Translations under genes and position numbers: made by a program | Assembly (NCBI RefSeq): GCF_048262375.1 | Contig: NZ_JBLXFE010000017.1 | Span: 581-64,580, forward strand | Length of the DNA: 64,000 nucleotides | DNA from: Roseovarius sp. | Lineage (GTDB): Bacteria > Pseudomonadota > Alphaproteobacteria > Rhodobacterales > Rhodobacteraceae | Reading direction: 5' to 3' | The notes under the pieces: model-generated | Database searches by the model: none | The model's input: only the letters and a program-made list of their open reading frames with translations | What the model was told of the DNA's origin: nothing | Shown here: piece by piece, positions 1-64,000 of the stretch | Position numbering within the stretch: position 1 is the first letter of the stretch | Layout of the letters: every line of letters starts with the position of its first letter

Positions 1-255
1 GCCGATCAGTTCCTCGCTGAAATCAATCGTGGCCCCGGACAGGAAGGGCAGGGACACGGAATCCACCACCACCTTTTGCCCCGCGCCTTCGAGAATCAGA
101 TCATCCTGCGCCGGTTGATCCAGCCGGATATCGTATTGAAAACCGGAACAGCCACCGCCCTCGACCGCGATGCGCAGGGCCTGACCCTGATTGCCTGCGC
201 CGATTTCGGCCAGACGGGCAAAGGCACGGGATGTTACCTTGGGCGGCAGTTGCAT
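1..255 (-). CDS. HesB/IscA-family Fe-S cluster insertion protein (ErpA-like); 3' end runs off the window
   Basis: Not in the ORF track. Manual translation from ATG at 255 gives MQLPPKVTSRAFARLAEIGAGNQGQALRIAVEGGGCSGFQYDIRLD...VVVDSVSLPFLSGATIDFSEELIG, containing the GGCSGFQY motif. GGAG RBS upstream. Confidence 0.9.
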   Translation of the reverse strand, partial: MQLPPKVTSRAFARLAEIGAGNQGQALRIAVEGGGCSGFQYDIRLDQPAQDDLILEGAGQKVVVDSVSLPFLSGATIDFSEELIG

Positions 256-334
256 GACGGGCTCCGGGGTGTTTTACGTTTCTGTTCAACTGCAATATAT
301 GGTCCATGGCCTCTGGCGACAAGGATATCCCGCA

Positions 335-1504
335 ATGACCGCTCTCTATGCCTCTGATCCTACTGTGATCCGGGGACGTCTTGTGCCCGAGGAGGAGAGT
401 GTGTTTCGCTCGCCCTTTCAGCGTGACCGTGACCGGATCATTCATTCCAGTGCCTTTCGCCGCCTGAAACACAAAACGCAGGTCTTTGTCGCGCATGAGG
501 GCGATTATTTTCGCACGCGGCTGACGCATTCCATCGAGGTGGCGCAGGTGGCGCGCACCATCGCCGGGGCGCTTGGGCTGAATGGCGAGTTGACCGAGGC
601 GGTGGCGCTGGCGCATGATCTGGGGCATCCGCCCTTTGCCCATGCCGGTGAGGATACGCTGAATGGGTTGATGGCGCCTTATGGCGGATTTGATCACAAC
701 GCTCAGGCGGTGCGGATCGTGACGGCGCTGGAGCGACATTACGCGGCGTTCGACGGGCTCAACCTGACATGGGAGACGTTGGAGGGGCTGGCCAAGCACA
801 ATGGCCCGGTGACGGGCGCGCTGCCTTATGCCTTGGCGGATTACAATGCGCGCCATGATCTTGAACTGCACACCCATGCCAGCGCCGAGGCGCAGGTGGC
901 GGCGCTCTCGGATGATATTGCCTATAACAACCACGATCTGCACGATGGATTGCGCGCGCGCCTGTTTACCGATGACGAAATCGCGAAGCTGCCCATCGTC
1001 GGGGACAGTTACGCCGAGGTGGATCGGCTCTATCCCGGTCTTGATCCCAAACGGCGCCGGCATGAGGCGTTGCGCCGGGTGTTCGGTGTGATGGTGGGGG
1101 ATGTGATTGACTGCTCACGCCGTGCCTTGCAAGAGGCCCGGCCAACCAGTGCCGCCGAAGTGCGTTACCTGGGCCGCCCGGTAATCCGCTTTTCGACGGG
1201 GCTGTGGGAGGATCTCAAGCAGATCCGGGCCTTTTTGTTCGCCCGGATGTACCGCGCCCCCGAAGTCAATGCGGTGCGGACGCGTGTTCACCGTGTGGTG
1301 ACGGACCTCTTTCCGCATTACCTGAATGCGCCGCAACATCTGCCAGAGGAATGGCGCAAGGATGTGGCGCAGGCTAGGGATCAAACCGCGCTCGCACGAT
1401 TGGTGAGCGATTATATTGCCGGGATGACAGATCGTTTCGCGCTGCAGGAACATGCGCGCCTGACGGGCAATCCCGATCTGATGCCCGACGCAGAAGGGCT
1501 TTGA
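335..1504 (+). CDS. dgt: Deoxyguanosinetriphosphate triphosphohydrolase (HD-domain dGTPase)
   Basis: Motifs RSPFQRDRDRIIHSSAFRRL, RTRLTHSIEV, AHDLGHPPFAH and DYIAGMTDRFA. Start moved from the track's 191 to ATG 335 (MTALYASDP). Confidence 0.93.
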   Translation: MTALYASDPTVIRGRLVPEEESVFRSPFQRDRDRIIHSSAFRRLKHKTQVFVAHEGDYFRTRLTHSIEVAQVARTIAGALGLNGELTEAVALAHDLGHPPFAHAGEDTLNGLMAPYGGFDHNAQAVRIVTALERHYAAFDGLNLTWETLEGLAKHNGPVTGALPYALADYNARHDLELHTHASAEAQVAALSDDIAYNNHDLHDGLRARLFTDDEIAKLPIVGDSYAEVDRLYPGLDPKRRRHEALRRVFGVMVGDVIDCSRRALQEARPTSAAEVRYLGRPVIRFSTGLWEDLKQIRAFLFARMYRAPEVNAVRTRVHRVVTDLFPHYLNAPQHLPEEWRKDVAQARDQTALARLVSDYIAGMTDRFALQEHARLTGNPDLMPDAEGL

Positions 1505-1550
1505 CGCTCTGTGATCGGGTCTTTGTGTCGAGGGCGCGCGCGGCTTGTGA

Positions 1551-1581
1551 TTGACGCGCCTCTCGCCAGTGGGTAACCCAC
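1551..1581 (+). promoter_or_regulatory. Putative sigma70 promoter of argS, overlapped by a 13-bp palindrome
   Basis: TTGACG (1551-1556), 17-bp spacer, TAACCC (1574-1579). GTGGGT-A-ACCCAC at 1569-1581. Confidence 0.4.
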
Positions 1582-1605
1582 CGCAATGCAGCAAGGATAG
1601 CTTTT

Positions 1606-3351
1606 ATGAACCTTTTTACCGATATTCGCGACCTCGTGCTGGAAACGTTGGCTGCGATGCAGGCCGGGGGCCAGTTGCCAGAGGGGCTGGATCTGGCCAA
1701 TGTCACGGTCGAGCCACCGCGCGACCCTGCGCATGGCGACATGGCAACCAACGCGGCGATGGTGCTGGCCAAGCCTGCCGGGCTGAAGCCGCGCGATATC
1801 GCCGATGCGCTGGCGGCACGGCTGGCGGATGATCCTCGGATCGACAGCGCCGACGTGGCGGGACCGGGGTTTCTCAATCTGCGGCTGTCGCCGGTGCTCT
1901 GGCAAAGTGTGACGCAGGCCGCCCTGAAAGAAGGCGTGAATTTCGGCCGCTCGACAATGGGGAAGGGCAAGCGCGTCAATGTGGAATATGTCAGCGCCAA
2001 TCCCACCGGTCCGCTGCATGTGGGGCACACCCGCGGTGCGGTTTTTGGCGACGCTTTGGCGAGCCTCTTGGATTTCGTCGGCTATGAGGTCACGCGGGAA
2101 TATTACATCAACGACGGCGGCGCACAGGTCGACGTGCTCGCGCGGTCGGTCTATCTGCGCTATCTTGAAGCGCATGGGCAGGCGGTGGCCTTTGCCGATG
2201 GCACCTATCCCGGCGATTATCTGATCGAGGTGGGCGAGGCTCTTAAGGCCGAGGTCGGGGATGCCTATCTGGACGAGCCTGAGAATGTCTGGCTGGAACC
2301 GATCCGCGACTTTGCCACGGATCGTATGATGGCGCTCATCCGCGAGGATCTGGCGGCGCTTGGCGTCAAGATGGACGTGTTCTATTCGGAAAAATCGCTC
2401 TATGGCACGGGCCGGATCGAAGCGGCCATTGAGGATTTGCGGGGCAAGGGCCTGATCTATCGCGGTGTGCTGGAGCCCCCCAAGGGCAAGATGCCCGAGG
2501 ACTGGGAGCCGCGCGAACAGACGCTGTTCAAATCAACCGAACATGGCGATGACGTGGATCGCCCGATCATGAAATCTGACGGCGGATGGACCTATTTCGC
2601 GCCCGATATCGCCTATCATTATGACAAGATCAGCCGGGGTTTTGACCTGCTGATCGACGTGTTCGGCGCGGATCATGGCGGCTATGTCAAACGGATGAAG
2701 GCGGCGGTCTCGGCGCTGTCCAATGGGCGGGTGCCGGTCGATATAAAGCTTTGCCAATTGGTCAAGCTCTACAAGAATGGCGAGCCGTTCAAGATGTCAA
2801 AGCGGGCGGGCACCTTTGTCACGCTGCGCGACGTGGTGGATCTGGTCGGTGCGGATGTGACGCGCTTTGTGATGCTCACGCGCAAGAATGACGCGCCCTT
2901 GGATTTCGATTTCGACAAGGTGCTGGAGCAATCCAAGGACAATCCGGTGTTCTATGTGCAATATGCCAATGCGCGGGTGAATTCGGTGCTGCGCAAGGCG
3001 TCGGAGGCCGGGATTGCGGTGGACGATGCCACGCTGGCGCAGGCTGATTTGTCGGGGCTGAGCCACGAGGCAGAACTCAACGTCGCGCGCAAGATCGCCG
3101 AATGGCCACGTCTGGTTGAGATTGCTGGCCGCACCAACGAGCCGCACCGCGTGGCGTTCTATCTCTATGATCTGGCGTCTGATCTGCACAGCCTGTGGAA
3201 CCGGGGCAATGACGATCCGTCCTTGCGCTTCATCCAAGAGGGCGACTTTGCCACGTCACAGGCGAAAATCGCCCTCGCGCGTGCTGTAACCGTTGTTATT
3301 TCCTCTGGTCTTGGTATTCTGGGCGTAACTCCGGCGGAAGAGATGCGTTAA
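1606..3351 (+). CDS. argS: Arginine--tRNA ligase
   Basis: 581 aa. VEYVSANPTGPLHVGH (HIGH motif), KMSKR (KMSKS-type motif), GILGV C-terminus. Confidence 0.98.
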   Translation: MNLFTDIRDLVLETLAAMQAGGQLPEGLDLANVTVEPPRDPAHGDMATNAAMVLAKPAGLKPRDIADALAARLADDPRIDSADVAGPGFLNLRLSPVLWQSVTQAALKEGVNFGRSTMGKGKRVNVEYVSANPTGPLHVGHTRGAVFGDALASLLDFVGYEVTREYYINDGGAQVDVLARSVYLRYLEAHGQAVAFADGTYPGDYLIEVGEALKAEVGDAYLDEPENVWLEPIRDFATDRMMALIREDLAALGVKMDVFYSEKSLYGTGRIEAAIEDLRGKGLIYRGVLEPPKGKMPEDWEPREQTLFKSTEHGDDVDRPIMKSDGGWTYFAPDIAYHYDKISRGFDLLIDVFGADHGGYVKRMKAAVSALSNGRVPVDIKLCQLVKLYKNGEPFKMSKRAGTFVTLRDVVDLVGADVTRFVMLTRKNDAPLDFDFDKVLEQSKDNPVFYVQYANARVNSVLRKASEAGIAVDDATLAQADLSGLSHEAELNVARKIAEWPRLVEIAGRTNEPHRVAFYLYDLASDLHSLWNRGNDDPSLRFIQEGDFATSQAKIALARAVTVVISSGLGILGVTPAEEMR

Positions 3352-3426
3352 CGCACCAAAGCCGGGGGTGAGGCGGATCACGACATCCCCGGCGGCCATA
3401 CACCGCCGGAGAGCAAGAGGCGGACA

Positions 3427-4368
3427 ATGGCAGACAGGCACTATGCACGGCCCGAGGCAGGGCCTGAGCGGGCGAATTTTATTGTCAGGCTGACAAATCT
3501 GACCGGGGCGGTTCTATCACTCGCGCTTGTCGCGGGGGTGGGTGTCTGGGGTTACAAGATGATTATGCGTGACGTGTCCGGCGTGCCGGTGGTGCGCGCC
3601 ACGCAAGGACCGATGCGCGAGGCCCCCGCCGATCCCGGAGGGGACGCCGCCGCCCATCAGGGGCTGGCGGTCAATGCGGTTGCGGCCGAAGGCACCGCGG
3701 CGGCTCCTGCGGACAGGCTGGTTCTGGCGCCACCGCCGCTCGAATTGTCGTTGGACGATGTGATGCCGCTGACACAAGCGTCTGCTGTGATCGACGCGCG
3801 GCCCACGGCAGAGGCGGCGGAGCGTGATCCATCGGCCGCCCCAGAACAGATACGCAAAGCCTCTGTTCTGGCGCTCGCGGATCAGATCGCAGCCGGTGTC
3901 GCGCCGATTGCTCCGCTAAAAGAAGACGTGACTGAGCCTGATGCGGCGGAATCCCCGGAGGCTGAGATTGAAGCCGTGGCGACCCGGAGCGCAGCCCCGG
4001 TGACGCGCCCGCGCGCGCGCCCGGCCTCGCTGACCTCTGTATCGGATGCCGTTGCCTATGCCGTGGCGGCCGCGCGATCCGCCCCATTGGACGAGGTGGA
4101 TGCGGCAACAATTCCGCTTGGCACGCGTCTGGCCCAGCTTGGGGCGTTTGATTCCGCCGAGGTGGCGCGTGCGGAATGGGACCGGCTTTCTGGTCGGTTT
4201 GGGGATTTCATGGAAGGCAAACAGCGTGTGATCCAGCGCGCGGAAAGCGGCGGGCGCACCTTTTACCGGTTGCGCGCCATGGGCTTTGCCGATCTGGGCG
4301 ACGCGCGGCGGTTTTGTTCGGCGCTGGTGGCGGAACGGGCCGAGTGTATCCCTGTGGTTACGCGGTGA
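3427..4368 (+). CDS. SPOR-domain cell-division protein
   Basis: N-terminal TM segment, low-complexity linker, C-terminal QLGAFDSAEVARAEW...FYRLRAMGF SPOR domain. Conserved argS-SPOR-nagZ-scpAB order. Confidence 0.88.
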   Translation: MADRHYARPEAGPERANFIVRLTNLTGAVLSLALVAGVGVWGYKMIMRDVSGVPVVRATQGPMREAPADPGGDAAAHQGLAVNAVAAEGTAAAPADRLVLAPPPLELSLDDVMPLTQASAVIDARPTAEAAERDPSAAPEQIRKASVLALADQIAAGVAPIAPLKEDVTEPDAAESPEAEIEAVATRSAAPVTRPRARPASLTSVSDAVAYAVAAARSAPLDEVDAATIPLGTRLAQLGAFDSAEVARAEWDRLSGRFGDFMEGKQRVIQRAESGGRTFYRLRAMGFADLGDARRFCSALVAERAECIPVVTR

Positions 4369-5372
4369 CGCGGTTCGGTGCGACGATCCTCGATGCCGAG
4401 GGTCTGCGGCTTAGCTCAGAGGAAAAAGCGTTCTTTCGCGATACGCGGCCGTTTGGCTTTATTCTCTTTGCCCGTAACATCGACAGCCCGGATCAGGTGC
4501 GCGCGCTCTGCGCCGAGATGCGCGAGGCGGTTGGGCACAATGCGCTGATCACCATTGATCAGGAAGGTGGCCGCGTGCAGCGTTTGCGCGCACCGCTCTG
4601 GCGCGAATGGCCAGCCCCTCTGGATCACGCCGAGATGGCGGGCGCGCAGGCGAAAACCGCGATGTATCTGCGATACCGGCTGATTGCGGCAGAGTTGCAC
4701 GACCTTGGCATCGACAGCAATTGTGCGCCGCTGGTTGACGTGGCGGGGCCTGCGACGCATCCATTTCTGCGCAACCGGTGTTATGGAACTGATCCCCATA
4801 CGGTGGCGCAGCTTGGCCGTGCGGTGGCGCATGGGCTTCTGGACGGTGGCGTATTGCCGGTGGTGAAACATATCCCCGGCCACGGTCGCGCCGAGGCTGA
4901 CAGCCACCATGATCTGCCGGTGGTTACAGCCCCGCATTCCGTGCTGAGCGAGAGCGATTTTGCGCCGTTTCGCGCGTTGAACAACCTGCCGTTGGGTATG
5001 ACCGCGCATTTGGTCTATTCGGCGATTGACCCTGAGCCGGCGACGTTGTCGCGGCGCATGATGCAGGTGATCCGCGACGAGATCGGCTTTGACGGGGTGA
5101 TCATGACCGATGACATTTCGATGAAAGCGTTGCATGGCAGCTTGTCCGACCTGTCGCGCGCAGCGCTTGCGGCGGGCTGTGATGTGATCCTGCACTGCAA
5201 TGGCACGCTGGCCGAGCGACAAGCGGTGGCTGAGGCGGCGGGCGAGATGACCGACGCGGCACAGGTACGGGCAATCCGTGCGCTGACATGGCGCAAGACC
5301 CCCGATGCGATTGACATTTCCGCCCTCTCGGCACAGCTTGATGCGCTGACGGGCGGGTGTGCGCATGGCTGA
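4365..5372 (+). CDS. nagZ: Beta-N-acetylhexosaminidase (GH3)
   Basis: IDQEGGRVQRL, KHIPGHGRAEADSH and MTDDISM motifs. GTG start at 4365 overlaps the SPOR gene stop. Confidence 0.93.
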   Translation: MTRFGATILDAEGLRLSSEEKAFFRDTRPFGFILFARNIDSPDQVRALCAEMREAVGHNALITIDQEGGRVQRLRAPLWREWPAPLDHAEMAGAQAKTAMYLRYRLIAAELHDLGIDSNCAPLVDVAGPATHPFLRNRCYGTDPHTVAQLGRAVAHGLLDGGVLPVVKHIPGHGRAEADSHHDLPVVTAPHSVLSESDFAPFRALNNLPLGMTAHLVYSAIDPEPATLSRRMMQVIRDEIGFDGVIMTDDISMKALHGSLSDLSRAALAAGCDVILHCNGTLAERQAVAEAAGEMTDAAQVRAIRALTWRKTPDAIDISALSAQLDALTGGCAHG

Positions 5373-6153
5373 GGACGATTTCGAGAACACAGACAAGCCC
5401 GCGCGCGTGGCCGAACGGTTGGCGGCTGAGGCGCTGATCGTCGATGTTGACGGGTTTGAAGGGCCGCTGGACCTGCTGTTGACGCTGAGCCGGACCCAAA
5501 AGGTGGACTTGCGCAAAATTTCGGTGCTGGATCTGGCGCGGCAATATCTGGCATTTGTCGAACAGGCCAAGGCGCTGCGGCTGGAATTGGCGGCGGATTA
5601 TCTGGTGATGGCGGCGTGGCTCGCCTTTCTTAAGTCACGGCTGTTGTTGCCGCCTGATCCCTCTGAAGAGGGGCCATCGGGCGAGGATCTTGCCGCGCAT
5701 CTGGCGTTTCAGCTTGAGCGCCTGCAGGCGATGCGCGATTGCGCGGCGCGGCTGATGGGCCGTGACCGGCTGGGGCGGGATTTCTTTGCGCGCGGTATTC
5801 CCGAAGATGTGGCACGGCTGCGGCGGGTCACCTATACGGCGACGCTGCTCGATCTCATGCAGGGCTATGCGCGCATTCGGACGCGGGATGAGTTTCGTCC
5901 ATTTGTCATGGATCGTGACGCGCTGTTCACCATGGAACAAGCGCTGGAGCGGATGCGCGGGCTGATCGGTTTTGCCGGCACATGGACGGATATCGTGAGC
6001 TATCTGCCCGATGGATTTACCCGCGATCCGGTGCGGCGGCGTTCGGCCACGGCTTCGACCTTTGCGGCGGCGCTGGAACTGGTCAAGGAAGGGCGCGCAG
6101 AGCTAAGACAAGCAGAGGTTTTCGCGCCGATCGAGCTGCGCCGCAAGGATTAA
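5365..6153 (+). CDS. scpA: Segregation and condensation protein A
   Basis: FEGPLDLLL, AADYLVMAAWLAFLKSRLLLP and TFAAALEL motifs. Confidence 0.95.
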   Translation: MAEDDFENTDKPARVAERLAAEALIVDVDGFEGPLDLLLTLSRTQKVDLRKISVLDLARQYLAFVEQAKALRLELAADYLVMAAWLAFLKSRLLLPPDPSEEGPSGEDLAAHLAFQLERLQAMRDCAARLMGRDRLGRDFFARGIPEDVARLRRVTYTATLLDLMQGYARIRTRDEFRPFVMDRDALFTMEQALERMRGLIGFAGTWTDIVSYLPDGFTRDPVRRRSATASTFAAALELVKEGRAELRQAEVFAPIELRRKD

Positions 6154-6157
6154 GAGA

Positions 6158-6817
6158 ATGTCGGAAGCACCTGTAGAAAAAGAAAAAAGCCTGTTTGAGG
6201 CCCCGCCAATTGCGGAGCAGGAGCGCATGATTGAGGCGATGCTCTTTGCGAGCGCGGAGCCGCTCACGACCCGTGACATGGCCGAGCGCATGCCGCATGG
6301 CAGCGACCCCGCCGAGGCATTGGTGCATCTGCGCAAACGTTACGAAGGGCGCGGCGTGCGGGTGGTCAAGGTCGGCGATGCCTGGGCGATGCGCACAGCG
6401 CCGGACCTTGGTTATCTGATGAGCCGTGAGACGATCGAGACCCGCAAGCTGAGCCGGGCCGCCATCGAGACTCTGGCGATCATCGCCTATCATCAGCCGG
6501 TAACCCGCGCGGAAATCGAAGAGATCCGTGGTGTTGCGGTCAGTCGGGGCACGGTTGATCAACTGCTGGAGATGGAGTGGATCCGGTTTGGACGGCGCAA
6601 GATGACGCCGGGGCGACCGGTGACATTTGTCGTGACGCAAGAATTTCTGGATCATTTCGGGCTGGAGAGTGCGCGCGATCTGCCCGGGCTCAAGGAATTG
6701 CGGGCCGCCGGTCTCTTGGACAATCGTCCGCCGCCGGGAACCATGCCTCAGATGGGCAGTGGGGATAGCGACGAGGACGAAGGTGCGCCGGGACAGAACG
6801 AGCTCTTTGAGGATTGA
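6158..6817 (+). CDS. scpB: Segregation and condensation protein B
   Basis: LSRAAIETLAIIAYHQPVTRAEIEEIRGV; FLDHFGLESARDLP. Confidence 0.96.
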   Translation: MSEAPVEKEKSLFEAPPIAEQERMIEAMLFASAEPLTTRDMAERMPHGSDPAEALVHLRKRYEGRGVRVVKVGDAWAMRTAPDLGYLMSRETIETRKLSRAAIETLAIIAYHQPVTRAEIEEIRGVAVSRGTVDQLLEMEWIRFGRRKMTPGRPVTFVVTQEFLDHFGLESARDLPGLKELRAAGLLDNRPPPGTMPQMGSGDSDEDEGAPGQNELFED

Positions 6818-6953
6818 GCGTGGCGTGTCGCAACCTACGACGCGCGTAATTGCGTCAAGGACAAGCGGTTTGAGCGAAAATTGTCAGTTTGCCCTGAAAT
6901 GGGCATGGTTTGATGATATCGATCGCCCGGAGGCAGCAAGAGGGAGCAGCAAA

Positions 6954-7136
6954 ATGAACGCCAATCAGATGATCAATATGGTCGTTCGCATGATCCTCCG
7001 GCAGGTTATGCGCAGCGGCATGAATGCAGTGAGCAAGCGCATGAACACTGGCAGAGGTCCCGCGCCCGATGTCCAGAAAACCGTGCAGCGCGGCCGTCAG
7101 ACGATGAAACCGGGGCGTAAAACCGGTCTGTTCTGA
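6954..7136 (+). CDS. Small basic hypothetical protein (60 aa)
   Basis: MNANQMINMVVRMILRQVMRSGMNAVSKRM...; ATG preceded by AGGGAG at a plausible RBS distance; fills the scpB-dcd gap. Confidence 0.65.
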   Translation: MNANQMINMVVRMILRQVMRSGMNAVSKRMNTGRGPAPDVQKTVQRGRQTMKPGRKTGLF

Positions 7137-7141
7137 GGTCG

Positions 7142-8215
7142 TTACGCCTTGAAATGTTTGGAAAGTTTCAGGCCCTGACCCTGATAGTTCGAGGCAATAC
7201 CCGCACCATAGAGTTGATCGGGCACGCGGTCCATGTGTTCATAGACAAGCCGTCCCACGATCTGGCCGTGTTCCAGCACGAAGGGTGCCTCGTGGCAGCG
7301 CACTTCGAGCACGCCGCGTGAGCCGGTGCCACCGGCGGCGGCATGGCCGAATCCGGGATCGAAGAAACCGGCGTAATGCACCCGGAATTCCCCAACCATG
7401 GCCACATAGGGGGCCATTTCTGCGGCACATTCGGGCGGGATATGCACCGCCTCGCGGCTGACGAGAATATAGAAGGCACCGGGATCGAGAATGATCTGGC
7501 CGTTGTCGGAATGCACCTCTTCCCAATAGGCGGCGGGATCGTAATACCCGATCCGGTCAAGGTCGATCACGCCGGTATGTGGTTTGGCGCGGTAGCCGAC
7601 GAGCGTGCCGGACGCAGGGCGCAGATCAACCGAGAAGCCGAGCCCCTCATCAATCACGGCGGTCCCATCCACCAAAGGCGTCTGCGCGTGCAGCGCGCGC
7701 AAGCCGTCATCCGAAAGCACCGCTTGCCCGGCACGAAAGCGGATCTGATTGAGGCGCATGCCGGGACGCACCAGCACCGAGAATGATCTGGGGCAAATTT
7801 CGGCGTAGAGTGGCCCCGTATAGCCGGGGGCCACGCGGTCAAATTCGACGCCGCCATCGGTTATGAGTCGGGTCAGAAGATCAAGCCGTCCGGTTGAGGA
7901 TTTGGCATTGGCGACCGCCTGCACGCCCAAGGGTAGGGCGAGGGATTCCATGAGCGGCACAACGTAGACACAGCCTTTTTCCAGCACCGCACCGGCGCTG
8001 AGATCGATCCTGTGCATTTCGAATTCTGACAACCGGCTGGACACGGTCCGTCCGGCCCCGGTGAGGAAAGAGGCACGCACCCGATAGGCCATTTGCCCGA
8101 GGCGCAAATCGAGGCTGGCGGGTTGTACCTGTTCGTTCAGGATCGCTGGGTCAGCCGTCAACTGGCGGCCCGCGATCATATCGCGAATTTGCTGGCTGGA
8201 AAGAACCCCGGTCAT
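7142..8215 (-). CDS. dcd: dCTP deaminase (long alphaproteobacterial form)
   Basis: QPASLDLRLG, NAKSSTGRLD, HYAGFFDPGFG and YQGQGLKLSKHF. Start at ATG 8215 (MTGVLSSQQIRDMI). Confidence 0.92.
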   Translation of the reverse strand: MTGVLSSQQIRDMIAGRQLTADPAILNEQVQPASLDLRLGQMAYRVRASFLTGAGRTVSSRLSEFEMHRIDLSAGAVLEKGCVYVVPLMESLALPLGVQAVANAKSSTGRLDLLTRLITDGGVEFDRVAPGYTGPLYAEICPRSFSVLVRPGMRLNQIRFRAGQAVLSDDGLRALHAQTPLVDGTAVIDEGLGFSVDLRPASGTLVGYRAKPHTGVIDLDRIGYYDPAAYWEEVHSDNGQIILDPGAFYILVSREAVHIPPECAAEMAPYVAMVGEFRVHYAGFFDPGFGHAAAGGTGSRGVLEVRCHEAPFVLEHGQIVGRLVYEHMDRVPDQLYGAGIASNYQGQGLKLSKHFKA

Positions 8216-8289
8216 CACTGCCCCCTTGCTGCCCCGCATCCGGGACAGGGTGCCCGAGGGGCCCAGGCGGGCGGGATCGTCGGTAGATT

Positions 8290-8366
8290 TGGTCGGGCTA
8301 GCAGGACTTGAACCTGCGACCTTCCGTCCCCCAGACGGACGCGCTACCAGGCTGCGCTATAGCCCG
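8290..8366 (-). tRNA. tRNA-Pro(GGG)
   Basis: Reverse complement CGGGCTATAGCGCAGCCTGGTAGCGCGTCCGTCTGGGGGACGGAAGGTCGCAGGTTCAAGTCCTGCTAGCCCGACCA forms a cloverleaf with anticodon GGG, a GTTCAAG T-loop and encoded CCA. Confidence 0.97.
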
Positions 8367-8433
8367 ACGATGGGCTGTTCATAGCGATTTTGACCGGCGG
8401 GGCAAGAGGTAAATCCCGAATTTTGGTAGGGAT

Positions 8434-9300
8434 TTACCGCTCTCTCGTGTTGGGGGCTGTCTGTGCCTTGAGCGCCGCAACAAGCGGCGCGAGGCGGGCG
8501 GCGATTTCCGGTGAAATCGGCCGGGGCAGAGCGCTGAGGGCTGTCAGCAATCCGGGTGGGGTGTCGAGGCTATCGGCGGGATCCTCGGGCAAATCAGGCT
8601 GTGTCAGGGGGGCTGGTCCAGCCTGTTCCACCGGTTCTGACGCGTCGGCTGGGACAGGCGGCTGATCTGGAGCTGACACTATGACGGGACTATCTTCTCG
8701 GTCCGGTGTTGGCTCGGCCTCTGGTTCCGGAGAGCCGGTGGGGGCGTCATCCGCAGGTGACAGAGCCTCTGGCTTAGCTTCGGGCGCGGCGAGCGGAGCA
8801 TCCTCATCAGTGTCCTGAGGCGTCTGTGGGGGGGGATTCTCGATCGCGGCATCGTCAAGGGCGATACTGTCGTCAGTCGTGACCGGGGCGGTTGTCTCGG
8901 CGTCGTCTGGTTCAGGACCCGATCCCGAGGTGTCAGACCGTGCGAAGGCCAGCACGTCGGCAGGGCGCGCCGGATCTGTGGCTACATCAAGCGCGATACC
9001 ACTTAGCTCTTCGTGGGATTCGTCGTCCAAGGATGGCGACAGGCGACATACCTCCTGAATACCATGCTCGCGCAGATACTTTTGCGCACCCTTGATTGTC
9101 ATGCCCTGATCGTGCAGCAGCACCTTGATGCCACCCAAGAGTGACATGTCCGCCGGGCGGTAGTAACGCCGCCCGCCGGCGCGTTTGACCGGCTTGATCT
9201 GAGTGAACTTGCTTTCCCAGAATCTCAGAACATGCGCCGGGACTTCAAGCCATTCCGCGACTTCGCTAATGGTTCGAAAGGCGTCGGCGGCTTTGCCCAT
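8434..9300 (-). CDS. MerR-family HTH regulator with a long acidic Pro-rich C-terminal tail
   Basis: [25 protein letters not shown]...GGRRYYRP. Usual position downstream of ihfA. Confidence 0.9.
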
Positions 9301-9314
9301 AAGCGGCGGTATCC

Positions 9315-9617
9315 TCAGCTTTTGGTGCCGTCGGCGACGCGGTCTTTCATCAGGTGGGAGGGCCGAAAGGTCAAAACCCGACGCGGGTTGATCGGCACTT
9401 CTTCGCCCGTCTTGGGATTGCGCCCTACACGGGCGGTTTTGTCACGCACCGAGAAGGTGCCAAAGGACGATATCTTGACCTGCTCGCCGCGCACCAGAGC
9501 GTCGGACATATGGTCCAGAACACTCTCAACCAGTTGGGCCGCATCGTTGCGCGACAATCCAACTTCGCGAAAAACAGCCTCGCTCAAATCCATCCGTGTC
9601 AACGTTTTGTCGGTCAT
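9315..9617 (-). CDS. ihfA: Integration host factor subunit alpha
   Basis: [11 protein letters not shown]...[41 protein letters not shown]. Confidence 0.97.
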
Positions 9618-9727
9618 CACATCCCCGCGATTTTTTTCAACACATTGCGGCGAAGAGATTTCCGAGTCAATCTCAACAACTTACAGGCAGAGATTAACCT
9701 GCATATTTCCGCGCATTTTGGCGGAAA

Positions 9728-10702
9728 TCACCAGCGAAGAGCCACCGCACCCCAAGCCAGACCGCCGCCGATCGCTTCTGCAAGCAGCAGATCACCGGGT
9801 TTGATCTTGCCCGTGGCAACCCCGACCGAGAGCGCCAATGGGATGGATGCGGCCGAGGTGTTGCCATGATCCTGCACGGTGACGATGACGCGCTCCATCG
9901 GCAGGCCGAGTTTTTTGGCGGTGCCTTGGATGATACGGATATTGGCCTGATGAGGGACGATCCAATCGACATCTGCGCCCGTCAGCCCGATTTTCTCAAG
10001 GGCTGTCTCAGCGGTCGAGGCGAGCTTTTCCACAGCCTGACGAAACAGCGGATTGCCCTGCATGCGCAATTTACCGGCCTCGCCGGTGCTTGATACGCCG
10101 CCATCGACATAAAGCATATCACGGTAGCGCCCGTCGGAATTGAGGTCCGAGGCGAGAATGCCGCGATCCGCCGAGGTGCCTGCGCCATCCTGAGCCTCAA
10201 GCACCAGCGCGCCTGCGCCATCGCCAAAAAGCACGCAGGTCGACCGGTCAGTCCAGTCCATGATGCGACTAAAGGTTTCCGCGCCAATCACCAGCATGCG
10301 CCGGGCCTGACCCGAGAGGATGAGCGCATTGGCGGTCGTCAGCGCATAGATAAATCCCGCGCAGACGGCCTGAACGTCAAACCCGAACCCGCGTGTCATG
10401 CCGAGGTCTTTTTGCACCATGGTCGCCACAGAGGGAAAGGTCAGGTCCGGGGTCGAGGTGGCCACGATGATCCCGTCGATGTCATCGGGCAAAAGACCTG
10501 CATTCTCGAGCGCTGCACGGGCTGCACGCACGGCGAGATCCGAAGTGGTCTGGTCGTCGGCGGCAAAATGACGACGCTCGATTCCAGACCGGGTACGGAT
10601 CCACTCGTCAGACGTATCCAGAGTCTTTTCAAACTCCGAATTGGGGACAATCCGGTCTGGTAGGTAATGTCCGATTCCTTGGACAACGGCGCGCAATGTC
10701 AT
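9728..10702 (-). CDS. fabH: Beta-ketoacyl-ACP synthase III
   Basis: AVCAGF (catalytic Cys), PHQAN, HGNTSAAS and GGGLAWG. Confidence 0.97.
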   Translation of the reverse strand: MTLRAVVQGIGHYLPDRIVPNSEFEKTLDTSDEWIRTRSGIERRHFAADDQTTSDLAVRAARAALENAGLLPDDIDGIIVATSTPDLTFPSVATMVQKDLGMTRGFGFDVQAVCAGFIYALTTANALILSGQARRMLVIGAETFSRIMDWTDRSTCVLFGDGAGALVLEAQDGAGTSADRGILASDLNSDGRYRDMLYVDGGVSSTGEAGKLRMQGNPLFRQAVEKLASTAETALEKIGLTGADVDWIVPHQANIRIIQGTAKKLGLPMERVIVTVQDHGNTSAASIPLALSVGVATGKIKPGDLLLAEAIGGGLAWGAVALRW

Positions 10703-11805
10703 TCAGTATCAGCCTCTGGTTGGGGCTCTGGAAGGGCATCCTGATCCAGCAGGGCCGCAGAGGCAACCCGCGCGGCCAGCCTGTCAGAAAAGCCCGATTG
10801 TGCCAGCTCGAACGCCAGCTTGATAGCCGAGGAAACGCCTGTAGAATCGGCCGCGCCGTGGGATTTGACCACGGTGCCATTGAGTCCAAGGAACACGCCA
10901 CCGTTGGCGCGGCTCGGGTCGATTCGCTTTTTCAGGCGTCTGAGCGACGTTAAGGCCAAAACCGAGGCCAGCCGCGACAGGAAGGAATAGGCAAAGGCCT
11001 CGCGCAGCAGGTCTGCGATCAGCTTGGCGATGCCTTCGCCAGTCTTGAGCGCGACATTGCCGGTAAAGCCGTCGGTCACGATCACATCGCATTTGGTGCC
11101 GGGCAGGTCGCGCCCTTCAACAAAGCCCACAAAGTCGAAATCCGCGATTCGCGCATTGGCTGCGATCAGATCGTATGCTTCCTTGAGTTCGGCGCGGCCC
11201 TTGTGCTCTTCTGTGCCGACATTCAGCAGGCCGATGCGCGGGCGCGCGAGGCCAAAGCCGTTGCGCGCGTAGGACGCCCCCATCAGCGCGTATTGCATCA
11301 GGTCTTTGGCGTCGGCGCGAATATCGGCCCCGCCGTCCAGCATGATATTGTGCTTTTGGGGGTTCCTTGAGGGCCACATCACTGCGATAGCCGGGCGGTA
11401 GATACCGGGAAGCTTGCGCAGGCGCATCACTGACATGAGCATCAGTGCGCCGGTGTTGCCGCAAGAGACGCAAACAGTCGCCTCGCCCATGCGCACCGAT
11501 TCCAGCGCGGACCACATCGACGTGTTACGGCCATGCCGCACCACATGCGATGGCTTGTCGTCCATTGTGACGACTTCGGGCGCGTGCCGGATTTCGCACC
11601 GATCAGCCAGACCGCGCCGACGCGCAATCAGACGTTCCAGTTCTTCACGGGGGCCGTGGACGATGAATCCGATGTCGGGGTTCTTGGACGCAGAATAGGC
11701 GATGCCGGCAACAACCGTTGCCGGCCCCTGATCTCCGCCCATGGCGTCAACCGAGATTATGGTGCGTCCTGCACCCGCCTTGGAATGATCCGTGCGAGCG
11801 GTCAT
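10699..11805 (-). CDS. plsX: Phosphate acyltransferase
   Basis: SVDAMGGD, GNTGAL, LLNVGTEEHKG and DGFTGNVALKT. Confidence 0.97.
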   Translation of the reverse strand: MTARTDHSKAGAGRTIISVDAMGGDQGPATVVAGIAYSASKNPDIGFIVHGPREELERLIARRRGLADRCEIRHAPEVVTMDDKPSHVVRHGRNTSMWSALESVRMGEATVCVSCGNTGALMLMSVMRLRKLPGIYRPAIAVMWPSRNPQKHNIMLDGGADIRADAKDLMQYALMGASYARNGFGLARPRIGLLNVGTEEHKGRAELKEAYDLIAANARIADFDFVGFVEGRDLPGTKCDVIVTDGFTGNVALKTGEGIAKLIADLLREAFAYSFLSRLASVLALTSLRRLKKRIDPSRANGGVFLGLNGTVVKSHGAADSTGVSSAIKLAFELAQSGFSDRLAARVASAALLDQDALPEPQPEADTE

Positions 11806-11828
11806 GCAGCAAATCGCCTATCGCGGGT

Positions 11829-12035
11829 TCAGGCCGCGTCGTCTTCCAGGTCGATTTCTTCTACCAGCGCCACAACCTCGCGGTCGGCATAGTGTCCGCA
11901 CGCGGAGCACACATGATGCGGGCGCTTCAGTTCGCCGCAGTTGGTGCATTCGTTTGGATTGCCTGCAACCAGCGCGTCATGGGCGCGGCGATTGTTGCGG
12001 CGCGATTTCGATACTTTGTTCTGTTGGACGGCCAT
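11829..12035 (-). CDS. rpmF: 50S ribosomal protein L32
   Basis: [19 protein letters not shown]...[18 protein letters not shown] (zinc-ribbon form). Confidence 0.98.
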
Positions 12036-12198
12036 GTCGCAACCTCAATTCCTGTGGGCCTGTATGGCCCTGTTTCACGGGTGTTCGCGGCTCTTAATAT
12101 GTTACGAGCCGCCGGTTCAACCCCAAATTCCGGTGAGAGCGGGAAAATACAGAGATTTGATGCAGGGGCAAGCGATTCTTGGGGGTATCCTGCAATGC

Positions 12199-12762
12199 TC
12201 AGGCGTCATCTTCGTTTCGTAGCTTGTCGCGCAGGCTGGCGAGACCGGCAAAGGGCTTGGTCTCTTCGTCCTGCATGGGGGCTATGCCGTCTTCGGCTAC
12301 TGCGAGACTGCCAAGCTCTGCACCCTCGCGGCGGGGATAGGGCGGAAGGGCCAAGGCCAGAGCCTCGATCATCACTCGGGCGATGTCAATTTCCGCCCCA
12401 AGGGGTTCCAGCGTGTCATCACCGGGCATTTCGATTTCGCTACCGGGATCTGCGGTCTCCAGAACCGCCTCTGGCGAAAACCGTCGGGTGACTTTCTCAT
12501 CAATGCGGGTCTGAACGGGCTCTAGCGTGACCACGCAGGGCTGTGTCACCGTTGCCCCCAGATCGGCCTGCAACAGCCAATCCTTGCGCCCCTCAGCGGT
12601 GAGCGTGCCGCGAAAGCGCAGTTTGCGCAGAGCCAGCAGATCAAGGTCGCTGGCGATAGCCTCTGACTGTGCCGAATTTGGGGTCAGATCAAAGGTCACC
12701 GGACGTCGGCTTGAGAGATCGGCAACGCGGATCACCTCGGTCTTTTGCGGGTGTTGTGCCAT
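12199..12762 (-). CDS. DUF177/YceD-family protein
   Basis: ATVTQPCVVTLEPV, EALALALPPYPR and KPFAGLASLRDKL. Located upstream of rpmF as usual. Confidence 0.9.
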   Translation of the reverse strand: MAQHPQKTEVIRVADLSSRRPVTFDLTPNSAQSEAIASDLDLLALRKLRFRGTLTAEGRKDWLLQADLGATVTQPCVVTLEPVQTRIDEKVTRRFSPEAVLETADPGSEIEMPGDDTLEPLGAEIDIARVMIEALALALPPYPRREGAELGSLAVAEDGIAPMQDEETKPFAGLASLRDKLRNEDDA

Positions 12763-12850
12763 CTTTCCCCTCGCTTCCTTTCTTGAACCATTGCATCACC
12801 TTGCTGTAAGCGGGATAAAAGCCGAAGGCGGCCAAGACAAGAGGGCAGAA

Positions 12851-13309
12851 ATGACAGCGATCCGAAACCGAGTGATCAGCGCTTTGGCGCTTTGCTGTCT
12901 GATGGTCGTGACCGGCTGTTCTGCCACCTACCGCAATCACGGATATATGCCGCCAGAAGAGGACCTGCAAAACCTCGTGGTGGGGGTCGATACCCGTGCC
13001 ACGGTGGACGATGTTGTCGGACCGCCGTCTTTGTCGGGCGTGTTGGCGGATGGCGATTACTATTATGTCCGCAGCCGGGTGCGCGAATACGGGATGTACC
13101 GCCCTCAGGTCGTTGAACGCAGAGTGCTGGCGATTTCCTTTAACGACGATGACACAATCGCCAATATCGAGGAATTCGGGCTGGAGGACGGTCAGGTTGT
13201 GCCGATTGCACGCCGCGTGACCGAATCCTCGGTGGTCAGCAACGGGTTCCTGCGTCAAATCCTGAGCAATATCGGCAATCTCAATCCGGCGTCTGCCTTT
13301 GAGAACTAA
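12851..13309 (+). CDS. bamE: Outer-membrane assembly lipoprotein BamE/SmpA
   Basis: Lipobox VTGC, then NHGYMP, 'VDDVVGPPS' and 'VLAISFNDDDTIANIE'. Start at ATG 12851. Confidence 0.9.
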   Translation: MTAIRNRVISALALCCLMVVTGCSATYRNHGYMPPEEDLQNLVVGVDTRATVDDVVGPPSLSGVLADGDYYYVRSRVREYGMYRPQVVERRVLAISFNDDDTIANIEEFGLEDGQVVPIARRVTESSVVSNGFLRQILSNIGNLNPASAFEN

Positions 13310-13382
13310 GCACTGCGCCTGAGGGGGATCACACCCGCGTCATAACTTGCGTGCATGAACGGGCAGGATTAGGGTTGCGCTG

Positions 13383-13398
13383 TGCAATCGGGATTGCA
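13383..13398. promoter_or_regulatory. Perfect inverted repeat TGCAATC-GG-GATTGCA ending 2 nt before the glsB-like start codon
   Basis: Read directly from sequence 13383-13398. ATG is at 13401. Confidence 0.45.
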
Positions 13399-13400
13399 GC

Positions 13401-14138
13401 ATGCCAGAGCTTCGGGAACACCGCTACACGGCGCGAATTGGTCGCACGTCAGAGGATTGCCATGCAGCACAGCGCCTGCGCGCGCTGACGTTTCTTGGAG
13501 ATGCGCGCGGGCTGGATCAGGACGCGTTCGACGATATCTGCACCCATATTCTCATCGAAGAGACCAGGACCGGTGATCTGGTCTGCTGCTTCAGGATGCT
13601 GTTGCTGACTGGCGGGGCTGAGATCGCTCAGAGTTATTCGGCGCAGTTCTACGAATTGTCGGCCTTGGCCGTGTTCGAGGGAAAGATGGCTGAATTGGGC
13701 CGGTTTTGCATCGCGCCGGGGCGACTTGATCCGGATATTCTGCGGATGGCTTGGGCGGCGATGACGCGGTTCGTGGATGACAACAGGGTCGAGATGCTGT
13801 TCGGTTGTTCGTCCTTTCACGGCACCGAGACCGAGACCTATGTTGATGCCTTTGCCATGTTGCGCGAGCGGCATCTGGCCCCGCAGCATTGGTGGCCGCG
13901 GGTCAAGGCCCCCAGCGTGTTTCGCTTTGGCCAGAGTCTGCGGTGGCACAAACCCGATCTGAAACTGGCAATGCGGCACATGCCGCCGCTTCTGCGCACC
14001 TATCTGATGATGGGAGGCTGGGTCAGCGATCATGCGGTGATCGACCGGAGCCTCAATACGTTACATGTTTTCACTGGCGTCGAGATCAGAGCGATTCCCG
14101 CCACGCGAAAGCGGTTGTTGCGGGCACTGGCAGGCTGA
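13401..14138 (+). CDS. glsB: OlsB-family GNAT aminolipid N-acyltransferase, most likely glutamine-lipid synthase GlsB
   Basis: DQDAFDDICTHILI, ELGRFCI, LFGCSSFHG, MPPLLRTYLMMGGWVSDHAVID and HVFTG. The bamE-GNAT-ABC-F order next to rpmF-plsX-fabH is the context I recall for glsB in Rhodobacteraceae. Confidence 0.75.
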   Translation: MPELREHRYTARIGRTSEDCHAAQRLRALTFLGDARGLDQDAFDDICTHILIEETRTGDLVCCFRMLLLTGGAEIAQSYSAQFYELSALAVFEGKMAELGRFCIAPGRLDPDILRMAWAAMTRFVDDNRVEMLFGCSSFHGTETETYVDAFAMLRERHLAPQHWWPRVKAPSVFRFGQSLRWHKPDLKLAMRHMPPLLRTYLMMGGWVSDHAVIDRSLNTLHVFTGVEIRAIPATRKRLLRALAG

Positions 14139-14144
14139 CATCCC

Positions 14145-14182
14145 TTGACGGTGCCGGGGCGGCAGGATAGCCCGCGCACATG
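14145..14182 (+). promoter_or_regulatory. Putative sigma70 promoter giving a leaderless uup mRNA
   Basis: TTGACG (14145-14150), 17-bp spacer, TAGCCC (14168-14173). Predicted +1 is 14180, the A of ATG. No Shine-Dalgarno sequence. Confidence 0.5.
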
Positions 14183-15997
14183 GCACGCGCACCCCTTTTA
14201 CAACTCACCGACATTTCGCTCACCTTTGGCGGTGAGCCTGTGTTTCATAACCTCTCGCTCGTGGTGCCACCCGGTGACCGGGTGGCGCTTGTGGGGCGCA
14301 ACGGGTCGGGAAAATCCACGCTGATGAAGGTGATGGCCGGCTTGGTTGAGCCGGATCGTGGCACACGGGTCGTCACGCCGGGGATTAGCGTAGGCTATAT
14401 GGAGCAGGAACCCGACATGGCCGGGTTTGCCACGCTGGGGGACTATGCCGCGAGCGCGTTGGACGTGAGCGAGATGTACCGGGTCGAGATGGCTGGCGAG
14501 GGTCTGAAATTCGATCCTGCGCGGCCGGTCAGCACCGCCTCGGGGGGCGAGCGGCGACGCGCGGCCTTGGCCAAGCTGATGGCCGAGTCGCCCGATCTGA
14601 TGCTGCTTGATGAGCCGACCAACCATCTTGATGTCGAGGCGATTGCCTGGCTGGAAACGGAGCTGCGTGAGACGCGCAAGGGATTCGTTCTGATCAGCCA
14701 CGACCGCGCGTTTTTGCGTGAACTGACGCGTGCAACCCTCTGGATTGACAGGGGAATGACGCGGCGACAGGAAAAGGGATTCGAGCATTTCGAGACGTGG
14801 CGCGACAAGGTCTGGGAAGAAGAGGATCAGCAGCGCCACAAGCTCGACCGCAAGATCAAATCCGAAGCTCGCTGGGCGGTCGAAGGCATCAGCGCGCGGC
14901 GCAAGCGCAATCAGGGACGGGTACGCGCCCTGGCCGAACTGCGCGCCGAGCGCAGCAGTCAAATTCGGCGTCAGGGCACGGCGGCGATGGCGCTCGATTC
15001 GGGCCCGTCTTCTGGGCGCAAGGTGATTGAGGCTGTCGATATTTCAAAAGCTTACGGCGACAAGCTCATCTTGCAGAAATTCAGTATCAAGATTCTGCGC
15101 GGCGACCGTGTGGCCTTTGTCGGCCCCAATGGTGTGGGCAAGACGACGCTGCTCAAGATGCTGCTCAAGGAAATCGAACCTGACAGCGGCAGCGTGAGCC
15201 AAGGCACCAATCTGTTGCCAGCCGTATTTGATCAGGCGCGCGCCCAACTGGACCCGGAAATGAGTCTATGGGAGAGCCTGACTGGCGATGTTGATATGCG
15301 CGTCTCGGGGCAAGCCGATCAGGTTCTGGTGCGTGGCCAGCCGCGGCATGTGGTGGGCTATCTCAAGGATTTCCTGTTTGATGAGCGGCAGGTGCGTGCA
15401 CCGGTCAAGTCCTTGTCCGGCGGTGAGAAAGCGCGGCTTTTGCTGGCCAAGCTGATGGCGCGCGAGAGCAATCTGCTGGTGCTCGACGAGCCCACGAATG
15501 ATCTCGATATCGAGACGCTCGATCTCTTGCAGGAATTGCTTGACGATTACGATGGCACCGTCCTGCTGGTCAGCCATGACCGCGATTTTCTGGACCGGGT
15601 TGCGACCACCACCATCGCGATGGAGGGCGACGGGCGCGCCACAACCTATGCCGGGGGCTGGTCGGATTACCGGGCGCAGCGGACGGTGGAAGCCACCACT
15701 GATGTGGATAAAAAATCAGATAAAACAGAAGCTAAAAAGCCAGAATTAAAGCAATCAAAACCTGCTGCGACACGACTTAGCTTTACTGAAAAGCATCGGT
15801 TCGAAGAATTGCCAGGGGTGATCGAGCGGCTTGGCGCAGAGATTGCCAAGCTCGAAGAGCTGCTGGCCGATCCCGCGCTTTTCACTCGCGAGCCGGTGAA
15901 GTTCAAAAAAGCTACCGAAGCGCTGAGCACCCGTCAGCAAGCCCTGATGGATGCCGAAGAGGAGTGGCTGTCACTGGCGGAACGCGCCGAGGGCTGA
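14180..15997 (+). CDS. uup: ABC-F family ATPase (Uup-like)
   Basis: Two ABC domains ([13 protein letters not shown] and [14 protein letters not shown]), no TM segments, C-terminal coiled coil ([18 protein letters not shown]). Confidence 0.9.
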
Positions 15998-16039
15998 TTT
16001 CCGCTGTAGCCGGGACGGGATCAACGCTAGGCTGAGACC

Positions 16040-16822
16040 ATGGCGACGACCAAGGCTGGCATCAAGACCCGAATTCGGCTTCTGTATCAGGGGCGCAGCA
16101 CGCGTGCGACGCGGTTTCGTTACGCTCTGCTGATTTTTGACGCGCTGAGCATCTTTTTCTTTCTTGCGACAGCGCCTTTGCCACTCAGCCCGATGCTGAT
16201 TCTGGCGGATATGCTGATTGCAACGCTGATTCTGGCGGACTTCATTTGCCGGCTCTGGCTTGCCGAGAATCGATTACGGCATCTTTGCCAGATCTTTGTG
16301 TGGGTTGATCTTGTGGTGATCGCCTCTTTGCTGGCGGTGCCGTTCATGGGGCAGGGATGGGCCGCCTTGCGTCTCTTGCGGGCGTTGCGGCTGCTGCATT
16401 CCTATCATCTGCTTCGGGATCTGCGACGCGATGTGCGAATATTCCGGCTGCATGAGGATGCGATTGTCGCGGCGGTGAATCTGCTGGTGTTCATCTTTAC
16501 CATGACCGCGCTTGTGCTGCTGTTGCGCGGCGGTAAAGAGCCGGGGTTGGAGACCTATGTTGACGCGCTCTATTTCACGGTGACGACCCTGACCACCACC
16601 GGTTTTGGCGATATCATCATGACCAGCGGCGAGGGGCGTCTCTTGGCGGTGGGAATCATGGTGGTTGGCGTCGGCCTGTTTCTCGGGCTGGTGCGTGCGA
16701 TCTTTATGCCCTCAAAGGTGCGCTATAAATGCGAGGGTTGCGGGCTGTTGAAACACGACCCCGACGCCATTCATTGCAAGCATTGTGGCCGCGAATTACA
16801 GATCGAGACCGAGGGCGCCTGA
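16040..16822 (+). CDS. 6-TM potassium-channel-family protein with C-terminal zinc ribbon
   Basis: S4-like LRLLRALRLLHSYHLLRDLRR, pore motif TTLTTTGFGDI, C-terminal CEGCG...CKHCG. Confidence 0.88.
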   Translation: MATTKAGIKTRIRLLYQGRSTRATRFRYALLIFDALSIFFFLATAPLPLSPMLILADMLIATLILADFICRLWLAENRLRHLCQIFVWVDLVVIASLLAVPFMGQGWAALRLLRALRLLHSYHLLRDLRRDVRIFRLHEDAIVAAVNLLVFIFTMTALVLLLRGGKEPGLETYVDALYFTVTTLTTTGFGDIIMTSGEGRLLAVGIMVVGVGLFLGLVRAIFMPSKVRYKCEGCGLLKHDPDAIHCKHCGRELQIETEGA

Positions 16823-16829
16823 CGGCGCC

Positions 16830-17585
16830 TTACTGCATGCGCAGCGCCCCGTCGAGGCGGATCACCTCGCCGTTGAGATAGCCGCATTCAATGATGAACC
16901 GGGCGAGGGCGCCATATTCCGCGGGATCGCCAAGGCGCTTGGGGCAGGTGACCTCGGCGGCAAGCGTGTCTTGCACGTCTTGTGGCAGGCCGCGCAGCAT
17001 CGGGGTGGCAAAGATCCCCGGTGCGATGGCCATCACGCGGATTCCCTCGCGGGCCAGATCGCGCGCCATCGGCAGCGAGAGGCCGACGATCCCGCCCTTT
17101 GACGCGGCATAGGCGGCCTGACCCTTTTGTCCGTCAAAGGCAGCAATCGAGGCGGTGTTGATGATCACGCCGCGTGCGCCATCGCTGTCCGGTGTGTTGC
17201 TGGCCATTTCCGCCGCTGCCAGACGGGCCACGTTGAACGTGCCCACGAGATTGATATCGAGCGTGCGGCGAAAGGCGTCGAGCGGGTGCGGGCCATCGCG
17301 ACCCAGCACCTTGGCGCCGGTGGCGATGCCCGCGCAATTGACCGCCGCAGTGATCCGGCCCATGGCGGATTTGGCACTTGCGATGGCTGAGGCGACCGAG
17401 GCCTCATCGGTCACGTCGGTTTGCGCAAAATGCGCGCCGATGTCTTCGGCCACGGCCTGACCCCGGTCTGCATCGCGGTCGAGCAGCGTTACCTGTGCTC
17501 CCATCTCGCGGAAATGCCGGGCGGTCGCCTCGCCAAGGCCCGAGGCCCCGCCGGTGATGATCGCGGCTGTATCCTGAATGCGCAT
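16830..17585 (-). CDS. SDR, 3-hydroxyacyl-CoA dehydrogenase type 2 (HSD17B10-like)
   Basis: TGGASGLG, NCAG, YAASKGG and YLNGEVIRLDGALRM. Confidence 0.92.
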   Translation of the reverse strand: MRIQDTAAIITGGASGLGEATARHFREMGAQVTLLDRDADRGQAVAEDIGAHFAQTDVTDEASVASAIASAKSAMGRITAAVNCAGIATGAKVLGRDGPHPLDAFRRTLDINLVGTFNVARLAAAEMASNTPDSDGARGVIINTASIAAFDGQKGQAAYAASKGGIVGLSLPMARDLAREGIRVMAIAPGIFATPMLRGLPQDVQDTLAAEVTCPKRLGDPAEYGALARFIIECGYLNGEVIRLDGALRMQ

Positions 17586-17702
17586 GCTGCCCTCCCGAGG
17601 TTAAATGAACATACGTTCAAATATCGATTGCCATCTGTTCTGTCAAAGCCTCTCTCAGGCAGTGGGGCGTTTCTTCGGGGCTCAAACACTCAAATTCACT
17701 GC

Positions 17703-18761
17703 TCACCTCCGGCGCTGGCGCTGGCGCAGACGGGTGACAACCCCAAGCGTCAATACCGTGAGCACGATACGGTAGATGTGGTGGAGGGTGACAAAGGCCG
17801 GATTGGCGTTCAGGCTGAGCGCCACAAGCGCCATTTCGGTGACGCCGCCGGGGGCAAGGGTGATCAAGAGCACATCCACCGCCTCGCCTGTCGCTATGTG
17901 CAGCAAGAACGCCAGCAACACCCCGAGCGTCAGCATCGCCCCGACTGAGGTCATGGCGAGCGCCGCCCCGCGCAGCAAGAGGCCGCGACTGAGCCCGGTG
18001 AACCGCATGCCAAGCGTCGTGCCAAGCACGATTTGCGCCATGTTTACAAGCCATTGTGGAATATCAAAGCTGAGCCAGCCGGTCAGCGACAGCGCCGCCG
18101 CAAGCGCCATGGGCCCGGTCATCTGACCGGCGGGCAGGCGCAGCACATGACCCAGCCCCAGTCCGCCCAGACCCGCCAGCACGATCAGGGGCAGGTCCGA
18201 CCAAGGCACTTCGGCGCGGGCAAGCGTCATGCCGCCGGAACTGCCGACCGGAGCGCCCAACCAGAGCGAGAGGCCAAGCGGCACCGCTGTCACCACCACG
18301 ATGATGCGCAGGAATTGCTGCATCATCAGCCGGGTCATGTCGGCACCGGCGGCCTCGCCCATCTCGATGCTTTCATAAAGACCTCCGGGGGTGCTGGCAT
18401 AGAATGCCGTGGTGCTGTCATACCCGCCGATCTGGCGAAAGATGGCATAGCCTGTGGCATGTGCCAGACCGACAAAAACTGTGACTGCAGCGAAGGTTAG
18501 CAGATAATGATGGGCCTCGGTAAAGAGCGCGGGCGTGACCTGTGACCCGATCATCAATCCGATGATGGCGATAAACATCAATCTTAGTTTTTGAGGAAAG
18601 CGATAGCCTGTGGGCAAGCGCTCGGGCAGGGCGGTCGCGATGAGTGCAGAGCTTGCCAATGGGCCCAGCATGAACGGCAGGGGCAAGCCGATGGCTTGGC
18701 CCAGAAAACCTGAAAAGCCTGAGAGCGCCAGAAGCGCGAGGGTGGTTGCGTGGATTGGCAT
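17703..18761 (-). CDS. AbrB-family membrane protein
   Basis: Duplicated hydrophobic halves with STPGGLYE and APGGVTEM, plus GQMTGPM. Confidence 0.85.
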   Translation of the reverse strand: MPIHATTLALLALSGFSGFLGQAIGLPLPFMLGPLASSALIATALPERLPTGYRFPQKLRLMFIAIIGLMIGSQVTPALFTEAHHYLLTFAAVTVFVGLAHATGYAIFRQIGGYDSTTAFYASTPGGLYESIEMGEAAGADMTRLMMQQFLRIIVVVTAVPLGLSLWLGAPVGSSGGMTLARAEVPWSDLPLIVLAGLGGLGLGHVLRLPAGQMTGPMALAAALSLTGWLSFDIPQWLVNMAQIVLGTTLGMRFTGLSRGLLLRGAALAMTSVGAMLTLGVLLAFLLHIATGEAVDVLLITLAPGGVTEMALVALSLNANPAFVTLHHIYRIVLTVLTLGVVTRLRQRQRRR

Positions 18762-18803
18762 GACGCCTGTTCAAGCACCAGGCGCAGGCAGGGGCAAGGG
18801 GGG

Positions 18804-21044
18804 TCAGAGAAAGGTCACGAATTTATCGAACGGCATTTCGCGCAGGCGTTGGCCGGTGGCGGCAAAGATCGCATTGGCCAGCGCCGGGGCGGCGGGGGGC
18901 ACCGGTGGCTCTCCGATGCCTCTGATTTTGGGGCCGTTTTCCAGACCGCGCACGATGATTTCGGGGCATTGATAGAGGCGAAGGCTTTGGAATGTATCGA
19001 AATTCTGTTGCGCCGCCACGCCATCTGCATAGGTGATTTGCGCATGTATCGCATGTCCCAGACCAAAGATCACGCCGCCTTTGACGAGCCCCTCAAAGTT
19101 GACAGGATCAATGATTCGGCCCACCTCGGCGGCGACAAAGACGCGGTCGAGCCGCAGGCCGTCTTGGGTGTCGGTCACGTCGATCACTTGGGCGCAGGGC
19201 ACGCCGAAGGACAGGCAAAAGGCCAGACCCCGGCCTTGGCCGGGGGCAGGCGGGCCGCCCCAGTTCGACATCTCGCCCACCGCTTCCAGCACCTTGCGGG
19301 AGGGGGCGTGGTTGCACAGGCGCAGGCGCTCGGCCAAGGGATCGGCCCCTGCGGCGTGGATCAGCTCGTCGAACAGGCTCTCATGAAAAAACCCGTTTGA
19401 GGACGCCCCGACCGAGCGCCAGGACGAGATCGGCATCAGCTCCGGCGCGCGGTAGCCGGTGACGCGATAATCTGGAATATCAAAGGGTTGATCCCAGGCC
19501 CCGGCCACGATTTGCAGATCCGGCCCCGGAGTTGGAATGCCCTGACGCCCCATCTGCGAGGCGAGGATTGACGGCATGGCGATACCGAGGTCATAGGCCG
19601 CGACCTGTCCATCCACCACGCGCCCTCGCCCCCGCGCCATGGCAATCTGGCGGGGAAAATCGTGGGTCATGTCCTCTTCACGGGAATACGTCAGTTTCAC
19701 CGGCCTGCCGGGCAATTCCATCGCGATGCGGGTGGCGTGGCGTGTCACCTCATCTTCGAGCCGGTGGCCAAAGCTGCCGCCGATCATCTGGGCGTGAACG
19801 TGAATGGCGCTGACCTCGAGGTTTGTAAGGTTTGCCACGTTGTTTTGTACAAAACGCGGCACCTGCGTTCCGGTCCAGATATCGACGCGCTCGGGCATGT
19901 AGAGCACGGTGGCGTTGAGCGGCTCCAAGGGCGCATGCGCGAGGTAGGGCGCGCGGTATTCGACCTCAAGATCGGCGCCGTTCTTGAGAGCGGAGTCCAC
20001 ATCGCCCTCGTTGCGGAATTGGCTGTCGCGCCGGTCGTGGGTGAAGCTGTCGGCGAGGGTCTGCCAATGGGCATCCATCTTGGGGGGATAGGGGGCGGGG
20101 CCCCAGTCAACGGTGATGGCTGCAACCGCCTGCATGGCGCGCCATGTGGTGTCGGCGATGACCGCAACGCCGTCGGGCAATTCGACCACCTTGATCACGC
20201 CGCGCATGGCGCGGGCCTCGGTCGCGTCATGGCTGAGGCGTGTGCCGCCAATCGCCGGGTTGAGGCGCAGCGCGGCATAGGCCATGTCGGGCAGGGTTAC
20301 GTCGATGCCATAGGTCTGCGTGCCGGTGGATTTGGCGGAAATGTCGATTCGCTGCATCGGTTGGCCGATCAAGCGCCAGTCCGACGGGGCACGCAAGGTC
20401 ACGTCGGTGATGGGATCGGTGCGGGCCGCCTCGGCGGCAAGGCTCTGATAGCTGAGGCGGGTGCCATCGGGCAGGATCACCGCGCCGTGTTCGGTGCGCA
20501 GGTCCGCGCGCGCAACACCGTGCAGCCGGGCGGCGGTCGCCTTGAGCGTTTCACGCGCCACCGCCCCGGCATGGCGGAGTTTGTCAAAGCCATCCGGTAC
20601 AGTGGTGGAGCCGCCGGTGATCTGCAGGCCCAGAAACTTTACCGGGGCATCGGCAAGGCTGCGGGTGGTTTCGGCCAGCCAGCTGTCATCGGTGGCACGG
20701 AAGGGCACAGCATCGCCCGACAGGGCAGTGTTGTAATAGGCGGGGCTGGGAGGGCCGGGGTCGGTTTCGATCTGGTCGAGATCCACATCGAGCTCCTCGG
20801 CGATCAATGCGGCCTGCACCGAGGTGGCCCCTTGGCCCTTGTCGGCGCGCGGCGTGATTAGGGTGATCGTGTCGGCGGTTATCAGCACATAAGGGGTAAG
20901 CGCCGCCGCCCCTTGGGGCAGGTGATCCAACAGGGGATTGGCATAGGGTGTCTTGTAGCGCCAGACGCCAAAGGCCACGCCCCCTGCGATGGCGACAGAG
21001 CCGGCAAGGAAACTGCGGCGGGCGATGGTTTTTGCGCGCCCCAT
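18804..21044 (-). CDS. Molybdopterin-binding subunit, isoquinoline 1-oxidoreductase beta (IorB)-like
   Basis: N-terminal Tat-like IARRSFL, DKGQGATS, HAPLEPLNAT, GGSFGHR, WRSVG and GIGEPPVPP. Start at ATG 21044. Confidence 0.9.
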   Translation of the reverse strand: MGRAKTIARRSFLAGSVAIAGGVAFGVWRYKTPYANPLLDHLPQGAAALTPYVLITADTITLITPRADKGQGATSVQAALIAEELDVDLDQIETDPGPPSPAYYNTALSGDAVPFRATDDSWLAETTRSLADAPVKFLGLQITGGSTTVPDGFDKLRHAGAVARETLKATAARLHGVARADLRTEHGAVILPDGTRLSYQSLAAEAARTDPITDVTLRAPSDWRLIGQPMQRIDISAKSTGTQTYGIDVTLPDMAYAALRLNPAIGGTRLSHDATEARAMRGVIKVVELPDGVAVIADTTWRAMQAVAAITVDWGPAPYPPKMDAHWQTLADSFTHDRRDSQFRNEGDVDSALKNGADLEVEYRAPYLAHAPLEPLNATVLYMPERVDIWTGTQVPRFVQNNVANLTNLEVSAIHVHAQMIGGSFGHRLEDEVTRHATRIAMELPGRPVKLTYSREEDMTHDFPRQIAMARGRGRVVDGQVAAYDLGIAMPSILASQMGRQGIPTPGPDLQIVAGAWDQPFDIPDYRVTGYRAPELMPISSWRSVGASSNGFFHESLFDELIHAAGADPLAERLRLCNHAPSRKVLEAVGEMSNWGGPPAPGQGRGLAFCLSFGVPCAQVIDVTDTQDGLRLDRVFVAAEVGRIIDPVNFEGLVKGGVIFGLGHAIHAQITYADGVAAQQNFDTFQSLRLYQCPEIIVRGLENGPKIRGIGEPPVPPAAPALANAIFAATGQRLREMPFDKFVTFL

Positions 21045-21046
21045 GA

Positions 21047-21508
21047 TCAGGTGCCTTTCAGGCTGCGCGCGGCGGTTTTCACCGCCTCGCGGATCCGCGG
21101 GTAGGTGCCGCATCGGCAGAGGTTGCCAGACATGGCCTCGTCAATCTCGGTGTCGGAGGGATCGGGAGTGTCGGATAAAAGGCTGACGGCCTGCATGATC
21201 TGGCCAGACTGGCAATAGCCGCATTGCGCCACCTGATGCGCGATCCATGCCGCCTGAACGGGATGCGGCGCATCGGGCGTGCCCAGCCCCTCGATGGTGG
21301 TCACAGCCCCCCAGACATCGCCCACGGTCACCTGACAGGAACGGGTGGCGATCCCGTCGATATGCACCGTGCAGGCACCGCATTGGCCAATGCCGCAGCC
21401 GTATTTCGAACCCGTGAGCCCCAGCACATCGCGCAGCGCCCACAGGAGCGGCATGTCGGGTTCGAGATCTTCGAGAGCATGGTCGATTCCGTTGACGGTG
21501 AGTTGCAC
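21047..21508 (-). CDS. (2Fe-2S)-binding subunit, IorA-like
   Basis: [25 protein letters not shown] and NLCRCGTY. Confidence 0.95.
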
Positions 21509-21545
21509 GCGCAGCCCTTTTTGCAGCCTCTAGGGGAGAATAATA

Positions 21546-21562
21546 AACTGAACGGTTCACTT
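21546..21562. promoter_or_regulatory. Palindrome AAcTGAAC-G-GTTCAcTT upstream of the iorA-like gene (TetR-type operator candidate)
   Basis: Perfect core TGAAC-N-GTTCA at 21549-21559, in an AT-rich patch of the divergent intergenic region. Confidence 0.45.
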
Positions 21563-21646
21563 GTCCAGATGGCATGGCAATTGCTGTTTCACTCGGGCGT
21601 AAAGACCGTATAGTGGGGGGCAATGATCCAAGAGGCCGGGAAACGG

Positions 21647-22522
21647 ATGCAGGTTGTCATTCACGCAGGCGCCCATCACACCGACGAGGACAGGCTGATC
21701 AATTGCCTGTTCGCAAATCGCAAGATGTTGGCCGACCATGGCACCAATGTGCCCGATCCGCAGCGCTATCGCCGTCTTGTGCGGGATATTCTGCATCAGG
21801 CGCAGGATACTGGTCTGGCGCCGGATGCGCGCGACATATTGGTCGATGCGATCAGCAACGAAGGGGCGGTGGATCGCCTTGTGCTGTCCAATCCGGGATT
21901 TTTTGGGACGCCCAAGATGGCGGTGGGCGGCGGTGTGTTCTATGGGGCGGCCGAACATCGGCTCAATCTCTTTCGACAACTGTTTCCGGATGATCATCTC
22001 GAACTTTTCATCGGGGTGGTCAGTCCCGCAACTTTTCTGCCTCCGCTGCTCAAGCAGACGGAATTCGATACCGTCGAGGCTCTGTTGCGGGGGTATGAGG
22101 CGATCCATCTGCGCTGGTCCGAGTTGATCACGCGCGTTCGCACCCATCACCCCGACATTCCTGTCACAGTCTGGTGCAACGAGGATACGCCCCTGATCTG
22201 GAGCCAGGTGGTGCGCGAATTGGCCGGGATCGACCCCACGGTGCAATTCGAGGGTGAATTCAGCCTGATCCAAGAAATCATGACCCCGACGGGACAGGAG
22301 CGGTTTCGCAGCTATCTGGCCTCACGCCCCGGTCTGACCGAGGTGCAGAAACGTCGCGTTGTGGCCGCGTTCCTTGGTAAATTCGCCGATGAGGCCGCCA
22401 TTGAGGAAGAACTGGACGTGCCCGGCTGGACCGATGCGGTGGTGGGTACGCTGACCGAGCTCTATGACGAGGACATGTTTGCGATAGAGCGGTTGGAAGG
22501 TGTGCAGGTCATTACCCCCTGA
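21647..22522 (+). CDS. Hypothetical protein with a degenerate sulfotransferase/P-loop-like N-terminus
   Basis: MQVVIHAGAHHTDEDRL resembles the H[AI]GxHKTG[ST] start of bacterial sulfotransferase-like proteins. ATG 21647 has an RBS; the track start is 21623. Confidence 0.65.
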   Translation: MQVVIHAGAHHTDEDRLINCLFANRKMLADHGTNVPDPQRYRRLVRDILHQAQDTGLAPDARDILVDAISNEGAVDRLVLSNPGFFGTPKMAVGGGVFYGAAEHRLNLFRQLFPDDHLELFIGVVSPATFLPPLLKQTEFDTVEALLRGYEAIHLRWSELITRVRTHHPDIPVTVWCNEDTPLIWSQVVRELAGIDPTVQFEGEFSLIQEIMTPTGQERFRSYLASRPGLTEVQKRRVVAAFLGKFADEAAIEEELDVPGWTDAVVGTLTELYDEDMFAIERLEGVQVITP

Positions 22523-22549
22523 ACGGGCGCGATCGGGTGAGAATTTCGC

Positions 22550-22578
22550 TTGCAGTGCCGGAGCAGCTTGGCTAATCA
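22550..22578 (+). promoter_or_regulatory. Putative sigma70 promoter of tRNA-Thr
   Basis: TTGCAG (22550-22555), 17-bp spacer, TAATCA (22573-22578), then a GC-rich discriminator before the tRNA. Confidence 0.55.
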
Positions 22579-22587
22579 GGCGCCCAA

Positions 22588-22663
22588 GCCCCTATAGCTC
22601 AGCTGGTAGAGCAACTGATTTGTAATCAGTAGGTCCGCGGTTCGAGTCCGTGTGGGGGCACCA
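22588..22663 (+). tRNA. tRNA-Thr(TGT)
   Basis: GCCCCTATAGCTCAGCTGGTAGAGCAACTGATTTGTAATCAGTAGGTCCGCGGTTCGAGTCCGTGTGGGGGCACCA: anticodon TGT, GTTCGAG T-loop, encoded CCA. Confidence 0.97.
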
Positions 22664-22729
22664 TTGGATTTCTCAGATACCTAAGTTTCGTTGGCTTTCA
22701 GGCTCTTAGCTCCTCGCGATGTTGCGATT

Positions 22730-22750
22730 TCGCACACATTATCGCACACA
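22730..22750 (+). repeat. Direct repeat TCGCACACA x2 (12-bp period), candidate integrase arm-type sites
   Basis: Copies at 22730-22738 and 22742-22750, between the tRNA and the integrase-like ORF. Confidence 0.55.
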
Positions 22751-22776
22751 GGACGCTCATATTCACAGCCATCACA

Positions 22777-23304
22777 ATGAAACTCAAGCACCTCACCGCC
22801 CTCAAGAACGGCTCAATCAAGTTCCGCAGAAGGTTCCCTATCGACGTCTATCAGGCGTCCGGGAAACAGTTCTTCGCGATCACGATGAAGAACTCGGACG
22901 CGGCGACTGTCAATTTCCACAAGGAATATGAAGCGCTGATGCGCGAGTGGCAGTCCTTGGTTGACACCTATAGGGCGCGAAAGGGTTCCGAGGTTAGGTC
23001 ACTCGAAGAACGATACAGGGACGCCCTTAGGCAACGCACAGAGTTTCTGACCGGGGTGACGGGTCCCGAAGAAAGCGAGGCGCGCGACCTCATGCTCGAA
23101 CAGATGGGACCGACGCTGGCCCCTTTGGTCCGTAGCGTCCTGAACCTCCGATTACCTCGATCGCGAAGCATCCACATTTCGTGCATCGGGGCCTATCCGG
23201 CGCATGAGTTCCCAACCTCTCAATCTCTGGAAATAGATAGCGAAAACAGGGAAGTCGGTTATGGGGCTGGAAGGGGTAGGAATGGGCAGGAATGGGCAGG
23301 TTAG
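22777..23304 (+). pseudogene. Truncated tyrosine-recombinase/integrase (N-terminal domain only)
   Basis: MKLKHLTALKNGSIKFRRRFPIDV... resembles the N-terminal 'YxYRRRVP' DNA-binding domain of tRNA-associated integrases (DUF6538-like). After about residue 123 the frame becomes non-protein-like. No catalytic R-H-R-Y residues. Confidence 0.55.
23263..23300 (+). repeat. G-rich tract with tandem GGAATGGGCA x2; matches the canonical G-quadruplex pattern
   Basis: GGGG-CTGGAA-GGGG-TAGGAAT-GGG-CAGGAAT-GGG at 23263-23296. Confidence 0.4.
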
Positions 23305-23394
23305 CGGTTTTGGTTCTGAAACTCTGCACTTTCGCGGGCATATGACTTATGCTTCACCTAGCCAGAGTGCTGAATCATCAAACGAGAGGGTCCG

Positions 23395-25641
23395 ATGGCC
23401 GAGGGATTCACAAGAAAGACGGGCGTAACGTCAAGCCATTGGGGGGCGTTCGAGGTCGATGTCGAGGGCAATCGCATCGTTGCGACCCGCCCGTTTTCGC
23501 AAGATCCCCACCCCACGTCGATCCCGGATATCCTGCCTGCGGCGGTCCATCACCATACCCGGGTTCTGCGCCCCTCCATTCGGCGCGGCTGGCTAGAGGG
23601 CGGCGACCGCAAGGGGCGGGGGGCCGATAGCTTTGTAGAACTGCCTTGGGATGAGGCGCTTGATATTGCAGCGACCGAGATCGACCGGGTGCGCACCCGC
23701 CATGGCAACGAAGCGATGTTCGGCGGCTCTTACGGCTGGAGCTCGGCCGGGCGATTTCACCATGCACAAAGTCAGGTCCATCGGTTCTTGAATACGATTG
23801 GCGGCTATGTGGCCTCGTTTGGAAGCTATTCCACCGGCTGCGCTCAGGCGATCATGCCGCATGTCTTTGGCGTGAACTTTCTTAACCTTGTCTATGAGCA
23901 TCAGGACAGCTGGCAAACGCTTTGCGATCATACCGAAACTCTGGTCATGTTCGGGGGGATCAACCCAAAGAACGCTCAGGTGAGCATGGGCGGCATCACC
24001 GAACACGATACGGCGGGATGGTTTGACAGGTTCGCGCAAAAGGGCATGCGCTGTATCAATATCGGGCCGCAACGCACGGATGCACCAGACGGGTGTGAGT
24101 GGCTTGCCCTGCGCCCGGCTTCGGACACCGCGCTGATGCTGGCCTTGGCATATGTGCTTGAGGATGAGGCGTTGACCGACAAGGCGTTCCTGTCGCGCTG
24201 CACGGTCGGGTTTGAACAGTTTCGCCCCTACCTGATGGGGCAGGTGGACGGCCATCCCAAAACGCCGGACTGGGCAAGCCCGCTGTGCGGGGTGGACGCA
24301 GAGACCATCCGGACCCTTGCACGCCGTATGGCGCGCACCCGTACGCTGATTACCGTGGCGTGGTCGCTGCAACGGGGCCAGCATGGTGAACAGCCCTATT
24401 GGATGTCCGCCGTGTTGGCCGCGATGCTGGGTCAGATCGGGCTGCCGGGGGGTGGGGTCGGCTATGGCTACGGCGCTATTGGCGGGGTCGGAAAATCCCT
24501 GATGGGGCTCAGGGGTATGACGTTCTCACAACATCAAAACCCGGTCGGCACGGTGATCCCGGTGGCGCGGATCGGGGACATGCTGCGCAGTCCCGGGCAG
24601 CTTTATGATTTCAACGGCAAACGCGCGCCATACCCGGATATCAGGCTGATCTATTGGGCCGGTGGCAATCCGTTCCACCATCATCAGGACCTCAACAGCC
24701 TGCATGACGCGTGGCAAAAGCCCGAGACGATCATTGTCAACGAGCCGTGGTGGACTGCGACCGCCAAGCGCGCCGATATCGTATTTCCTGCGACAACCCC
24801 CTATGAGCGCGAAGATATCGGGCGCTCGAACCTCGACGACTATCTGTTCTACATGCCGCAGCTGATTCCGCCCGTGGGCGAGGCTCGTGATGATTACGAC
24901 ATCTTCACAGGGCTGGCGCGCCGCCTTGGATGTGAAGATGCCTATACCGAAGGCCGCAGGGCGCAAGAGTGGATAGAGCATCTTTACTCGGACTATCGGC
25001 GCAGCGCTGCCGAGCAGGGGGTGGAGCTTCCCGAGCTTGAAACTCTGAAAGAGCGGAACTGGGTCCGGCTGCCTATCCAGATTGAAGGGCCAAACCGAAC
25101 CCTGTTCGCGCCGTTTCGCGAAGATCCGGACGGCGCGCCACTGGCAACGCCATCCGGCAAGATCGAAATCTTTTCCCAGACGATTGCAGGTTTCGGATAT
25201 GACGATTGTCGCGGCCATCCGGTCTGGCTTCCGCCAGACGAATGGCTTGGTACGGCAAGCGCGGCTTCTCCGTTGCATCTCGTGTCACCACAGCCGGGCG
25301 ACAAGTTGCACAGCCAGATGGAAAGCGCGCTTGCGGATGTTCCGGGCGCGCGGCCGGTCGAGATCGTGATTCATCCCGACACGGCCTCACAGCGGGGCAT
25401 CCAGAGCGGCGACCTCGTGCGCGTCTTTAATGCGCGAGGCGCATGCCGGGCGCGCGCTCGGGTTTCAGAGGATATCGGGCCGGGTGTAGTGGCCTTGCCA
25501 ACGGGGGCTTGGTTTGGAGATCCCGGCCTTAACATTGATCCGCATGGGAATCCCAATGTCCTGACCCTTGATGTTGGCACCTCGCGGCTGGGGCAGGGGT
25601 GCAGCGCGCACACCGCCTTGGTTGAGGTGGCACGCCTCTAG
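23395..25641 (+). CDS. Cytoplasmic DMSO-reductase-family molybdoenzyme (BisC-like S-/N-oxide reductase)
   Basis: SSHWGAF, GGSYGWSSAGRFHH, SYSTGCAQ (Ser Mo ligand), YWAGGNPF, TAKRADIVFPATT, LHSQ and GNPNVLT. No Tat signal and no N-terminal Fe-S cysteines. Confidence 0.9.
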   Translation: MAEGFTRKTGVTSSHWGAFEVDVEGNRIVATRPFSQDPHPTSIPDILPAAVHHHTRVLRPSIRRGWLEGGDRKGRGADSFVELPWDEALDIAATEIDRVRTRHGNEAMFGGSYGWSSAGRFHHAQSQVHRFLNTIGGYVASFGSYSTGCAQAIMPHVFGVNFLNLVYEHQDSWQTLCDHTETLVMFGGINPKNAQVSMGGITEHDTAGWFDRFAQKGMRCINIGPQRTDAPDGCEWLALRPASDTALMLALAYVLEDEALTDKAFLSRCTVGFEQFRPYLMGQVDGHPKTPDWASPLCGVDAETIRTLARRMARTRTLITVAWSLQRGQHGEQPYWMSAVLAAMLGQIGLPGGGVGYGYGAIGGVGKSLMGLRGMTFSQHQNPVGTVIPVARIGDMLRSPGQLYDFNGKRAPYPDIRLIYWAGGNPFHHHQDLNSLHDAWQKPETIIVNEPWWTATAKRADIVFPATTPYEREDIGRSNLDDYLFYMPQLIPPVGEARDDYDIFTGLARRLGCEDAYTEGRRAQEWIEHLYSDYRRSAAEQGVELPELETLKERNWVRLPIQIEGPNRTLFAPFREDPDGAPLATPSGKIEIFSQTIAGFGYDDCRGHPVWLPPDEWLGTASAASPLHLVSPQPGDKLHSQMESALADVPGARPVEIVIHPDTASQRGIQSGDLVRVFNARGACRARARVSEDIGPGVVALPTGAWFGDPGLNIDPHGNPNVLTLDVGTSRLGQGCSAHTALVEVARL

Positions 25642-25762
25642 CCGGGGGAGACGGTCAAAGACGCTGGAAACGGGCGGTGAAAAATGCTTTCATGACGCCG
25701 AGACTGGATATCGCGCGTGGCTTTCATTCTAAGTATCGCGCCGCCCCCATCGGAAAGTGACA

Positions 25763-26290
25763 ATGAACAAGACCCTCGATATGCGCGCCATACCCTATCA
25801 AAAGCCGCAGCCGACTGCGATGATCCCGGATGTGCTAGTCGGTGGTGCATTGGATCTTGACGCAAATCCCGAGAGCTGGATTCCGCAGGCCGAAAACGTC
25901 TGGTTCCGCCCGCTGCTGCTGAATGTGTCGGCTGGTTACTATGTCAATCTACTCAAGGTCCGCAAATCGGGAATCCTGTCGCGCCATCGCCATTCCGGAC
26001 CCGTTCATGCCTTTACGCTGCGCGGGGAATGGCATTATCTCGAGCATGACTGGGTGGCCCGGCCCGGCGACTATGCCTTTGAACCGCCGGGAGAAACCCA
26101 CACCCTGATCGTGCCCGAAGGCGTTGAGGAAATGGTCACGCTGTTTCACGTCACCGGCGGATATACCTATGTCGATCCCGAAGGCAACGCGCTTGGCTAT
26201 GAGGATGTTTTCACGAAACTCGACAAGGTGATCGAGCATTACGAGGCCTGCGGACTCGAGCGCAGCGGGGTTGACGCGCTGTTGCGCTGA
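25763..26290 (+). CDS. 2,4'-dihydroxyacetophenone dioxygenase-family cupin
   Basis: WIPQAENVWFRPLLL, SRHRHSGPVHAFTLRGEWHYLEHDW and EPPGETHTL (HxH...H cupin metal site). Confidence 0.85.
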   Translation: MNKTLDMRAIPYQKPQPTAMIPDVLVGGALDLDANPESWIPQAENVWFRPLLLNVSAGYYVNLLKVRKSGILSRHRHSGPVHAFTLRGEWHYLEHDWVARPGDYAFEPPGETHTLIVPEGVEEMVTLFHVTGGYTYVDPEGNALGYEDVFTKLDKVIEHYEACGLERSGVDALLR

Positions 26291-26394
26291 ACCGGCCAAA
26301 CCGACCGATATCGGCGCGGGATATCTTGGAGACAGTCGTGCGCCCGGCCGCAGGCGACGGGGTTGTTTTGTCTCGACTCTGAGCCTGATTTTAA

Positions 26395-26406
26395 TACCAT
26401 TTGGTA
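26395..26406. promoter_or_regulatory. Palindrome TACCA-TT-TGGTA upstream of marR (candidate auto-operator)
   Basis: Overlaps the putative -10 of TTGTCT(26368)-N18-TAATAC. A related site lies upstream of the SBP gene. Confidence 0.55.
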
Positions 26407-26433
26407 CTCTTAACGAATCATGTGGTTTTTAGA

Positions 26434-26955
26434 ATGAACATGTCGTCCGGTCAGGATTTTCAAGACGGAACAGCACCGCTTGAGCAACGGTTGATGCATC
26501 TTCTGGCCTGCAACGCGCTGGAAGAGATGTGGAGTTCCTTCTATCTTTCCAACATATTCCTGTTTCCGATCTATGCGCGATTTGAAGCCGAATATCAGAT
26601 CACGCGGCCGGAATTCGTGACCCTGTATTGCCTTCACCACCTCGGGCCACTCATCGCGCAAGAGGTCTCGGAATTGGCCGGTTTGCCTAAGAATTCGATA
26701 AGCAGGGGCGTGAAAAGGCTACTGTCCAAGGGGCTGATCGAAATGTCGCGCGACAGCGAAGATCGTCGGCGCAACAACCTGAAAATGTCGGCTGAGGGAC
26801 AGGGTCTTTTTGATACTCTGGTCGATTCGGCCAAGTGTCGACGCGCCAAGCTGATTGAACCGCTGACGTCGGCTGAACGGGCGATGCTGCACGAGTTGCT
26901 GATGAAGTTGTCCCGCGGGGCGCGCGCGCGGTTGCAGGATGAGACCGGGTTCTAA
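26434..26955 (+). CDS. MarR-family transcriptional regulator
   Basis: ITRPEFVTLYCL, ISRGVKRLLSKGLIEMSRDSEDRRRNNLKMSAEG (winged helix with DRR). Start at ATG 26434; the track uses TTG 26401. Confidence 0.92.
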   Translation: MNMSSGQDFQDGTAPLEQRLMHLLACNALEEMWSSFYLSNIFLFPIYARFEAEYQITRPEFVTLYCLHHLGPLIAQEVSELAGLPKNSISRGVKRLLSKGLIEMSRDSEDRRRNNLKMSAEGQGLFDTLVDSAKCRRAKLIEPLTSAERAMLHELLMKLSRGARARLQDETGF

Positions 26956-26985
26956 GGAGGCTTGACGGTTGATTTGTTTTCGAGG

Positions 26986-27005
26986 ATCGTACCACCTGGA
27001 ACGAT
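26986..27005. promoter_or_regulatory. 20-bp near-perfect palindrome ATCGTACCA-CC-TGGAACGAT upstream of the ABC operon
   Basis: One mismatch. Shares the TACCA-N2-TGG(T/A)A core with 26395-26406. Lies downstream of a TTGACG -35 at 26962. Confidence 0.6.
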
Positions 27006-27040
27006 AGGCGCGATAAGCGTCATCAACAGAGGAGGAAGAT

Positions 27041-28273
27041 ATGAGGAAACATTTGAAGAGAACGGTATTCGCTGCGACCGCGCTTGGTTTTGCGACCGCA
27101 TTCACCTTGCCGCAACAAGCGGTGGCGGCCGATGATATTCCGGTCGGCATCTTGTTGCCATTGTCGGGCTCGGTTGCCCCAATCGGTATCAACAACCGCC
27201 GTGGACACGAGCTTGCGATCGAGGAGATCAATGCCGACGGCGGGATCAAGTCGCTCGGCGGGGCCAAGCTGGTGATGGTGGACGGTGATACGCAAGGCAA
27301 CCCGAATGTGGGGATTTCCGAGGTCGAGAAACTGGCGCAACGGGGAGTTGTTGCGATCATGGGCGCCTATCAATCTGGCGTGACCTTTCCCACCACCCAG
27401 ATGTCCGAGCGCCTTGGCGTGCCGTTCATTGATCCGGTCGCAATTGCGGACTCGATCACAGAGGGCCGTGGTTTCAAATATACATTCAAGGTTTCGCCGC
27501 TGGCCTCTTGGTATGCGCGTGACCAAATCCGCTTTGTCATTGACGCCTCGACCGCCGCAGGCTCGCCTGCCAAGAGTATCGTTCTGTTGCATGAGGATAC
27601 GCTGTTCGGCACCTCAACCGCAGAAGGGCAAATCGCAGCGGCCAAGGAATTCGGGCTCGAAGTGTTGGCGGATATTTCCTATGGCAAAGATACGCCTGAC
27701 ATGACGTCGACCGTGGCGCAGATCAAGCATTTGAACCCGGATGCACTGTTGATGGTGTCCTATATCAACGACGCGGTTCTGGTCACCAAGACCATGAAAG
27801 AACTGGATGTGAACATTCCGATTATTGGCACATCTGCGGGCCATATCGACCCGGCCTATATCTCGAACCTGGGTGCGGATGCCGATCTCACCCTTACGGT
27901 CGGAGAGTGGAATACAGACCTTTCTAAAACCGGGGTCGCGGAGGTGGCGAAACGCTTTGAAGAAAAGTTCGGCGTTCCCATGAATGGCCATGCCGCCGAA
28001 ACCTACATGTCGACAATGGTTCTGCGCGCCGCTCTTGAAAAGACCGGGTCCACCGACCGCGACGCGCTGCGCGACGCGATCGCCGAAACCGAGATCTGCG
28101 GCGATGCGAACATCCTGCCCTATGACTGCATCCGTTTCGGTGAAAGCGGCCAGTCGCCCGAGGCGCAGCTGATCGTGCTTCAGATCATCGACGGCAAGCA
28201 CCAGACGGTGTGGCCTGCGGATGTGGCGGCGCAAAGCCCGGTCTGGCCCGTGCCAGCCTGGAGTGATCGCTGA
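27041..28273 (+). CDS. ABC transporter substrate-binding protein, LivK/LivJ (HAAT) family
   Basis: Sec signal ending AVA-A; VGILLPLSGSVAPIG, DTQGNP, IMGAYQSG and HEDTLFG. Confidence 0.93.
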   Translation: MRKHLKRTVFAATALGFATAFTLPQQAVAADDIPVGILLPLSGSVAPIGINNRRGHELAIEEINADGGIKSLGGAKLVMVDGDTQGNPNVGISEVEKLAQRGVVAIMGAYQSGVTFPTTQMSERLGVPFIDPVAIADSITEGRGFKYTFKVSPLASWYARDQIRFVIDASTAAGSPAKSIVLLHEDTLFGTSTAEGQIAAAKEFGLEVLADISYGKDTPDMTSTVAQIKHLNPDALLMVSYINDAVLVTKTMKELDVNIPIIGTSAGHIDPAYISNLGADADLTLTVGEWNTDLSKTGVAEVAKRFEEKFGVPMNGHAAETYMSTMVLRAALEKTGSTDRDALRDAIAETEICGDANILPYDCIRFGESGQSPEAQLIVLQIIDGKHQTVWPADVAAQSPVWPVPAWSDR

Positions 28274-28301
28274 GACGACCTGACGGCTTAAAACCAAGCA
28301 C

Positions 28302-28325
28302 GGCGCGCCCAACGAGGGGCGCGCC
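28302..28325. terminator. Intercistronic stem-loop after the SBP gene
   Basis: GGCGCGCCC-AACGAG-GGGCGCGCC (9-bp stem) with no U-tract, typical of an mRNA-stabilising hairpin. Confidence 0.6.
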
Positions 28326-28363
28326 ACGTCTGATCCGGATCTTTCCAGTGGTGGGGAACCTAT

Positions 28364-29236
28364 ATGTATGAGGTCTATCTTCAGGCCCTGATCAGCGGAT
28401 TGCTGATAGGGGGGGTCTATGCACTTGTGGCTGTCGGCCTGACGTTGATTTTCGGTGTCATGGACATCATCAATTTTGCGCATGGTGAGTTCCTGATGTT
28501 CGGGATGTATTCGGCGTTTTTTGCCTCGGTCTTGCTGGGCATTGATCCCTACATCATCATTCCGATCGCTCTACCGTTGTTTTTCGGGGTGGGCTGGTTT
28601 GTGCATGGCATCCTGATCCGGCCTGTGGTCGGAAAGAGTCACGCCATCCAAATCCTGCTGACGCTTGGTCTGTCGCTCTTCATGCAGGCCCTGGCGCAGT
28701 TTCTGTTCTCTGCCGATTTCCAGAGCCTTCAACTTGATTACGGTTCGTCCACCTTTGAGCTATTAGGCGCACGTGTCAGCTATACCAAGCTGGCGGCCTT
28801 TGTGATCTCGGTCGGTATGTGCGGTGCGCTCTGGATGTTTCTTCAGGGCACCGATACTGGCAAGGCTCTGCGCGCCTGCGCGGAAGAACACGAAGGCGCT
28901 CAGGCTGTCGGTATCGACCTCAACCGGATGTACAAGGTCGCCTTTGGCCTCGGCATTGCCTGTGTGGCTATCGCGGGCATCGCGATGACACCGTTTTTCT
29001 ATGTCGCGCCGCTGGTCGGGCCAAAGTTTACGCTGGTGGCCTTTGTGATCGTGGTTCTTGGTGGTCTCGGTAATATTCCGGGTGCGGTCGCCGGGGCGCT
29101 GATCGTGGGGGTGGTTGAGAGCGTTGGCGCGCTGGTCATGCCCTCGCCCTCGCTCAAGGACCTCGCGGTTTACGTTTTGTTCATCATGGTACTGCTCTTC
29201 CGGCCCCAGGGTCTATTCGGCGGAAAGGGGGCCTGA
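28364..29236 (+). CDS. Branched-chain-amino-acid-type ABC permease (LivH-like)
   Basis: GLTLIFGVMDIINFAHGEF, TDTGKALRA and VVLGGLGNIPGA. Confidence 0.93.
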   Translation: MYEVYLQALISGLLIGGVYALVAVGLTLIFGVMDIINFAHGEFLMFGMYSAFFASVLLGIDPYIIIPIALPLFFGVGWFVHGILIRPVVGKSHAIQILLTLGLSLFMQALAQFLFSADFQSLQLDYGSSTFELLGARVSYTKLAAFVISVGMCGALWMFLQGTDTGKALRACAEEHEGAQAVGIDLNRMYKVAFGLGIACVAIAGIAMTPFFYVAPLVGPKFTLVAFVIVVLGGLGNIPGAVAGALIVGVVESVGALVMPSPSLKDLAVYVLFIMVLLFRPQGLFGGKGA

Positions 29237-29237
29237 A

Positions 29238-30359
29238 ATGATACGCTTGCGTGACCATTGGTTCTATCTGCTCGTTCTGGCCGGTCTTCTGGTTCTGCCG
29301 TTGTTTACCGACTCGGATGCCATCAAGGCGGTGATGCCGAGCGGTCTGACCGGATCAGCCCTGTTGCACGTCTTTATCCTGATGTTCTTTTTCGCCTTCA
29401 TGAGCCAGAGCTGGAACATCATCGGCGGCTTTGCCGGGCAACTGTCGATTGGCCATGCCGCCTTTTTCGGGATAGGGGCCTATACATCGACGATCTGCTA
29501 TATCCATCTCGGGCTGTCGCCTTGGCTTGGCATGGTCGTGGCTGCCGGCTTTACCGCCATGATCGGGGCCGTGCTGGGCTTGATCAGCTTTCACTACGGG
29601 CTCAGGGGGCCATTCTTTACGCTGGTGACGGTCGCCTTCGCCGAGATCACCCGCCTGATTCTGCTGCATTGGGAATTTGTCGGCGCGGCGAATGGCATTC
29701 TGTTGCCCTATTCGCGTGACGCCAGTTTCTGGGATTTTCAGTTCAACGGCAAAGAGCCCTATTATTACATCGCCTTGCTGATGATGTTGTGCTCGATTGC
29801 CCTTGTGGCCTGGATGGCGCGCTCGCGCTTTGGCTATTACCTGCATGCGATCCGCCAAGACGAGGATGCCGCCGAGGCGGTGGGCGTGCCCACCAAACGC
29901 TGCAAGATTCAGGCGATCGCGCTTTCTGCGGCCCTCGCCGGGTTGGGCGGGACGTTTTACGCGCAATACACCCAGTATATCGTGCCCGATGATATGGTCG
30001 TCGGACGGGTCTCTGTCGAGATTCTGCTTGGCACGGTGATCGGTGGTGCGGGCACGATCATGGGCCCCATCGTCGGTGCCTTCATCCTGATCCCTGTCGG
30101 TGAGGCGACCCGCGTGATCTTTGAGGGCGGCGGTACTGGAATATCGCTGACCACGCTCATTCAGAGCGATGTCGGGCTGGCCGAGAAATTTTCCGGCTAT
30201 CTCGCCTATCTGATGGGCGGCGGCGGCGGCGGTCTTGCTGTCTTGCTGTACGGTATTTTGCTGATTGCCGTGGTCCTGGGCATGCCGGGTGGCGTCTTGC
30301 CCTGGTTAACCAGAAAGCGGAAGAGCTTTGCCAACTCTGACAAGAAGGGTGGATCATGA
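29238..30359 (+). CDS. Branched-chain-amino-acid-type ABC permease (LivM-like)
   Basis: WNIIGGFAGQLSIGHAAFFGIGAY, SRFGYYLHAIRQDEDAAEAVG and IGGAGTIMGP. Start at ATG 29238. Confidence 0.92.
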   Translation: MIRLRDHWFYLLVLAGLLVLPLFTDSDAIKAVMPSGLTGSALLHVFILMFFFAFMSQSWNIIGGFAGQLSIGHAAFFGIGAYTSTICYIHLGLSPWLGMVVAAGFTAMIGAVLGLISFHYGLRGPFFTLVTVAFAEITRLILLHWEFVGAANGILLPYSRDASFWDFQFNGKEPYYYIALLMMLCSIALVAWMARSRFGYYLHAIRQDEDAAEAVGVPTKRCKIQAIALSAALAGLGGTFYAQYTQYIVPDDMVVGRVSVEILLGTVIGGAGTIMGPIVGAFILIPVGEATRVIFEGGGTGISLTTLIQSDVGLAEKFSGYLAYLMGGGGGGLAVLLYGILLIAVVLGMPGGVLPWLTRKRKSFANSDKKGGS

Positions 30360-31098
30360 GCTTGTTCGAAGCCAGACAGGTAACCAAGAGGTTCGGTGGT
30401 TTGACAGCGGTCAACGCTGTGGATTTCAATGTCGAGCAGGGCGAGATTGTCGGCCTGATCGGACCGAATGGCGCTGGAAAGACGACGTTTTTCAACGTGA
30501 TTTCGGGGTTCATGAAGCCAGACGAGGGCGATGTGCGCTTTCTGGGCGAAAGCATCGTAGGCCACAAACCGTCCGATATCTGTAAACGCGGCATGACGCG
30601 CACCTTTCAGATCGTCAAACCTTTTCCGGAAATGACCGTCACGGACAACATCCTTGTGGGGGCGTTCAACCATCACCGTGATGCCGCCACGGCCAATAAG
30701 AAGGCGCGAGAAGTGATGGAACTGGTCGGTCTCGGCACGCAATCCGAAAAGCTGGGCCGCGAACTTACTGTGGCGGGGCGCAAGCGTGTGGAGCTTGCCA
30801 AGGCGCTGGCGACCGAGCCAAAGCTGATGCTGCTTGATGAAGTCATGGCAGGGTTAACGCCCTCCGAGGTGACCGGCATGATCGAAGTGCTCGGCCGGGT
30901 GCGCGATTCCGGTGTCACGATGGTGATCGTCGAGCATGTGATGCAGGTCATCATGAACCTGTCCGACCGGATTTATGTATTGCACCACGGCGAAGCCATC
31001 GCCGAGGGCTCACCAAAATCCATCACCAGTGATCCGAGAGTCATGGAAGCCTATCTCGGCGAAAGTTTTGTCGCAGAGGCTGGAGGAGAGCACGCAAC

Positions 31099-31102
<4 letters not shown>
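30356..31102 (+). CDS. ABC ATP-binding protein (LivG-like)
   Basis: KRFGGLTAV, GPNGAGKTT, LDEVMAG and AYLG. Confidence 0.95.
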
Positions 31103-31809
<707 letters not shown>

Positions 31810-31814
31810 TGGCC

Positions 31815-31842
31815 CTGCGGGGCGCCAATTGTCGCCCCGCAG
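31815..31842. terminator. Bidirectional hairpin between the convergent livF-like and qor genes
   Basis: CTGCGGGGCG-CCAATTGT-CGCCCCGCAG (10-bp perfect stem). Confidence 0.7.
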
Positions 31843-31863
31843 TCCTTGTGCATCGCTTTGGCT

Positions 31864-32868
31864 TTACTGACAGTCGAGCATGATTTTCCCGATATGTTTG
31901 CTCGAATCCATCAAGGCATGGGCATCGCATGTCTTTTCCAGCGGGAAGGTTTCATAGATCAGTGGCTTGACCTTGCCTGATTCAAGCAGCGGCCAGACAT
32001 GCGTGTGCAAGGCCTGCGCGATTGCCGCCTTCTGTTCCACACTGCGCGGGCGCAAGGTGGAACCGGTCAGCGTCAGCCGCTTGAGCATCATCGGCAAAAA
32101 GTCGAATTCCATTTTCGACGGTTTCTGAAATGCGATCTGAACCAGACGCCCTTCGATCGCCAAAGCCTCGATGTCGCGGGGGATATAATCGCCCCCGACC
32201 ATGTCGAGGATCAGATCGACGCCCTTGCCGTCGGTCAACTCTTTGACGACCGAGACATAATCTTCGTCGCGGTAATTGATCGCCCGCTCGGCACCAAGAT
32301 CAAGACAGGCCTGCGCCTTTTCGGAATTGCCGACAGTGGTGAAAATCCGCGCGCCAAATTCCCGTGCAAGCTGGATCGCGGTGGTCCCGATCCCGCTGGA
32401 ACCGCCATGGATCAGAATGGTCTCGCCTGCTTTCAGTCCGCCGCGCTCGAACACATTGGTCCAGACGGTGAAATAATTCTCGGGCAGGGCGGCAGCTTCG
32501 AGCAGGCTCAGCCCTTTGGGAACCGGCAGGCATTGAAGGCTGGGCGCGACACAATACTGGGCATAGCCCCCGCCGCCGACAAGGGCACAAACCTTGTCAC
32601 CCAGCTGCAAATCGCTCACCCCATCCCCGAGCGCGACCACTTCACCGGCGATTTCAAGTCCGGGAACCGGCGAGGCACCCGGTGGCGGATTATAGTTTCC
32701 CTCGCGCTGCATGACGTCGGGGCGGTTCACACCCGCGGCCGCGACCTTGATCAAAACCTCACCTGCGGCAGGCCGTGGAAGAGGGCCGCGCGCGGGCACC
32801 AGAGCATCTGGTCCGCCAAAGCTGGGCAGGTCGATATAGGTCATTTCGTCAGGCAGGCTACCGGTCAT
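31864..32868 (-). CDS. NAD(P)H:quinone oxidoreductase, zeta-crystallin/PIG3 family
   Basis: AAGVNRPD, GLEIAGEV, HGGSSGIG, GSTLRPR and HIGKI. Confidence 0.93.
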   Translation of the reverse strand: MTGSLPDEMTYIDLPSFGGPDALVPARGPLPRPAAGEVLIKVAAAGVNRPDVMQREGNYNPPPGASPVPGLEIAGEVVALGDGVSDLQLGDKVCALVGGGGYAQYCVAPSLQCLPVPKGLSLLEAAALPENYFTVWTNVFERGGLKAGETILIHGGSSGIGTTAIQLAREFGARIFTTVGNSEKAQACLDLGAERAINYRDEDYVSVVKELTDGKGVDLILDMVGGDYIPRDIEALAIEGRLVQIAFQKPSKMEFDFLPMMLKRLTLTGSTLRPRSVEQKAAIAQALHTHVWPLLESGKVKPLIYETFPLEKTCDAHALMDSSKHIGKIMLDCQ

Positions 32869-32971
32869 CAGATTGTCTCCTGTTATCTGGGTAGAGGGCC
32901 GAATTTTTGTTCGATTATCGTGGGTTAACTGTTATACATAAGGCATGTTGAAGCAAGGTCTAAGGTGGAAA

Positions 32972-33940
32972 ATGGGCAAGGTTTTCAGGGTGGGAATCAT
33001 CGGGTTGGGAGTGATCGGACGCCGGATGCTCGACAACATGCCCGCGCAGGGGCGACTTGTGGTTGCGGCGGGCTGGGACAGCGATAAAACGGTCTGCGAG
33101 ATGGCCCAAAAGGAGTACCCATGGCTGTCGCTTGCGGCCAGTGCAGAGGCGATGATCAGCGATCCCGCTATTGATCTGATCTATATCGGTGTGCCGCCCC
33201 GTGCGCATGGCCTTTATGCCCGCGCCGCGATCAAGGCCGGAAAAGCGGTATTTTGCGAAAAGCCGCTTGGTGTCGATCTCGCTGACAGCGCGGCGCTTGT
33301 CGCATTTGCCGCCGAGCATTCGGCCCGTCAAGCGATCAACCTCTCGCTGGCTGCCGCGCGCGGGGTTCAACATATGCGCAAAGCAATCGCCAATAACGAT
33401 ATGGGCCGGATTTCAGGGGCCGAAATTCGCCTGCATTTTTCCCAATGGCCGCGCGGCTGGCAGGCAAACGCCACGTGGCTCGCCCGGCGCGAAGAGGGTG
33501 GATTTGTGCGAGAGGTCGCAACCCATTTCCTGTATCTCGCTGAAACCTTGCTGGGCAGCGGGCGGCTTGTCTCATCGGGCGTGCGCTATCCCGATGAAGC
33601 CGGCGCGGCGGAAATCCTTGCCTTGGCCGAGCTTGAATGTGAGGGCGTTCCGGTCACGCTTGCCGGAACGGTTGGCGGGGCCGGGCCCGACCTCATAGAA
33701 TTCACGGTCTGGGGCGACAAGATATCGTTTCGCTTGACCGATTTCTATCGGCTGTGGTCGACGCAAGGCGGCGAATGGCAACAGGTTTTCCCCGCGATCG
33801 AGAACTTGGCGCGTGATGCCTATATGCTTCAGTTGGACGAGCTGGTGCTGATGCTCGAAGGCAAATCCCATGTTTTGCCGGGCTTTCAGGCCGCGTTCGA
33901 TGTGCAGGCCCATGTCGAGGCAATCCTTGCAGAGCGGTGA
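32972..33940 (+). CDS. Gfo/Idh/MocA-family oxidoreductase
   Basis: GIIGLGVIG, FCEKPL and GGFVREVATH. Start at ATG 32972. Confidence 0.9.
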   Translation: MGKVFRVGIIGLGVIGRRMLDNMPAQGRLVVAAGWDSDKTVCEMAQKEYPWLSLAASAEAMISDPAIDLIYIGVPPRAHGLYARAAIKAGKAVFCEKPLGVDLADSAALVAFAAEHSARQAINLSLAAARGVQHMRKAIANNDMGRISGAEIRLHFSQWPRGWQANATWLARREEGGFVREVATHFLYLAETLLGSGRLVSSGVRYPDEAGAAEILALAELECEGVPVTLAGTVGGAGPDLIEFTVWGDKISFRLTDFYRLWSTQGGEWQQVFPAIENLARDAYMLQLDELVLMLEGKSHVLPGFQAAFDVQAHVEAILAER

Positions 33941-33942
33941 AT

Positions 33943-35244
33943 TCAGACCGGTGAAACCCCAAGGCCAAGTCCAAGCCGCTCTGCGATGACGCCAACATCA
34001 TCCAAAAACGCCGCGTCGCCGTTGCGCGGACCAACAAGCTGAATCCCGACAGGAAGTCCGGTCGGGCCGGTCGCGCTTGGCAATGTGGCGCAGGGACCAA
34101 GCATCAGTGTCCATGTCCGGTTGAACAGCGGGTCGCCCGTGGCCGCAAGGCCATGCGGGGCCTCGCCGGGTGCGGCGGGGGTCAGAATGAGGTCAACCTC
34201 CTGAAACAAGCCCTCAAGCACGCGCCGACATGCGGCGGCGGTTTTCTCCGCCTCGGCAAGAACGCTGTCAGAAATGCTGTCCCCATAGGCAAGCACTTGG
34301 ACAAGTTGCGGTGACAAGGCTCCGCGGTGGTCTGCCCATTCTTGCGCAAGGGCCACCCGCGCGCCCCGTGAAAAGACGATGTTCTGACATTCTACCAAGG
34401 TGTTGAAGGCCTCGGGCAAGACCGGCTCTGTCACCGAAATGCCCGCATGTCTGAGTGTTGCGGCAGCGGATTCGACTGCCGTGCGGCTTTCGGCGCGTGC
34501 CTCGTGCCATTGCGCGCTGCGGACCATGGCCACCTTCGGCAGGCGCGTGCGCCGGGGGGCGGGGGCGTGTCCGGACTGAACCGAAAACCACAGTGCGGCA
34601 TCGCGCACCGACCGGGTGAAACAGCCAAGTGAATCAAGGGAAGAGGCCAGTGGTTTCACACCTGTGAGCTCAAGCAGGCCCTGCGTTGCCTTGAATCCGA
34701 CCGTGCCGCAAAAGGCCGCCGGGCGGATGACTGAACCGACGGTCTGTGTGCCAAGCGCGATCGGGGCCATGCCCGAGGCCACCGCCGCCGCAGAGCCGCT
34801 TGAGGATCCGCCGGGCGTGTGCGCGTAATTATGGGGATTGTGCGTCTTGCCCGGACGGAAGGTCGCGAACTCGGTTGTCACGGTCTTACCCATGATAACG
34901 GCCCCGGCCGCACGCAGCGCGCTGACACAGTTTGCATCCGCAGCGGGGCGGTGGCCGCTGTAGATCAAGGAGCCATAGCCGGTTGGCATCTCGGCGGTAT
35001 CAATGATGTCCTTGATCGCCACCGGCACGCCATGCAGCGGGCCCTTGGCGGGGGCGGCGTCGCAGGCGCGGGCCGCCGCGAGCGCCATGTTGGGGTCAAG
35101 AAATTCCCAAGCCGCAATCGACGGATCACGCTCGGCTATCCGTTCAAGACAGGCCCGCATCAGGGCTTCGCTGGTGGTGGCACCGGTCCGCACCAACTGT
35201 GCCATCGCGGTTGCGTCATACGCCCACAAATTTTCTGACACCAT
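33943..35244 (-). CDS. Amidase-signature-family enzyme
   Basis: GPLHGVPVAIKDII (Lys), HTPGGSSSGSAAAVA and GTQTVGSVIRPAAFCG. Confidence 0.92.
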   Translation of the reverse strand: MVSENLWAYDATAMAQLVRTGATTSEALMRACLERIAERDPSIAAWEFLDPNMALAAARACDAAPAKGPLHGVPVAIKDIIDTAEMPTGYGSLIYSGHRPAADANCVSALRAAGAVIMGKTVTTEFATFRPGKTHNPHNYAHTPGGSSSGSAAAVASGMAPIALGTQTVGSVIRPAAFCGTVGFKATQGLLELTGVKPLASSLDSLGCFTRSVRDAALWFSVQSGHAPAPRRTRLPKVAMVRSAQWHEARAESRTAVESAAATLRHAGISVTEPVLPEAFNTLVECQNIVFSRGARVALAQEWADHRGALSPQLVQVLAYGDSISDSVLAEAEKTAAACRRVLEGLFQEVDLILTPAAPGEAPHGLAATGDPLFNRTWTLMLGPCATLPSATGPTGLPVGIQLVGPRNGDAAFLDDVGVIAERLGLGLGVSPV

Positions 35245-35256
35245 AATTTCCCCTTG

Positions 35257-35286
35257 TTTAACAATATAATGCAGGGCATTGTTAAA
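35257..35286. promoter_or_regulatory. Imperfect inverted repeat TTTAACAAT...ATTGTTAAA just upstream of the amidase RBS
   Basis: Arms at 35257-35265 and 35278-35286, with an inner AATGC-AGG-GCATT. Confidence 0.45.
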
Positions 35287-36034
35287 GCTTCTTTGAACGC
35301 AGTCGTGCCGCAGTTTAGGTCAAATGCCCTGAGGCGTGTCTTGGCAGCAAGACCATAATCCGCGTCCCACATAGCACGAGGCGCAGCGGGTCGCTGCGAA
35401 AAAATGGGGGCTGCGCGACCCGCGTCGCGGGCTTGTTGGTAAATGCACCGGTGACAAGGTCAAAAGGCTCGGACGTCTACTTGGTTGCTGCGCCGAAAGG
35501 ACAGGGTTTTACACGCATGGTCATACGCTTGACAGGTCCAGTCATGCACGTCACGCCCTGCAATGCCAACGGGTGTGACCCGTCTGATACTGTGCACCGG
35601 CACCCGAGCGGTGTCAGAAATAACCACATCGGCCCTTCAGTCGGAGCGTGGCGTTTCAATGAGTTATAAATTGTAATAATACATGAATAACAACATGATG
35701 TGGATCACTCTTCAGGTTCTGAAATCGCTCATTATGGCGGGCCGGGCGTATTTGTAGCGGTCGAACCTGAGCCAACCTGATCCATTTCGCTGTCTCAGAA
35801 CGCGCTCCGAGATGATCCGCCCGGCAATGATCTGATCAACACAATCGTGACTGCAACGTTATCATAAGCGCGTTAGCAATGGGCCGATCAGGGGGGCAAA
35901 GGCCCGACACGCTCAATCGACGATATTGCACGAACGGGTATTTAGGATCATGAAGGCATGTAGTTTTACCCGGTTCGGCCTTTTTTGACGTTTCAGGGCG
36001 CGTCGGGCGGGATCAATTCACTGGAAAGGCCATC

Positions 36035-37705
36035 GTGCAACAACCCAATATTCTTCTCTTCATTCTCCAAGTGGCTGGCGCGGCTTCGCTGCTCATTTGG
36101 TCCGTGCGTCTTGTGCGGACCGGGGTGGAACGTGGGTTCTCCGTGCAATTACGGCAATGGCTTCGCCGGTCGTCCAAGAGCCGACTCTTGGCGATGTCCA
36201 CCGGAACCGGGACGGCTATTTTCCTGCAAAGTTCGACCGCTGTCGCGATCATGGTGTCGAATTTCGTATCCAAGGGCAGTATTTCCACTCTGGTCGGGCT
36301 CGCAATTTTGCTGGGCGCGGATCTGGGTTCGGCGATTGTCGCGCAGTTGCTCTTGGTCCGGCAGACGTTTTTGGTACCGTTGCTCTTGGTGGTCGGTGTC
36401 GCCCTGTTTTTACGCAGTGAGCATGGGCGCACGCGCAAAATGGGCCGTATACTGATAGGGCTATCGCTCATTTTCGTATCTCTGGACATGATCCGCAGTG
36501 CGGCAACCCCCCTGATCGACAGTCCCGGCACTGTTGCGGCCATGCAGTATCTTGGCAACGATCTTATGGCGGCATTCGCAATCGGGGCGGTCTTTGCGTG
36601 GGCGGTGCATTCCAGCGTTGCGGCGATCTTGCTGTTTGTGACCCTTGTGGCGCAGGGCTTGCTGCCCGCGACAGGGGCGGCAGCGATGGTGCTTGGCGCC
36701 AATCTCGGTGGTGCATTCATCGCCTATATTCTGACGCTGTCGTCGCCCGTTCCCGCCCGTCAGATGGTGGTGGCAAACCTTGTGCTTCGCGGCGGTGGCG
36801 CGGCTGTGGTGCTGATCATGTTTTCGCGTCTGGATGATCCTCTGTCATGGCTCGGGACCAGCCCGAGCCAGCAGACGATTAACCTTCACCTCGCGTTCAA
36901 TTTTTGCTTGGCGCTGGTGGCGATGCCCTTTCTTGGTCCGTTCGCGCGGTTGGCGGAAACCTTCTTGCCGGACCGGCCTGACCCTCTTGCTGAAATGGAG
37001 GGGGCCACTGCGCTTGAAACAACCGCCATTGATAATCCTCGCAGTGCGCTGACCGCTTCAGCGCGCGAAGTTCTGCACATCGGCGAGATGATCGAAACGA
37101 TGTTGCGCGCAACCGGGCCGCTGTTTCACCGATGGGATGATGGAACGGCAGACGCGATCAGAAAGAAGGACGCTCAGGTCAAGAATAGACATCAAAAGCT
37201 GAAACTCTTCCTTGCACAGATGAACCGTGGTGGGCTCGATGAGGACAACAGTCGAAAATTACATGAACTTGCCAACATAGCGGCCAATCTTGAGGCCGCG
37301 TCTGACTCGATTTCCCGTAATCTGACCGACCTGGCCAGAAGGTTGAACGCAGAAGGGGTGACGTTTTCTGAACAGGGTAGCCAAGAGATCAGCGATTTTC
37401 ATGACCGCGTCCTGACCAATGTGCAACTTGGCCTCAATGTCCTCATGACACAGAATCCGGATGCAGCCCGCGAGCTTGTCGCGGCAAAGGAGAAAGTTCG
37501 TTCGGTTGAACAAAACCTCCAACGCGAGCACCTTGGGCGGTTGCGGCAGGGATTGGTCGAAAGCATCGAGACAAGCAGCATTCACCAAGAAACGTTGAGA
37601 GTGCTCAAGCAGATCAACACCTCGTTCTCTATAATCGGTTACCCAATCCTGTCTGAGACAGGGGATTTGCTGGCAAGCAGGCTGGCACGTGAAGACGTCA
37701 AATAA
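36035..37705 (+). CDS. Na/Pi cotransporter family (NptA/YjbB-like) with C-terminal PhoU-like domain
   Basis: Two repeats (LQSSTA...LGADLG and VHSSVA...LGANLG), helical C-terminus (ETSSIHQETLRVLKQIN). Confidence 0.9.
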   Translation: MQQPNILLFILQVAGAASLLIWSVRLVRTGVERGFSVQLRQWLRRSSKSRLLAMSTGTGTAIFLQSSTAVAIMVSNFVSKGSISTLVGLAILLGADLGSAIVAQLLLVRQTFLVPLLLVVGVALFLRSEHGRTRKMGRILIGLSLIFVSLDMIRSAATPLIDSPGTVAAMQYLGNDLMAAFAIGAVFAWAVHSSVAAILLFVTLVAQGLLPATGAAAMVLGANLGGAFIAYILTLSSPVPARQMVVANLVLRGGGAAVVLIMFSRLDDPLSWLGTSPSQQTINLHLAFNFCLALVAMPFLGPFARLAETFLPDRPDPLAEMEGATALETTAIDNPRSALTASAREVLHIGEMIETMLRATGPLFHRWDDGTADAIRKKDAQVKNRHQKLKLFLAQMNRGGLDEDNSRKLHELANIAANLEAASDSISRNLTDLARRLNAEGVTFSEQGSQEISDFHDRVLTNVQLGLNVLMTQNPDAARELVAAKEKVRSVEQNLQREHLGRLRQGLVESIETSSIHQETLRVLKQINTSFSIIGYPILSETGDLLASRLAREDVK

Positions 37706-38636
37706 TTGCACTGTCTGATAAAAAAGTGGCGTGCGGGGCATAACGGCTGACATGGCGGTCAGAACGGCCTCATGTCCGAGCGAACTCCGGGTTTGCAGGG
37801 CGCGGGGTCACTATGGGTGATCAGTGGCGCGTGTGCAGGTCAGACAGGGGGGGCATGCAGAGGGCAGCATCGGCCGGGGTGATTCAGACAGTGCCGCGCA
37901 GGTGGCGCAAAAAGCACGCCGGGATCGCAGATTCAGCGTGTCTCGTGAACATGTTACGGCTTGGAAACCAATTGTTACATCAAGAGCGAGATGTTGCCGA
38001 CGTGGTTTTGCAAGGGTTTCGGGCGGCATTCCCCCGCCTCACACAAGGCGCAGCGGTACTGTTTTGGCAGAGAATGCGCAAGATGATCTGCGGCACTCTG
38101 CCGGGGCGGTTCGTGTGACGTCATCCTGAAAACTGGCCCTGATGCCATCCTTGGTCAGAGGGCTGCGGCCGTAAATCCCAGTTTCCGGGCGGCGATTGAG
38201 GGCGCAATGCCTCTGGCAGCTCCTTTAATCGTTGCATAGCAAGCTGTTTTAAAACCATTTTTTGTCAATCATTGCGAAAAATATCCGCAACCGGATATGA
38301 AATCCCGCACGGGCAGAGAACGTAACGATGCGTCGCATGGGTCTCGGCGTCCACCGCCATGTCCGCCGCGGTTTGGGAGAGGCAAAGCCGAAGCATCCAT
38401 TGCGGGTGCGACAATGGCGCTGGTGAACGCCTCGCACGGAAACTGCGAAACAATGTCCGATTGGATCGCGCCCAGCAGAATCGGGCCATTTTACGGCTCG
38501 GAATGGCCCATGCCCGACCTGTGCCACACTCTTGACGTGAAACGCTAGCTTGTGCCAGTAGAGGCCCAGTTACAATATACTTGGTATGACTAAGCTCAAA
38601 CCGAAAGCATTCGGAACCGAAATAAGGATAATTGAG

Positions 38637-40445
38637 ATGCAGGCGACAGGCAGTTCGCAACCCCTCGCGTTGCGGCGGGCAGACTTCCCGACTCTTATTG
38701 AGGCTCTCGACTATGCAGCCAAGGGTGAGACCGGGGTCAATTTCTATAACGCCCGCGGAGAACTGTACGCAAGCTCCACCTATGCCGATCTTCAGGCTGA
38801 TGTGATCGAACTTGCACATCGTCTTCTGAGCTTGGGTGTCGAGCCGGGTGGGCGGGTTGGCCTTGTTGCAGAAACCTCACCGCATTTCGTACGGTTCTTC
38901 TGGGCCTGCCAGTATGCCGGGCTTGTTCCGGTTCCGTTGCCCGCCACGATGCACATTGGGGGCCATGCGGGCTATGTCGCGCAATTGCGGGGGCTGATCC
39001 AAAACTGTGGTGCGACGGTTGCGATGGCCCCGACCGAGTGGATGAGCTTTCTTGAGGAAGCCACGGCAGGCTCTGATCTGACCTTTGTTGGCACGCCCGA
39101 GGATTTCGACAGTCTTGCGCCTTCGGCACAAGACCTGCCACCGGTATCGCCCGACAGCATCGCCTATATTCAATATACCTCGGGCAGCACCCGCTTTCCG
39201 CGCGGCGTGGTCATCGACCATGCGACCGTGCTCGCCAACATCAATGATATGGCGACCCACGGGCTCAAGATGAATGACCGGGATCGGTTTGGATCATGGC
39301 TGCCATTTTACCACGATATGGGCCTTGTCGCCTTTATCATGATGCCGATGGCCACTCAGCGTTCCGTCGATTTTCTGGGAACGCAGGATTTCGCCATGCG
39401 TCCGCGCAAATGGCTCGAGATGATGTCGACCAATCAGACAACCATCACCTCCGGACCTCCCTTTGGCTATGATCTCGCCGCGATGCGGGTGCGTCCGAGC
39501 GATGCCGAACAGTGGGATTTGAGCGCGCTGCGCGTTGCCTGCGTCGGTGCTGAAATGATCAATCCCGAGCCGCTGAAACGCTTTGCCGAAGCGCTCGCGC
39601 CGTCGGGGTTCAAATCGACCGCGTTTCTGCCCTGTTACGGCATGGCTGAATGTTCTCTTGGCATCAGCTTTGCCGGTCTGGATGAAGAGTTGAACATCGA
39701 CTATGTCGATGCGGAACAGATGCAGCAAGACAGCGTTGCCCAACCGCTCGATCCGCAGGACGCCGTCAAATCCAAGCGCCGCGTTGCGCGTTATGTGGAT
39801 TGCGGTGCGCTATTGCCCAGCTTTGAAGTGTCGGTTCGTGATGAAAACGGCACGCCGCTTCCTGAACGTCAGGCCGGGGTCATTCATCTGCGCGGTCCAA
39901 GCGTGATGAGCCGGTATTTCCAGGACGAGGCCACCACTCAGGAATGCCTGAGCGCGGATGGCTGGCTCGACACCGGCGATATTGGATACATGGCGGACGG
40001 GCGGCTGTTTTTGACCGGGCGTCAAAAGGACATGATCATCATCCACGGCCGTAACATCTGGCCCGAGGATCTGGAATATCTGGCAAAAACTCAGCCGGGC
40101 GTCAATTACACCGACGCCGCAGCCTTCTCGGTGCCCTCCGAAGTGGACCAGCAGGAAACGGCGGTTCTGGTGGTGCAATGCCGTGAGCGCGACGAGATCA
40201 AGCGCGCGCGTCTGAGCAAAACCATCGCGTCCTTGGTGCGCTCCGAATTCGGTATTGATTGCGTCATCGAACTGGTGCCGACACGCACGTTGCCCCGCAC
40301 ATCTTCGGGCAAGCTGGCACGGGCTCGGGCGCGGCTCGACTTCCTTGACAGACGCCGTGCCGCCAAAATCCAAGTCCAGCCGGAACCTATCGAAAGCCTG
40401 CCTGTAGAGCAGCAGGGCAGGGCGCCGATCCGTTACATCGCATGA
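38637..40445 (+). CDS. Fatty acyl-AMP ligase / acyl-ACP synthetase for sphingolipid synthesis (AasR-like)
   Basis: QYTSGSTRFPRGV, SWLPFYHDMG, CYGMAE, DTGDIG, GRQKDMIIIHGRNIWPEDLE and PRTSSGK. First gene of the aas-epimerase-acp-spt operon. ATG 38637 has an AAGGA RBS; the track start is 38586. Confidence 0.85.
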   Translation: MQATGSSQPLALRRADFPTLIEALDYAAKGETGVNFYNARGELYASSTYADLQADVIELAHRLLSLGVEPGGRVGLVAETSPHFVRFFWACQYAGLVPVPLPATMHIGGHAGYVAQLRGLIQNCGATVAMAPTEWMSFLEEATAGSDLTFVGTPEDFDSLAPSAQDLPPVSPDSIAYIQYTSGSTRFPRGVVIDHATVLANINDMATHGLKMNDRDRFGSWLPFYHDMGLVAFIMMPMATQRSVDFLGTQDFAMRPRKWLEMMSTNQTTITSGPPFGYDLAAMRVRPSDAEQWDLSALRVACVGAEMINPEPLKRFAEALAPSGFKSTAFLPCYGMAECSLGISFAGLDEELNIDYVDAEQMQQDSVAQPLDPQDAVKSKRRVARYVDCGALLPSFEVSVRDENGTPLPERQAGVIHLRGPSVMSRYFQDEATTQECLSADGWLDTGDIGYMADGRLFLTGRQKDMIIIHGRNIWPEDLEYLAKTQPGVNYTDAAAFSVPSEVDQQETAVLVVQCRERDEIKRARLSKTIASLVRSEFGIDCVIELVPTRTLPRTSSGKLARARARLDFLDRRRAAKIQVQPEPIESLPVEQQGRAPIRYIA

Positions 40446-41404
40446 ATGGACCCGTTGCGGTAACGGGTGCATCAGGCTTTGTCGGGCAGGCCCTGATCGG
40501 GCAGCTACTTGCTGCGGGTCGATCGGTGCGCGCGCTGGTTCACCGGCAGCCGCTGACAATCAGCCACCCGGATCTGGAAACGGTTACGGGTGGTTTGTCG
40601 GACGAGCGCGCCGTGGCGCGGTTGCTGGACGGGGCAGGGGCGGTGGTCCATGTCGCAGGACGGGTGCGTGGCCGCACCGATGCCGATTTTCTTGTGGTGA
40701 ATGCCAAGGGCGTGTCTACGGTCGCGCGGGCTGCATTGGCCTCTCAGTCCGTGACCCGGCTGATCCTGATTTCCTCATTGGCCGCGCGCGCGCCGCACCT
40801 GTCGCCCTACGCCGCCAGCAAACGCGCGGGCGAAGACCGGCTGTCGGCGGCAACCATGACCACAGATCTGTCCACGGCCGTATTGCGCCCGCCGGCAGTC
40901 TATGGTCCCGGTGACCGTGAACTGGTGCCGCTCTTTCTGATGATGGCGCGTGGCCTCAGTCCGATGCCAAGCGTACCGAATGCGCGCGCCTCATTGCTGC
41001 ATGTGGATGACCTTGCGCAAGCGATTGTCAAACTTCTGGACAGCACCGCGCAGGGTACTTATGAACTCCACGACGGGCATGGATTGGGGTATAGCTGGGA
41101 CGAGATTGCTACCATCGTCGAAGGCGTCGCAGGGCGGGGTCGCGGCTGGCGTTTCAGGATACCCGAGACCGCACTAAGATCCGTCGCCATGGTCAATATG
41201 CTTGGCGCGCGCCTGTTTGGGTACATGCCGATGCTGACACCCGGCAAGGTTAACGAATTACGCCATCCGGATTGGGTGTGCGACAACACCGAAATTAGCC
41301 GCGCCACAGGCTGGCAGCCGCTGATTCCTCTGGAGGACGGGCTATCTTCTTTGGTTAAGAGGGTGCCGTCGAAATCTGATAAGGGCATATCGAATGTCAC
41401 ATGA
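40442..41404 (+). CDS. NAD(P)-dependent extended SDR, CerR-like ceramide/3-keto reductase
   Basis: TGASGFVG, SSLAA, YAASK (YxxxK) and LRPPAVYGPGD. Overlaps aas upstream and acp downstream. Confidence 0.8.
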   Translation: MNGPVAVTGASGFVGQALIGQLLAAGRSVRALVHRQPLTISHPDLETVTGGLSDERAVARLLDGAGAVVHVAGRVRGRTDADFLVVNAKGVSTVARAALASQSVTRLILISSLAARAPHLSPYAASKRAGEDRLSAATMTTDLSTAVLRPPAVYGPGDRELVPLFLMMARGLSPMPSVPNARASLLHVDDLAQAIVKLLDSTAQGTYELHDGHGLGYSWDEIATIVEGVAGRGRGWRFRIPETALRSVAMVNMLGARLFGYMPMLTPGKVNELRHPDWVCDNTEISRATGWQPLIPLEDGLSSLVKRVPSKSDKGISNVT

Positions 41405-41660
41405 GACCCAAGACCTCGAACAAGAGATCATGCAGACGCTGTTTCAGCGCCTTGCCAAGTTTCCGATCAAATCTGGCGAATTGACCGCAGAAACAAGCCT
41501 TGTGGCCGATATGAGCCTCGACTCGATCAACATGATGGAACTGCTGATGGAGGTGGAAGACACCTTTGACGTCAGTTTCCCGTTGAACATGATGGCCAAT
41601 GTCACCACGGTCCAAAACCTCGCCGATCAAATCAAACAACTCGTTGAAAACAAATCATGA
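41394..41660 (+). CDS. Dedicated acyl carrier protein (AcpR-like)
   Basis: 88 aa acidic protein with LDSINMMEL (phosphopantetheine Ser) and FPLN. Stop overlaps the spt start. Confidence 0.9.
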   Translation: MSHETQDLEQEIMQTLFQRLAKFPIKSGELTAETSLVADMSLDSINMMELLMEVEDTFDVSFPLNMMANVTTVQNLADQIKQLVENKS

Positions 41661-42874
41661 GCATTTCAGAACGCTTCGCCGAACTGGCGCATCTGCGTGA
41701 CGCATTGGGCGCCGTCGAGGCAGACCCGAGCCGGATCGTCATGCAAAAAATCCTGTCCTCAACCGAGGCGGTGATTGGCAACCGTCCCACGATCCTCGTT
41801 GGCACCAACAACTATCTTGGCCTGACCTTTGATCCAACAGTCCTTGAGGCGGCCACGTTGGCCATGCACGAGCAGGGCAGTGGCACCACCGGATCGCGCA
41901 TGGCCAATGGCAGTTTTGCTGGCCATGCCGCTCTAGAGCGCGAATTTGCAGAGTTCTATGGCGTTCCGTCGGCCATGATCTTTTCAACCGGTTACCAGAC
42001 CAACCTTGGCCTTTTGATGGCCATTCTCCGACCGGGCGACAAGGTGGTTCTCGACTCCCACAGCCATGCCTGTATCTATGACGGCTGCCGCATCAGTGGC
42101 GCGGATTTTATGGCTTTCCGGCACAATGATCCCGACGATCTGCGCAAGCGGCTCAGACGCCTCGGAGCCGAGGCCAAAGGCGCGCTCGTGATTGCAGAGG
42201 GACTCTACAGCATGCTGGGTGACGTGGCCCCGCTGGCGGAACTCTGTGCCATTGCCAAGGAATACGGCGCATGGTTCATGGTCGATGAGGCCCATTCCTT
42301 TGGGGTTTATGGTGATAGGGGGCTGGGGCTCTGTGAAGAGGCTGGCATTCTGGATCAGGTCGATTTCATCACCGGCACATTCAGCAAGAGCCTTGCCTCT
42401 CTCGGCGGCTTCTGTGTGAGCCGCCATCCCGAGATGCAATTGCTACGCTATGGCAGCCGCCCGTATATCTTTACTGCCTCATCCAGCCCGGCCAACATCG
42501 CCGCCGCCGATGCCGCGCTCCGGGCGATCCGTACCCGGCCAGAGCTCAAGGCAAAGCTCTGGGCCAATGCCGAACGCCTCTATGACGGCCTGAAGGCCGC
42601 AGGCTATGAGCTGGCCGCCTCGGTCAGCCCGGTTATCGCGGTGCGCGTGCCATCAAGAGAAGAGGGTGCGCGGATATGGAACGCGCTTTTGGCCGAAGGT
42701 GTCTATGTCAATCTGGTATTGCCACCGGCAGCGCCCGAAGGTGAGGCGTTGCTCCGTTGCAGCATGAGTGCCGCGCATAGCTTTGAGCAGATCGACACGA
42801 TTGTGGCGGCGTTCAAGCATGTCTCGGCCAGTGCCGAAATCCCCACCACCAGCCAGAGTGCCGGCGCGCATTAG
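41657..42874 (+). CDS. spt: Serine palmitoyltransferase (bacterial homodimeric type)
   Basis: GTNNYLGLTFDP, GSGTTGSRMANG, FSTGYQTNLG, SHACIYDG, EGLYSMLGDVAPL, DEAHS, GTFSKS (PLP Lys), RPYIFTAS and YVNLVLPPAAPEG..LLRCS. Collinear with my recollection of Sphingomonas SPT, and adjacent to an ACP gene. Confidence 0.88.
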   Translation: MSISERFAELAHLRDALGAVEADPSRIVMQKILSSTEAVIGNRPTILVGTNNYLGLTFDPTVLEAATLAMHEQGSGTTGSRMANGSFAGHAALEREFAEFYGVPSAMIFSTGYQTNLGLLMAILRPGDKVVLDSHSHACIYDGCRISGADFMAFRHNDPDDLRKRLRRLGAEAKGALVIAEGLYSMLGDVAPLAELCAIAKEYGAWFMVDEAHSFGVYGDRGLGLCEEAGILDQVDFITGTFSKSLASLGGFCVSRHPEMQLLRYGSRPYIFTASSSPANIAAADAALRAIRTRPELKAKLWANAERLYDGLKAAGYELAASVSPVIAVRVPSREEGARIWNALLAEGVYVNLVLPPAAPEGEALLRCSMSAAHSFEQIDTIVAAFKHVSASAEIPTTSQSAGAH

Positions 42875-42879
42875 GCATT

Positions 42880-42904
42880 CGGGCCGGGATAAATCCCCGG
42901 CCCG
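42880..42904. terminator. Intercistronic hairpin directly after spt
   Basis: CGGGCCGGG-ATAAATC-CCCGGCCCG (9-bp stem), 8 nt before the next ATG. Confidence 0.55.
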
Positions 42905-42912
42905 TAGACCCC

Positions 42913-43890
42913 ATGACGGTAAGTATGGCAATGGCAATGCAGGCCCCCAAAGACCCCAAGTCGCGAGCAGGGGCAATGCTGGCGCATCTGTCGGACCCGC
43001 ACCTGCCGTTGTCCGGTGGCGTGCCGCTGCGCGCCGTGCTGAACAAGCGCCTGCTTGGCCTCTTGTCGTGGCATTTGAAACGGCACCGCCGCCATCGGCC
43101 TGAAACACTGACTCGGCTGATCGCAGACCTGCGGTGCCAGTCCCCTGATCTGATCGCGGTGACCGGGGATCTGACCAACCTTGGCCTGGACAGTGAATAC
43201 CGCGCGGCCCGCACTTGGCTAGAAGGGCTGGGCGATCCACGCCATGTCATGGTCATTCCCGGCAATCACGAGGCGCTGATTGACGGCGCCTGGGACCGTG
43301 GGGCGGCATCTTGGCAACCCTATTGGCAAGGCGATGAGGCCCTTCGGACCACGGATGTTGCACAGGCCTTTCCCGTCTTGCGCCGACGGGGCCCGCTGGC
43401 CCTGATTGGCACCTCAAGTGCCATTGCCACGCCCTTGGGGTTTGCCTCAGGCGAAATGGGCAAGGCTCAGCTTGATCGGCTTGCTGCCTTGCTACGGCGC
43501 ACCCGCAGCGAGGGGCTGTTTCGGGTGCTCATGATCCATCACCCACCGCTCGACGGGACGGTCGTGGCGCGCAAACATCTGCGCGACGGCGCAGCCCTCC
43601 GAGCCTTGCTGCAAACCGAGGGCGTCGAGCTGGTCCTGCATGGCCACAGCCACAGAAGCCATCAGCAGAGCTTGACAACGCGCGACGGGTCTGTGCCGGT
43701 GATCGGGGTTCCTTCGGCCTCTTCGATGCACCACGAGGCGGCGGCCTATAACCTTTACAATATTGTTCCTACAGATACGGGATGGAGCGTGACCCTCACA
43801 ACCCGACGTTTGGGCGAGGGTCAGAAAATGGAGACGGGTCGATGCGTCAGTTTGACAATACCGCGCCCGCACGCGGCATGCGCGTCATGA
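42913..43890 (+). CDS. Calcineurin-like metallophosphoesterase
   Basis: All five motifs are present: HLSDPH, TGDLTN, PGNHE, HHP and LHGHSH. Confidence 0.9.
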   Translation: MTVSMAMAMQAPKDPKSRAGAMLAHLSDPHLPLSGGVPLRAVLNKRLLGLLSWHLKRHRRHRPETLTRLIADLRCQSPDLIAVTGDLTNLGLDSEYRAARTWLEGLGDPRHVMVIPGNHEALIDGAWDRGAASWQPYWQGDEALRTTDVAQAFPVLRRRGPLALIGTSSAIATPLGFASGEMGKAQLDRLAALLRRTRSEGLFRVLMIHHPPLDGTVVARKHLRDGAALRALLQTEGVELVLHGHSHRSHQQSLTTRDGSVPVIGVPSASSMHHEAAAYNLYNIVPTDTGWSVTLTTRRLGEGQKMETGRCVSLTIPRPHAACAS

Positions 43891-44011
43891 CACGGCCCCT
43901 CGATACCGGTTCAAGACCGATTGCGGCAGGCAGTTTGACCGCATGCCGCAACTACAGGATAACTGTGCATCCGGTGCGCAATTCGTCCGACCAAGACACG
44001 AAAGTCCTCTC

Positions 44012-45715
44012 ATGCGTTTGATGCTGAACCTTTTCCGCGCCTATCCGATGGCCAGTTTCCTCATGGTGCTGGCCCTGTTCTTTTCGGGTTTGGCCGAGGG
44101 GCTGGGTGTTTCCGCGATGCTGCCCATGCTCAAGATCGCGCTCTATTCCGACCAGTCTGCGGCCACGGCGGAACCTCCGGGCGCGATGGAGCAGGTGGTG
44201 CTGGATGCCCTCGCTTGGGCCGGAATTCCCGCCACGCTGGGTGCTTTGCTGATATTGATCGTGGTTGCGGCTTGTTTCAAGGCGGTCTTGCTCTTGGTCG
44301 CACAGCGTCAGGTCGGCTATACCGCCGCGCAGGTCGGAACCGATCTGCGGCTGCAAATCCTGCGCAACATGATGCGCAGCCGCTGGCACTTTTTCCTGCA
44401 CCAGCCGACGGGCAAGCTGACCAACGCGCTCGCAACCGAGGCACAACGCGCGGCAGATGGCTATATGTTCGGTGCCACTGCACTCACCTTCTTCATTCAG
44501 GCGCTTGTGTATGCCTCTGTCGCCGTTTTGATATCGTGGAAGGCGACACTGCTTAGCCTGATTGGCGGGATCGTGATCATCGGACTGTCGCATTTTCTGG
44601 TGCGCATGACCCGCAAGGCGGGCAAGAAACAAACCGATCTGATGGTCTCGTTGATGTCGCATCTGACAGACACCCTGCAATCGGTCAAACCGCTCAAGGC
44701 AATGGCGCGTGAACATCTCGCGGATGAATTGCTGAAGCACGAGACCAACCGGCTGAACAAGGCGCTGCGCCGTCAGGTGCTGGCAAGTGCCGCTCTCAAT
44801 TCCGGTCAGGACCTGATGTTCGTGATGATCATCGCCTTTGGCGTTTATCTGGCCTTGGGCGTCCTCTCGATGGATTTTGCCACCGTGCTCATTCTTGCGG
44901 TGACCTTGGGGCGGGCCTACAATTTTTTAGGCAAGGTTCAAAAACAGTATCAGAAACTCGTCCAATGTGAGAGCGCCTATTGGTCGCTGAAGGAAACCAA
45001 CAGCCGCGCTGAAGCCGAACAAGAGCACCTTGGCGGGCATATAGCACCCGCGCTGAATACCGGAATATCGCTGCGCGACATCGCATTTTCCTATGACGGG
45101 CATTCGGTGTTTGCCGGTCTCGAACTAGACATTCCGGCGCATCAGATCACCACGCTGGTTGGCCCTTCGGGTTCTGGCAAAACCACGGTTATTGATCTTG
45201 TCATCGGTCTGTTGCGGCCCGGTGGCGGGGAAATCACCGTGGATGGCGTTCCGTTTGAGGAAATAGACCTTAAGGCGTGGCGGCGGATGGTGGGATATGT
45301 GCCACAAGAAACCGTGTTGCTCCACGACAGCATCCTTCACAATGTCTCGCTTGGGGACCCCAAGATTTCGACGGCGCGGGTCGAGCAAGCCTTGAAAAAG
45401 GCCGGGGCATGGGAGTTCGTGAACGATCTGCCCGAGGGCGTTCATACTGTAGTCGGAGAACGCGGCGGACGGCTATCCGGTGGACAGCGTCAAAGGGTTG
45501 CCATTGCACGCGCCTTGATCAACGAGCCGCAACTTCTGATCCTTGATGAGGCCACCAGCGCCCTCGATCCAGAGAGCGAGGCCGCAATCATCGAGACCCT
45601 GCGCGCGCTCCGCGAACACCTCACGATCCTTGCGATCACGCATAACAGTAGCCTCTCGGACGCGGCGGATATCGTGCACCGTCTTGCCCCTTCGGCGGGG
45701 ATCAGGGCTGGGTAA
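44012..45715 (+). CDS. ABC exporter half-transporter (TMD+NBD), MsbA/PglK-like lipid or glycolipid flippase
   Basis: Six-TM N-terminal half; GPSGSGKT, LSGGQRQR and LILDEATSALD. Start at ATG 44012 (MRLMLNLFRAYP). Confidence 0.88.
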   Translation: MRLMLNLFRAYPMASFLMVLALFFSGLAEGLGVSAMLPMLKIALYSDQSAATAEPPGAMEQVVLDALAWAGIPATLGALLILIVVAACFKAVLLLVAQRQVGYTAAQVGTDLRLQILRNMMRSRWHFFLHQPTGKLTNALATEAQRAADGYMFGATALTFFIQALVYASVAVLISWKATLLSLIGGIVIIGLSHFLVRMTRKAGKKQTDLMVSLMSHLTDTLQSVKPLKAMAREHLADELLKHETNRLNKALRRQVLASAALNSGQDLMFVMIIAFGVYLALGVLSMDFATVLILAVTLGRAYNFLGKVQKQYQKLVQCESAYWSLKETNSRAEAEQEHLGGHIAPALNTGISLRDIAFSYDGHSVFAGLELDIPAHQITTLVGPSGSGKTTVIDLVIGLLRPGGGEITVDGVPFEEIDLKAWRRMVGYVPQETVLLHDSILHNVSLGDPKISTARVEQALKKAGAWEFVNDLPEGVHTVVGERGGRLSGGQRQRVAIARALINEPQLLILDEATSALDPESEAAIIETLRALREHLTILAITHNSSLSDAADIVHRLAPSAGIRAG

Positions 45716-46880
45716 TCGGCTCTGAGGCCAGCGTCTGCGCGCCCTCCTCGGGCGGCGCCAACCCCATGAGCGCATTGATCCGCGCGACGGCGCGCGCCAT
45801 GTCGCTTGGCGGTGGCGTCCCTTGGGGCGCCGCCACCGGCTCTCCCAGCCAGTTCATTCTGCCCGAACGCACCAGCCTGAGATGCATCTGGCTGATATCG
45901 CGTGACAGATGTTTCCAACCCCATCGCATCAGCCCCCGGTATGCCAAGGCGCCAAGGGTCAAATCGGGCCGGTCCGTGTCCTGTCGGCGCAGGGCCTCCG
46001 CCTGTTGCGTCTCTCCGAGCGCCAACAGCGTATCGCGGCGCATGCTGAAAGAGCCCGCGCTCAGATCGAACATATGCACGGGTTTCCCGGTGGCATAGGC
46101 CTCTGACAACATCGAGATGCTGTCGGCCGTCACGATGATCTCATCGGCGAGGGCGAGAAACCCGAGATAGGGGTTATCTGGATCACCGGGTGTCCAGCGA
46201 TACAGATGCATGGGCACCTCTTGCTGCGCGGCAAAGGCGTCAATCGCTTGGTGCGGGGTTCGCGCGCTCGAGCTGACCAAGAGCGATCCACCACGCTTGC
46301 GCGCCAGATCCAGCGTATCGCGCAAGAGCCGCTGCGCCGCCCGTGAACCAAAGGCATAGGGGCCGCTTGATCCACCGATATTCACGGTCAGATAGGGCCG
46401 CGGCAGATGGGCAAGATCTTGGGCCCAGCGGGCCTTGGCCTCGGCCAGACGACGCGGTCCCAGCGGATGCAGGGGCAGGGCGTTGCGCAGAACATTCGGC
46501 CCGTCGGGGACCCGGTATTGCGGTGTGGTGATCACCAGATCGAACAGCGCTGGATCGGCCCACAGACGTCCCAGAAACACCAGCCGGGTGCGACCGCCCG
46601 ATTGATCGCGGATCCACCGGCACACAGGTTCGTTGCGCATTGCCATGGACAGCACAAGATCGGGCCATGGCGGCGCAAGCGCATCAGAGGCCGGCACATC
46701 GATGCCCCGCAGATCCTTGCCGCGCAACAGGTTGGTGCGCATCTCGAATTTGCGGTATTTGAGGGTTTTGATCTCATAGGGCCAACCCAGCCCGTCGGCC
46801 AAGGCGCGCAATTGGGTTTTCTCGCCCGATCTGTAGGCATCCACCACCCAGACACGCGGGCTCATTATTGGCTCAGACAT
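45702..46880 (-). CDS. ELM1/GtrOC1-family putative glycosyltransferase (paralog 1)
   Basis: RSGEKTQLRALADGLG, AMRNEP, ITTPQY, IGGSSG, SSSARTP, NPYLGFLALADEIIVTADSISMLSEA. Confidence 0.8.
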   Translation of the reverse strand: MSEPIMSPRVWVVDAYRSGEKTQLRALADGLGWPYEIKTLKYRKFEMRTNLLRGKDLRGIDVPASDALAPPWPDLVLSMAMRNEPVCRWIRDQSGGRTRLVFLGRLWADPALFDLVITTPQYRVPDGPNVLRNALPLHPLGPRRLAEAKARWAQDLAHLPRPYLTVNIGGSSGPYAFGSRAAQRLLRDTLDLARKRGGSLLVSSSARTPHQAIDAFAAQQEVPMHLYRWTPGDPDNPYLGFLALADEIIVTADSISMLSEAYATGKPVHMFDLSAGSFSMRRDTLLALGETQQAEALRRQDTDRPDLTLGALAYRGLMRWGWKHLSRDISQMHLRLVRSGRMNWLGEPVAAPQGTPPPSDMARAVARINALMGLAPPEEGAQTLASEPITQP

Positions 46881-47826
46881 CAGGCGCTTTTGCCGCCGCA
46901 GGATCTGGCTTGGGCCAGCGTCGCTTCATACAGACCCATTCGCCCGGATATTCGCGGATCCAGCTTTCAAACAACGCATTCAATTGGCGGGTCAGATCAA
47001 GTATCCGCTCCGTGCGCGGGGCGTCCGGCGCGCTCGGGCTGAGCGGGGCCAATACCTCGATCCGATACCGACAGTTTGGCAAGCGCACTGCCCGGATGGG
47101 CACAAGGGTATAGCCCCGCTGGGCGAGCATGGCCGGCAAGGTGCTGGTGGGCGTCGGCACGCCGAACAACGGCACCATCTCTCCCTGATCAATCCGGGTA
47201 TCAAACGCGGCGCCAACAGAACGCCCCGCCGCCAGTTCCCGCATAAGCTCGCGCGCGCCCCCCGTGCTTGGCACAAGCGGGCCACCAAATGCGCGACGTC
47301 TGGCAAGAAAGAACTTATGTAGCCACGGATTGGGCTCTTGGGTGTAAATGACGGAAATCGTCAACCCATATTCCCGCCCGATCAGGTTGCACAGTTGCCA
47401 TGCGCCGACATGGGCCGTGGCAAAAACAATCGCCTCTTTGCGGTCAAAGGCGGCCTGAGCCTCTGGGTGGATCGAAAACTCCAGATGCCGCGCGCGTCGT
47501 CGCCACAGGCGACCGAGCAGAAACAACTCCGCCGCCGCAAGGCCGGTGGACCGAAAGATTTGCCGCACCACGTCCTCGCGCGCGGTTTCGCTGGCGTCTG
47601 GCAAAACAAAGGACACATTGCGCCGCACCACACGGCGCTTTTTCTCATTATAATAGCCAAACTTTCCCAGCAGACGCGAAAAGACCACGGCCGCCACCCG
47701 AAACGGGACGATCCGGGCAAATCCAAGCAAGAGATAGAAAACCGAAGCTTCCAGAAGCCAGACAGGGGTTTGGATCCAGCCAATCCGCTCAACCAGCCCC
47801 TTGGGCATCAAATAGTATTTGGCCAT
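46873..47826 (-). CDS. LpxL/HtrB-family lysophospholipid acyltransferase with a non-canonical HX4Q motif
   Basis: TAHVGAWQL, AFDTRIDQG, PLFG, TLPAMLA, WIREYPGEWVCMKRRW. Confidence 0.82.
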   Translation of the reverse strand: MAKYYLMPKGLVERIGWIQTPVWLLEASVFYLLLGFARIVPFRVAAVVFSRLLGKFGYYNEKKRRVVRRNVSFVLPDASETAREDVVRQIFRSTGLAAAELFLLGRLWRRRARHLEFSIHPEAQAAFDRKEAIVFATAHVGAWQLCNLIGREYGLTISVIYTQEPNPWLHKFFLARRRAFGGPLVPSTGGARELMRELAAGRSVGAAFDTRIDQGEMVPLFGVPTPTSTLPAMLAQRGYTLVPIRAVRLPNCRYRIEVLAPLSPSAPDAPRTERILDLTRQLNALFESWIREYPGEWVCMKRRWPKPDPAAAKAPDV

Positions 47827-47880
47827 AGCAGGATCCCATCCCGGATCGGCGGCGCGGATATGAGGTCACGCAGCCTGCGC

Positions 47881-48528
47881 CTAGTCTCGACCAGACCGCT
47901 CTGTCTTGGACGGGTATGTGCGGAATATCCAGTCCCAAAAGGGAGAGCTTACCCCATATCTGCCATCCTCATTCGAAAAGTGATGACGCATGTGGTAATG
48001 CTTGAGGAACTTCAGCAGGGGGTGACGCATCGGAAAATGGTGCGTCGCATAGTGGATGTAATCATAGACCAGATAACCGATGATGAAAAACCCGGTGAAC
48101 GGCTCGGCCCAAGGATAGGGCAGGACCGTGTAAAACAAGAGGTAAAGCACGGCAATGATCGGCAGCGCCCCGGCGGGCGGCATCAGCAGGCGGGTCTTGT
48201 CCTGCGGCGTGTCGTGGTGGACCCCGTGGAACAGATAGATAAACCGCTTGCCCGCGTCGGTCTTGGGCTCAAAATGGAACAGATAGCGGTGCAACAGATA
48301 CTCTGCCAGCGTCCATGTCGCCAAACCGGCCACCCCGATCAACAGCAGTCCGGAAAATCCGATCCCATGCACGCTAACCGCGCGCACCAACAGCCAGATC
48401 GCCACCGGGCCCCAGACCAGCAACGGAACGATCGGATGGACATGGCTCAGCTTTTCCAGAATTGGATTGTCGAACAAGCGCACCGACTCGTCGACACGGT
48501 GGGTGCGACTGGGCTGATGATTAGACAT
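47881..48528 (-). CDS. Fatty-acid hydroxylase superfamily, FA2H/Scs7-like sphingolipid alpha-hydroxylase (no cytochrome b5 domain)
   Basis: Four His boxes: EYLLHRYLFH, HGVHHD, YDYIHYATHH and HMRHH. Also RLLMPP and YGVSSPFWDWIFRT. Confidence 0.85.
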   Translation of the reverse strand: MSNHQPSRTHRVDESVRLFDNPILEKLSHVHPIVPLLVWGPVAIWLLVRAVSVHGIGFSGLLLIGVAGLATWTLAEYLLHRYLFHFEPKTDAGKRFIYLFHGVHHDTPQDKTRLLMPPAGALPIIAVLYLLFYTVLPYPWAEPFTGFFIIGYLVYDYIHYATHHFPMRHPLLKFLKHYHMRHHFSNEDGRYGVSSPFWDWIFRTYPSKTERSGRD

Positions 48529-48554
48529 GGGGGCACTCCTGATATGCGCCGAAC

Positions 48555-49523
48555 TTACCCGTCTTCATATACATCGGTCTTGGCCCGAAGAACAGTAGAC
48601 GGCCATATTTTGCTCGTACAAAGCCATTCTCCGGGCTTTGCCGTTATCCATTGCTCGAACTTTTCGTTGATCTGATTGGCGAGGTCAACCGCCTGATTGT
48701 CGCGGTCAAGGCCGGGGTCCCTGGGGACCAGCGGGGCATGGAAACGCACCCGAAACCGCGCCCCCGGCAAACGTTCTGCCTGCACTGGCACCAGCGGCAC
48801 GCCAGACCGCAGAGCCAGTCGGGCGGGCAGGATAGAGGTCTCTTTCCCCTCGCCAAAAAACGGGAGCGATTTGCCCCCTTCGATGCGCCTGTCAGTGATC
48901 ATCATCGGAGAACGGCCTGATTTCAACGCATCCATAAAGGCGCGCAGCCCGTCATCACGCGACACCAGATCGCATCCCAGAACGCTGCGATAGTTCAGCA
49001 TCAGCCGGTCGAGCCAAGGATTGGACAGCGGCGCGTACATCGCGCGCGCCGGAATGCCAAGCCGGGTAATCGCAAGCGCGATCACTTCCCAATTGGCCAA
49101 ATGCGCCGCAACAAACACCGCAGGTGGGTGCGGCGCAGTATAGGCGGGAATTTGCTCGAGTATTTCAATACTGATACAATTCCGCCGAATATCACCAATC
49201 TTGTGAAGATTGGGATACTCCGCCAAAACCGAGCCCGCATTGCCCCAGACCTCATCCGCGAGTCGGCTGATCTCAGCGGGGGATTTCTCTGGCAAAACAA
49301 GCGAGAGGTTGGCGCGCACATGCTGGGATCGCCGATAGGCGATTTTGCCAAAGAGCGTCCCAAGACGCCTCCCAAGCCCCGAGGCCCAAGCCAAGGGCAA
49401 AACCCTGAAAAGCCCCATGAACGTGGAGACAAGAACATAATCGACGAACCACAGGATGTTTCGAACGAAAGCATTGTTGAATGCTCTGTGACGTTGCGCA
49501 TTCGCGAGAATGAATTTGGCCAA
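48555..49523 (-). CDS. LpxL/HtrB-family lysophospholipid acyltransferase (canonical HX4E)
   Basis: AAHLANWEV, YAPLSNP, ITDRR, PFFG, LPARLA, WITAKPGEWL. Confidence 0.85.
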   Translation of the reverse strand: MAKFILANAQRHRAFNNAFVRNILWFVDYVLVSTFMGLFRVLPLAWASGLGRRLGTLFGKIAYRRSQHVRANLSLVLPEKSPAEISRLADEVWGNAGSVLAEYPNLHKIGDIRRNCISIEILEQIPAYTAPHPPAVFVAAHLANWEVIALAITRLGIPARAMYAPLSNPWLDRLMLNYRSVLGCDLVSRDDGLRAFMDALKSGRSPMMITDRRIEGGKSLPFFGEGKETSILPARLALRSGVPLVPVQAERLPGARFRVRFHAPLVPRDPGLDRDNQAVDLANQINEKFEQWITAKPGEWLCTSKIWPSTVLRAKTDVYEDG

Positions 49524-49761
49524 TGTGACTCGACTTCTTCATGTGCAGTGTGGATACTCGCCACGTTATTTGAGGCTAGGTGCTGGAATTGCAAGCAGTT
49601 TCCGTGATTTGTCCAGCCCGTGCGCCTCTGGGGTCAGGGATGGGTATGCGCCGCCACCTCAGGTTGCCGTCAGGGTGGGGCGTGGACAGTCTCATGGTAT
49701 CTGTTATCTGCCATCCGCGCATATCAAGGGCAGGATCCATTCACTGCAAGAAAGGCACTTC

Positions 49762-50913
49762 ATGTCAGTAGCAAAGTCTGATCGCAATCAGATCAGCTTG
49801 GTCGAAGCCAAGAGCGGTCAAACGATACAGGATTTCCTGCATCTGCCCGATCGCATTTACGCCAATGATCCGGCATGGATTGCGCCGCTGATGTTCGAGC
49901 AGAAAGAGCGCGTATTCAACAACAAGCCGCTGTTTGAGCATTGCGACGTCGCCTGCTGGGTGGCCTATCGGGATGGTGCGCCGGTGGGACGGATTACCGC
50001 GCAGCTTGACCAGCTTCAGCCGGAAGAGGACGGCGGCGGCAAGATCGGCTATTTCGGCATGTTCGAAGCCATTGATGACACCGCCGTATGCGACGCGCTG
50101 TTCGAGACCGCGCAAAACTGGCTGCGCACAAAAGGCGCGGCCTTTATGCGCGGGCCCTACAACCTGACGATCAACGAAGATCTCGGGCTCTTGGTCGAGA
50201 ATTTCGACGATCCCCCGTTTATCATGATGGGCCATGCGCCGCGCTATTATCAGCAGCGCTTTGAGGATCAGGGGCTGATAAAGATCAAGGATTTGCTTAC
50301 CTACAAGGTGCGCCCGGATTTTGTCGCCCCCGACGTCATGTTGAAACTGGCCGCGCGGGCCAGCCGGACGGTGACCATCCGGCCGCTCAATCCCAAGGCA
50401 AAAGCCGCCGATTTTGAGGCCATGCGTGATATCTTCAACGATGCATGGTCCGACAACTGGGGGTTTGTCCCCTTTACGCAGGCGGAATTCGCTGAAACTG
50501 CCAAGGTTCTATCTCTGCTCTTGTCCGATGATTACATTCAGTTTGCGGAAATCGACGGGCGGCCGGTGGCCTTTATCACCGCCTTCCCCAATGTCAACGA
50601 ATTGATCGGTGATCTGCGCGGTCGGCTCTTGCCGTTTGGCTGGGCGAAACTGCTCTGGCGGCTCAAGGTCAAAGGCCCCCGCAGCGCGCGCGTCGCCCTG
50701 ATGGGGGTGCGCAAGGAATACCAGAATTCGCGCCTTGGCCCGACCCTTGCCTTTCTGGTGATCGACGCCGTGCGCAAGGCCATGCAGCAAAGAAACGTCA
50801 CGTCGGTCGAGATGGGCTGGATACTAGAAGATAATCATGGCATGCGACACATCATCGAAGCAATCGGCAGCACGATCTACAAGCGCTATCGCGTTTACCA
50901 AAAACCATTGTAG
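49762..50913 (+). CDS. Bacterial ceramide synthase-like GNAT N-acyltransferase (bCerS-like)
   Basis: IYANDPAWIAPL, VGRITAQ, GYFGMFE, MRGPYNLTINE.LGLLVENFDDPPFIMMGHAPRYY, FNDAWSDNWGFVPF, MGVRKEYQ, EMGWILEDN and YKRYRVY, the pattern I recognise for this family. Start at ATG 49762. Confidence 0.82.
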   Translation: MSVAKSDRNQISLVEAKSGQTIQDFLHLPDRIYANDPAWIAPLMFEQKERVFNNKPLFEHCDVACWVAYRDGAPVGRITAQLDQLQPEEDGGGKIGYFGMFEAIDDTAVCDALFETAQNWLRTKGAAFMRGPYNLTINEDLGLLVENFDDPPFIMMGHAPRYYQQRFEDQGLIKIKDLLTYKVRPDFVAPDVMLKLAARASRTVTIRPLNPKAKAADFEAMRDIFNDAWSDNWGFVPFTQAEFAETAKVLSLLLSDDYIQFAEIDGRPVAFITAFPNVNELIGDLRGRLLPFGWAKLLWRLKVKGPRSARVALMGVRKEYQNSRLGPTLAFLVIDAVRKAMQQRNVTSVEMGWILEDNHGMRHIIEAIGSTIYKRYRVYQKPL

Positions 50914-50961
50914 ACCGGCCGAGAGCAGATCAGGAAATCAAGGCGCTGAGAAAGTGAGACC

Positions 50962-51783
50962 GTGAAAGACTTTACTTCCGTAATTCTCGCTGGTGAGCGG
51001 GCAGACCGTGATGCTCTGCGTGATGAAACCGGCGTGGCCTGCAAGGCGCTGCTTGACATAGATGGAACGATCATGATCCGCCGCGTGATAAACGCGCTCG
51101 AGCAGGCCTCCTCTATTGCCTCGATCCACCTGAGCGGCCCCACCGAAGCCTGCGTCAAAAGCGATGCCGGGCTGACGGAACTCATGGCGCAGAACCGGGT
51201 GGACTGGACCGCTCCCGGTGTCTCTCCCAGCACCAGCGCGCATGAGATGCTCAGCCGGTTTCCCGCAACACAGCCGGTGTTGATCACCACCGCCGACCAT
51301 CCTTTGCTGACGGGTGAAATTGTCGATCACTTCTGCCGTGGCAGCGCCAAGAGCGGCTGTGACGTGGTGATCGGTCTGGCCCCCTATGATCTGGTCAGAG
51401 ATACCTATCCCGACCTGAAGAAAACTGTGCTTCAGTTCCGTGACGGTGGCTATTGCGGCTGCAACCTCTTCGCCTTCATGACGCAAGAAGGGCGTGGCGT
51501 GGCCGATTTCTGGCGACGTGTCGAAAAGGACCGTAAAAAGCCGCTCGTGGTGATCCGGCTCTTGGGGCTCTGGGCCTTGCTGCGCTACAGGCTTGGCTGG
51601 CTCAGTCTCGATCAGGCGCTTGCGGGCCTGTCCCGCCGCGTCGGCCTGCGCATTGGCGTCGTGATCCTGCCCTTTGCGCATGCCTCAGTGGATGTGGATT
51701 CGGTGTCTGACTATCTGCTGGTGCAACGCTACAGCAAGGAGGCGGCAGAGCGTAGCAAAGCCGAGTCCAGCCCCGCGGGCTAA
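50962..51783 (+). CDS. MobA-like NTP transferase (CpgD-like cytidylyltransferase candidate)
   Basis: VILAGER, KALLDIDG, ITTADHPLL, GCNLFAF and VDVDS. Directly follows the bCerS-like gene. Confidence 0.78.
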   Translation: MKDFTSVILAGERADRDALRDETGVACKALLDIDGTIMIRRVINALEQASSIASIHLSGPTEACVKSDAGLTELMAQNRVDWTAPGVSPSTSAHEMLSRFPATQPVLITTADHPLLTGEIVDHFCRGSAKSGCDVVIGLAPYDLVRDTYPDLKKTVLQFRDGGYCGCNLFAFMTQEGRGVADFWRRVEKDRKKPLVVIRLLGLWALLRYRLGWLSLDQALAGLSRRVGLRIGVVILPFAHASVDVDSVSDYLLVQRYSKEAAERSKAESSPAG

Positions 51784-51819
51784 GCCCTTGAGTGGGCAAG
51801 GGGCAATGACGTGCCCGGC

Positions 51820-52794
51820 TCAGCCGCCACTGTAGCCAAAGACCGGGTCAAGCACGTCCTCGACCATCCTATCAACCACGCGCAATTGCTCGGGTGTGAA
51901 ATAGTCGCGATAACCGCCGACCTTGCCGCGCCGCACTTTGAACGAGTCGGGATTGCTCTCGTCGCCCGGCTTGACCCGTTGACCGCTGGCCCGCATCCCC
52001 TCGTTTTTTGCCTCGCGTTTTTTCATATTCTCATAGGCGGCATAGTCCTTGGCCGCTTCGATATGGGCGGGGTCCGGTGTGGTGCCGGTGAATGTCACCA
52101 CTTGGCGCAGAACCTCTGCCGGATCGCTGCGCAAATCCTCATAGCGCACCACCAGCACGTCATCCCCCAACTCTGGCACTGACCGGGCCCAGACGTTGAA
52201 CGCCTCGACAATGCGCGGGATGCCGCAATCGGGATTGCACACGAAATCAAAAATATCGACCTCGGTGCCATGCGGCGGATAGGAATTCAGCGCCTTTTTC
52301 CGGGGCAACATGCGATAACGCCATTGAAAATACTGCGACACCGCGACATCGCGCGGATCACGCACCAACAGCACCAGCTTCTTGCCGCGATAATACGCAA
52401 GATTGTCCCATTGGCCGAGATAATCACGGATGTAATTGTTATGACTGAACAATACCTTCGGCGCATTTGGATTGAGCCGGTGAAAATTGTCGAACTCCAG
52501 CATATACTCGGTGTCGAGGTTGAAATGCAGCTGATAGAACCGCGACAGCATGACCCGGAACCATGTGCGTCCGCTCTTGCCCCATGACACCAGCGCCCAG
52601 TCCGCCTGTTGCAGCTTGGCATATTCCTGTTTGCCGCGCAGACGACGTTCCAGAGAGATCTTCTTGGCCTTGGGCAAGAAGAACAGAGCTGTGAGTGTCA
52701 GGTGACGCGAGGCCACCTCCCATATCTCGCGGTAGGATGTGTTGGTCATATTCAGGCAATCCAGTAAGGGATCAGGGTTTCGTGCCTTGCTCAT
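51820..52794 (-). CDS. PAPS-dependent sulfotransferase (Sulfotransfer_1 family), paralog 1
   Basis: 5'-PSB SWGKSGRTW, 3'-PB VRDPRDVAVS, RYEDL, YENMKKRE and RRGKVGGYRDYF. Start chosen at ATG 52794 by alignment with paralog 2. Confidence 0.9.
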   Translation of the reverse strand: MSKARNPDPLLDCLNMTNTSYREIWEVASRHLTLTALFFLPKAKKISLERRLRGKQEYAKLQQADWALVSWGKSGRTWFRVMLSRFYQLHFNLDTEYMLEFDNFHRLNPNAPKVLFSHNNYIRDYLGQWDNLAYYRGKKLVLLVRDPRDVAVSQYFQWRYRMLPRKKALNSYPPHGTEVDIFDFVCNPDCGIPRIVEAFNVWARSVPELGDDVLVVRYEDLRSDPAEVLRQVVTFTGTTPDPAHIEAAKDYAAYENMKKREAKNEGMRASGQRVKPGDESNPDSFKVRRGKVGGYRDYFTPEQLRVVDRMVEDVLDPVFGYSGG

Positions 52795-52866
52795 AGAGGG
52801 TATCGCTCGGTCTTTGTATGGGTAATTTTGTCCGGATGGGGTACAGGTGCCAGTCTGTGACATGGA

Positions 52867-54000
52867 ATGTGCAACATCGCGCGCAGAGAAAGGGAATCGT
52901 CGTTGGATCACAACAACGCATCGCCACATGGCAGGGTCTGGTGCCTTCTGGGGCGCAAGGCGGGTGACAATACGCAGGTGCTGGCACTGGCCGAGGCTTT
53001 GGGATGGCCGTTTGAGAGCAAGACGATCCTTGCCCGCAGCTGGGAATTGCTGCCGCATCTCGTGTTGGGGGCCACCCTCATGGGCATCAACCGGCAGACC
53101 TCCAGCGCATTGGCCCCGCCTTGGCCGGATTTGGTGATCAGCGCCGGACGCCGCAACGAACCCGTGGCACGGTGGATTCGTCAGCAATCGGGTGGCCTCA
53201 CGCGCCTTGTGCATATCGGCCGTCCTTGGGCGCCGCCTGAGTGTTATGACCTGATTGTCAGCACGCCACAGTATTTCCTGACACCGGGGCCCAAGGTGCT
53301 GATCAATCCGCTGCCCATGCACCAGTTTACCCGCGCAGGCGTGGATGCGGCTGCACAGAAGGCGTCACCCGGCCTTGCACATCTGCCGCGCCCTTTTACC
53401 ACCGTGCTGATTGGCGGCGATAGCGGCCCCTTCGTGTTTACCGCTGAAAAAGGCCGTCGTCTGGCCGAAGGCATCAACCGCCTGGTGCGCCAAACCGGTG
53501 GGACGGCTTTGGTCACCGGTAGCCCCCGCACACCTCGCGCTGTGGCAGAGGCGGTGCGCGCGACCCTCAATGTTCCCGCCGAAACCTATTGGTGGCATCA
53601 GCGCGACACCACAAACGCCAATCCCTATTCCGCCTTTCTTGGCTTGGCGGACCGGTTCGTCGTGACCGGAGAAAGCATGTCGATGCTGGCAGAGGCCGCA
53701 AGCCTTGGGCGGCCGCTCTATCTCTTTGATCCCAGCGACCCTCCGGGATGCTGGGCATGCTCTGCGCATAATTTCCGCCACAAGCCGCTCAGTCACGCCT
53801 TGGCCATGCGCTTTGCGCCGGTCCGCATGCGCCGCGACATTTCACGGATACAGAATGCGCTGGTGCAAGAGGGGCGCGCCCGCTGGATCGAGAATGCCCC
53901 TGACCTCATCGCGCAGGGGGAGACTTGGACAGAAAAAATGCGCTCCGGCCCATTGGACGGAGCGCATAAAGCGGCGGCACGGGTCCGCGCACTGTTCTAA
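52867..54000 (+). CDS. ELM1/GtrOC1-family putative glycosyltransferase (paralog 2)
   Basis: RKAGDNTQVLALAEALG, AGRRNEP, VSTPQY, IGGDSG, TGSPRTP, NPYSAFLGLADRFVVTGESMSMLAEA. TTG 52903 is an alternative start. Confidence 0.8.
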   Translation: MCNIARRERESSLDHNNASPHGRVWCLLGRKAGDNTQVLALAEALGWPFESKTILARSWELLPHLVLGATLMGINRQTSSALAPPWPDLVISAGRRNEPVARWIRQQSGGLTRLVHIGRPWAPPECYDLIVSTPQYFLTPGPKVLINPLPMHQFTRAGVDAAAQKASPGLAHLPRPFTTVLIGGDSGPFVFTAEKGRRLAEGINRLVRQTGGTALVTGSPRTPRAVAEAVRATLNVPAETYWWHQRDTTNANPYSAFLGLADRFVVTGESMSMLAEAASLGRPLYLFDPSDPPGCWACSAHNFRHKPLSHALAMRFAPVRMRRDISRIQNALVQEGRARWIENAPDLIAQGETWTEKMRSGPLDGAHKAAARVRALF

Positions 54001-54002
54001 CC

Positions 54003-54023
54003 GGCGCGGCCTTGGGCCGCGCC
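54003..54023. terminator. Bidirectional hairpin between convergent genes
   Basis: GGCGCGGCC-TTG-GGCCGCGCC. Confidence 0.6.
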
Positions 54024-54032
54024 ATATATCAC

Positions 54033-54983
54033 TCAGGCCGCGCGGGCGAGATTGCCGGTGCTCAGGGGATGCGCCGGGGCAGGGGGCAGGCTGGGCACGC
54101 GCGCCAGCACTTCAAGCGCATCGTGGCGGACATGGTTTTCTTCCATTTCCTTGCGCAGGAACTCTTCCGTGAGCTTGCCTTGCTCAACACATTCCTTGAC
54201 CAGACCCCAGAAGAAATTCTCCTGGTTCTTGTCCGGATGCTCTTTGTAATTGCCCATCAGGCCATACTCGCCGAAAATCTTGCGGCGCAAGCGTAGAATC
54301 CAAGCGGCTGGCGGGAACAGGCGGAACCGCTCTGCGGGGCGCCAATCCACCGGCAGGCCGGTTTTCCACGGCTGCGTCTTGCGGCGGGTGGTATGCAGCA
54401 TTTTGGTGTCGGTGGTGAATTTATCGAAATCATTCCATTCGGTTTCAATAAATTCGAGAGTTTCAGGGTTTTCGTCGCGCAGACCAATCCAGCGCGAATA
54501 GTCGTGATCGCCGTCGAACATGGCGTTGAATTGCTCTTCAACCTTCCAATGCTTCAACTGCGCGCAATCGAGCAGCATTACAGAGCTGGCATAGGCCTTG
54601 TCGATCAGGCCCTTGGTGCCAGAGCGCATGCGCGCCATGACGGCCTTGCCCTTCATGTCGCGGCTCAGCAATTCCCAGATGTCGGCGCAGGCAAACACGT
54701 CCGGGTCAATGACCACGGCGCGGCCTTCATAGCCCATCAGTTCGGGGGGCATAAAGCGGGTCGGGGTAAAGGATTGAAGATCCTCGTTCAGCCAGACGCG
54801 CTTGACGCCGTCGCGCATATATTCCTGACCTTCGCGGGCCATGAAGAACGGGTAATTCCGGCTGTTGACTATATGCACGTCAAATTTATCATTATTGGTA
54901 GAGTAGCGGCGCAGCGCATGTTCTGCGACAATGGCGCCGACGATCTGCTTGTGGTTCGTCTGGATGAATACTGCGTGTTTCAT
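54033..54983 (-). CDS. GT-A-fold nucleotide-diphospho-sugar transferase (GT8/CDI-like)
   Basis: SFTPTRFMPP, AVVIDPDVF (DxD), SSVMLLDC, EWNDFD and HTTRRKTQPWK. Confidence 0.72.
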   Translation of the reverse strand: MKHAVFIQTNHKQIVGAIVAEHALRRYSTNNDKFDVHIVNSRNYPFFMAREGQEYMRDGVKRVWLNEDLQSFTPTRFMPPELMGYEGRAVVIDPDVFACADIWELLSRDMKGKAVMARMRSGTKGLIDKAYASSVMLLDCAQLKHWKVEEQFNAMFDGDHDYSRWIGLRDENPETLEFIETEWNDFDKFTTDTKMLHTTRRKTQPWKTGLPVDWRPAERFRLFPPAAWILRLRRKIFGEYGLMGNYKEHPDKNQENFFWGLVKECVEQGKLTEEFLRKEMEENHVRHDALEVLARVPSLPPAPAHPLSTGNLARAA

Positions 54984-55173
54984 GGTGGGGGATCCGCAAC
55001 CTCGGTTTTTTTGTTCTGAGCGGCTCTATACAGGAGTTTTTTCTGAGACGCCATGTCCAGAAACACAATTAAAACTGTCGTGTATTGATCTGGATCAGAG
55101 ATTGGGCCGAATGCTACGCTTTTGTAACCAAAACGTGGCCTGATACGCGGGTTCCCGCCCATGCACAGGGCCT

Positions 55174-56133
55174 TTAGCGAAACACCCCGCGCCGGTAGAG
55201 ATGGCGCATGAATCCCCAGATATGGATCAGTGGACGCCGGCGGACCTTATCGGGGATTTCAACCACCTGCCCGGAATGACGCGAGAGTTTCCACGCAAGG
55301 TAATCCAGCCCGCCCTCAAAGGTGAACAGCCCCTTGATCAACCGCGCCACCGAGAGCGCCTTGCCCTGAATGCGTCGCACCGCCCATAGCGCCGGGGCCA
55401 GACGACGTGCCCAAACTCCGGCGCGGCTGTGGTAAACCAGCGTGCCGTCACGCTCTTCAATCTGCAGAACGCCACCAAGGCGCGGCAACAGTCCCCGCGT
55501 CAGAGATTCGAAAAACGCGCGCCCATGTCCCGCCAGTTCAGCGGCCCGGCCCTGCCGCTCGGCGCGCAATTCGGTGGCATAGCTCAACGCCAGCGCACCT
55601 TGCCATAAATCATCGAGCCCGCCTTCGGGGGGCAATGCCGGAACCGCGCGGCGCAAGAGGGTTTCTCCCGCCTGAAAAAATGCCGCGTGCAAACGCTGCC
55701 GGGTCGCCTCAGAGTCGCACCAGACCGGTTTGACCGGCTGTGCGAACCGCCCCCAAAGATACGAGTGAAACCAGCCGGGGCCAGTGCCGCGCTCAAATTG
55801 CGACAGGCTGAGCACCGCGTATTTGCAACGCACCGTCTGAGAACCCAGTGAAGTTTCCAGATAATAGACATTCGGCGGCAGCAACCGCCCCCCGAGACGC
55901 AGCCAAAGCCGCGGCTCGGCACGGGGTGTGCTCTCGACCAAGACATAGAAATCAACCAACCCTTCCATTAGCTCGGTGCTGCGCAGACAGGACCCATACA
56001 GAATCACGGCCTGCAATCCAGCCCCAAACCGGCATTCCAACGCGGTCATCAACGCGCGCAGCGCCGGAGAACTCTCCAGCGTGGGGCCTTCGGGGGTAGG
56101 ATATTCAGCCGGAAAGGGCTGCACGCCGGTCAT
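55174..56133 (-). CDS. Tam41/Mmp37-like nucleotidyltransferase (CDP-lipid synthase candidate; CpgC-like)
   Basis: AVILYGSC...GLVDFYVLV (Pol-beta-type NTase motif), PPNVYY, KYAV, WGRFAQP, SYATELRAE and FTFEGGLDYLAWKLSRHSG. Directly downstream of the DAGK gene. Confidence 0.7.
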   Translation of the reverse strand: MTGVQPFPAEYPTPEGPTLESSPALRALMTALECRFGAGLQAVILYGSCLRSTELMEGLVDFYVLVESTPRAEPRLWLRLGGRLLPPNVYYLETSLGSQTVRCKYAVLSLSQFERGTGPGWFHSYLWGRFAQPVKPVWCDSEATRQRLHAAFFQAGETLLRRAVPALPPEGGLDDLWQGALALSYATELRAERQGRAAELAGHGRAFFESLTRGLLPRLGGVLQIEERDGTLVYHSRAGVWARRLAPALWAVRRIQGKALSVARLIKGLFTFEGGLDYLAWKLSRHSGQVVEIPDKVRRRPLIHIWGFMRHLYRRGVFR

Positions 56134-56210
56134 GGATCAGATACGCCTCGAATGAATACTCTGCTGCCCGTGTTATATGCCCGCGCCACCGGGGCAAACA
56201 AGCGCTGCGC

Positions 56211-57197
56211 CTAGCGGGGCCGCAAGAACCGGATCGGGCCCTCTGCGGTAATCACCAGCGGAGCAGCGTCACCAGCGGTGGCGAACAGCTCGCCATCAAG
56301 ATTGATCTCGCCTTCAAAGCTCAGCGCGATGCGCTCCGCGTGAAAACTCTCATAGCCATTCTGCGCGGTCACATGCCGGTTCGGATGTCCGCGCAGGATC
56401 GACGGAAAGGCGCGGGCAAATCGCAGCGCGCCGCCCCGGATTGCGGTCACTCCGATAGGCGCATCCGCCTTGGCCCAAAACGGCCTGATCCCAAGAAACA
56501 GCCGCCCTAGCGTGCTCGCGACAAGGATCAGCATCGGGGCTTCCTCGCGTGTCACCGGCGCGTCTTTGGCCCCCTGCAAGGTCATCGCCACATGGGTGGG
56601 TTGATAAAACCGGGGGTCTTGACGGATCAGGCCCCAGACCGAACGGATCAGGATCATCCCAAGGCTGATTTCGCCGCCCAAACCCCGTGAATGCACTTCT
56701 TTATGTGCAAATTTTGTGGCCTGCATGATGGCCCCGGTGCCCAGAAACATGCCATAGCGCGCATGCCCATCGGCCGCGCCCTCAACCCGCATGATGTGGC
56801 GTTCGCGAATGTCGCCGTTCAGCGGCGCCCCCCGATCAAGCCACCTGAAAAACCGCTGCAAGGCGCGCCGATGTGTTGACGCGGTGCCAATATCACCCGC
56901 CGTCATATTGGCGGTGCCGCCGGGCAGGATGATGATCAGCGGCAGATTGTCAGCGCACCAGTGGTTGAGGATCATGCCCAACGCGGCAGCAATCGTGCCG
57001 TCCCCCCCGTTGATCGCTACCACGTCGGGCCGCATTGCGGCCAACTGCGGAACAATCTCCTCTGCCTCTTGCGGCGAGCGGGTAACATAATGGCGGACCT
57101 GAGGATAGGCTGACAACCGCGCCTCGATCCGGGCCTGCCATTTGCGGTTATTGCCGCTGGTTGGATTGCTGATCACACAGACGCGCGTCTGGCTCAT
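56211..57197 (-). CDS. Diacylglycerol/sphingosine kinase-family lipid kinase (ceramide kinase CpgB-like)
   Basis: SNPTSG, INGGDGT, LPGGTANMTA and NLDGE. Start at ATG 57197. Confidence 0.87.
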   Translation of the reverse strand: MSQTRVCVISNPTSGNNRKWQARIEARLSAYPQVRHYVTRSPQEAEEIVPQLAAMRPDVVAINGGDGTIAAALGMILNHWCADNLPLIIILPGGTANMTAGDIGTASTHRRALQRFFRWLDRGAPLNGDIRERHIMRVEGAADGHARYGMFLGTGAIMQATKFAHKEVHSRGLGGEISLGMILIRSVWGLIRQDPRFYQPTHVAMTLQGAKDAPVTREEAPMLILVASTLGRLFLGIRPFWAKADAPIGVTAIRGGALRFARAFPSILRGHPNRHVTAQNGYESFHAERIALSFEGEINLDGELFATAGDAAPLVITAEGPIRFLRPR

Positions 57198-57198
57198 G

Positions 57199-58350
57199 TC
57201 AAACCCTCGACAAAAGCTGATCAATTCGGCCTAGGATGCGCGCGACGTCCTCATCCGTGGCCGACAGCGCGGGACGCGTCGTAGACGGGCGCTCCTTGTC
57301 GTCACCCATCCAACTGGCCAGACCTCGATCCACAAGAATCTGGTGAAACCGCGGGAAATGCCGGGTTTGTTGCATCAATCGCAGGTGATAGAGCCCCCGT
57401 GCAAACGCAAGGCGAAGAGACTCGGCAAGCCCCGTATTCCGGCGGGGTTGAAACATCCAAGCCGCCGCGCGGCGGCGCGCATCATCCAGCGTGCCCAGCC
57501 AGCCAAACGGCAGTGGCAAAATTTCGAGCGGTTTGCCAAGACGGGCCACCTCGACCTGCATCGAGATACTGTCGCCGGTTACAATGAACCGATCCGCCAG
57601 CGCCAAAAGACCGGTATACGGGTTCTCGCTCTCGGGTTGGCCCCAGTCAAACACCCGCAGCGCGTCGGGAAACCCTGCACAGATCCGGTTTAGAAATCCG
57701 TCAGGGGTGCGCCGTGATCCGACGACATAGGGCGTCCCGCCTGTCTCCAGGACCTGCGCAATCCGGGCGCGCAATCGCTCTTCCAACTCGGCGTTGTAGA
57801 CAAACGGGCTGGTCGGACCGCCAATCAGAAAAACCACCAATGGACGCGGCAGATCAGCCCAGGCCGCCTGCCAGTTTTTGCGCCCCGACTCGAGCCGTTC
57901 CGGGCTGATCTTCATCAGGGGCAGATCAATCTGCATCACATTCTCAAAGGGTGCGGGCAGGGTCTCGGCGCTGGTCACGATCAGATCGAATTTCGCCATC
58001 TGATGCGAAAACCACCCGGCAGGTTTGCCCACCAGCACGATCCGCGTGCGCCCGCCCGATTGCTTCTTGATCCAGAGCGCCACATTTGCCGGGCGCCGTC
58101 CCCGCGTCAGGATCAGATCCGGCCAAGGCGGCTCAATAGGATCGCTGAGGCTCAGATCGACATGATGCAGGGTCGCGCCGACGCGCGGCTTGCCATGCAC
58201 ATAGCGCGGCAGCATCTCCAGATGCCGCAATTCCGAGGTCCAGCCGCGCTGCTGCGCCAGGGCCTCGGCGACAATATCGACCTGCGCATTATCGCCACGC
58301 TTGTCACTCAGAACCCGCCAGATGCGGGGGGGGGCCTTGGGCTGGCTCAT
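57199..58350 (-). CDS. ELM1/GtrOC1-family putative glycosyltransferase (paralog 3)
   Basis: DKRGDNAQVDIVAEALA, RGRRPAN, IGGPTSP, GSRRTP, NPYTGLLALADRFIVTGDSISMQVEV. Confidence 0.8.
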   Translation of the reverse strand: MSQPKAPPRIWRVLSDKRGDNAQVDIVAEALAQQRGWTSELRHLEMLPRYVHGKPRVGATLHHVDLSLSDPIEPPWPDLILTRGRRPANVALWIKKQSGGRTRIVLVGKPAGWFSHQMAKFDLIVTSAETLPAPFENVMQIDLPLMKISPERLESGRKNWQAAWADLPRPLVVFLIGGPTSPFVYNAELEERLRARIAQVLETGGTPYVVGSRRTPDGFLNRICAGFPDALRVFDWGQPESENPYTGLLALADRFIVTGDSISMQVEVARLGKPLEILPLPFGWLGTLDDARRRAAAWMFQPRRNTGLAESLRLAFARGLYHLRLMQQTRHFPRFHQILVDRGLASWMGDDKERPSTTRPALSATDEDVARILGRIDQLLSRV

Positions 58351-59330
58351 TCTGCCGTTTTATCCGCGGATGCAGCCGGCCCATAGCCGTAGACCGGGTC
58401 CAGCCGTTCGGCCACCAGCGCGTCGATCACCTCGATCTGCGCATCCTCGAAATAATCCCGGTAGCCGCCCACCTTGGCGCGGCGCGTCTTGTAGCTGTCG
58501 GGGTTGCTCTGATCGCCGGGGGCCATGCGCGCGCCACTGAGGCGAAAACTGTTCTCGGCCTCTTTCTTTTTCATGTTTTCGAAATCGGCGTAGTTCACCG
58601 CCTCTTGAATGACGGTGGCATCGGCCGGAATATCAAGAAACCGGGCGACCTGTGTCAGGGTCTCATGCGGATTCGCGCGCATATCCTCGTAACGAATGAG
58701 GCTCAGCGCGCGCACCTTGTCGGTCTCACGCGCCCAGATGTTCATAAAGTCGATAATCTTGGGCAGCCCGCCCCCCTCGTGCAGCACAAAGTCATAGATC
58801 GAACTGTCGTCGCCATGCGGCAGGTATTCGTTCAAGAGCTTCTTCTCGGAGGGCATCCGAAAGCGCCACTGGAAAAACTGCGACACCGCCACATCGCGCG
58901 GATCGCGCATCATCAACAGCACTTTCTTGTCGTAGAAATCGACCTTGCTGTCGGTGTGGCCTGTGTAATCGCCGATATAATTGTCATGCGTAAAGAACAG
59001 CCTCGGCACCCGGCTGTCCATGTTGTGGAAATTGTCGAACCCGATCAGAATATCCTCGGGCAGGTCATAAACCTGCTGATAAAGCCGCGAAATCATCACC
59101 CGCAGCCATGTGCGCCCGCTTTTGCCAAATGAGACCACCACGGCATCGGCCCGTTGCAGGCTGGCATATTGCTCGCGCCCGCGCATCTGCCGCTCGGCGC
59201 GGATGCGTTCGGCCTGATCGGCCCCCTTCAGATCCATCTTCAACTTGAGAAGACGCCGACTGGCCTTGCGCCAGACGACCTTGCTTGCCTCAGGAAACGA
59301 CGCACGCAAAAGACGAAATGTATCGCTCAT
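58347..59330 (-). CDS. PAPS-dependent sulfotransferase (Sulfotransfer_1 family), paralog 2
   Basis: SFGKSGRTW, MRDPRDVAVS, RYEDM, FENMKKKE and RRAKVGGYRDYF. ATGA overlap with ELM1 paralog 3. Confidence 0.9.
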   Translation of the reverse strand: MSDTFRLLRASFPEASKVVWRKASRRLLKLKMDLKGADQAERIRAERQMRGREQYASLQRADAVVVSFGKSGRTWLRVMISRLYQQVYDLPEDILIGFDNFHNMDSRVPRLFFTHDNYIGDYTGHTDSKVDFYDKKVLLMMRDPRDVAVSQFFQWRFRMPSEKKLLNEYLPHGDDSSIYDFVLHEGGGLPKIIDFMNIWARETDKVRALSLIRYEDMRANPHETLTQVARFLDIPADATVIQEAVNYADFENMKKKEAENSFRLSGARMAPGDQSNPDSYKTRRAKVGGYRDYFEDAQIEVIDALVAERLDPVYGYGPAASADKTAE

Positions 59331-59545
59331 ATGCTTATCCGGACCTGTCCAGCCCCGATTGTTCGGGCTGCGGTCTTGCCTTTTTCAAACACATCAAAGG
59401 GTGACCTGGCCAGTTTGTGATCATCTGTTCGGACTGCGTCACGCATGGGCATGGCCTTTTTTTCCGTTCTCACGAAATCCATCCGGCTCGTGATTGGTTC
59501 TCGGTCGCTTACTCATTTTAGCCGAATATTGCCATATCAAAAGCA

Positions 59546-61510
59546 TCACAGCCTGTTGGACAGCGGCCCCGCCAACGCAGCCGCAATTGTTGGTCCGAAC
59601 AGATGCTCGCCGCAGGGGCTCAGATGGTCCACATCCCAGAATGTCAGACAGTCCTGCTGCACCAGCGTATCCGCGTCAAACGCCAGCGCGTCAAACAGCG
59701 AAACGTAGCGATAGGCTGACTGGTCAGCCGCCAGCGCCTTGATCTCGTCTTCCAGCAGCGAAAAGTGATCAAGCGCGACCGGGTTGAACCGCAAACGATC
59801 CGGGCTGTAGTTTTCCGGGTTGTTGAGATCCAGACGCGCCTCGGCAAATGGGCCAAGCCACACCACGTCCAACTCCTCGTGAAACTTGGCAAGATATTCC
59901 GAAGTTTTCGCGATATTGTCTTGCGCAAAGCGCGCTCTGACGCCTGTCTCGAACGCCGCATCACTGTCGCCCTCATTGCGATGATCTAGGATGTAATGCG
60001 ATCCGGAGACGTGAAAAATCACTTGAGAGATGGCGGCGCGGTGCTGTTCCAGAAACGGCACTACCGCATCATAAGAGCATTTGGCCTTGTGCTGATAGGG
60101 GCGGCACCCGCCGCGCGTGAGGCCCACAAGAAACGGCAGACGTTCGGTGCTCCGCAGCGCGTTATAGATGTTCTCGGCATGGGAATCGCCCAGCACGAAC
60201 ACCGCTGGCCCGTGTTCCGCAGCGCAGGTTTCCAGCCGACTGGTAAAGTCATCATCCAGCTCTTCGGCCCGGAACCGGCATCCATCATCCGCAACACGGG
60301 ATCTGGTGGCCTGCGGGCTGAACTGTTCGAAATTGGCGCGCGCCGCCGCATCAAGCCTGTGCTCAAGATAAAAGGCGCGGAAACCCTCGGTTTGCAGGCC
60401 TGTCAGCCCGATACCGCCCAGAATCGCCATGCAGAGCGCCGCCGCCCCAAAAAGACGGCGCGGCGCTAGATCATGCATACGCCGAAACGGTCGCTCGACA
60501 TAGCGCCAGCTCAGACAGGCGATCACAAAGGCCAACACGCAGACGCCGAACAACAGCGTCGCATCATCGCGCCCGGTTCCGATCCGGGTAAACACCAAGA
60601 GCGGCACATGCCACAGATAAAGCGAGTAGCTGACCAGTCCGACAAAGACCACCGGACGCCAGCCAAGGATCTGGCCCGCAAGGCTCTGGGGGGTGGCAAA
60701 GGCGATGATCAGAACCGCGCCCAAGCAGGGCAAAAGCGCCGCCACCCCCGGAAACGCGGTCTCGTTGTCATAGGCAAAGACCGCCGTCAGGATCATTGCC
60801 AACCCCAACAATGCGGCAAGGCGAAAGCGTCCGCTGTCGCGCAGGTCCGTGCCACGCGCGCTGGTCAGCCAATAGGCCGTGAGCGCCCCCGCCATCAGCT
60901 CCCAGAGCCGCGTGTGCAGCAGGAAAAACGCGCGCGCACCCTCGCCGCGCCCAATATGCCACTGTGCAAATCCAAGACTGACAAGCGCGAGCGCAAAAAA
61001 CAGGGCCGCCTGACCCTTTGGTCCCGCCCGCCAGCTCAGCAGCACCGCCATTGGAAAGAGCAGATAGAACTGTTCCTCGACCGAGAGGCTCCAATTGTGC
61101 AAAAGCGGCTTCAACTCGGCTGCTGTCGCGAAATATCCGCTCACCTCCAGAAAATAGGTATTCGCAAAGAACACCGTCGAGGCCGCGATACTGCCCGAAA
61201 ACTCCTTCATCGCCGAAGGATCAAGCAAGGCCCAAGCGATTGGATAACTCACCGCCATCATCACAAACAGCGCCGGAAAGATCCGGCGAATCCGACGGCC
61301 ATAGAATCCGGTCAGGGTGAAATTACCGGCCCGCCGCTCGCTCAGGATAATCGAGGTGATGAGATAGCCGGAAATGACAAAGAACACGTCTACCCCGACA
61401 AACCCACCGGGAAAGCCCGCAATCCCGGCATGGTATAGCACCACGGGCAGGATCGCGATCGCGCGCAGACCATCGACTTCGGGCCTGTATTTCATCATCG
61501 TAATGCTCAT
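59546..61510 (-). CDS. OafA-type O-acyltransferase (Acyltransferase_3 TM domain plus periplasmic SGNH domain)
   Basis: YRPEVDGLRAIA, GGFVGVDVFFVISGYLI, HNWSLSVEEQFY, SYSLYLWH; SGNH motifs LGDSHA and DVDHLS. Confidence 0.92.
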   Translation of the reverse strand: MSITMMKYRPEVDGLRAIAILPVVLYHAGIAGFPGGFVGVDVFFVISGYLITSIILSERRAGNFTLTGFYGRRIRRIFPALFVMMAVSYPIAWALLDPSAMKEFSGSIAASTVFFANTYFLEVSGYFATAAELKPLLHNWSLSVEEQFYLLFPMAVLLSWRAGPKGQAALFFALALVSLGFAQWHIGRGEGARAFFLLHTRLWELMAGALTAYWLTSARGTDLRDSGRFRLAALLGLAMILTAVFAYDNETAFPGVAALLPCLGAVLIIAFATPQSLAGQILGWRPVVFVGLVSYSLYLWHVPLLVFTRIGTGRDDATLLFGVCVLAFVIACLSWRYVERPFRRMHDLAPRRLFGAAALCMAILGGIGLTGLQTEGFRAFYLEHRLDAAARANFEQFSPQATRSRVADDGCRFRAEELDDDFTSRLETCAAEHGPAVFVLGDSHAENIYNALRSTERLPFLVGLTRGGCRPYQHKAKCSYDAVVPFLEQHRAAISQVIFHVSGSHYILDHRNEGDSDAAFETGVRARFAQDNIAKTSEYLAKFHEELDVVWLGPFAEARLDLNNPENYSPDRLRFNPVALDHFSLLEDEIKALAADQSAYRYVSLFDALAFDADTLVQQDCLTFWDVDHLSPCGEHLFGPTIAAALAGPLSNRL

Positions 61511-61544
61511 GTTACCTGTCTGGTGCCCGCTCAGCCGACGCGGA

Positions 61545-62222
61545 TCACGCCATCCGTTCTACGGTCTGATAGGCCTTCTTGCGGTTCTTCGCGAAGCCAA
61601 ACTTCTTGCGCCGCCCCGTGGCGGTCGAGGTGATGAGCCGAAAGGACACATCCGTGTGCCGCATCGAAATGGCATGAAACAGCCCCGCCCACCAATCCGG
61701 CGACCGGACCGTGCAATGCACATTCTGCCCATTGGGCAGAACCTTGACCGCCGGGTAACAGGCAACATTGGCGTAGAGAAACTTGCGCGCGTAGCTGAAC
61801 ATCTCATCGACGATCCAAGGCACATCCGGGGTGGTGATATGTTCCAGAACATCGGTGCAGATCACACCGTCATACTGGCAATCCGGCAATTCCTTGAATG
61901 GCTCATGCCCCGGATCGTAACAGCGGATGTCCACACCCCCCCAATATTCCTGAACACTGGGCACCACGACACCCTTTGAGATCGGAACATCGCGCAAGGT
62001 ATAGCCCACACCTTTGCCCGCTCCATAATCAAGAATGCTGGTCGCGCCGGTGCGCTCGATCATCTCTTTGATACCGGGGGCATGCCGGATCAGCATCTTG
62101 CCCGGAAAGGTCTGTTTGCCGGATTTTCCGGCAGACGCCTCACCGTCTTCGTGCAGCGTCTCATACATGGCAACCATGTCGAGGTATTCGGGGCTGGGAT
62201 TGCCGCGCGTATATGACGTCAT
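61545..62222 (-). CDS. Class I SAM-dependent methyltransferase
   Basis: ILDYGAGKG, CYDPG and ICTDVLEHI. Start at ATG 62222 (MTSYTRGNPSPEY). Confidence 0.85.
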   Translation of the reverse strand: MTSYTRGNPSPEYLDMVAMYETLHEDGEASAGKSGKQTFPGKMLIRHAPGIKEMIERTGATSILDYGAGKGVGYTLRDVPISKGVVVPSVQEYWGGVDIRCYDPGHEPFKELPDCQYDGVICTDVLEHITTPDVPWIVDEMFSYARKFLYANVACYPAVKVLPNGQNVHCTVRSPDWWAGLFHAISMRHTDVSFRLITSTATGRRKKFGFAKNRKKAYQTVERMA

Positions 62223-62518
62223 TGGGGCTTCCATTCTCGCAAAGATGTGGTCCGTCGCCCGGACTGCCGACCTCATAGTGGCTAAAGCGCGGCGTTTCGA
62301 TACGAAAAATGCCTCTGCCCCCCTGAAAGCGGCAAAAGAACGCACAAAACCCGCCGTGGGCGTCGCAAGACATGTCTCCAAAACTTTAATTTTTGCTGCG
62401 CCGAACTTTGTACGGTTCTTGCACGTCGATCATGTGAATGGTACGGATCGCAAAAGAGCACAATTTTATCGGTACCTATACTTACACGTTAACGGCTCTA
62501 GGTAGAGATAGGACCAAT

Positions 62519-64000
62519 ATGATTGTCATCTTTAATCAAGAGACACTAAACTCGCAGACTACGGTCACCCCAGAGATGTTTGGTGCCAATCTGACGGTCG
62601 CGACAGACATTTCCTTGCGAGATGAGGTGATTGGTCGGTTTGACGAGGCTGGCATCACCGGATTGAGATTTCCCGGCGGCTCCATCACCGAAAGCCATTT
62701 CGACATTTCGGATATTGCGGGCGGCAGTCACAATCGGACGGTCGGATCTTTTCAGAATGCGCCTGACCTTGATCTGATTGCCTTTTCCGACTTCATTGAT
62801 CTGGCTGCCAGCGTTGGCGCCCGCGCGACTCTGGTCGTTCCCACTGCTGTTGGGTTCACACAGACAGCAGGCGAGGCGCTTTTGGCCGGAACCTACGGCA
62901 ACCGGAGCGTATCAACCGAATATATTGCTGATGTGGTCGATTTCGTGACCGTGGCGATGCAAGAGGCGGAACAGGCCGGTGTGACCATCAAAGCCTTTGA
63001 GATCGGCAATGAATTCTGGGGCTCGGGCCGGATGACCGCACATGAATACGGCAATCTGGCAGCCGTCGTGTCCCAGACCATTGAAACCACGCTGCTGGGG
63101 CTGGGGATTGCGCGCGCCGACCAACCGGACATCGTTGTTCAAACCCTCAGCTCGGCCGGGTTGTTTTCCCCCAACGGTCACAGCACGGTCTATGTCGATG
63201 CAAGCACAGGTTTTGTCTATGAGCCTAACCAAATCGGTGGCGCCGACACACCTCCGCTCAGCCAGTTGACAGAGATGGTCGTGCCCGAGCAGGGCAATGC
63301 CCGCGTCCAGAACCTTGTTGTCATCTCCGCCTTCGAACAGAACAACGTTATCGCCCAGACAGACACCGGCGCGTTCCTTTCCATCGACACGCGAGAGGCC
63401 GCCAATGCGATCGACGGGGTGAGCGATCACTACTATGTCAGCGGCGGATTCGACTCCGTAAATACCGAGGAACAATTCGGCTTTAATCAACTCAGGCTCT
63501 GGCGTGAGAGCTTGGGGGGGCGAAACCTGACCCTGCCGGAGTTGGACTTCTACATCACCGAATGGAACTCGATCCGAAACGGAGATGTCGACATTGCCAA
63601 TAACCGTGGTCTCCAGCAGGCCGCAATGAATGTCGAGATGCTCTTCGAAATGGTCTCCCAAGATGTGACCTCCGCAAATTTCTGGCCGTCTCTGTTCGAT
63701 TTCAGCCGCTCGGTAACCTTGGTTTGCACCTGCCGCATGCATCTCACCATCGCCGGTGAGGCCTATTCGCAGTTGTCCCAAACCATCGGCATGACACCCG
63801 TGCTGGACTTCCGTGACGCAAACAATCTGTCCATCCACGGATTTGAATCCGGCCCGGAGTCCCTCTTCATCCTGTCAGAGCGCAGCGGCGCCGAGAACGC
63901 TTTGACGCTCGACTTCAGCACGGTGCTTCAGCCCGATGCAACCCTGTACCGGATTTCATGGACGGAGCTTTGGGATGGCGGGGCCGGAGGTCAGGATGAA
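62519..64000 (+). CDS. Large clan GH-A glycoside-hydrolase-like protein (GH44/51/79-like TIM barrel); runs off the window
   Basis: Not in the ORF track. Manual translation from ATG 62519 is open to the end of the window: MIVIFNQE...EMFGANL...GLRFPGGS...FEIGNEFWG...DHYY...YITEWN. No signal peptide. Confidence 0.8.
   Translation, partial: MIVIFNQETLNSQTTVTPEMFGANLTVATDISLRDEVIGRFDEAGITGLRFPGGSITESHFDISDIAGGSHNRTVGSFQNAPDLDLIAFSDFIDLAASVGARATLVVPTAVGFTQTAGEALLAGTYGNRSVSTEYIADVVDFVTVAMQEAEQAGVTIKAFEIGNEFWGSGRMTAHEYGNLAAVVSQTIETTLLGLGIARADQPDIVVQTLSSAGLFSPNGHSTVYVDASTGFVYEPNQIGGADTPPLSQLTEMVVPEQGNARVQNLVVISAFEQNNVIAQTDTGAFLSIDTREAANAIDGVSDHYYVSGGFDSVNTEEQFGFNQLRLWRESLGGRNLTLPELDFYITEWNSIRNGDVDIANNRGLQQAAMNVEMLFEMVSQDVTSANFWPSLFDFSRSVTLVCTCRMHLTIAGEAYSQLSQTIGMTPVLDFRDANNLSIHGFESGPESLFILSERSGAENALTLDFSTVLQPDATLYRISWTELWDGGAGGQDE

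Follow-up and report, generated by a model that had tools for sequence, protein, structure and literature searches.

What does a Roseovarius gene cluster make when it combines ceramide synthesis with genes for acyl transfer, glycosylation and sulfation, in a genome lacking the early lipid A genes? The locus lies in a 64,000-nucleotide stretch of contig NZ_JBLXFE010000017.1 (the window), in which ORF analysis places 21 close-set genes within ORF limits 38586-62381, arranged in six strand blocks with seven overlapping gene junctions and a coding density of 97%. An earlier note had described 21 genes in six blocks; all of them exist, on the strands given and with ends within a few codons, though its outer limits of 38637 and 62222 reflect a different choice of start codons. 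Families were assigned with Pfam and NCBIfam profiles and folds with AlphaFold models and Foldseek; the families named earlier were borne out, with weak matches for the Tam41 and methyltransferase genes. The GC content of the region (0.596, versus 0.605 genome-wide) equals that of the genome, and the region is therefore not a compositional island. Nor is it private to this strain: it is rather a long-resident locus common to a subset of Roseovarius and many marine Gammaproteobacteria.

Five genes form the ceramide core. An AasR-like fatty acyl-AMP/ACP ligase (38586-40445, + strand; PF00501, E 4e-57; NF006624, 732 bits, above cut-off) shares 71-86% identity with Roseovarius relatives and 50-56% with Halieaceae. 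Its stop is overlapped by 4 bp by the start of cerR, which encodes a CerR-like NAD(P)-dependent reductase of SDR/epimerase fold (40442-41404, +; PF01370, E 1e-25) and is syntenic with Caulobacter-type loci (L050, L053 and L076). The gene for an AcpR-like dedicated acyl carrier protein (ACP; 41394-41660, +; PF00550, E 1e-10) sits between cerR and spt, the same placement as Caulobacter CC_1163. Serine palmitoyltransferase (Spt; 41657-42874, +) scores 580 bits against the equivalog NF047599 (cut-off 500) and carries the PLP-lysine motif TFSK at residue 241. Further along, a bCerS-like GNAT N-acyltransferase (49510-50913, +; PF00583, E 2e-7, residues 303-449), for which 596 relatives were found, is 43-45% identical to the protein that occupies the bCerS position in Caulobacter and Brevundimonas loci. 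Its start is uncertain because the first ~77 codons of the ORF are unconserved in most relatives, and probably lies near 49740.

The ceramide core is established from close relatives. Roseoceramides, short-chain dihydroceramides built from a C14 base and a C12 N-acyl chain, are produced by R. tolerans and R. mucosus from a homologous rcc cluster that comprises five ceramide genes, a phosphodiesterase and an MsbA-like exporter, and Spt activity in vitro has been shown for Roseovarius congeners (PMC11789144). For Roseovarius, the view that sphingolipids are foreign to the Roseobacter group is thus outdated. The roseoceramide paper neither sought nor discusses complex derivatives, LPS or lipid A (PMC11789144), and in the literature on Roseovarius we found no report of a lipid more complex than free ceramide.

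A second group of genes points to a modified head group. A metallophosphoesterase (RccE/CC_1158-like; 42913-43890, +; PF00149, E 1e-16) is 42-46% identical to its counterpart in Caulobacter and Brevundimonas loci. The MobA/CofC-like nucleotidyltransferase gene (50962-51783, +; PF12804, E 4e-15) always lies directly downstream of bCerS, and its Caulobacter counterpart CC_1153 is placed likewise with CC_1154. A Tam41-like protein (55174-56133, -; PF09139, a weak match at E 0.005, below cut-off) shares 31-41% identity with a kinase-adjoining gene in Caulobacter, Nitrosomonas and other loci; its counterpart, CpgC (CC_1161), has been described as Tam41-like in Caulobacter (PMC11324152). A DAGK-family lipid kinase (56211-57224, -; PF00781, E 2e-15), the counterpart of the CpgB ceramide kinase, has the GGDG motif and 25-32% identity to Caulobacter-type loci. 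A paralogue of this kinase is found elsewhere in the genome (C6:196707-197684).

The kinase, Tam41-like, MobA-like and phosphoesterase genes correspond to CC_1160, CC_1161, CC_1153 and CC_1158 of the Caulobacter ceramide-phosphoglycerate (CPG) route (PMC11324152), and mutant phenotypes have been described for these Caulobacter counterparts (PMC11324152; PMC12275187). The earlier description, a complete ceramide pathway combined with tailoring and export, had listed these four genes without recognising them as CPG counterparts (PMC11324152). Within the cluster we found no CpgA-type CDP-alcohol phosphotransferase and no CpgD homologue; the head group may therefore differ chemically from that of CPG. 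Export would fall to an MsbA-like half-transporter ABC exporter (RccF-like; 43943-45715, +; fused PF00664 membrane and PF00005 ATPase domains), which scores below the MsbA equivalog cut-offs and is 58-61% identical to proteins of Halieaceae clusters.

The remaining genes encode candidate tailoring enzymes. Two LpxL-family acyltransferases flank a fatty acid hydroxylase gene. LpxLa (46873-47826, -; PF03279, E 5e-36) has a variant HX4Q motif (HVGAWQ here, HxGxWQ in 21/21 orthologues examined), and LpxLb (48555-49523, -; PF03279, E 2e-41) has the canonical HX4E motif (HLANWE at residue 141). The hydroxylase, a di-iron membrane enzyme of the FA2H/Scs7 type (47881-48528, -; PF04116, E 2e-20), has four histidine boxes and identities of 80-87% in Roseovarius and 58-63% in Halieaceae. 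Three proteins of the ELM1 family (PF06258) resemble GT-B glycosyltransferases: ELM1a (45702-46880, -; E 1e-56), ELM1b (52867-54000, +; E 8e-60; 40% identical to ELM1a and 56-59% to Halieaceae orthologues) and ELM1c (57199-58350, -; E 7e-46; 44-51% in Halieaceae). The ELM1a model (pLDDT 82.6) has MGD1, MurG (GT28), WaaG and GT9 as its best Foldseek matches.

An unnamed, highly conserved 316-aa protein (54033-54983, -) had previously been called a GT-A transferase. Searches of Pfam, NCBIfam and PDB sequences gave no match to it, but its AlphaFold model (pLDDT 79.5) resembles GT8-type GT-A enzymes in Foldseek, with matches to WbbM, LARGE1, GlyE, LgtC and glycogenin at E about 1e-8. Its 4921 homologues, all annotated 'hypothetical', are about 70-80% identical across classes, and D93-P-D95 is invariant. 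Two PAPS-type sulfotransferases (PF00685) are 47% identical to each other, and CysC, a gene for PAPS supply, is present. SulfA (51820-52860, -; E 9e-24) has the motifs GKSGRTW and RRGKVGGYR; a 500-aa ORF at 51820-53322 was rejected as its reading frame, the protein being ~310-346 aa and ending near 52750-52860. Its true start is probably near 52750, and the corrected gene does not overlap ELM1b. SulfB (58347-59330, -; E 1e-25) has both PAPS-binding motifs, and its PDB sequence matches are cytosolic alcohol, hydroxysteroid and bile-salt sulfotransferases (E 6e-8). The cluster ends with an OafA-type O-acyltransferase (59546-61510, -; AT3 membrane domain, PF01757, E 4e-32; SGNH domain, PF19040, E 7e-12) and a putative SAM methyltransferase (61545-62381, -; weak PF13489 match, E 0.002). 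Both are syntenic in genome G047 (74% and 82% identity, respectively). No OafA-type gene was seen in the Halieaceae clusters compared; the methyltransferase is also syntenic in the isolate Roseovarius sp. MBR-78 (78%) and is 41% identical to a protein of a Kiloniellaceae cluster.

Do these genes serve one product or two? The tailoring set is shared by 15 Roseovarius genomes and is conserved in Halieaceae, Porticoccaceae and Thiogranum too; the core block is present in about 20 Halieaceae loci, and the second-half genes were confirmed in 7/7 Halieaceae genomes tested. Tailoring genes thus accompany ceramide genes in two proteobacterial classes. The Thiogranum and Porticoccaceae clusters contain LptF/G paralogues, and that of Thiogranum a Wzy_C ligase-like gene. 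An unlikely reading is that free roseoceramides, serving membrane remodelling under iron limitation, merely share the locus with an unrelated sulfated product (glycolipid, capsule or exopolysaccharide) built by the neighbouring LpxL, hydroxylase, ELM1, GT8-like, sulfotransferase and OafA genes. Free ceramides are the only such lipids detected chemically in Roseovarius, polysaccharide loci often hold sulfotransferases, GT-A/GT-B enzymes and OafA, and the cluster halves lie on separate contigs or loci in MBR-78 and the Halieaceae genome G110. However, the two sets of genes are interleaved, with LpxL, hydroxylase, LpxL and ELM1 between the exporter and bCerS, and the kinase and Tam41-like genes between glycosyltransferase and sulfotransferase genes; this interleaving is kept, in rearranged orders, across Alpha- and Gammaproteobacteria. 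In addition, the window's cluster lacks a polysaccharide polymerase, a Wzx flippase and an initiating phosphoglycosyltransferase, and the cluster-less Roseovarius G005 and G003 hold none of these tailoring genes. The 21 genes thus probably constitute one conserved pathway, and we infer, purely from co-localisation, that the tailoring enzymes act on ceramide. Our literature search turned up no description of this tailoring set, in keeping with the novelty claimed for it earlier, the ceramide core being already known (PMC11789144).

The rest of the genome bears on what this product might do. LpxA, LpxC, LpxD, LpxI and LpxB are missing: neither LpxC nor LpxB has a Pfam HMM match in the genome, and E. 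coli LpxA, LpxB, LpxC and LpxD give no tblastn match there, whereas in sister genomes the same queries find matches at 1e-43 to 1e-76. Both the fabZ and the ftsZ locus carry a clean deletion. The assembly is a 93%-complete draft, and the loss pattern recurs in genomes that are 99-100% complete and comprise 3-6 contigs. At the genome level, the early steps of lipid A synthesis (the Raetz pathway) have been lost.

In our genus sample, LpxC is missing from 11/11 cluster-bearing genomes versus 1/50 others (Fisher p = 2.9e-11); the sole cluster-less genome without LpxC comes from an assembly that is 81% complete, and it retains LpxA, LpxI and LpxB. The losses fall in at least four lineages on a WaaA+LpxK tree. 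Canonical LpxL is gone from most LpxC-less genomes, and the two cluster LpxL copies stay. The cluster can nevertheless coexist with lipid A and does not make its loss necessary, because LpxC is kept by 8/11 cluster-bearing Halieaceae and by MBR-78, which is additional to the genus sample and has both.

Late lipid A genes are retained. LpxK, WaaA and KdsB are present in every LpxC-less Roseovarius tested, KdsA, KdsB, KdsD and LptD/F/G in this genome, and LptD in 18/18 genomes tested. LpxK (dN/dS 0.14-0.42) and WaaA (0.04-0.26) are under purifying selection in the genus. The GT30 family, to which WaaA belongs, is not known to have any function other than transferring Kdo to a lipid A precursor. 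A lipid-IVA-like acceptor is the simplest explanation for this constrained set, and lipid A might accordingly still be made by non-orthologous enzymes (the cluster LpxL and ELM1 proteins or genes elsewhere) that rebuild a glucosamine-type acylated backbone on which LpxK, WaaA and Lpt act as usual, with ceramide as a separate membrane lipid. ELM1 and LpxB share the GT-B fold class, and the conserved non-canonical HX4Q of LpxLa hints at a changed reaction. Yet we see no evident substitute for the UDP-GlcNAc acylation and deacetylation of LpxA, LpxC and LpxD, and a complete Raetz pathway stands beside the cluster in most Halieaceae and MBR-78. Three cluster-bearing Halieaceae genomes lack LpxK and WaaA along with LpxA, LpxB and LpxC, so the cluster there does not feed LpxK/WaaA. 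We consider this explanation very unlikely. The retention of the waaA-lpxK pair and Kdo genes under selection weakly suggests that their products act on the new lipid or on a sugar that it carries.

The link to lipid A loss could also be indirect, with an ordinary CPG-type anionic lipid merely making the loss tolerable, the tailoring genes inessential, and LpxK and WaaA kept for unrelated or moonlighting roles. CPG-type lipids and fur inactivation suffice for Caulobacter survival without lipid A, and many lipid-A-keeping genomes hold the cluster. Against this, the Roseovarius genomes with only a distant, Caulobacter-type bCerS (G001, G012, G030, G051 and G052) all keep LpxC, which ties the loss to the extended cluster and not to ceramide synthesis itself, and the LpxC-less clade has WaaA dN/dS values of 0.04-0.08, which show strong constraint on a GT30 enzyme. 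We therefore give this possibility little credence.

In the reading we favour, and think reasonably likely, the cluster product takes the place of lipid A and is an anionic sphingolipid bearing several acyl chains, sugars and sulfate. AasR would load a medium-chain fatty acid onto AcpR, Spt would condense it with serine, bCerS would N-acylate and CerR reduce, ceramide formation being established in close relatives. Caulobacter genetics suggests that the CpgB-like kinase would then give ceramide-1-phosphate, and the Tam41-like, MobA-like and phosphoesterase proteins a head group of ceramide-phosphoglycerate type. Judging from enzyme families and co-conservation, the hydroxylase may add an acyl-chain hydroxyl, the two LpxL-type enzymes ester-linked fatty acids, the three GT-B (ELM1) and one GT8-like enzymes sugars, and the two PAPS sulfotransferases sulfate, with OafA and the methyltransferase completing the molecule in Roseovarius. 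The MsbA-like exporter would flip the lipid, and the retained LptF/G/D would carry it to the outer leaflet. The exported, acylated, sulfated glyco- or phospho-sphingolipid, possibly LPS-like, that the earlier note envisaged fits all these findings and is strengthened by the co-conservation and the repeated lipid A loss, its chemistry being predicted from these families.

Anionic sphingolipids let Caulobacter survive lpxC deletion (PMC9393093). Here, lpxA, lpxC, lpxD, lpxI, lpxB and canonical lpxL have been deleted in the genome and nearly all cluster-bearing congeners, and the sphingolipid would take over lipid A's role. We thus infer that the product of this cluster stands in for lipid A in the outer membrane.

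The sphingolipid cluster occupies window positions 38586-62381 and comprises 21 genes in six alternating strand blocks; this count and layout, which an earlier note had read from the sequence, was borne out by an ORF listing and profile searches, with two ORF limits slightly amended. Seven gene junctions overlap, the remaining gaps are mostly <80 bp and coding density reaches 97%. Genes 1 to 6 encode an AasR-like fatty acyl-AMP ligase, a CerR-like SDR reductase, an acyl carrier protein, a serine palmitoyltransferase (Spt), a metallophosphoesterase and an MsbA-like ABC exporter. They are followed by ELM1a (the first of three PF06258 proteins), the LpxL-type protein LpxLa (PF03279; window 46873-47826), a fatty acid hydroxylase, a second LpxL-type protein (LpxLb), a bCerS-like GNAT protein and a MobA-like nucleotidyltransferase (genes 7 to 12). 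Genes 13 to 21 encode sulfotransferase A, ELM1b, a 316-aa protein without a family match (window 54033-54983, minus strand), a Tam41-like protein (weak match), a DAGK-family kinase, ELM1c, sulfotransferase B, an OafA-type AT3+SGNH acyltransferase and a putative methyltransferase (weak match).

Sequence features support these assignments at several points. Spt retains its PLP-lysine motif and matches the equivalog NF047599 at 580 bits (cut-off 500), identifying it as a member of the alpha-oxoamine synthase family. The acyl carrier protein (PF00550) and the fatty acyl-AMP ligase (NF006624, above cut-off) share the spt operon, with overlapping stop and start codons, and bCerS and CerR are 43-45% and 36-42% identical, respectively, to genes at matching positions in the Caulobacter and Brevundimonas loci. 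The kinase keeps its GGDG motif and the hydroxylase four histidine boxes. Both sulfotransferases (PF00685) carry the 5'-PSB and 3'-PB PAPS-binding motifs, GKSGRTW and RR(G/A)KVGGYR, and the PDB matches for this family are SULT enzymes; as a source of PAPS, the genome encodes a homologue of the APS kinase CysC (E 2e-38). In the bCerS ORF, the initial ~77 codons (window 49510-49740) overlap the divergent start of LpxLb by 14 bp. Because these codons lack protein-level conservation in most relatives, the true bCerS start probably lies farther downstream than 49510.

The flanking genes showed no link to the pathway on either side. Upstream lie a Na/Pi transporter, an amidase, dehydrogenases, a branched-chain amino acid transporter and a molybdoenzyme. 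Downstream, window 62438-64000 and on to the contig end encodes a secreted protein of >817 aa with C-terminal RTX-type GGxGxD calcium-binding repeats and a non-repeat N-terminal part, the first 521 residues of which have no Pfam match. This protein is syntenic with the cluster in one relative (G047) and has three paralogous matches elsewhere in its own genome.

Part of the cluster corresponds to a described system. Roseoceramides are made by R. tolerans EL-164 and R. mucosus DSM 17069, the main one being a dihydroceramide with a C14 base and a C12 N-acyl chain (Ganley and Seyedsayamdost, 2025; PMC11789144). The responsible rcc cluster consists of the five ceramide genes, the RccE phosphodiesterase and the RccF MsbA-like transporter; Roseovarius Spt activity has been verified in vitro, and transcription is constitutive, with product rising ~20-fold under iron limitation (PMC11789144). 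Compared by description, the window cluster belongs to the same genus and contains all seven of these (aasR, cerR, acp, spt, cerS, RccE and RccF) but has 14 more, and the published work covers just the seven genes and free ceramides: PMC11789144 mentions neither lipid A, LPS and complex derivatives nor sulfotransferases, LpxL and the other 14 genes. Ceramide production by homologous genes is thus established in R. tolerans and R. mucosus and, for the strain studied here, is expected by homology.

These reports bear on two further claims of the earlier note. Its remark that sphingolipids are not regarded as typical of the Roseobacter group is out of date for Roseovarius, since R. tolerans and R. 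mucosus make roseoceramides (PMC11789144). The ceramide core, the seven rcc genes, is already known (PMC11789144); the note's claim of novelty, made for the tailoring set, stands in that we found no description of this set in the literature searched. The same searches returned neither the 14 further genes, nor the predicted lipid class, nor any natural lipid A loss in these lineages, and no complex sphingolipid from Roseovarius has yet been reported in the literature.

A second point of comparison is provided by Caulobacter, in which five genes suffice for ceramide synthesis (PMC11324152, PMC12275187). Ceramide is there converted to ceramide phosphoglycerate (CPG) and diphosphoglycerate (CPG2) by products of CC_1160 (CpgB kinase), CC_1161 (Tam41-like CpgC), CC_1159 (CpgA) and CC_1158 (phosphoesterase), together with CC_1153 (MobA/CofC-like) and CC_1152 (the cytidylyltransferase CpgD); CPG requires CpgB and CpgC, and CPG2 requires CpgA (a CDP-alcohol phosphotransferase, PF01066) and CpgD (PMC11324152, PMC12275187). 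The product, an anionic sphingolipid, allows the cells to live without lipid A, and this locus, too, has an iron/Fur link (PMC11324152, PMC9393093, PMC12275187). The window cluster shares with CC_1152-CC_1168 the five ceramide genes and counterparts of CC_1160, CC_1161, CC_1153 and CC_1158. The counterpart of the kinase is a DAGK_cat protein, and the adjoining Tam41-like protein is 31-34% identical to its Caulobacter-clade neighbour, with a Pfam Tam41 match below the cut-off. Among the 21 cluster proteins, a search for CpgA (PF01066) gave no match, and one for CpgD gave a single MobA-like nucleotidyltransferase, at the CC_1153 position. The cluster differs from the Caulobacter locus in having no CpgA, CpgD or LptC2/F2/G2 and in having an ABC exporter in place of the CC_1166 flippase, and it adds two LpxL proteins, a hydroxylase, three ELM1 proteins, the 316-aa protein, two sulfotransferases, OafA and a methyltransferase.

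We asked how closely the tailoring genes travel with the ceramide genes, using bCerS as a query across genome collections. The nearest relatives of bCerS are found in Roseovarius sp. MBR-78, D22-M7 and MBR-6, R. autotrophicus SHN287 and two MAGs; next come ~20 Halieaceae, at 54-57% identity, with other Alphaproteobacteria at 43-45%. All of these Roseovarius and Halieaceae keep the block aasR-cerR-acp-spt-phosphoesterase-exporter / ELM1-LpxL-hydroxylase-LpxL / bCerS-MobA. The second half of the cluster (sulfotransferases, ELM1b and ELM1c, the 316-aa protein, the Tam41-like protein and the kinase) adjoins the first half or lies close to it in each Roseovarius genome where the first half occurs; in Halieaceae it lies just outside a 10-kb flank, along with additional paralogues of the sulfotransferase and the 316-aa protein. 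Thiogranum longum (locus L124) and a Porticoccaceae genome (L125) encode the same gene set plus LptF/LptG paralogues. In the Porticoccaceae genome LptF and LptG are fused into one 712-aa protein; interspersed with the Thiogranum sphingolipid genes are a GT4 gene and a Wzy_C (O-antigen-ligase-like) gene.

The gene set is conserved as a whole, and a search for the tailoring genes in Roseovarius genomes without ceramide genes found none. Mainly because the tailoring genes remain interleaved with the ceramide and head-group genes through rearrangements in two classes, we infer that the hydroxylase, LpxL, ELM1, GT8-like (316-aa), sulfotransferase, OafA and methyltransferase proteins would act on a ceramide lipid. 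A recent horizontal island can be ruled out as the origin of the arrangement: the GC content of the cluster equals the genome average, and synteny of the cluster extends across a clade with no more than 65-90% identity among its members for these proteins. Transfer at an earlier time between Roseovarius and Halieaceae-like Gammaproteobacteria seems likely, because bCerS is 54-57% identical to its Halieaceae homologues as against 43-45% to those of other Alphaproteobacteria.

The most conserved gene of the cluster is that for the 316-aa protein. Its 4921 homologues are all labelled hypothetical and have no Pfam domain, and those of Alpha- and Gammaproteobacteria are ~70-80% identical to each other. 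Searches of this protein against Pfam and PDB sequences gave no match. Its AlphaFold model (pLDDT 79.5) matches GT-A enzymes of the GT8 type (WbbM, LARGE1, GlyE, LgtC and glycogenin) at E ~1e-8 and with a Foldseek probability of 1.0, but with TM-scores of just 0.4-0.55, and an invariant D-P-D occurs at the position expected for DxD. Since neither Pfam nor PDB sequences were matched, we describe it as having a GT8-like fold and not as a demonstrated GT8 member. The AlphaFold model of ELM1a (pLDDT 82.6) has a GT-B fold; it best matches MGD1 and MurG, two enzymes that transfer sugars to lipids, with WaaG and GT9 enzymes next. PDB sequence searches with ELM1a and an ELM1 profile returned nothing meaningful. 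For these two proteins only structure prediction and Foldseek were informative, and they lead us to count four predicted glycosyltransferase-like enzymes in the cluster. PF06258 includes GtrOC1, an LOS-core glycosyltransferase of Acinetobacter, and the GT8 enzyme LgtC of Neisseria is likewise an LOS-core glycosyltransferase.

The two LpxL-type proteins differ at the catalytic dyad. LpxLb and its orthologues keep HX4E (HLANWE in LpxLb), and LpxLa and all 21 of its orthologues (loci L002-L028) have HxGxWQ in place of HX4(D/E) and so form a conserved, variant LpxL branch; both proteins score under every NCBIfam equivalog cut-off. Elsewhere in the genome, outside the window (contig C6:196707-198861), a DAGK-family kinase and an LpxL-family acyltransferase again lie side by side, the kinase being 66% identical to the cluster kinase and the acyltransferase 58% identical to LpxLb. 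This second pairing suggests that the kinase and acyltransferase may act as a unit.

The presence of LpxL-type genes led us to check the lipid A pathway across the whole genome, a draft assembly that is 93% complete in 59 contigs. HMM and tblastn searches for the early enzymes LpxA, LpxB, LpxC, LpxD and LpxI were negative. Pfam HMMs for LpxC and LpxB found no match in the genome, nor did tblastn with E. coli LpxA, LpxB, LpxC and LpxD, and the same E. coli queries find the genes of sister Roseovarius at 1e-43 to 1e-76. Sister genomes have the order bamA-ompH-fabZ-lpxA-lpxI-lpxB; in the genome studied here and two near-complete relatives, bamA-ompH-fabZ is followed by an unrelated ABC gene, a clean deletion. 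At the ftsZ locus, where sisters have ftsZ-lpxC, ~245 bp without any remnant stands in place of the 1.2-kb lpxC segment. An assembly artefact might produce such missing genes and is ruled out by these visible deletion junctions and by the recurrence of the pattern in assemblies of 3-6 contigs that are 99-100% complete.

The absence of the early lipid A pathway is tightly tied to the cluster. Within a genus sample of 60 members plus the genome studied here, LpxC is missing from all 11 genomes with a close bCerS and present in 49 of the 50 others (Fisher p = 2.9e-11). In the single cluster-less genome without LpxC (G060), LpxA, LpxI and LpxB are still encoded; its assembly is 81% complete, and this exception is attributable to incompleteness. 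LpxC is kept by all five genus members whose only bCerS is a distant one of Caulobacter type. Named genomes without LpxC include D22-M7, R. autotrophicus and MBR-6, along with an HGW MAG. The canonical LpxL, a single copy in cluster-less genomes, is gone from most LpxC-less genomes, leaving the cluster copies alone. In a tree of WaaA and LpxK (two genes, not a species tree), LpxC-less genomes fall in at least 4 lineages with LpxC-positive ones between them. An LpxI-like ORF, 32-33% identical to the LpxI of a sister genome, occurs in two genomes that have lost both lpxA and lpxB (G113:C22:15473-16048, ~340 bp from fabZ, and G009:C26:7421-8239); it could be a remnant or have taken on a new role.

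Lipid A has also been lost a second time, independently, in Gammaproteobacteria. Of 11 cluster-bearing Halieaceae tested, three have no LpxA, LpxB, LpxC, LpxK or WaaA match (G106 with loci L013 and L120, G110 with L026 and L118, and G111 with L028 and L119) and keep LptD and a KdsB-like gene. Most Halieaceae, like MBR-78, which has the cluster and a full lipid A pathway together, keep both systems; the cluster thus permits the loss of lipid A and does not force it.

The late lipid A, Kdo and Lpt genes are retained under constraint. The genome studied here encodes an LpxK (E 6e-38) with an intact P-loop, adjoining WaaA (PF04413, 84 bits), as well as KdsA, KdsB, KdsD and an lptF-lptG-lptD cluster. 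An intact, adjacent waaA-lpxK pair and kdsB occur in all LpxC-less Roseovarius tested, and LptD in 18 of 18 genomes tested, including the Halieaceae without any Lpx genes. In pairwise comparisons within LpxC-less lineages, WaaA has dN/dS values of 0.04-0.26 and LpxK of 0.14-0.42, equal to or below the values between LpxC-positive genomes. Both genes are under purifying selection and therefore functional, though their textbook substrates cannot be made. LpxC-positive Roseovarius have two GT30 (WaaA-family) genes, ~31% identical, of which one adjoins lpxK and the other is stand-alone (~450 aa); the stand-alone gene is absent from every LpxC-less genome, and the lpxK-linked copy (C14:23553-25789) is kept and strongly constrained. 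Directly upstream of waaA, on the same strand, are two small ORFs (C14:26062-27221), one of which encodes a 139-aa protein with a CRTGTR motif resembling that of a cysteine phosphatase. In Caulobacter, the phosphatase-like ctpA adjoins the msbA-lpxJ-kdtA-lpxK operon.

The enzymes in the cluster or retained beside it belong to the same families as the late steps of the Raetz pathway (LpxK, WaaA and LpxL/LpxM) and LOS-core glycosyltransferases (GtrOC1 and LgtC). The genome differs in lacking the acceptor-making enzymes LpxA, LpxB, LpxC and LpxD as well as LpxI, which in Alphaproteobacteria corresponds to LpxH, and the LpxL copies of the cluster are additional to the canonical one, which is lost. 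We infer that the cluster product resides in the outer leaflet, where it would replace lipid A; more speculatively, it might serve as the acceptor for LpxK and WaaA. C12-C14 chains lie in the typical range of lipid A acyl chains, and the short chains of roseoceramides are consistent with, though no proof of, a lipid A-like role.

A bolder proposal, which we put forward tentatively and consider somewhat unlikely, is that LpxC-less Roseovarius make a hybrid "sphingo-LPS", a Kdo-containing, LPS-like molecule without a glucosamine backbone. In place of lipid IVA, the orphaned LpxK kinase and GT30 Kdo transferase would act on a multi-acylated ceramide anchor built by the cluster. This anchor would be extended by the ELM1 and GT8-like enzymes and then sulfated, and would be exported via the MsbA-like and Lpt proteins. 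If this were true, the cluster would represent a general evolutionary route away from dependence on lipid A, since the loss is repeated in two classes, and a Kdo-bearing, ceramide-anchored analogue of LPS would be categorically new.

The finding falls with bacterial sphingolipid clusters and with the substitution of sphingolipids for lipid A. Caulobacter survives without lipid A when anionic sphingolipids are present, in a laboratory mutant (PMC9393093), whereas the loss is the natural state in the lineage of the window. Sphingomonadaceae, as also cited in PMC9393093, are Alphaproteobacteria naturally without lipid A that carry anionic sphingolipids on the outer membrane, their glycosphingolipids replacing LPS. 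They differ in lineage, the present cases being Rhodobacterales and, separately, Halieaceae, and in architecture and tailoring, with glucuronosyl or galacturonosyl head groups where phosphate, sulfate and additional acyl chains would be expected from the window genes; Roseovarius, moreover, keeps LpxK, WaaA and Kdo synthesis.

The cluster provides function-level leads for three groups with no characterized bacterial role: the bacterial ELM1/PF06258 family, the family of ~4900 proteins that share a GT8-like fold but lack a Pfam model, and the HX4Q branch of LpxL. It also predicts a bacterial sulfated sphingolipid, a lipid class of which we found no report in the literature searched. Cultured strains are available both without the lipid A pathway (R. 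autotrophicus SHN287, D22-M7 and MBR-6) and with the pathway and the cluster (MBR-78), so the replacement of lipid A and the export of what replaces it can be tested directly. Retention of LpxK, WaaA and the Kdo and Lpt genes sharpens the question of what lipid A enzymes and the LPS transporter use as a substrate once the backbone is gone. Lipid A is held to be nearly universal and essential in Gram-negative bacteria, with sphingomonads and spirochaetes as the textbook natural exceptions. A subset of Roseovarius and some Halieaceae would add to these a natural exchange of sphingolipid for lipid A that has occurred several times over in abundant marine bacteria and is linked to one specific, widespread and uncharacterized gene cluster.

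What the first reader, a model, noticed from the sequence alone, without database searches (positions are those of the whole stretch)
38637..50913. Core ceramide module (aas-cerR-acp-spt plus a separate bCerS) in a Roseobacter-group accessory region
The order aas-epimerase-acp-spt matches my recollection of the Caulobacter locus (CCNA_01223-01220). The bCerS homolog (CCNA_01212-like) sits a few genes away, as it does there. The four genes are translationally coupled (overlaps at 40442-40445, 41394-41404 and 41657-41660). Their position downstream of a tRNA/integrase remnant suggests the whole capacity to make sphingolipids was acquired horizontally.
Basis: partly seen in the sequence, partly recalled or inferred. 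Interest (0 to 1): 0.7.

Follow-up and report, generated by a model that had tools for sequence, protein, structure and literature searches.

The report
Known Roseovarius roseoceramide gene cluster

Summary
At 38637-42874 (+) four overlapping genes encode a fatty acyl-AMP ligase (AasR), an SDR reductase (CerR), a small ACP (AcpR) and a serine palmitoyltransferase (Spt). A GNAT acyltransferase (bCerS) follows six genes later; its likely true start is 49765. All five are reciprocal best hits of the Caulobacter ceramide genes, in the same order.

The genome is a Roseovarius. The locus is collinear with R. mucosus DSM 17069 and R. tolerans at 65-89% amino-acid identity. It is therefore the published 'rcc' roseoceramide cluster (Ganley & Seyedsayamdost, PNAS 2025). 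That paper showed Spt activity in vitro and a d14:0/12:0 dihydroceramide product.

Horizontal origin is supported, but not through the tRNA-Thr/integrase remnant. That lies 15 kb away and its integrase match is sub-threshold. The real evidence:
- rcc occurs in 6 of 40 congeners, and any Spt in only 4 of 400 other genera of the family.
- The insertion site is empty in relatives.
- Three other Roseovarius species carry a second, unrelated ceramide cluster.
- The rcc lineage is well separated from the other alphaproteobacterial clusters.

Composition is native and the distribution largely follows one subclade, so the acquisition is old. The core sits in a co-inherited block of about 21 kb or more with lipid-decorating genes. 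That block is the only open question.

The parts
38637..40445 (+). aasR (rccA-type): fatty acyl-AMP ligase / acyl-AcpR synthetase
   Evidence: NCBIfam NF006624 fatty acyl-AMP ligase, 732 bits against a cut-off of 600. Pfam AMP-binding. Reciprocal best hit of the Caulobacter sp. aasR-position gene at 45%. 85-86% identical to R. tolerans and R. mucosus. SD-like AAGGA 8 nt before the ATG at 38637.
40442..41404 (+). cerR: extended-SDR NAD-dependent reductase (ceramide reductase type)
   Evidence: Pfam Epimerase/3Beta_HSD. TGASGFVG Rossmann motif at residues 8-15 and YAASK at 123. Reciprocal best hit of the Caulobacter cerR-position gene at 41%. ATGA overlap with aasR.
41394..41660 (+). acpR: specialised 88-aa acyl carrier protein
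   Evidence: Pfam PP-binding, 41.9 bits. Candidate phosphopantetheine serine in LDSI. Scores below the cut-offs of all housekeeping ACP models. Reciprocal best hit with Caulobacter. 11-nt overlap with cerR and ATGA overlap with spt.
41657..42874 (+). spt (rccD): serine palmitoyltransferase, PLP-dependent alpha-oxoamine synthase
   Evidence: NCBIfam SerpalmtaseBetaP equivalog, 579.8 bits against 500; AlphaP 447 against 670; bioF, Kbl and ALAS models all below cut-off. Best PDB match is S. wittichii SPT 2x8u (410 bits), against Kbl 215, cysteate acyltransferase 191, BioF about 185, bacterial ALAS 170. H137, D210, H213 and K244 sit in the SHA, DEAH and FSKS motifs. In the tree it is separated from the genome's own Kbl and HemA. 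88-89% identical to R. tolerans and R. mucosus.
42913..43890 (+). rccE-type metallophosphoesterase (CC_1158-like)
   Evidence: Pfam Metallophos. 45% identical and reciprocal best hit to the Caulobacter locus gene at the CC_1158 position. Named RccE in PMC11789144.
43943..45715 (+). rccF-type MsbA-like ABC exporter (candidate sphingolipid flippase)
   Evidence: Pfam ABC_membrane + ABC_tran; MsbA models score below cut-off. Close homologues occur only in rcc+ genomes of the genus. 48-50% identical to the ABC gene that directly follows spt in Methylothermaceae loci.
45702..49523 (-). Four minus-strand genes between rccF and bCerS: ELM1-family (45702-46880), LpxL-like (46873-47826), fatty-acid hydroxylase (47881-48528), LpxL-like (48555-49523)
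   Evidence: Pfam PF06258, PF03279, PF04116, PF03279. Collinear in all 16 Roseovarius rcc loci long enough to show them. Not found at DNA level in rcc-less congeners.
49765..50913 (+). bCerS (cerS): GNAT-type N-acyltransferase, bacterial ceramide synthase
   Evidence: Pfam Acetyltransf_1, 31.9 bits against 20.7. 45% identical (E 3e-104) and reciprocal best hit to the Caulobacter gene at the CC_1154 position, and followed there too by an NTase. Homology to non-Roseovarius orthologues starts at residues 69-95 of the 467-aa ORF, so the start is Met86 = 49765. No solved relative by sequence.
50962..51783 (+). MobA-like nucleotidyltransferase (CC_1153-like), co-directional with bCerS
   Evidence: Pfam NTP_transf_3. 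35% identical and reciprocal best hit to the gene after cerS in Caulobacter loci.
51820..59330 (.). Rest of the block shared by all rcc+ Roseovarius: sulfotransferase, ELM1-family, unknown 316 aa, Tam41-like (CC_1161-like), DAGK-type lipid kinase (CC_1160/CerK-like), ELM1-family, sulfotransferase
   Evidence: Pfam. Homologues of the kinase and the Tam41-like gene lie next to spt in Caulobacter and other loci. DNA matches only in rcc+ genomes.
22588..23304 (+). tRNA-Thr(TGT) plus a 175-aa ORF with a weak integrase-N-terminal (DUF6538) likeness. Examined and judged not linked to the cluster.
   Evidence: ARAGORN and Rfam. DUF6538 E 0.028, below cut-off. No 3'-tRNA repeat elsewhere on C17 or C6. 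The intervening block 23317-35241 is shared with rcc-less G001.

Best explanation
Window 38.6-50.9 kb holds the core genes of the Roseovarius roseoceramide ('rcc') pathway, the bacterial route to dihydroceramide. By analogy with Caulobacter biochemistry and the R. tolerans and R. mucosus data, the steps are as follows. AasR adenylates a free medium-chain fatty acid (C12, if the product is as in the sister species) and loads it onto holo-AcpR. Spt condenses acyl-AcpR with L-serine, with loss of CO2, to 3-oxo-sphinganine (d14). bCerS, cytoplasmic, N-acylates it. CerR reduces the 3-keto group, giving a d14:0/12:0-type dihydroceramide. The order of the last two steps is debated in the literature. 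The co-transcribed phosphoesterase (RccE) and MsbA-like exporter (RccF) probably process and flip the lipid. The four core genes overlap at stop/start, so they are probably translated as one coupled unit. bCerS forms a separate plus-strand unit with an NTase. Shown here: gene identities, orthology, order, distribution and phylogeny. Shown in the literature for orthologues: Spt activity, the ceramide product, AasR-to-AcpR-to-Spt channelling. Inferred: chain lengths and activity in this particular strain. The cluster entered a Roseovarius subclade by an old horizontal transfer, from a lineage nearer to beta/gamma-proteobacterial clusters than to other alphaproteobacterial ones. Since then it has been mostly inherited vertically, with relocation and probable loss.
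For: Family assignments above curated cut-offs for AasR and Spt. Spt ranks with solved SPTs, about 200 bits above Kbl, BioF and ALAS. The genome has its own separate Kbl and HemA. Catalytic motifs are intact in Spt, CerR and AcpR. Reciprocal best hits to a Caulobacter locus whose order equals the published CC_1165-CC_1153 map. Collinearity at 65-89% aa identity with R. mucosus DSM 17069 and R. tolerans, the two species in which rcc, RccD activity and roseoceramide A were demonstrated. AasR/AcpR/Spt channelling is shown in PMC9386255. HGT: rcc DNA in 6 of 40 congeners. Any Spt in 4 of 400 other genera of the family, all at 50% identity or less. The dxs-side flank abuts a C5:52075 homologue directly in five rcc-less genomes and in rcc+ G007 and G026. 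Three congeners carry a second ceramide cluster type that is phylogenetically distant. A concatenated AasR+CerR+Spt tree puts rcc with beta/gamma clusters (SH-aLRT 100). Related four-gene modules occur on plasmids of gamma- and beta-proteobacteria. Old age: GC 0.593 against 0.605 genome-wide, and GC3 within the genome range. In a dxs marker tree G000, G036, G028 and G061 form one clade (100), and rcc presence needs only 3 changes.
Against: No lipid or expression data exist for this strain. The donor is unresolved: the Spt-only tree is a polytomy, and an AU test does not reject rcc lying outside the beta/gamma group (p 0.19). The trees are unrooted or rooted on very long paralogue branches. The marker tree is a single gene (dxs) with paralogues. 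rcc+ G026 and G009 fall apart from the main rcc+ clade, and rcc-less G035 falls inside it, so loss and secondary transfer cannot be told apart. The Spt fails the alphaproteobacterial NCBIfam model (447 against 670) and passes only the betaproteobacterial one.
Confidence: 0.92

Rival explanations
1. One reading: the cluster is cargo of a tRNA-Thr-targeted integrative island and was acquired recently by site-specific integration.
For: tRNA-Thr at 22588-22663 is followed by an ORF with a faint integrase-N-terminal (DUF6538) likeness. The whole contig is a patchwork compared with relatives.
Against: The remnant match is sub-threshold and lacks a catalytic domain. aasR is 15.3 kb away. The intervening 23317-35241 block is shared at 86% with rcc-less G001, which has it beside its own tRNA-Thr. 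No repeat of the tRNA 3' end occurs on C17 or C6. Homology with other rcc+ genomes starts only at 38531. The junction shared with R. mucosus and G028 is on the opposite, dxs side. Composition is native.
Confidence: 0.04
2. The cluster is ancestral to Roseobacteraceae or Roseovarius and was lost many times, with no horizontal transfer.
For: Within one Roseovarius subclade the distribution looks largely vertical, and composition is native.
Against: Only 4 of 400 other genera in the family have any Spt, all at 46-50% identity. 34 of 40 congeners lack rcc. The site is cleanly empty in relatives. Two distant cluster lineages coexist in the genus. rcc does not group with the other alphaproteobacterial clusters.
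Confidence: 0.04
3. The AOS enzyme is not serine-specific. It could be a BioF substitute, a Kbl-like enzyme or a cysteate acyltransferase, so the product would be biotin precursor, aminoketone or sulfonolipid rather than a sphingolipid.
For: The genome shows no separate BioF-class paralogue at E<=1e-40. Sulfotransferases and sulfur chemistry are nearby.
Against: bioF 327 bits against 426 and Kbl 307 against 460, both below cut-off, while Spt is above cut-off. Solved SPTs score 391-410 bits, against cysteate acyltransferase 191 and BioF about 185. The orthologue RccD (88% identical in the type strain R. tolerans DSM 11457; the assayed enzyme came from strain EL-164) was assayed as Spt, and R. 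mucosus and R. tolerans make ceramides. The dedicated AasR, AcpR, CerR and bCerS partners are all present.
Confidence: 0.02

Closest known systems
rcc (roseoceramide) cluster of Roseovarius tolerans EL-164 and R. mucosus DSM 17069 (Ganley & Seyedsayamdost, PNAS 2025; PMC11789144)
   Same: Same genus, and the same gene order aasR-cerR-acpR-spt-phosphoesterase-MsbA-like plus bCerS. 65-89% aa identity across 13 collinear genes to R. mucosus DSM 17069 and R. tolerans DSM 11457. The patchy distribution within Roseovarius was also noted in the paper.
   Different: A different species: Spt 87-89% identical, core-flank DNA 80-86% to R. mucosus. The left flank is different, while the right (dxs-side) flank is the same as in R. 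mucosus. The paper's main text describes seven genes. Here the co-inherited block is at least 19 genes and about 21 kb. No lipid data exist for this strain.
Caulobacter crescentus ceramide genes CC_1165-CC_1162 + CC_1154 (CCNA_01223-01220 + CCNA_01212)
   Same: Identical order aasR-cerR-acpR-spt, with cerS several genes away and followed by an NTase. Homologues of CC_1158, CC_1160, CC_1161 and CC_1153 are also present.
   Different: Only 41-51% aa identity. Genes overlap here (-4/-11/-4), whereas the cerR-acpR gap is 55-95 nt in the Caulobacter and Brevundimonas loci. I found no CC_1159-type CDP-alcohol transferase and no LptC2/F2/G2 among the window's called ORFs (Pfam). ELM1-type, LpxL-type, hydroxylase and sulfotransferase genes were not detected within 10 kb of spt in the Caulobacter loci.
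Sphingomonas wittichii RW1 SPT with adjacent ACP (PDB 2x8u)
   Same: Best solved-structure match (410 bits, full length). The PLP lysine and the His/Asp motifs are conserved. The ACP-linked SPT concept applies.
   Different: It sits in a different clade of the Spt tree, with Emcibacter and Kordiimonas. In Sphingomonas the five genes are not all clustered.
Beta/gamma-proteobacterial ceramide clusters (Methylothermaceae, Nitrosomonadaceae, uncultured gamma MAG L018) and plasmid-borne FAAL-epimerase-ACP-AOS modules
   Same: Highest non-Roseovarius identities across nine proteins (L018: Spt 58, AasR 54, CerR 51, bCerS 49, NTase 49, phosphoesterase 48%). spt is followed directly by the ABC gene in Methylothermaceae. 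They group with rcc in the concatenated tree. Such modules sit on plasmids.
   Different: At most 58% identity. None of these loci within 10 kb of spt has the LpxL-like, hydroxylase or sulfotransferase genes, and only a few have an ELM1-type gene. The sister relation is not robust (SH-aLRT 91; AU p 0.19).

Membership tests
Bacterial serine palmitoyltransferase (AOS family) | Scores above the curated equivalog cut-off for Spt and below those for BioF, Kbl and ALAS | tested here: met
   SerpalmtaseBetaP 579.8 against 500. bioF 326.8 against 426. Kbl 306.6 against 460. ALAS 231 against 338.6. The AlphaP Spt model is not met (447.4 against 670).
Bacterial serine palmitoyltransferase (AOS family) | Groups with experimentally solved SPTs rather than with Kbl, BioF or ALAS | tested here: met
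   2x8u 410 bits and 2jg2 391 bits, against Kbl 215, BioF about 185 and ALAS 170-190. In the tree Spt is separated from the genome's own Kbl and HemA (SH-aLRT 97).
Bacterial serine palmitoyltransferase (AOS family) | PLP-binding lysine and His/Asp/His active-site residues | tested here: met
   K244 (FSKS), H137, D210 and H213 (DEAH), aligned to the S. wittichii SPT.
Bacterial serine palmitoyltransferase (AOS family) | Condenses L-serine with an acyl thioester | not testable with these tools
   Reported in vitro for R. tolerans RccD (PMC11789144). The R. tolerans orthologue available here is 88% identical.
AasR / AcpR (specialised acyl-ACP synthetase and ACP for sphingolipid synthesis) | A FAAL-type adenylating enzyme and a small PP-binding protein encoded directly upstream of spt, orthologous to CC_1165 and CC_1163 | tested here: met
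   NF006624 732 against 600. PP-binding 41.9 bits with a serine in LDSI. Reciprocal best hits at 45% and 41%.
AasR / AcpR (specialised acyl-ACP synthetase and ACP for sphingolipid synthesis) | AasR acylates AcpR selectively, not AcpP or CoA | not testable with these tools
   Shown for the Caulobacter proteins only (PMC9386255).
CerR (bacterial ceramide reductase, extended SDR) | NAD(P)-binding Rossmann motif and YxxxK, orthologous to CC_1164, located between aasR and acpR | tested here: met
   TGASGFVG and YAASK at 123. Pfam Epimerase 90.8 bits. Reciprocal best hit at 41%.
bCerS (bacterial ceramide synthase, GNAT) | GNAT-domain protein orthologous to CC_1154/CCNA_01212, encoded near spt | tested here: met
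   Acetyltransf_1 31.9 against 20.7. Reciprocal best hit at 45%, E 1e-95 to 3e-104, with no paralogue in the genome. The same neighbour (CC_1153-like NTase) follows it as in Caulobacter.
rcc roseoceramide cluster (Roseovarius) | Five ceramide genes plus RccE phosphodiesterase and RccF MsbA-like exporter, collinear with R. tolerans and R. mucosus | tested here: met
   All seven are present and collinear at 66-89% aa identity. Definition taken from PMC11789144.
rcc roseoceramide cluster (Roseovarius) | Produces roseoceramide A (d14:0/12:0 dihydroceramide) | not testable with these tools
   No lipid data for this strain.
tRNA-linked integrative genomic island | Cargo directly flanked by a tRNA gene, an integrase, and a direct repeat of the tRNA 3' end | tested here: not met
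   The tRNA is 15.3 kb from aasR. The integrase signal is sub-threshold. There is no 3'-tRNA repeat on C17 or C6. The intervening block is shared with rcc-less G001.
tRNA-linked integrative genomic island | Atypical base composition | tested here: not met
   Block GC 0.593 against genome 0.605 (sd 0.016 for 25-kb windows). GC3 0.64-0.74 against a genome median of 0.705.

The most novel reading that the evidence does not exclude
Free roseoceramide may be only a precursor. The core module is inherited as one block of about 21 kb or more with three ELM1-family (glycosyltransferase-like) genes, two LpxL-type acyltransferases flanking a fatty-acid hydroxylase, a CerK-like kinase, a Tam41-like gene, an NTase, a phosphoesterase and two sulfotransferases. 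The block may convert the ceramide into a multiply acylated, phosphorylated and/or glycosylated, sulfated outer-membrane sphingolipid that has not been chemically described. The module itself would have reached Roseovarius by cross-class transfer from a gamma/beta-proteobacterial donor.
Probability: 0.4. Interest if true: 0.6.

Novelty: already known. Interest (0 to 1): 0.15.

Why it matters
The core finding adds one more Roseovarius species to a cluster that has already been characterised genetically, enzymatically and chemically in two sister species. On its own it changes little.

This analysis adds the following beyond the paper's main text:
- The five ceramide genes are never inherited alone in Roseovarius. 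They travel in a block of about 21 kb and 19 genes.
- The genus holds two unrelated ceramide cluster lineages.
- The rcc lineage is nearer to beta/gamma-proteobacterial clusters than to other alphaproteobacterial ones.
- The insertion site next to the dxs-side core genes is empty in relatives, and the cluster sits elsewhere in some rcc+ species.

Together these make Roseovarius a tidy natural experiment for how sphingolipid capacity spreads among marine bacteria. They also point lipid chemists to look for larger, decorated sphingolipids in strains already in culture.

Tried and rejected
1. Mosaic-origin idea: RccF, LpxL and the kinase as duplicates of housekeeping lipid A genes. It was prompted by a paralogous trio on C6:196.7-200.8 kb (66/58/77% aa). 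Rejected: close RccF homologues exist only in rcc+ genomes, and the C6 copy only in G000 and G061. The trio is therefore a secondary partial copy of island genes.
2. tRNA-Thr att-site repeat search: none found.
3. Search for a full-length relative of the 'integrase remnant' in the genome and in all fetched loci: none. The best hit (C29) is a LuxR/hydrolase-type protein.
4. Rfam scan of the window: tRNAs only.
5. Promoter and terminator scans of 37.6-51.1 kb: no more sites than in shuffles.
6. AU tests. 'All alphaproteobacterial clusters one clade' is rejected (p 2e-45), but that is confounded by Nevskiaceae nesting with Caulobacteraceae. The specific test that rcc lies outside the beta/gamma group is not rejected (p 0.19). 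The donor class is therefore not proven.
7. The paper's supplement, wanted for the exact rcc boundaries, is not held.
8. Literature search for bacterial ELM1-family function: nothing found.
10. PLSDB: no Roseovarius plasmid carries rcc. Only distant modules on gamma/beta-proteobacterial plasmids were found.

Full report
WHAT IS THERE. The window is contig C17:581-64580 of a 4.13-Mb, 59-contig genome. Related loci identify the genus as Roseovarius: the 17 best Spt matches are Roseovarius records (one carries only an 'Alphaproteobacteria bacterium' label) at 78-89% identity, and the next best are 58% or less.

ORF calling with Pfam and NCBIfam gives this plus-strand series:
- 38586/38637-40445: fatty acyl-AMP ligase (NF006624, 732 bits against a cut-off of 600).
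- 40442-41404: extended-SDR 'epimerase'.
- 41394-41660: 88-aa PP-binding protein.
- 41657-42874: alpha-oxoamine synthase that passes the NCBIfam serine palmitoyltransferase equivalog (BetaP model, 579.8 against 500). It fails the AlphaP Spt, bioF, Kbl and ALAS models.
- 42913-43890: metallophosphoesterase.
- 43943-45715: MsbA-like ABC exporter.

Four minus-strand genes follow (ELM1-family, LpxL-like, fatty-acid hydroxylase, LpxL-like). After them comes a plus-strand GNAT protein ending at 50913.

OBSERVATION CHECK. The same -4/-11/-4 spacing is found in most Roseovarius orthologous loci checked (R. tolerans and one MAG have +11 at the cerR/acpR junction). Caulobacter, Brevundimonas and Nitrosomonas loci have gaps of up to 55-144 nt at the cerR-acpR junction. 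The GNAT ORF from its first start codon (49510) would overlap the divergent LpxL-like gene. Homology to every non-Roseovarius orthologue starts at residues 69-95, so Met86 (49765; 382 aa) is the probable start.

IDENTITY OF THE FIVE PROTEINS.
- Spt. Its best solved relatives are S. wittichii SPT (2x8u, 410 bits) and S. paucimobilis SPT (391 bits). Kbl scores 215, cysteate acyltransferase 191, BioF about 185 and ALAS 170-190. The PLP lysine (K244 in FSKS), H137 and D210/H213 (DEAH) are present.
- Paralogues. The genome has exactly two other AOS paralogues at E<=1e-40, and NCBIfam names them Kbl (650 bits) and ALAS (657 bits). In a tree the proteobacterial Spt proteins are separated from both (SH-aLRT 97).
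- CerR has TGASGFVG and YAASK. AcpR has its serine in LDSI.
- Orthology. In a Caulobacter sp. locus (L062) the homologues lie in this order: aasR, cerR, acpR, spt, Tam41-like (-), DAGK-type kinase (-), phosphoesterase, then GNAT and NTase. That is the published map CC_1165, 1164, 1163, 1162, 1161, 1160, 1158, 1154, 1153. AasR, CerR, AcpR, Spt, GNAT, NTase, phosphoesterase and the Tam41-like protein are all reciprocal best hits. Only the kinase is ambiguous, because the genome holds a paralogue of it.

ALREADY PUBLISHED. A full-text search led to Ganley & Seyedsayamdost, PNAS 2025 (PMC11789144). R. tolerans EL-164 and R. mucosus DSM 17069 make 'roseoceramides', chiefly roseoceramide A, a (14:0/12:0) dihydroceramide. 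The 'rcc' cluster holds the five ceramide genes plus a phosphodiesterase (RccE) and an MsbA-like transporter (RccF). RccD (Spt) activity was validated in vitro. The cluster is absent from R. nubinhibens, and attempts to delete it failed.

The window is collinear with R. mucosus DSM 17069 (L001) and R. tolerans DSM 11457 (L008) from aasR through the first sulfotransferase, at 66-89% aa identity. It is collinear with R. mucosus at the DNA level from 38531 to the contig end. The finding is therefore a further orthologue of a characterised cluster.

MECHANISM. Steps taken from the literature:
- AasR selectively acylates AcpR, and acyl-AcpR is the preferred Spt substrate (PMC9386255).
- Spt and bCerS are cytoplasmic and CerR is periplasmic. 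This favours N-acylation before reduction, although the order is debated (PMC11087976, PMC11324152).

Steps inferred here:
- The same route gives a d14/C12-type dihydroceramide in this strain.
- aasR-cerR-acpR-spt-rccE-rccF form one plus-strand unit. The gaps after spt and after rccE are 38 and 52 nt.
- bCerS and the NTase form another unit, with a 241-bp divergent spacer to the LpxL-like gene.

IS IT ACCESSORY, AND WAS IT TRANSFERRED?

Distribution. At DNA level, window 38531-64000 matches only 6 of 40 other species of the genus (G007, G009, G026, G028, G036 = R. mucosus, G061). The remaining 34 have nothing there except short acyltransferase hits in four of them. Across one genome from each of 400 other genera of the family, only 4 have any Spt, at 46-50% identity.

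A second lineage. Three congeners (G001, G012, G030) carry a different aasR-cerR-acpR-spt cluster at about 50% identity. It sits in a distant part of both trees.

The insertion site. The end of C17 joins the end of contig C6 through one RTX-repeat gene. R. mucosus and G028 show the same continuation into the homologue of C6:234615-241937. The flank conserved in all 40 genomes (it includes dxs) ends at about C6:238,745. In rcc-less G001, G013, G016, G030 and G035, that point abuts a homologue of C5:52075 within about 25-55 bp. The same is true in rcc+ G007 and G026, whose clusters lie elsewhere. The left flank differs between this genome, R. mucosus and G009.

Age. The block is compositionally native: GC 0.593 against 0.605 genome-wide, and GC3 is within the genome range. 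On a dxs marker tree G000, G036, G028 and G061 form a clade (100). G007 and rcc-less G035 join it next (99). G009 and G026 lie further out. rcc presence needs a minimum of three changes. This pattern fits an old acquisition followed by vertical descent, relocation and loss or secondary transfer.

Donor. The Spt-only tree leaves the rcc clade (100, stem 0.86) in a polytomy. A concatenated AasR+CerR+Spt tree (1239 columns) places it with the beta/gamma-proteobacterial clusters (SH-aLRT 100), nearest to Methylothermaceae and a gamma MAG (91). It lies away from the Caulobacteraceae, Emcibacter and Geminicoccaceae clusters and from the type-2 Roseovarius clusters. An AU test does not reject rcc lying just outside the beta/gamma group (p 0.19). 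The strong rejection of 'all alphas together' is confounded by Nevskiaceae nesting with Caulobacteraceae. The donor class is therefore suggested but not shown. Related four-gene modules occur on Klebsiella, Diaphorobacter, E. coli, Rahnella and Pseudomonas plasmids, so the module is demonstrably mobile.

THE tRNA/INTEGRASE ARGUMENT FAILS. tRNA-Thr is real. The adjacent 175-aa ORF gives only a sub-threshold DUF6538 hit and has no relative in the genome. It is 15.3 kb from aasR. The intervening block 23317-35241 (molybdopterin oxidoreductase, Liv-type ABC transporter, amidase) is 86% identical to a block in rcc-less G001. No repeat of the tRNA 3' end exists on C17 or C6. Homology with other rcc+ genomes begins only at 38531.

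The block shared by all rcc+ genomes runs from aasR to the second sulfotransferase (38.6-59.3 kb). Besides the genes already named, it includes:
- an NTase (CC_1153-like);
- two sulfotransferases;
- two more ELM1-family genes;
- a Tam41-like gene (CC_1161-like; PF09139, E 0.005);
- a DAGK-type kinase (CC_1160/CerK-like);
- an unknown 316-aa gene.

Most rcc+ genomes also share the AT3-SGNH acyltransferase at 59546-61510. Other notes of this scan already treat these parts. I use them here only as context and as the basis of the 'novel case'.

VERDICT. Horizontal origin is supported by independent evidence, not by the tRNA link. The feature is an orthologue of a cluster already characterised in the same genus, so novelty and interest are low.

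Noticed in passing
L105 (G001:C80:168001-188000), L106 (G012:C1), L107 (G030:C38): Three other Roseovarius species lack rcc but carry a second, phylogenetically distant aasR-cerR-acpR-spt cluster (Spt about 50% identical). In G012 it comes with bCerS, NTase, kinase and Tam41-like genes. The genus therefore holds two independent ceramide-cluster lineages.
   Followed up: partly
G000:C6:196700-200840 (L087:8702-12817): A paralogous trio sits among housekeeping genes (purF, radA, ubiU/V): DAGK-type lipid kinase, LpxL-like acyltransferase and MsbA-like exporter, 66/58/77% aa identical to the island copies. Close homologues of the exporter exist only in rcc+ genomes, and this second copy only in G000 and G061 (with a stop codon in G061). 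It looks like a partial duplicate of island genes, not the lipid A machinery.
   Followed up: partly
window 62438-64000 and beyond, to C17 end; G000:C6:241544-241937: The ORF running off the end of C17 continues as an RTX (HemolysinCabind) repeat protein entering C6 from its end. RTX repeats recur on C1 and C25 and explain the assembly break. R. mucosus and G028 show the same join.
   Followed up: partly
window 37706-38636: A 930-bp stretch without a convincing gene (GC about 0.56) lies between the Na/Pi cotransporter and aasR. Homology with other rcc+ genomes begins only at 38531, so this stretch is private to this genome and marks the left junction of the block.
   Followed up: partly
window 31552-33834: A 2.3-kb segment (GFO/IDH/MocA oxidoreductase and an adjacent ORF) is absent from the otherwise collinear, 86%-identical block in relative G001.
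   Followed up: no
window 45702-45715: The stop-proximal ends of the convergent rccF exporter gene (+) and the first ELM1-family gene (-) overlap by 14 nt.
   Followed up: no
whole genome G000: Only three alpha-oxoamine synthase paralogues are detectable at E<=1e-40 (Spt, Kbl on C3, ALAS on C8). No BioF-class gene was seen, which is consistent with biotin auxotrophy or an alternative route.
   Followed up: partly
PLSDB hits H1-H7 (e.g. NZ_CP106839.1 Klebsiella michiganensis, NZ_CP065408.1 Diaphorobacter, LT599585.1 Pseudomonas veronii): FAAL-epimerase-ACP-aminotransferase modules of the same four-gene type are plasmid-borne in several gamma- and beta-proteobacteria.
   Followed up: no
L021, L034, L043, L050 (Methyloversatilis, betaproteobacterial and alphaproteobacterial MAG loci): ELM1-family genes also sit directly next to spt or bCerS in unrelated ceramide clusters. 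In L021 and L034 weak homologues of the window's unknown genes at 54033-54983 and (L021 only) 61545-62381 lie beside them. A 56%-identical homologue of the 54033-54983 gene lies near the spt cluster of alphaproteobacterium G051 (L109).
   Followed up: no

What the first reader, a model, noticed from the sequence alone, without database searches (positions are those of the whole stretch)
42913..45715. Phosphoesterase and MsbA-like exporter co-transcribed with spt: candidate dedicated sphingolipid flippase
Both genes follow spt on the same strand. How bacterial sphingolipids cross the inner membrane is poorly understood. No LptF/G-like genes are visible in this cluster, which has a TMD+NBD type-IV exporter instead. 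The calcineurin-like enzyme could remove a phosphate from a head-group intermediate.
Basis: inference. Interest (0 to 1): 0.55.

Follow-up and report, generated by a model that had tools for sequence, protein, structure and literature searches.

The report
Sphingolipid-island ABC exporter and phosphoesterase
Two genes right after the sphingolipid starter gene of a marine Roseovarius, already named RccE and RccF in print, encode a phosphodiesterase-type enzyme and an ABC exporter that is the best candidate for moving the cell's sphingolipid across the inner membrane in a bacterium that has lost the early lipid A genes.

Summary
A 325-aa metallophosphoesterase (42913-43890) and a TMD-NBD ABC exporter follow spt on the + strand. 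The exporter's start is better placed at 44012 (567 aa) than at 43943.

The pair is already published as RccE and RccF of the Roseovarius roseoceramide cluster (Ganley & Seyedsayamdost 2025), with function untested. This scan has also flagged lptF-lptG-ABC operons in other genomes.

Findings added here:
- RccF is not MsbA. It scores 250 bits against a 602 cut-off and sits in a clade apart from E. coli MsbA.
- Gammaproteobacterial relatives carry it as spt-MPE-lptF2-lptG2-ABC or as lptF2-lptG2-ABC.
- In 61 Roseovarius genomes, the 11 with this island type all lack LpxC, and each of the ten RccF-positive ones keeps one LptFG pair.
- Five LpxC+ genomes carry a diverged spt. Both such loci inspected hold LptF2G2 and a Wzx-type candidate flippase, with no ABC and no RccE.
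- The genome holds a second RccF copy (77% identity).
- RccE falls in the sphingolipid-locus phosphoesterase group, probably with Caulobacter CC_1158. It usually sits beside cerK/cpgC and lptF2G2, and it folds like phosphodiesterases.

The flippase reading is supported but indirect: more distant family members lie in polysaccharide-type loci of spt-less genomes. I rate it a new member of a known kind, of moderate interest.

The parts
38586..40445 (+). Fatty acyl-AMP ligase (AasR/RccA-type), first gene of the same-strand run
   Evidence: PF00501 at 194 bits and NF006624 at 732 bits (above the 600 cut-off). Overlaps the next gene by 4 nt.
40442..41404 (+). CerR-like NAD(P)-dependent reductase
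   Evidence: PF01370 at 91 bits. Collinear in all Roseovarius and Thiohalobacter islands.
41394..41660 (+). Dedicated acyl carrier protein
   Evidence: PF00550 at 42 bits.
41657..42874 (+). Serine palmitoyltransferase (Spt/RccD)
   Evidence: NF047599 at 580 bits, above the 500 cut-off.
42913..43890 (+). RccE: cytoplasmic calcineurin-like metallophosphoesterase with a conserved basic amphipathic helix (residues 45-60)
   Evidence: PF00149 at 62 bits. D28, H30, D86, N118, H119, H209, H210, H243 and H245 are invariant in 60 homologues. The AF2 model has pLDDT 93, and its top folds are Rv0805, GpdQ, Lmo2642, SMPDL3A/B and ASMase. No N-terminal hydrophobic segment is visible.
43891..44011 (+). RccE-RccF spacer. 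In Thiohalobacter-type islands this position holds lptF2-lptG2.
   Evidence: The spacer is not conserved among four Roseovarius islands except for the GAAAG motif before the ATG at 44012. L094 has LptF and LptG between the MPE and the ABC.
44012..45715 (+). RccF: type IV ABC exporter half-transporter (6 TM helices plus NBD). The longest ORF starts at 43943.
   Evidence: PF00664 plus PF00005. MsbA model TIGR02203 scores 250 bits against a 602 cut-off. The AF2 model has pLDDT 82, with TM-scores of 0.75-0.78 to MsbA and 0.75 to PglK. All ATPase motifs are present. It falls in a clade of 18 sphingolipid-locus ABCs separate from E. coli MsbA.
45702..46880 (-). ELM1-like (PF06258) gene convergent with rccF; the 3' ends overlap by 14 nt
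   Evidence: PF06258 at 193 bits. The same tail-to-tail ABC/ELM1 arrangement occurs in G199, G198, L068, L094, L095 and L096, and the ends overlap in G199, L095 and L096.

Best explanation
The two genes are RccE and RccF of the roseoceramide-type sphingolipid island.

RccF is a homodimeric, ATP-driven type IV ABC exporter in the inner membrane. It most likely takes the finished or nearly finished sphingolipid of this island from the cytoplasmic leaflet and delivers it to the periplasmic leaflet. That lipid would be a ceramide carrying the phospho-, glyco-, sulfo- and extra-acyl decorations encoded next door. The single housekeeping LptB2FG-LptD machine then carries it to the outer membrane. 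RccF therefore does for this lipid what MsbA does for lipid A, without being MsbA.

RccE is a soluble or peripherally membrane-bound metallophosphoesterase on the cytoplasmic side. It most likely cleaves a phosphodiester or pyrophosphate bond in a lipid-linked head-group intermediate made by the ceramide kinase / Tam41-like pair, before export.

Shown here: domain content, intact catalytic motifs, fold, paralogy, synteny and the phylogenetic profile. Inferred: the substrate, the direction of transport, the hand-over to Lpt and the reaction of RccE.
For: RccF architecture and fold:
- Pfam, PDB sequence and Foldseek results all give a type IV ABC exporter.
- All ATPase motifs are intact.

RccF is not MsbA:
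- It scores 250 bits against the 602 cut-off.
- It shares 29% identity with E. coli MsbA and lies in a separate clade with SH-aLRT 100.
- Only one of the three basic residues that bind lipid A in MsbA is kept.

Synteny:
- The whole 21-kb island is collinear in three other Roseovarius genomes and in Thiohalobacter.
- In Thiohalobacter sp. COW1 the order is spt-MPE-lptF-lptG-ABC.
- In two other gammaproteobacterial contigs, lptF-lptG-ABC sits next to ACP-spt.
- In Marinivivus the ABC lies in the same locus as MPE-lptF-lptG.
- In G235 and G418 the ABC abuts an lptF/lptG pair although spt is far away.

Host background:
- G000 has no LpxC by HMM and no LpxA/B/C/D by tblastn, while the FabZ control is found.
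- It keeps one LptFG pair plus LptD.

Genus profile (61 genomes):
- The 11 genomes with this island type (Spt 76-88% identical) all lack LpxC. Ten of them show RccF, and the eleventh has spt at a contig end.
- 49 of the 50 others have LpxC.
- All RccF+ genomes keep one LptFG pair with normal HMM scores.

Alternative flippase type:
- Both inspected sphingolipid loci of LpxC+ Roseovarius carry a Wzx-type PF01943 protein and LptF2G2 where the rcc islands carry the ABC.
- This is the same family as Caulobacter's proposed flippase CC_1166 (PMC11324152).
- G000 has no homologue of that Wzx type.

Published hint of essentiality: repeated attempts to delete rcc in R. tolerans failed (PMC11789144).

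RccE:
- In a tree of 88 family members, sphingolipid-linked proteins make up everything except one nested Hyphomicrobiales clade.
- In the 40 sphingolipid-linked loci scored, cerK plus the Tam41-like gene usually lie next to it.
- An lptF/lptG pair abuts it in 25 of those 40 loci.
- Caulobacter CC_1158, a calcineurin-like phosphoesterase in the equivalent position, shifts the CPG/CPG2 ratio when deleted (PMC11324152).
- The nearest folds are all phosphodiesterases.
Against: - There is no experiment, and no RNA data were available for this strain.
- The ABC family is not exclusive to sphingolipid producers. In a sample of 300 alphaproteobacteria, 8 of 18 carriers of a 33-44% identical member had no spt hit, and two of those genomes hold the gene among GT4 or WbqC-type polysaccharide genes.
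- Among solved half-transporters, the best sequence match is PglK, a lipid-linked oligosaccharide flippase. The best NCBIfam model is HepA, a polysaccharide exporter.
- Many sphingolipid loci have no such ABC within 10 kb: 28 of the 40 scored, and two of those 28 (L015, L019) have one just beyond the 10-kb flank. Such loci include those of LpxC+ Roseovarius, so the ABC is not a general requirement.
- The lipid A link is not strict outside the genus. A Thiohalobacter-like MAG, a Geobacter and a Tateyamaria carry an RccF-like gene and LpxC.
- G000 has other MsbA-like exporters that could flip lipids: L002 at 402 bits to the MsbA model, and an MsbA_rel member.
- The RccF+ Roseovarius genomes are kin, so the genus profile may reflect only one or two events.
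- For RccE, a 45-member Hyphomicrobiales clade has no sphingolipid genes nearby. No direct sequence comparison with CC_1158 could be made.
Confidence: 0.55

Rival explanations
1. RccF is a PglK/HepA-like exporter of a glycan or a polyprenyl-linked oligosaccharide. That glycan is attached to the lipid, or to the surface, outside the cytoplasm. RccF would then not be a flippase of the sphingolipid itself.
For: - Among solved half-transporters, the best sequence match is PglK (191 bits, against 173 for MsbA).
- The best NCBIfam model is HepA_fam_ABC.
- The model has a helix in the TM1-TM2 outer loop, where I recall PglK has its external helix.
- Family members at 37-44% identity sit among GT4 and WbqC-like genes in genomes with no spt hit.
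- The island edge carries an AT3-SGNH acyltransferase. From my knowledge of OafA-type enzymes, this kind modifies glycans outside the cytoplasm.
Against: - No priming phosphoglycosyl transferase, polymerase or ligase was seen among the island genes scanned.
- The sulfotransferase domains use PAPS and so should act in the cytoplasm (general knowledge), which points to a head group built on the lipid before export.
- The recurrent operon partner is lptF-lptG, a lipid extractor.
Confidence: 0.15
2. Another transporter flips the sphingolipid, for example the conserved MsbA-like paralogue L002, or flipping is unassisted. RccF would then export something else made by the island, such as free short-chain roseoceramides released to the medium, or would act as a general efflux pump.
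For: - G000 keeps three other full-length exporters with better MsbA scores (480, 402 and 341 bits).
- The roseoceramides described are free ceramides with a C14 base and short acyl chains, found as elicited metabolites (PMC11789144).
- The LpxC+ Roseovarius with diverged spt show no RccF, and neither of their two inspected sphingolipid loci holds an ABC.
Against: - L002-type and MsbA_rel paralogues are present in LpxC+ and LpxC- genomes alike, so they do not track the lipid.
- RccF tracks the island across classes, and tracks lptF2G2 in particular.
- A second copy is kept intact next to a ceramide-kinase-like gene and an LpxL-like gene.
Confidence: 0.12
3. RccE is a regulatory cyclic-nucleotide phosphodiesterase (CpdA/Rv0805 class) that tunes expression or activity of the pathway. 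It would not be a lipid-pathway enzyme.
For: - The nearest sequence and fold matches are Rv0805 and GpdQ.
- Source databases name homologues CpdA.
- The PNAS authors treated RccE/RccF as possible predictors of regulation (PMC11789144).
- A large Hyphomicrobiales clade has no sphingolipid genes near it.
Against: - CpdA and SpdA models score 26-27 bits against cut-offs of 225 and 400.
- The gene is tightly placed between spt or cerK/cpgC and lptF2G2 in alpha-, gamma- and deltaproteobacterial loci.
- The Caulobacter CC_1158 mutant accumulates CPG and loses CPG2, and complementation reverses this (PMC11324152).
- The conserved basic amphipathic helix suggests a membrane interface (inference).
Confidence: 0.15

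Closest known systems
RccE / RccF of the rcc (roseoceramide) cluster, Roseovarius tolerans EL-164 and R. mucosus DSM 17069 (Ganley & Seyedsayamdost, PNAS 2025, PMC11789144)
   Same: The gene order is the same: FAAL-CerR-ACP-Spt-phosphoesterase-ABC. A genome whose 4,170,996-bp contig matches the R. mucosus record has the collinear island, with RccF 85-87% and RccE 68% identical. The published annotations are 'putative phosphodiesterase' and 'putative MsbA-like transporter'.
   Different: The paper tested neither protein. It does not mention lipid A or the outer membrane. It delimits the cluster as the core genes, a transporter and a phosphodiesterase, whereas here the island runs on for about 15 kb of acyl-, glycosyl- and sulfotransferase genes. 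This genome also has a second RccF copy.
MsbA, the lipid A-core flippase (E. coli b0914; TIGR02203)
   Same: Both are half-transporters of 6 TM helices plus an NBD. MsbA structures are the best structural matches (TM-score 0.75-0.78). The proposed role, flipping an outer-membrane lipid ahead of LptB2FG, is the same.
   Different: Identity is 29%. The HMM score is 250 against a cut-off of 602. RccF lies in a separate clade. Residues equivalent to R148 and K299 are not basic. It is not linked to lpxK/waaA. The host lacks LpxA/B/C/D.
PglK, the lipid-linked oligosaccharide flippase of Campylobacter jejuni
   Same: PglK is the best-scoring solved half-transporter by sequence (191 bits). The fold matches at TM-score 0.75. 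The model has a helix in the TM1-TM2 outer loop.
   Different: The PglK model NF050066 scores 211 bits against a cut-off of 1000. No N-glycosylation or polyprenyl-pathway genes were seen in the island.
Caulobacter crescentus sphingolipid locus: CC_1166 (Wzx-type candidate flippase), LptF2/LptG2, CC_1158 phosphoesterase (PMC11324152; bioRxiv 10.64898/2026.04.12.717747)
   Same: It belongs to the same pathway context: spt, acp, cerR, FAAL, bCerS, cerK and cpgC. CC_1158 is a calcineurin-like phosphoesterase lying between the head-group genes and lptF2G2, the position RccE relatives take in 25 of 40 loci. A dedicated inner-membrane export step has been proposed there too.
   Different: The Caulobacter candidate flippase is a MOP/Wzx protein, not an ABC. 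Roseovarius rcc islands have no LptF2G2 and no Wzx-type protein. Direct sequence identity of RccE to CC_1158 was not measured.
Class III metallophosphodiesterases Rv0805 / GpdQ / CpdA, and the acid sphingomyelinase-like SMPDL3 catalytic domain
   Same: RccE has the same dimetal phosphoesterase fold and motif set, and these are its top Foldseek matches (E 5e-13 to 1e-8).
   Different: Identity is only 11-24% and TM-scores are 0.5-0.66. RccE has a family-specific basic helix after the first motif. Family models for CpdA and SpdA are far below their cut-offs.

Membership tests
Type IV ABC exporter (ABCB-like half-transporter) | N-terminal transmembrane domain of six long helices (PF00664) | tested here: met
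   PF00664 at 83 bits. The AF2 model shows long helices at 12-44, 76-122, 133-174, 176-223, 234-284 and 289-335.
Type IV ABC exporter (ABCB-like half-transporter) | C-terminal NBD with Walker A, Q-loop, LSGGQ, Walker B plus catalytic Glu, and H-loop | tested here: met
   GPSGSGKT at 407, VPQ at 453, LSGGQ at 511, LLILDE at 531 and ITH at 565, in 590-aa numbering.
Type IV ABC exporter (ABCB-like half-transporter) | Fold superposes on solved exporters | tested here: met
   Foldseek gives TM-scores of 0.75-0.78 to MsbA, 0.76 to TmrAB and 0.75 to PglK.
MsbA (lipid A-core flippase, TIGR02203 equivalog) | Score at or above the curated cut-off of the equivalog model | tested here: not met
   250 bits against 602. 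No Roseovarius protein, from LpxC+ or LpxC- genomes, reaches the cut-off, so the model is strict for this genus.
MsbA (lipid A-core flippase, TIGR02203 equivalog) | Groups with MsbA in a tree of exporters | tested here: not met
   RccF-type proteins form their own clade (SH-aLRT 100), away from E. coli MsbA and the host's other paralogues.
MsbA (lipid A-core flippase, TIGR02203 equivalog) | Basic ring that binds the lipid A phosphates (E. coli R78, R148, K299; recalled from the MsbA-LPS structure) | tested here: inconclusive
   Aligned residues in the RccF clade are K, then T or A, then variable. The TMD alignment is uncertain at 29% identity.
MsbA (lipid A-core flippase, TIGR02203 equivalog) | The host makes lipid A | tested here: not met
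   The LpxC HMM finds nothing. LpxA/B/C/D are not found by tblastn, while FabZ, LpxK and WaaA-like are. The genome is 93% complete. Four other RccF+ genomes that are at least 99% complete also lack LpxC.
RccF (transporter of the published rcc cluster) | Lies directly downstream of the phosphoesterase in the FAAL-CerR-ACP-Spt run of a Roseovarius | tested here: met
   The arrangement is collinear with the island in the genome matching the R. mucosus record, with the ABC 85-87% identical.
Calcineurin-like metallophosphoesterase (PF00149) | Metal-binding motifs DxH, GD, GNH[DE], H and GHxH, and the beta-sandwich fold | tested here: met
   All ligand residues are invariant in 60 sequences. The model has pLDDT 93, and 280 PDB matches have E at or below 0.001.
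Sphingolipid-locus phosphoesterase of the CC_1158 type | Encoded next to cerK/cpgC and/or lptF2-lptG2 in an spt locus | tested here: met
   This is met for the family: 25 of 40 loci have lptF/G abutting, and most have cerK plus the Tam41-like gene adjacent. In the window itself the gene follows spt, and cerK/cpgC lie about 12 kb downstream.
Sphingolipid-locus phosphoesterase of the CC_1158 type | Sequence orthology to Caulobacter CC_1158 | not tested
Orthology rests on position and on the shared Pfam/InterPro family (PMC11324152, S1 Text).
Class III cyclic-nucleotide phosphodiesterase (CpdA / SpdA) | Score at or above the curated model cut-off | tested here: not met
   CpdA NF008359 scores 26 bits against 225, and SpdA NF050112 scores 27 bits against 400.
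LpxH (UDP-diacylglucosamine pyrophosphatase) | Closest fold or sequence relative among metallophosphoesterases | tested here: not met
   No LpxH entry appears among the 50 best Foldseek matches or among the PDB sequence hits.

The most novel reading that the evidence does not exclude
RccF is the missing inner-membrane flippase for complex bacterial sphingolipids, and an ABC-type alternative to the Wzx-type candidate of Caulobacter. This would mirror the two routes known for O-antigen export. In the Roseovarius lineage that has lost LpxA/B/C/D, RccF would be essential and would feed a sphingolipid, instead of LPS, into the unchanged LptB2FG-LptDE bridge. RccE would perform a last cytoplasmic head-group trimming step that makes the lipid ready for export.
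Probability: 0.4. Interest if true: 0.7.

Novelty: new member of a known kind. Interest (0 to 1): 0.5.

Why it matters
How bacterial sphingolipids cross the inner membrane is an acknowledged gap. The 2024 and 2026 Caulobacter papers name only a Wzx-like candidate and the LptF2G2 extractor.

RccF gives a second, unrelated candidate, and it is present in cultured strains (R. mucosus, R. tolerans). In these strains the genome profile predicts no lipid A, so a sphingolipid probably carries the outer-membrane load. That makes the flipping step testable by depletion, membrane fractionation and reconstitution. It would also explain why the rcc cluster could not be deleted.

The genus offers a natural comparison. 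LPS-positive species have a Wzx-type protein plus LptF2G2. Species lacking the early lipid A genes have the ABC and only the housekeeping LptFG.

Tried and rejected
- **RNA evidence for co-transcription.** No RNA holder was listed for window:41657-45715.
- **Promoter and terminator scan.** Counts equal those of shuffles, so the scan is uninformative.
- **Finding the true MsbA orthologue of the genus, and whether LpxC- genomes lost it.**
  - No Roseovarius protein reaches the TIGR02203 cut-off.
  - The neighbourhoods of the 400-bit paralogues in G155 and G000 hold no lipid A genes.
  - lpxK is not near any of these paralogues.
  - The question was left undecided.
- **Strict 'RccF if and only if no LpxC' rule outside the genus.** Rejected, because G218, G216 and G219 carry both.
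- **'The RccF family is exclusive to sphingolipid producers'.** Rejected for members at 33-44% identity.
- **RccE as an LpxH-like pyrophosphatase.** Not supported by the fold search.
- **A shared context for the Hyphomicrobiales RccE-like clade.** None was found; neighbours include TonB receptor, NUDIX, GNAT and MFS genes.
- **Remnants of lptF2/G2 in G000.** tblastn finds only weak hits (22-24% identity), to the housekeeping pair on C11.
- **The look-up of encoding contigs for P0076 and P0100.** These returned no record.


Full report
**What is there.** Between 38.6 and 45.7 kb the + strand carries seven genes in a tight run:
- a fatty acyl-AMP ligase (38586-40445);
- a CerR-like reductase (40442-41404);
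- an acyl carrier protein (41394-41660);
- serine palmitoyltransferase (41657-42874; NF047599 at 580 bits, above the 500 cut-off);
- a 325-aa calcineurin-like metallophosphoesterase (42913-43890);
- a fused TMD-NBD ABC exporter ending at 45715.

The first four genes overlap by 4-11 nt. The gap between spt and the phosphoesterase is 38 nt.

The exporter's longest ORF starts at 43943. The conserved start is the ATG at 44012, for three reasons. Gene callers give 567 aa. Homologues are mostly 564-581 aa. Four Roseovarius islands share a GAAAG motif 8-9 nt before this ATG, while the upstream extension is not conserved. With that start, the spacer after the phosphoesterase is 121 nt.

No terminator-like or promoter-like site lies in either junction, and the scan as a whole is no better than chance. 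No RNA run was available. Co-transcription is therefore plausible but not shown.

The exporter's stop overlaps by 14 nt the stop of a convergent ELM1-like gene. Two LpxL-like acyltransferases, a fatty-acid hydroxylase, a bCerS-like GNAT, sulfotransferases, a ceramide-kinase-like DAGK protein and more ELM1 paralogues follow.

**Already in print.** Ganley and Seyedsayamdost (PNAS 2025, PMC11789144) defined the rcc cluster of Roseovarius tolerans. [quoted passage not shown]

They found 29 clusters with both genes in alpha-, beta-, gamma- and deltaproteobacteria, Nitrospirota, Thermodesulfobacteriota and NC10. They tested only Spt. They could not delete the cluster. They do not mention lipid A or the outer membrane.

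A genome of the same genus has a 4,170,996-bp contig that matches the record of the R. mucosus homologue. It carries the whole island in the same order, with RccF 85-87% and RccE 68% identical to the window's proteins. The finding is therefore a further copy of a published gene pair. What remains open is the function.

**The exporter is not MsbA.** RccF has PF00664 plus PF00005, and every ATPase motif is intact. Its AF2 model (pLDDT 82) superposes on MsbA at TM-score 0.75-0.78, and about equally on TmrAB and PglK. It is therefore a competent type IV exporter.

Against the MsbA equivalog it scores 250 bits where 602 are required. Its best NCBIfam model is HepA-type, and its best solved half-transporter by sequence is PglK. 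The genome has five other full-length exporters:
- an MsbA_rel member (878 bits to TIGR02204);
- two MsbA-like proteins, at 402 and 341 bits to the MsbA model;
- a PrtD-type secretion ATPase;
- a 77%-identical second copy of RccF on contig C6.

In a tree, 18 exporters taken from sphingolipid loci form one clade (SH-aLRT 100), away from E. coli MsbA and the host's other paralogues. Within that clade the Roseovarius proteins nest inside gammaproteobacterial ones, next to Thiohalobacter, which points to horizontal transfer of the island. Of the three basic residues that I recall holding the lipid A phosphates in E. coli MsbA, only the first is kept. The alignment is weak at this identity.

**Synteny is the main evidence for a lipid-export role.**
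- In Thiohalobacter sp. COW1 the island matches the window gene for gene, but an lptF-lptG pair sits between the phosphoesterase and the ABC.
- In two other gammaproteobacterial contigs, lptF-lptG-ABC form one run beside ELM1 and ACP-spt.
- In Marinivivus the locus reads spt, cpgC-like, cerK, then phosphoesterase-lptF-lptG-bCerS, with the ABC and an ELM1 gene a few kb on.
- In two alphaproteobacterial genomes whose spt lies far away, the ABC still abuts an lptF/lptG pair.

Island-encoded LptF2/LptG2 were recently shown to be needed for sphingolipid transport in Caulobacter, and that paper leaves the flipping step across the inner membrane unassigned. A transporter that repeatedly shares an operon with the extractor is the natural candidate for that step. 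Notes from this scan on other genomes describe the same lptF-lptG-ABC trio. My loci were found independently of them.

**The host background strengthens the case.**
- The genome (93% complete) gives no LpxC hit. tblastn with the E. coli proteins finds no LpxA, LpxB, LpxC or LpxD, while FabZ, LpxK and a WaaA-like protein are found.
- It keeps a single LptF/LptG pair and LptD. That pair is only 22-24% identical to island-type LptF2/G2.
- Among 61 genomes of the genus, ten carry RccF and none of these has LpxC. Four of the ten are at least 99% complete.
- An eleventh LpxC-negative genome has the same spt type at a contig end.
- The twelfth LpxC-negative genome is 81% complete and carries neither gene.
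- All RccF carriers keep one LptFG pair with normal scores.
- None of 150 other genera of the family had RccF.

Five other Roseovarius genomes have a diverged spt (48-52% identity) and are all LpxC-positive and RccF-negative. Four of them have a second LptFG pair. In the two loci I opened, that pair sits with cerK and cpgC next to a Wzx-type PF01943 protein. These loci have no ABC and no RccE homologue.

PF01943 is the family of Caulobacter CC_1166, which Olea-Ozuna et al. proposed as the sphingolipid flippase. G000 has no homologue of that Wzx type. So within one genus the candidate-flippase slot is filled either by a Wzx-type protein or by the ABC.

**Limits.**
- Kin are not independent. The Roseovarius carriers fall into two island lineages, so the genus pattern may rest on one or two events.
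- Outside the genus the link to lipid A loss is not strict. Marinivivus, a Halieaceae MAG, two Dongiaceae, a deltaproteobacterial MAG and an Aestuariivirga with an RccF-like gene lack LpxC. A Thiohalobacter-like MAG, a Geobacter and a Tateyamaria have both genes.
- In an even sample of 300 alphaproteobacteria, 18 carry a member at 33-44% identity. Ten of these have spt, against 39 of 300 overall, and eight do not. In two of the spt-less genomes the gene sits among GT4 or WbqC-type polysaccharide genes.
- The close clade (60% identity or more) is sphingolipid-bound in every locus seen, but the wider family exports other glycoconjugates.
- A glycan-export role therefore remains a live rival, as does flipping by one of the other MsbA-like paralogues.

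**The phosphoesterase.**
- RccE has all dimetal motifs, invariant in 60 homologues, and no signal peptide or membrane span.
- After the first motif it has a conserved basic amphipathic helix (residues 45-60). I read this as a membrane-interface element, which is inference.
- Its model (pLDDT 93) is closest to the phosphodiesterases Rv0805, GpdQ and Lmo2642, and then to SMPDL3A/B and acid sphingomyelinase. LpxH is not among the first 50 matches.
- CpdA and SpdA models score far below their cut-offs.

In 88 family members from genomes across phyla, proteins from sphingolipid loci make up the whole tree except one nested Hyphomicrobiales clade of 45. That clade has no sphingolipid genes within 10 kb and no common neighbours.

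In the 40 sphingolipid-linked loci scored, the usual neighbours are cerK plus the Tam41-like cpgC on one side and lptF-lptG on the other. The lptF-lptG pair abuts in 25 loci, and in 17 of them it lies directly downstream on the same strand. This is the position of Caulobacter CC_1158, a calcineurin-like phosphoesterase whose deletion raises CPG and lowers CPG2 and which is co-fit with the locus.

I therefore place RccE in the head-group pathway, acting at the cytoplasmic face before export, probably on a diester or pyrophosphate. I could not compare RccE with CC_1158 directly.

**Verdict.** RccF is a credible candidate for the sphingolipid flippase that is not an MsbA orthologue, especially in this lineage lacking the early lipid A genes. 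The pair is already named in the literature, the wider family is not sphingolipid-specific, and nothing has been tested at the bench. I rate it a new member of a known kind (MsbA/PglK-type lipid exporters), of moderate interest because it makes an acknowledged open question testable in cultured strains.

Noticed in passing
G000 contig C6:196707-201400 (locus L093:8702-13356), outside the window: There is a second, intact RccF copy (77% identical). It is convergent with an LpxL-like gene (58% to the island's LpxLb), which is preceded by a ceramide-kinase-like gene (66%). An Rrf2-family (iron-type) regulator lies directly beside the ABC. The identities match the other island lineage seen in G198 and G199, so this looks like a kept remnant of a second island. 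One other genome (G187) also has two copies.
   Followed up: partly
G000 contig C14:23553-25789 (locus L118:7553-9789), outside the window: An intact lpxK (PF02606, 310 bits) and a WaaA-like Kdo-transferase gene are kept side by side, although LpxA, LpxB, LpxC and LpxD are not found. Together with three LpxL-like genes, this means only late lipid A enzymes survive. LpxK six-frame scores are lower in two other LpxC-negative Roseovarius (170 and 140 bits, against 326-338 in LpxC+ genomes). LpxK is absent from the LpxC-negative Marinivivus, Halieaceae and Dongia genomes.
   Followed up: partly
window 45702-45715; also L095, L096 and the G199 island: The 3' ends of rccF and the convergent ELM1-like gene overlap by 14 nt here. 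They also overlap in G199, L095 and L096, which leaves no room for terminators between the two units.
   Followed up: partly
L095:14324-15574 and L096:14510-15766: In two gammaproteobacterial islands, an EPSP-synthase-family (enolpyruvyl-transferase-like) gene lies between spt and the phosphoesterase. This hints at a different head-group chemistry.
   Followed up: no
Loci L020-L089 (Bradyrhizobium, Afipia, Xanthobacter, Stappiaceae): A clade of 45 RccE-like phosphoesterases (41-47% identical) has no sphingolipid genes within 10 kb and no shared neighbours. Its role is unknown.
   Followed up: partly
G162:C1:116000-150000 (L124, L125) and G151:C80:160000-195000 (L126, L127): LpxC-positive Roseovarius species carry a different, Caulobacter-like sphingolipid locus. 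Its order is bCerS, lptF2-lptG2-cerK-cpgC, then spt-cerR-FAAL, with a Wzx-type PF01943 gene and no ABC or RccE. The genus therefore holds two unrelated sphingolipid systems.
   Followed up: partly
window 59546-61510 (- strand): An AT3-SGNH fused acyltransferase sits at the far edge of the island. From my knowledge of OafA-type enzymes, these O-acetylate glycans outside the cytoplasm, so a periplasmic finishing step on the exported lipid is possible.
   Followed up: no
window 36035-37705 (+ strand): A Na/Pi cotransporter with a PhoU domain lies just upstream of the island. A link to phosphate supply was not examined.
   Followed up: no
G222:C189:19771-23137 (locus L106), beside locus L019: Two divergently oriented RccF-like genes (37-38% identical to RccF) lie next to a Dongiaceae-type sphingolipid locus in an LpxC-negative MAG labelled Terriglobia. 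They could be a heterodimer pair, and the MAG may be mis-binned.
   Followed up: no
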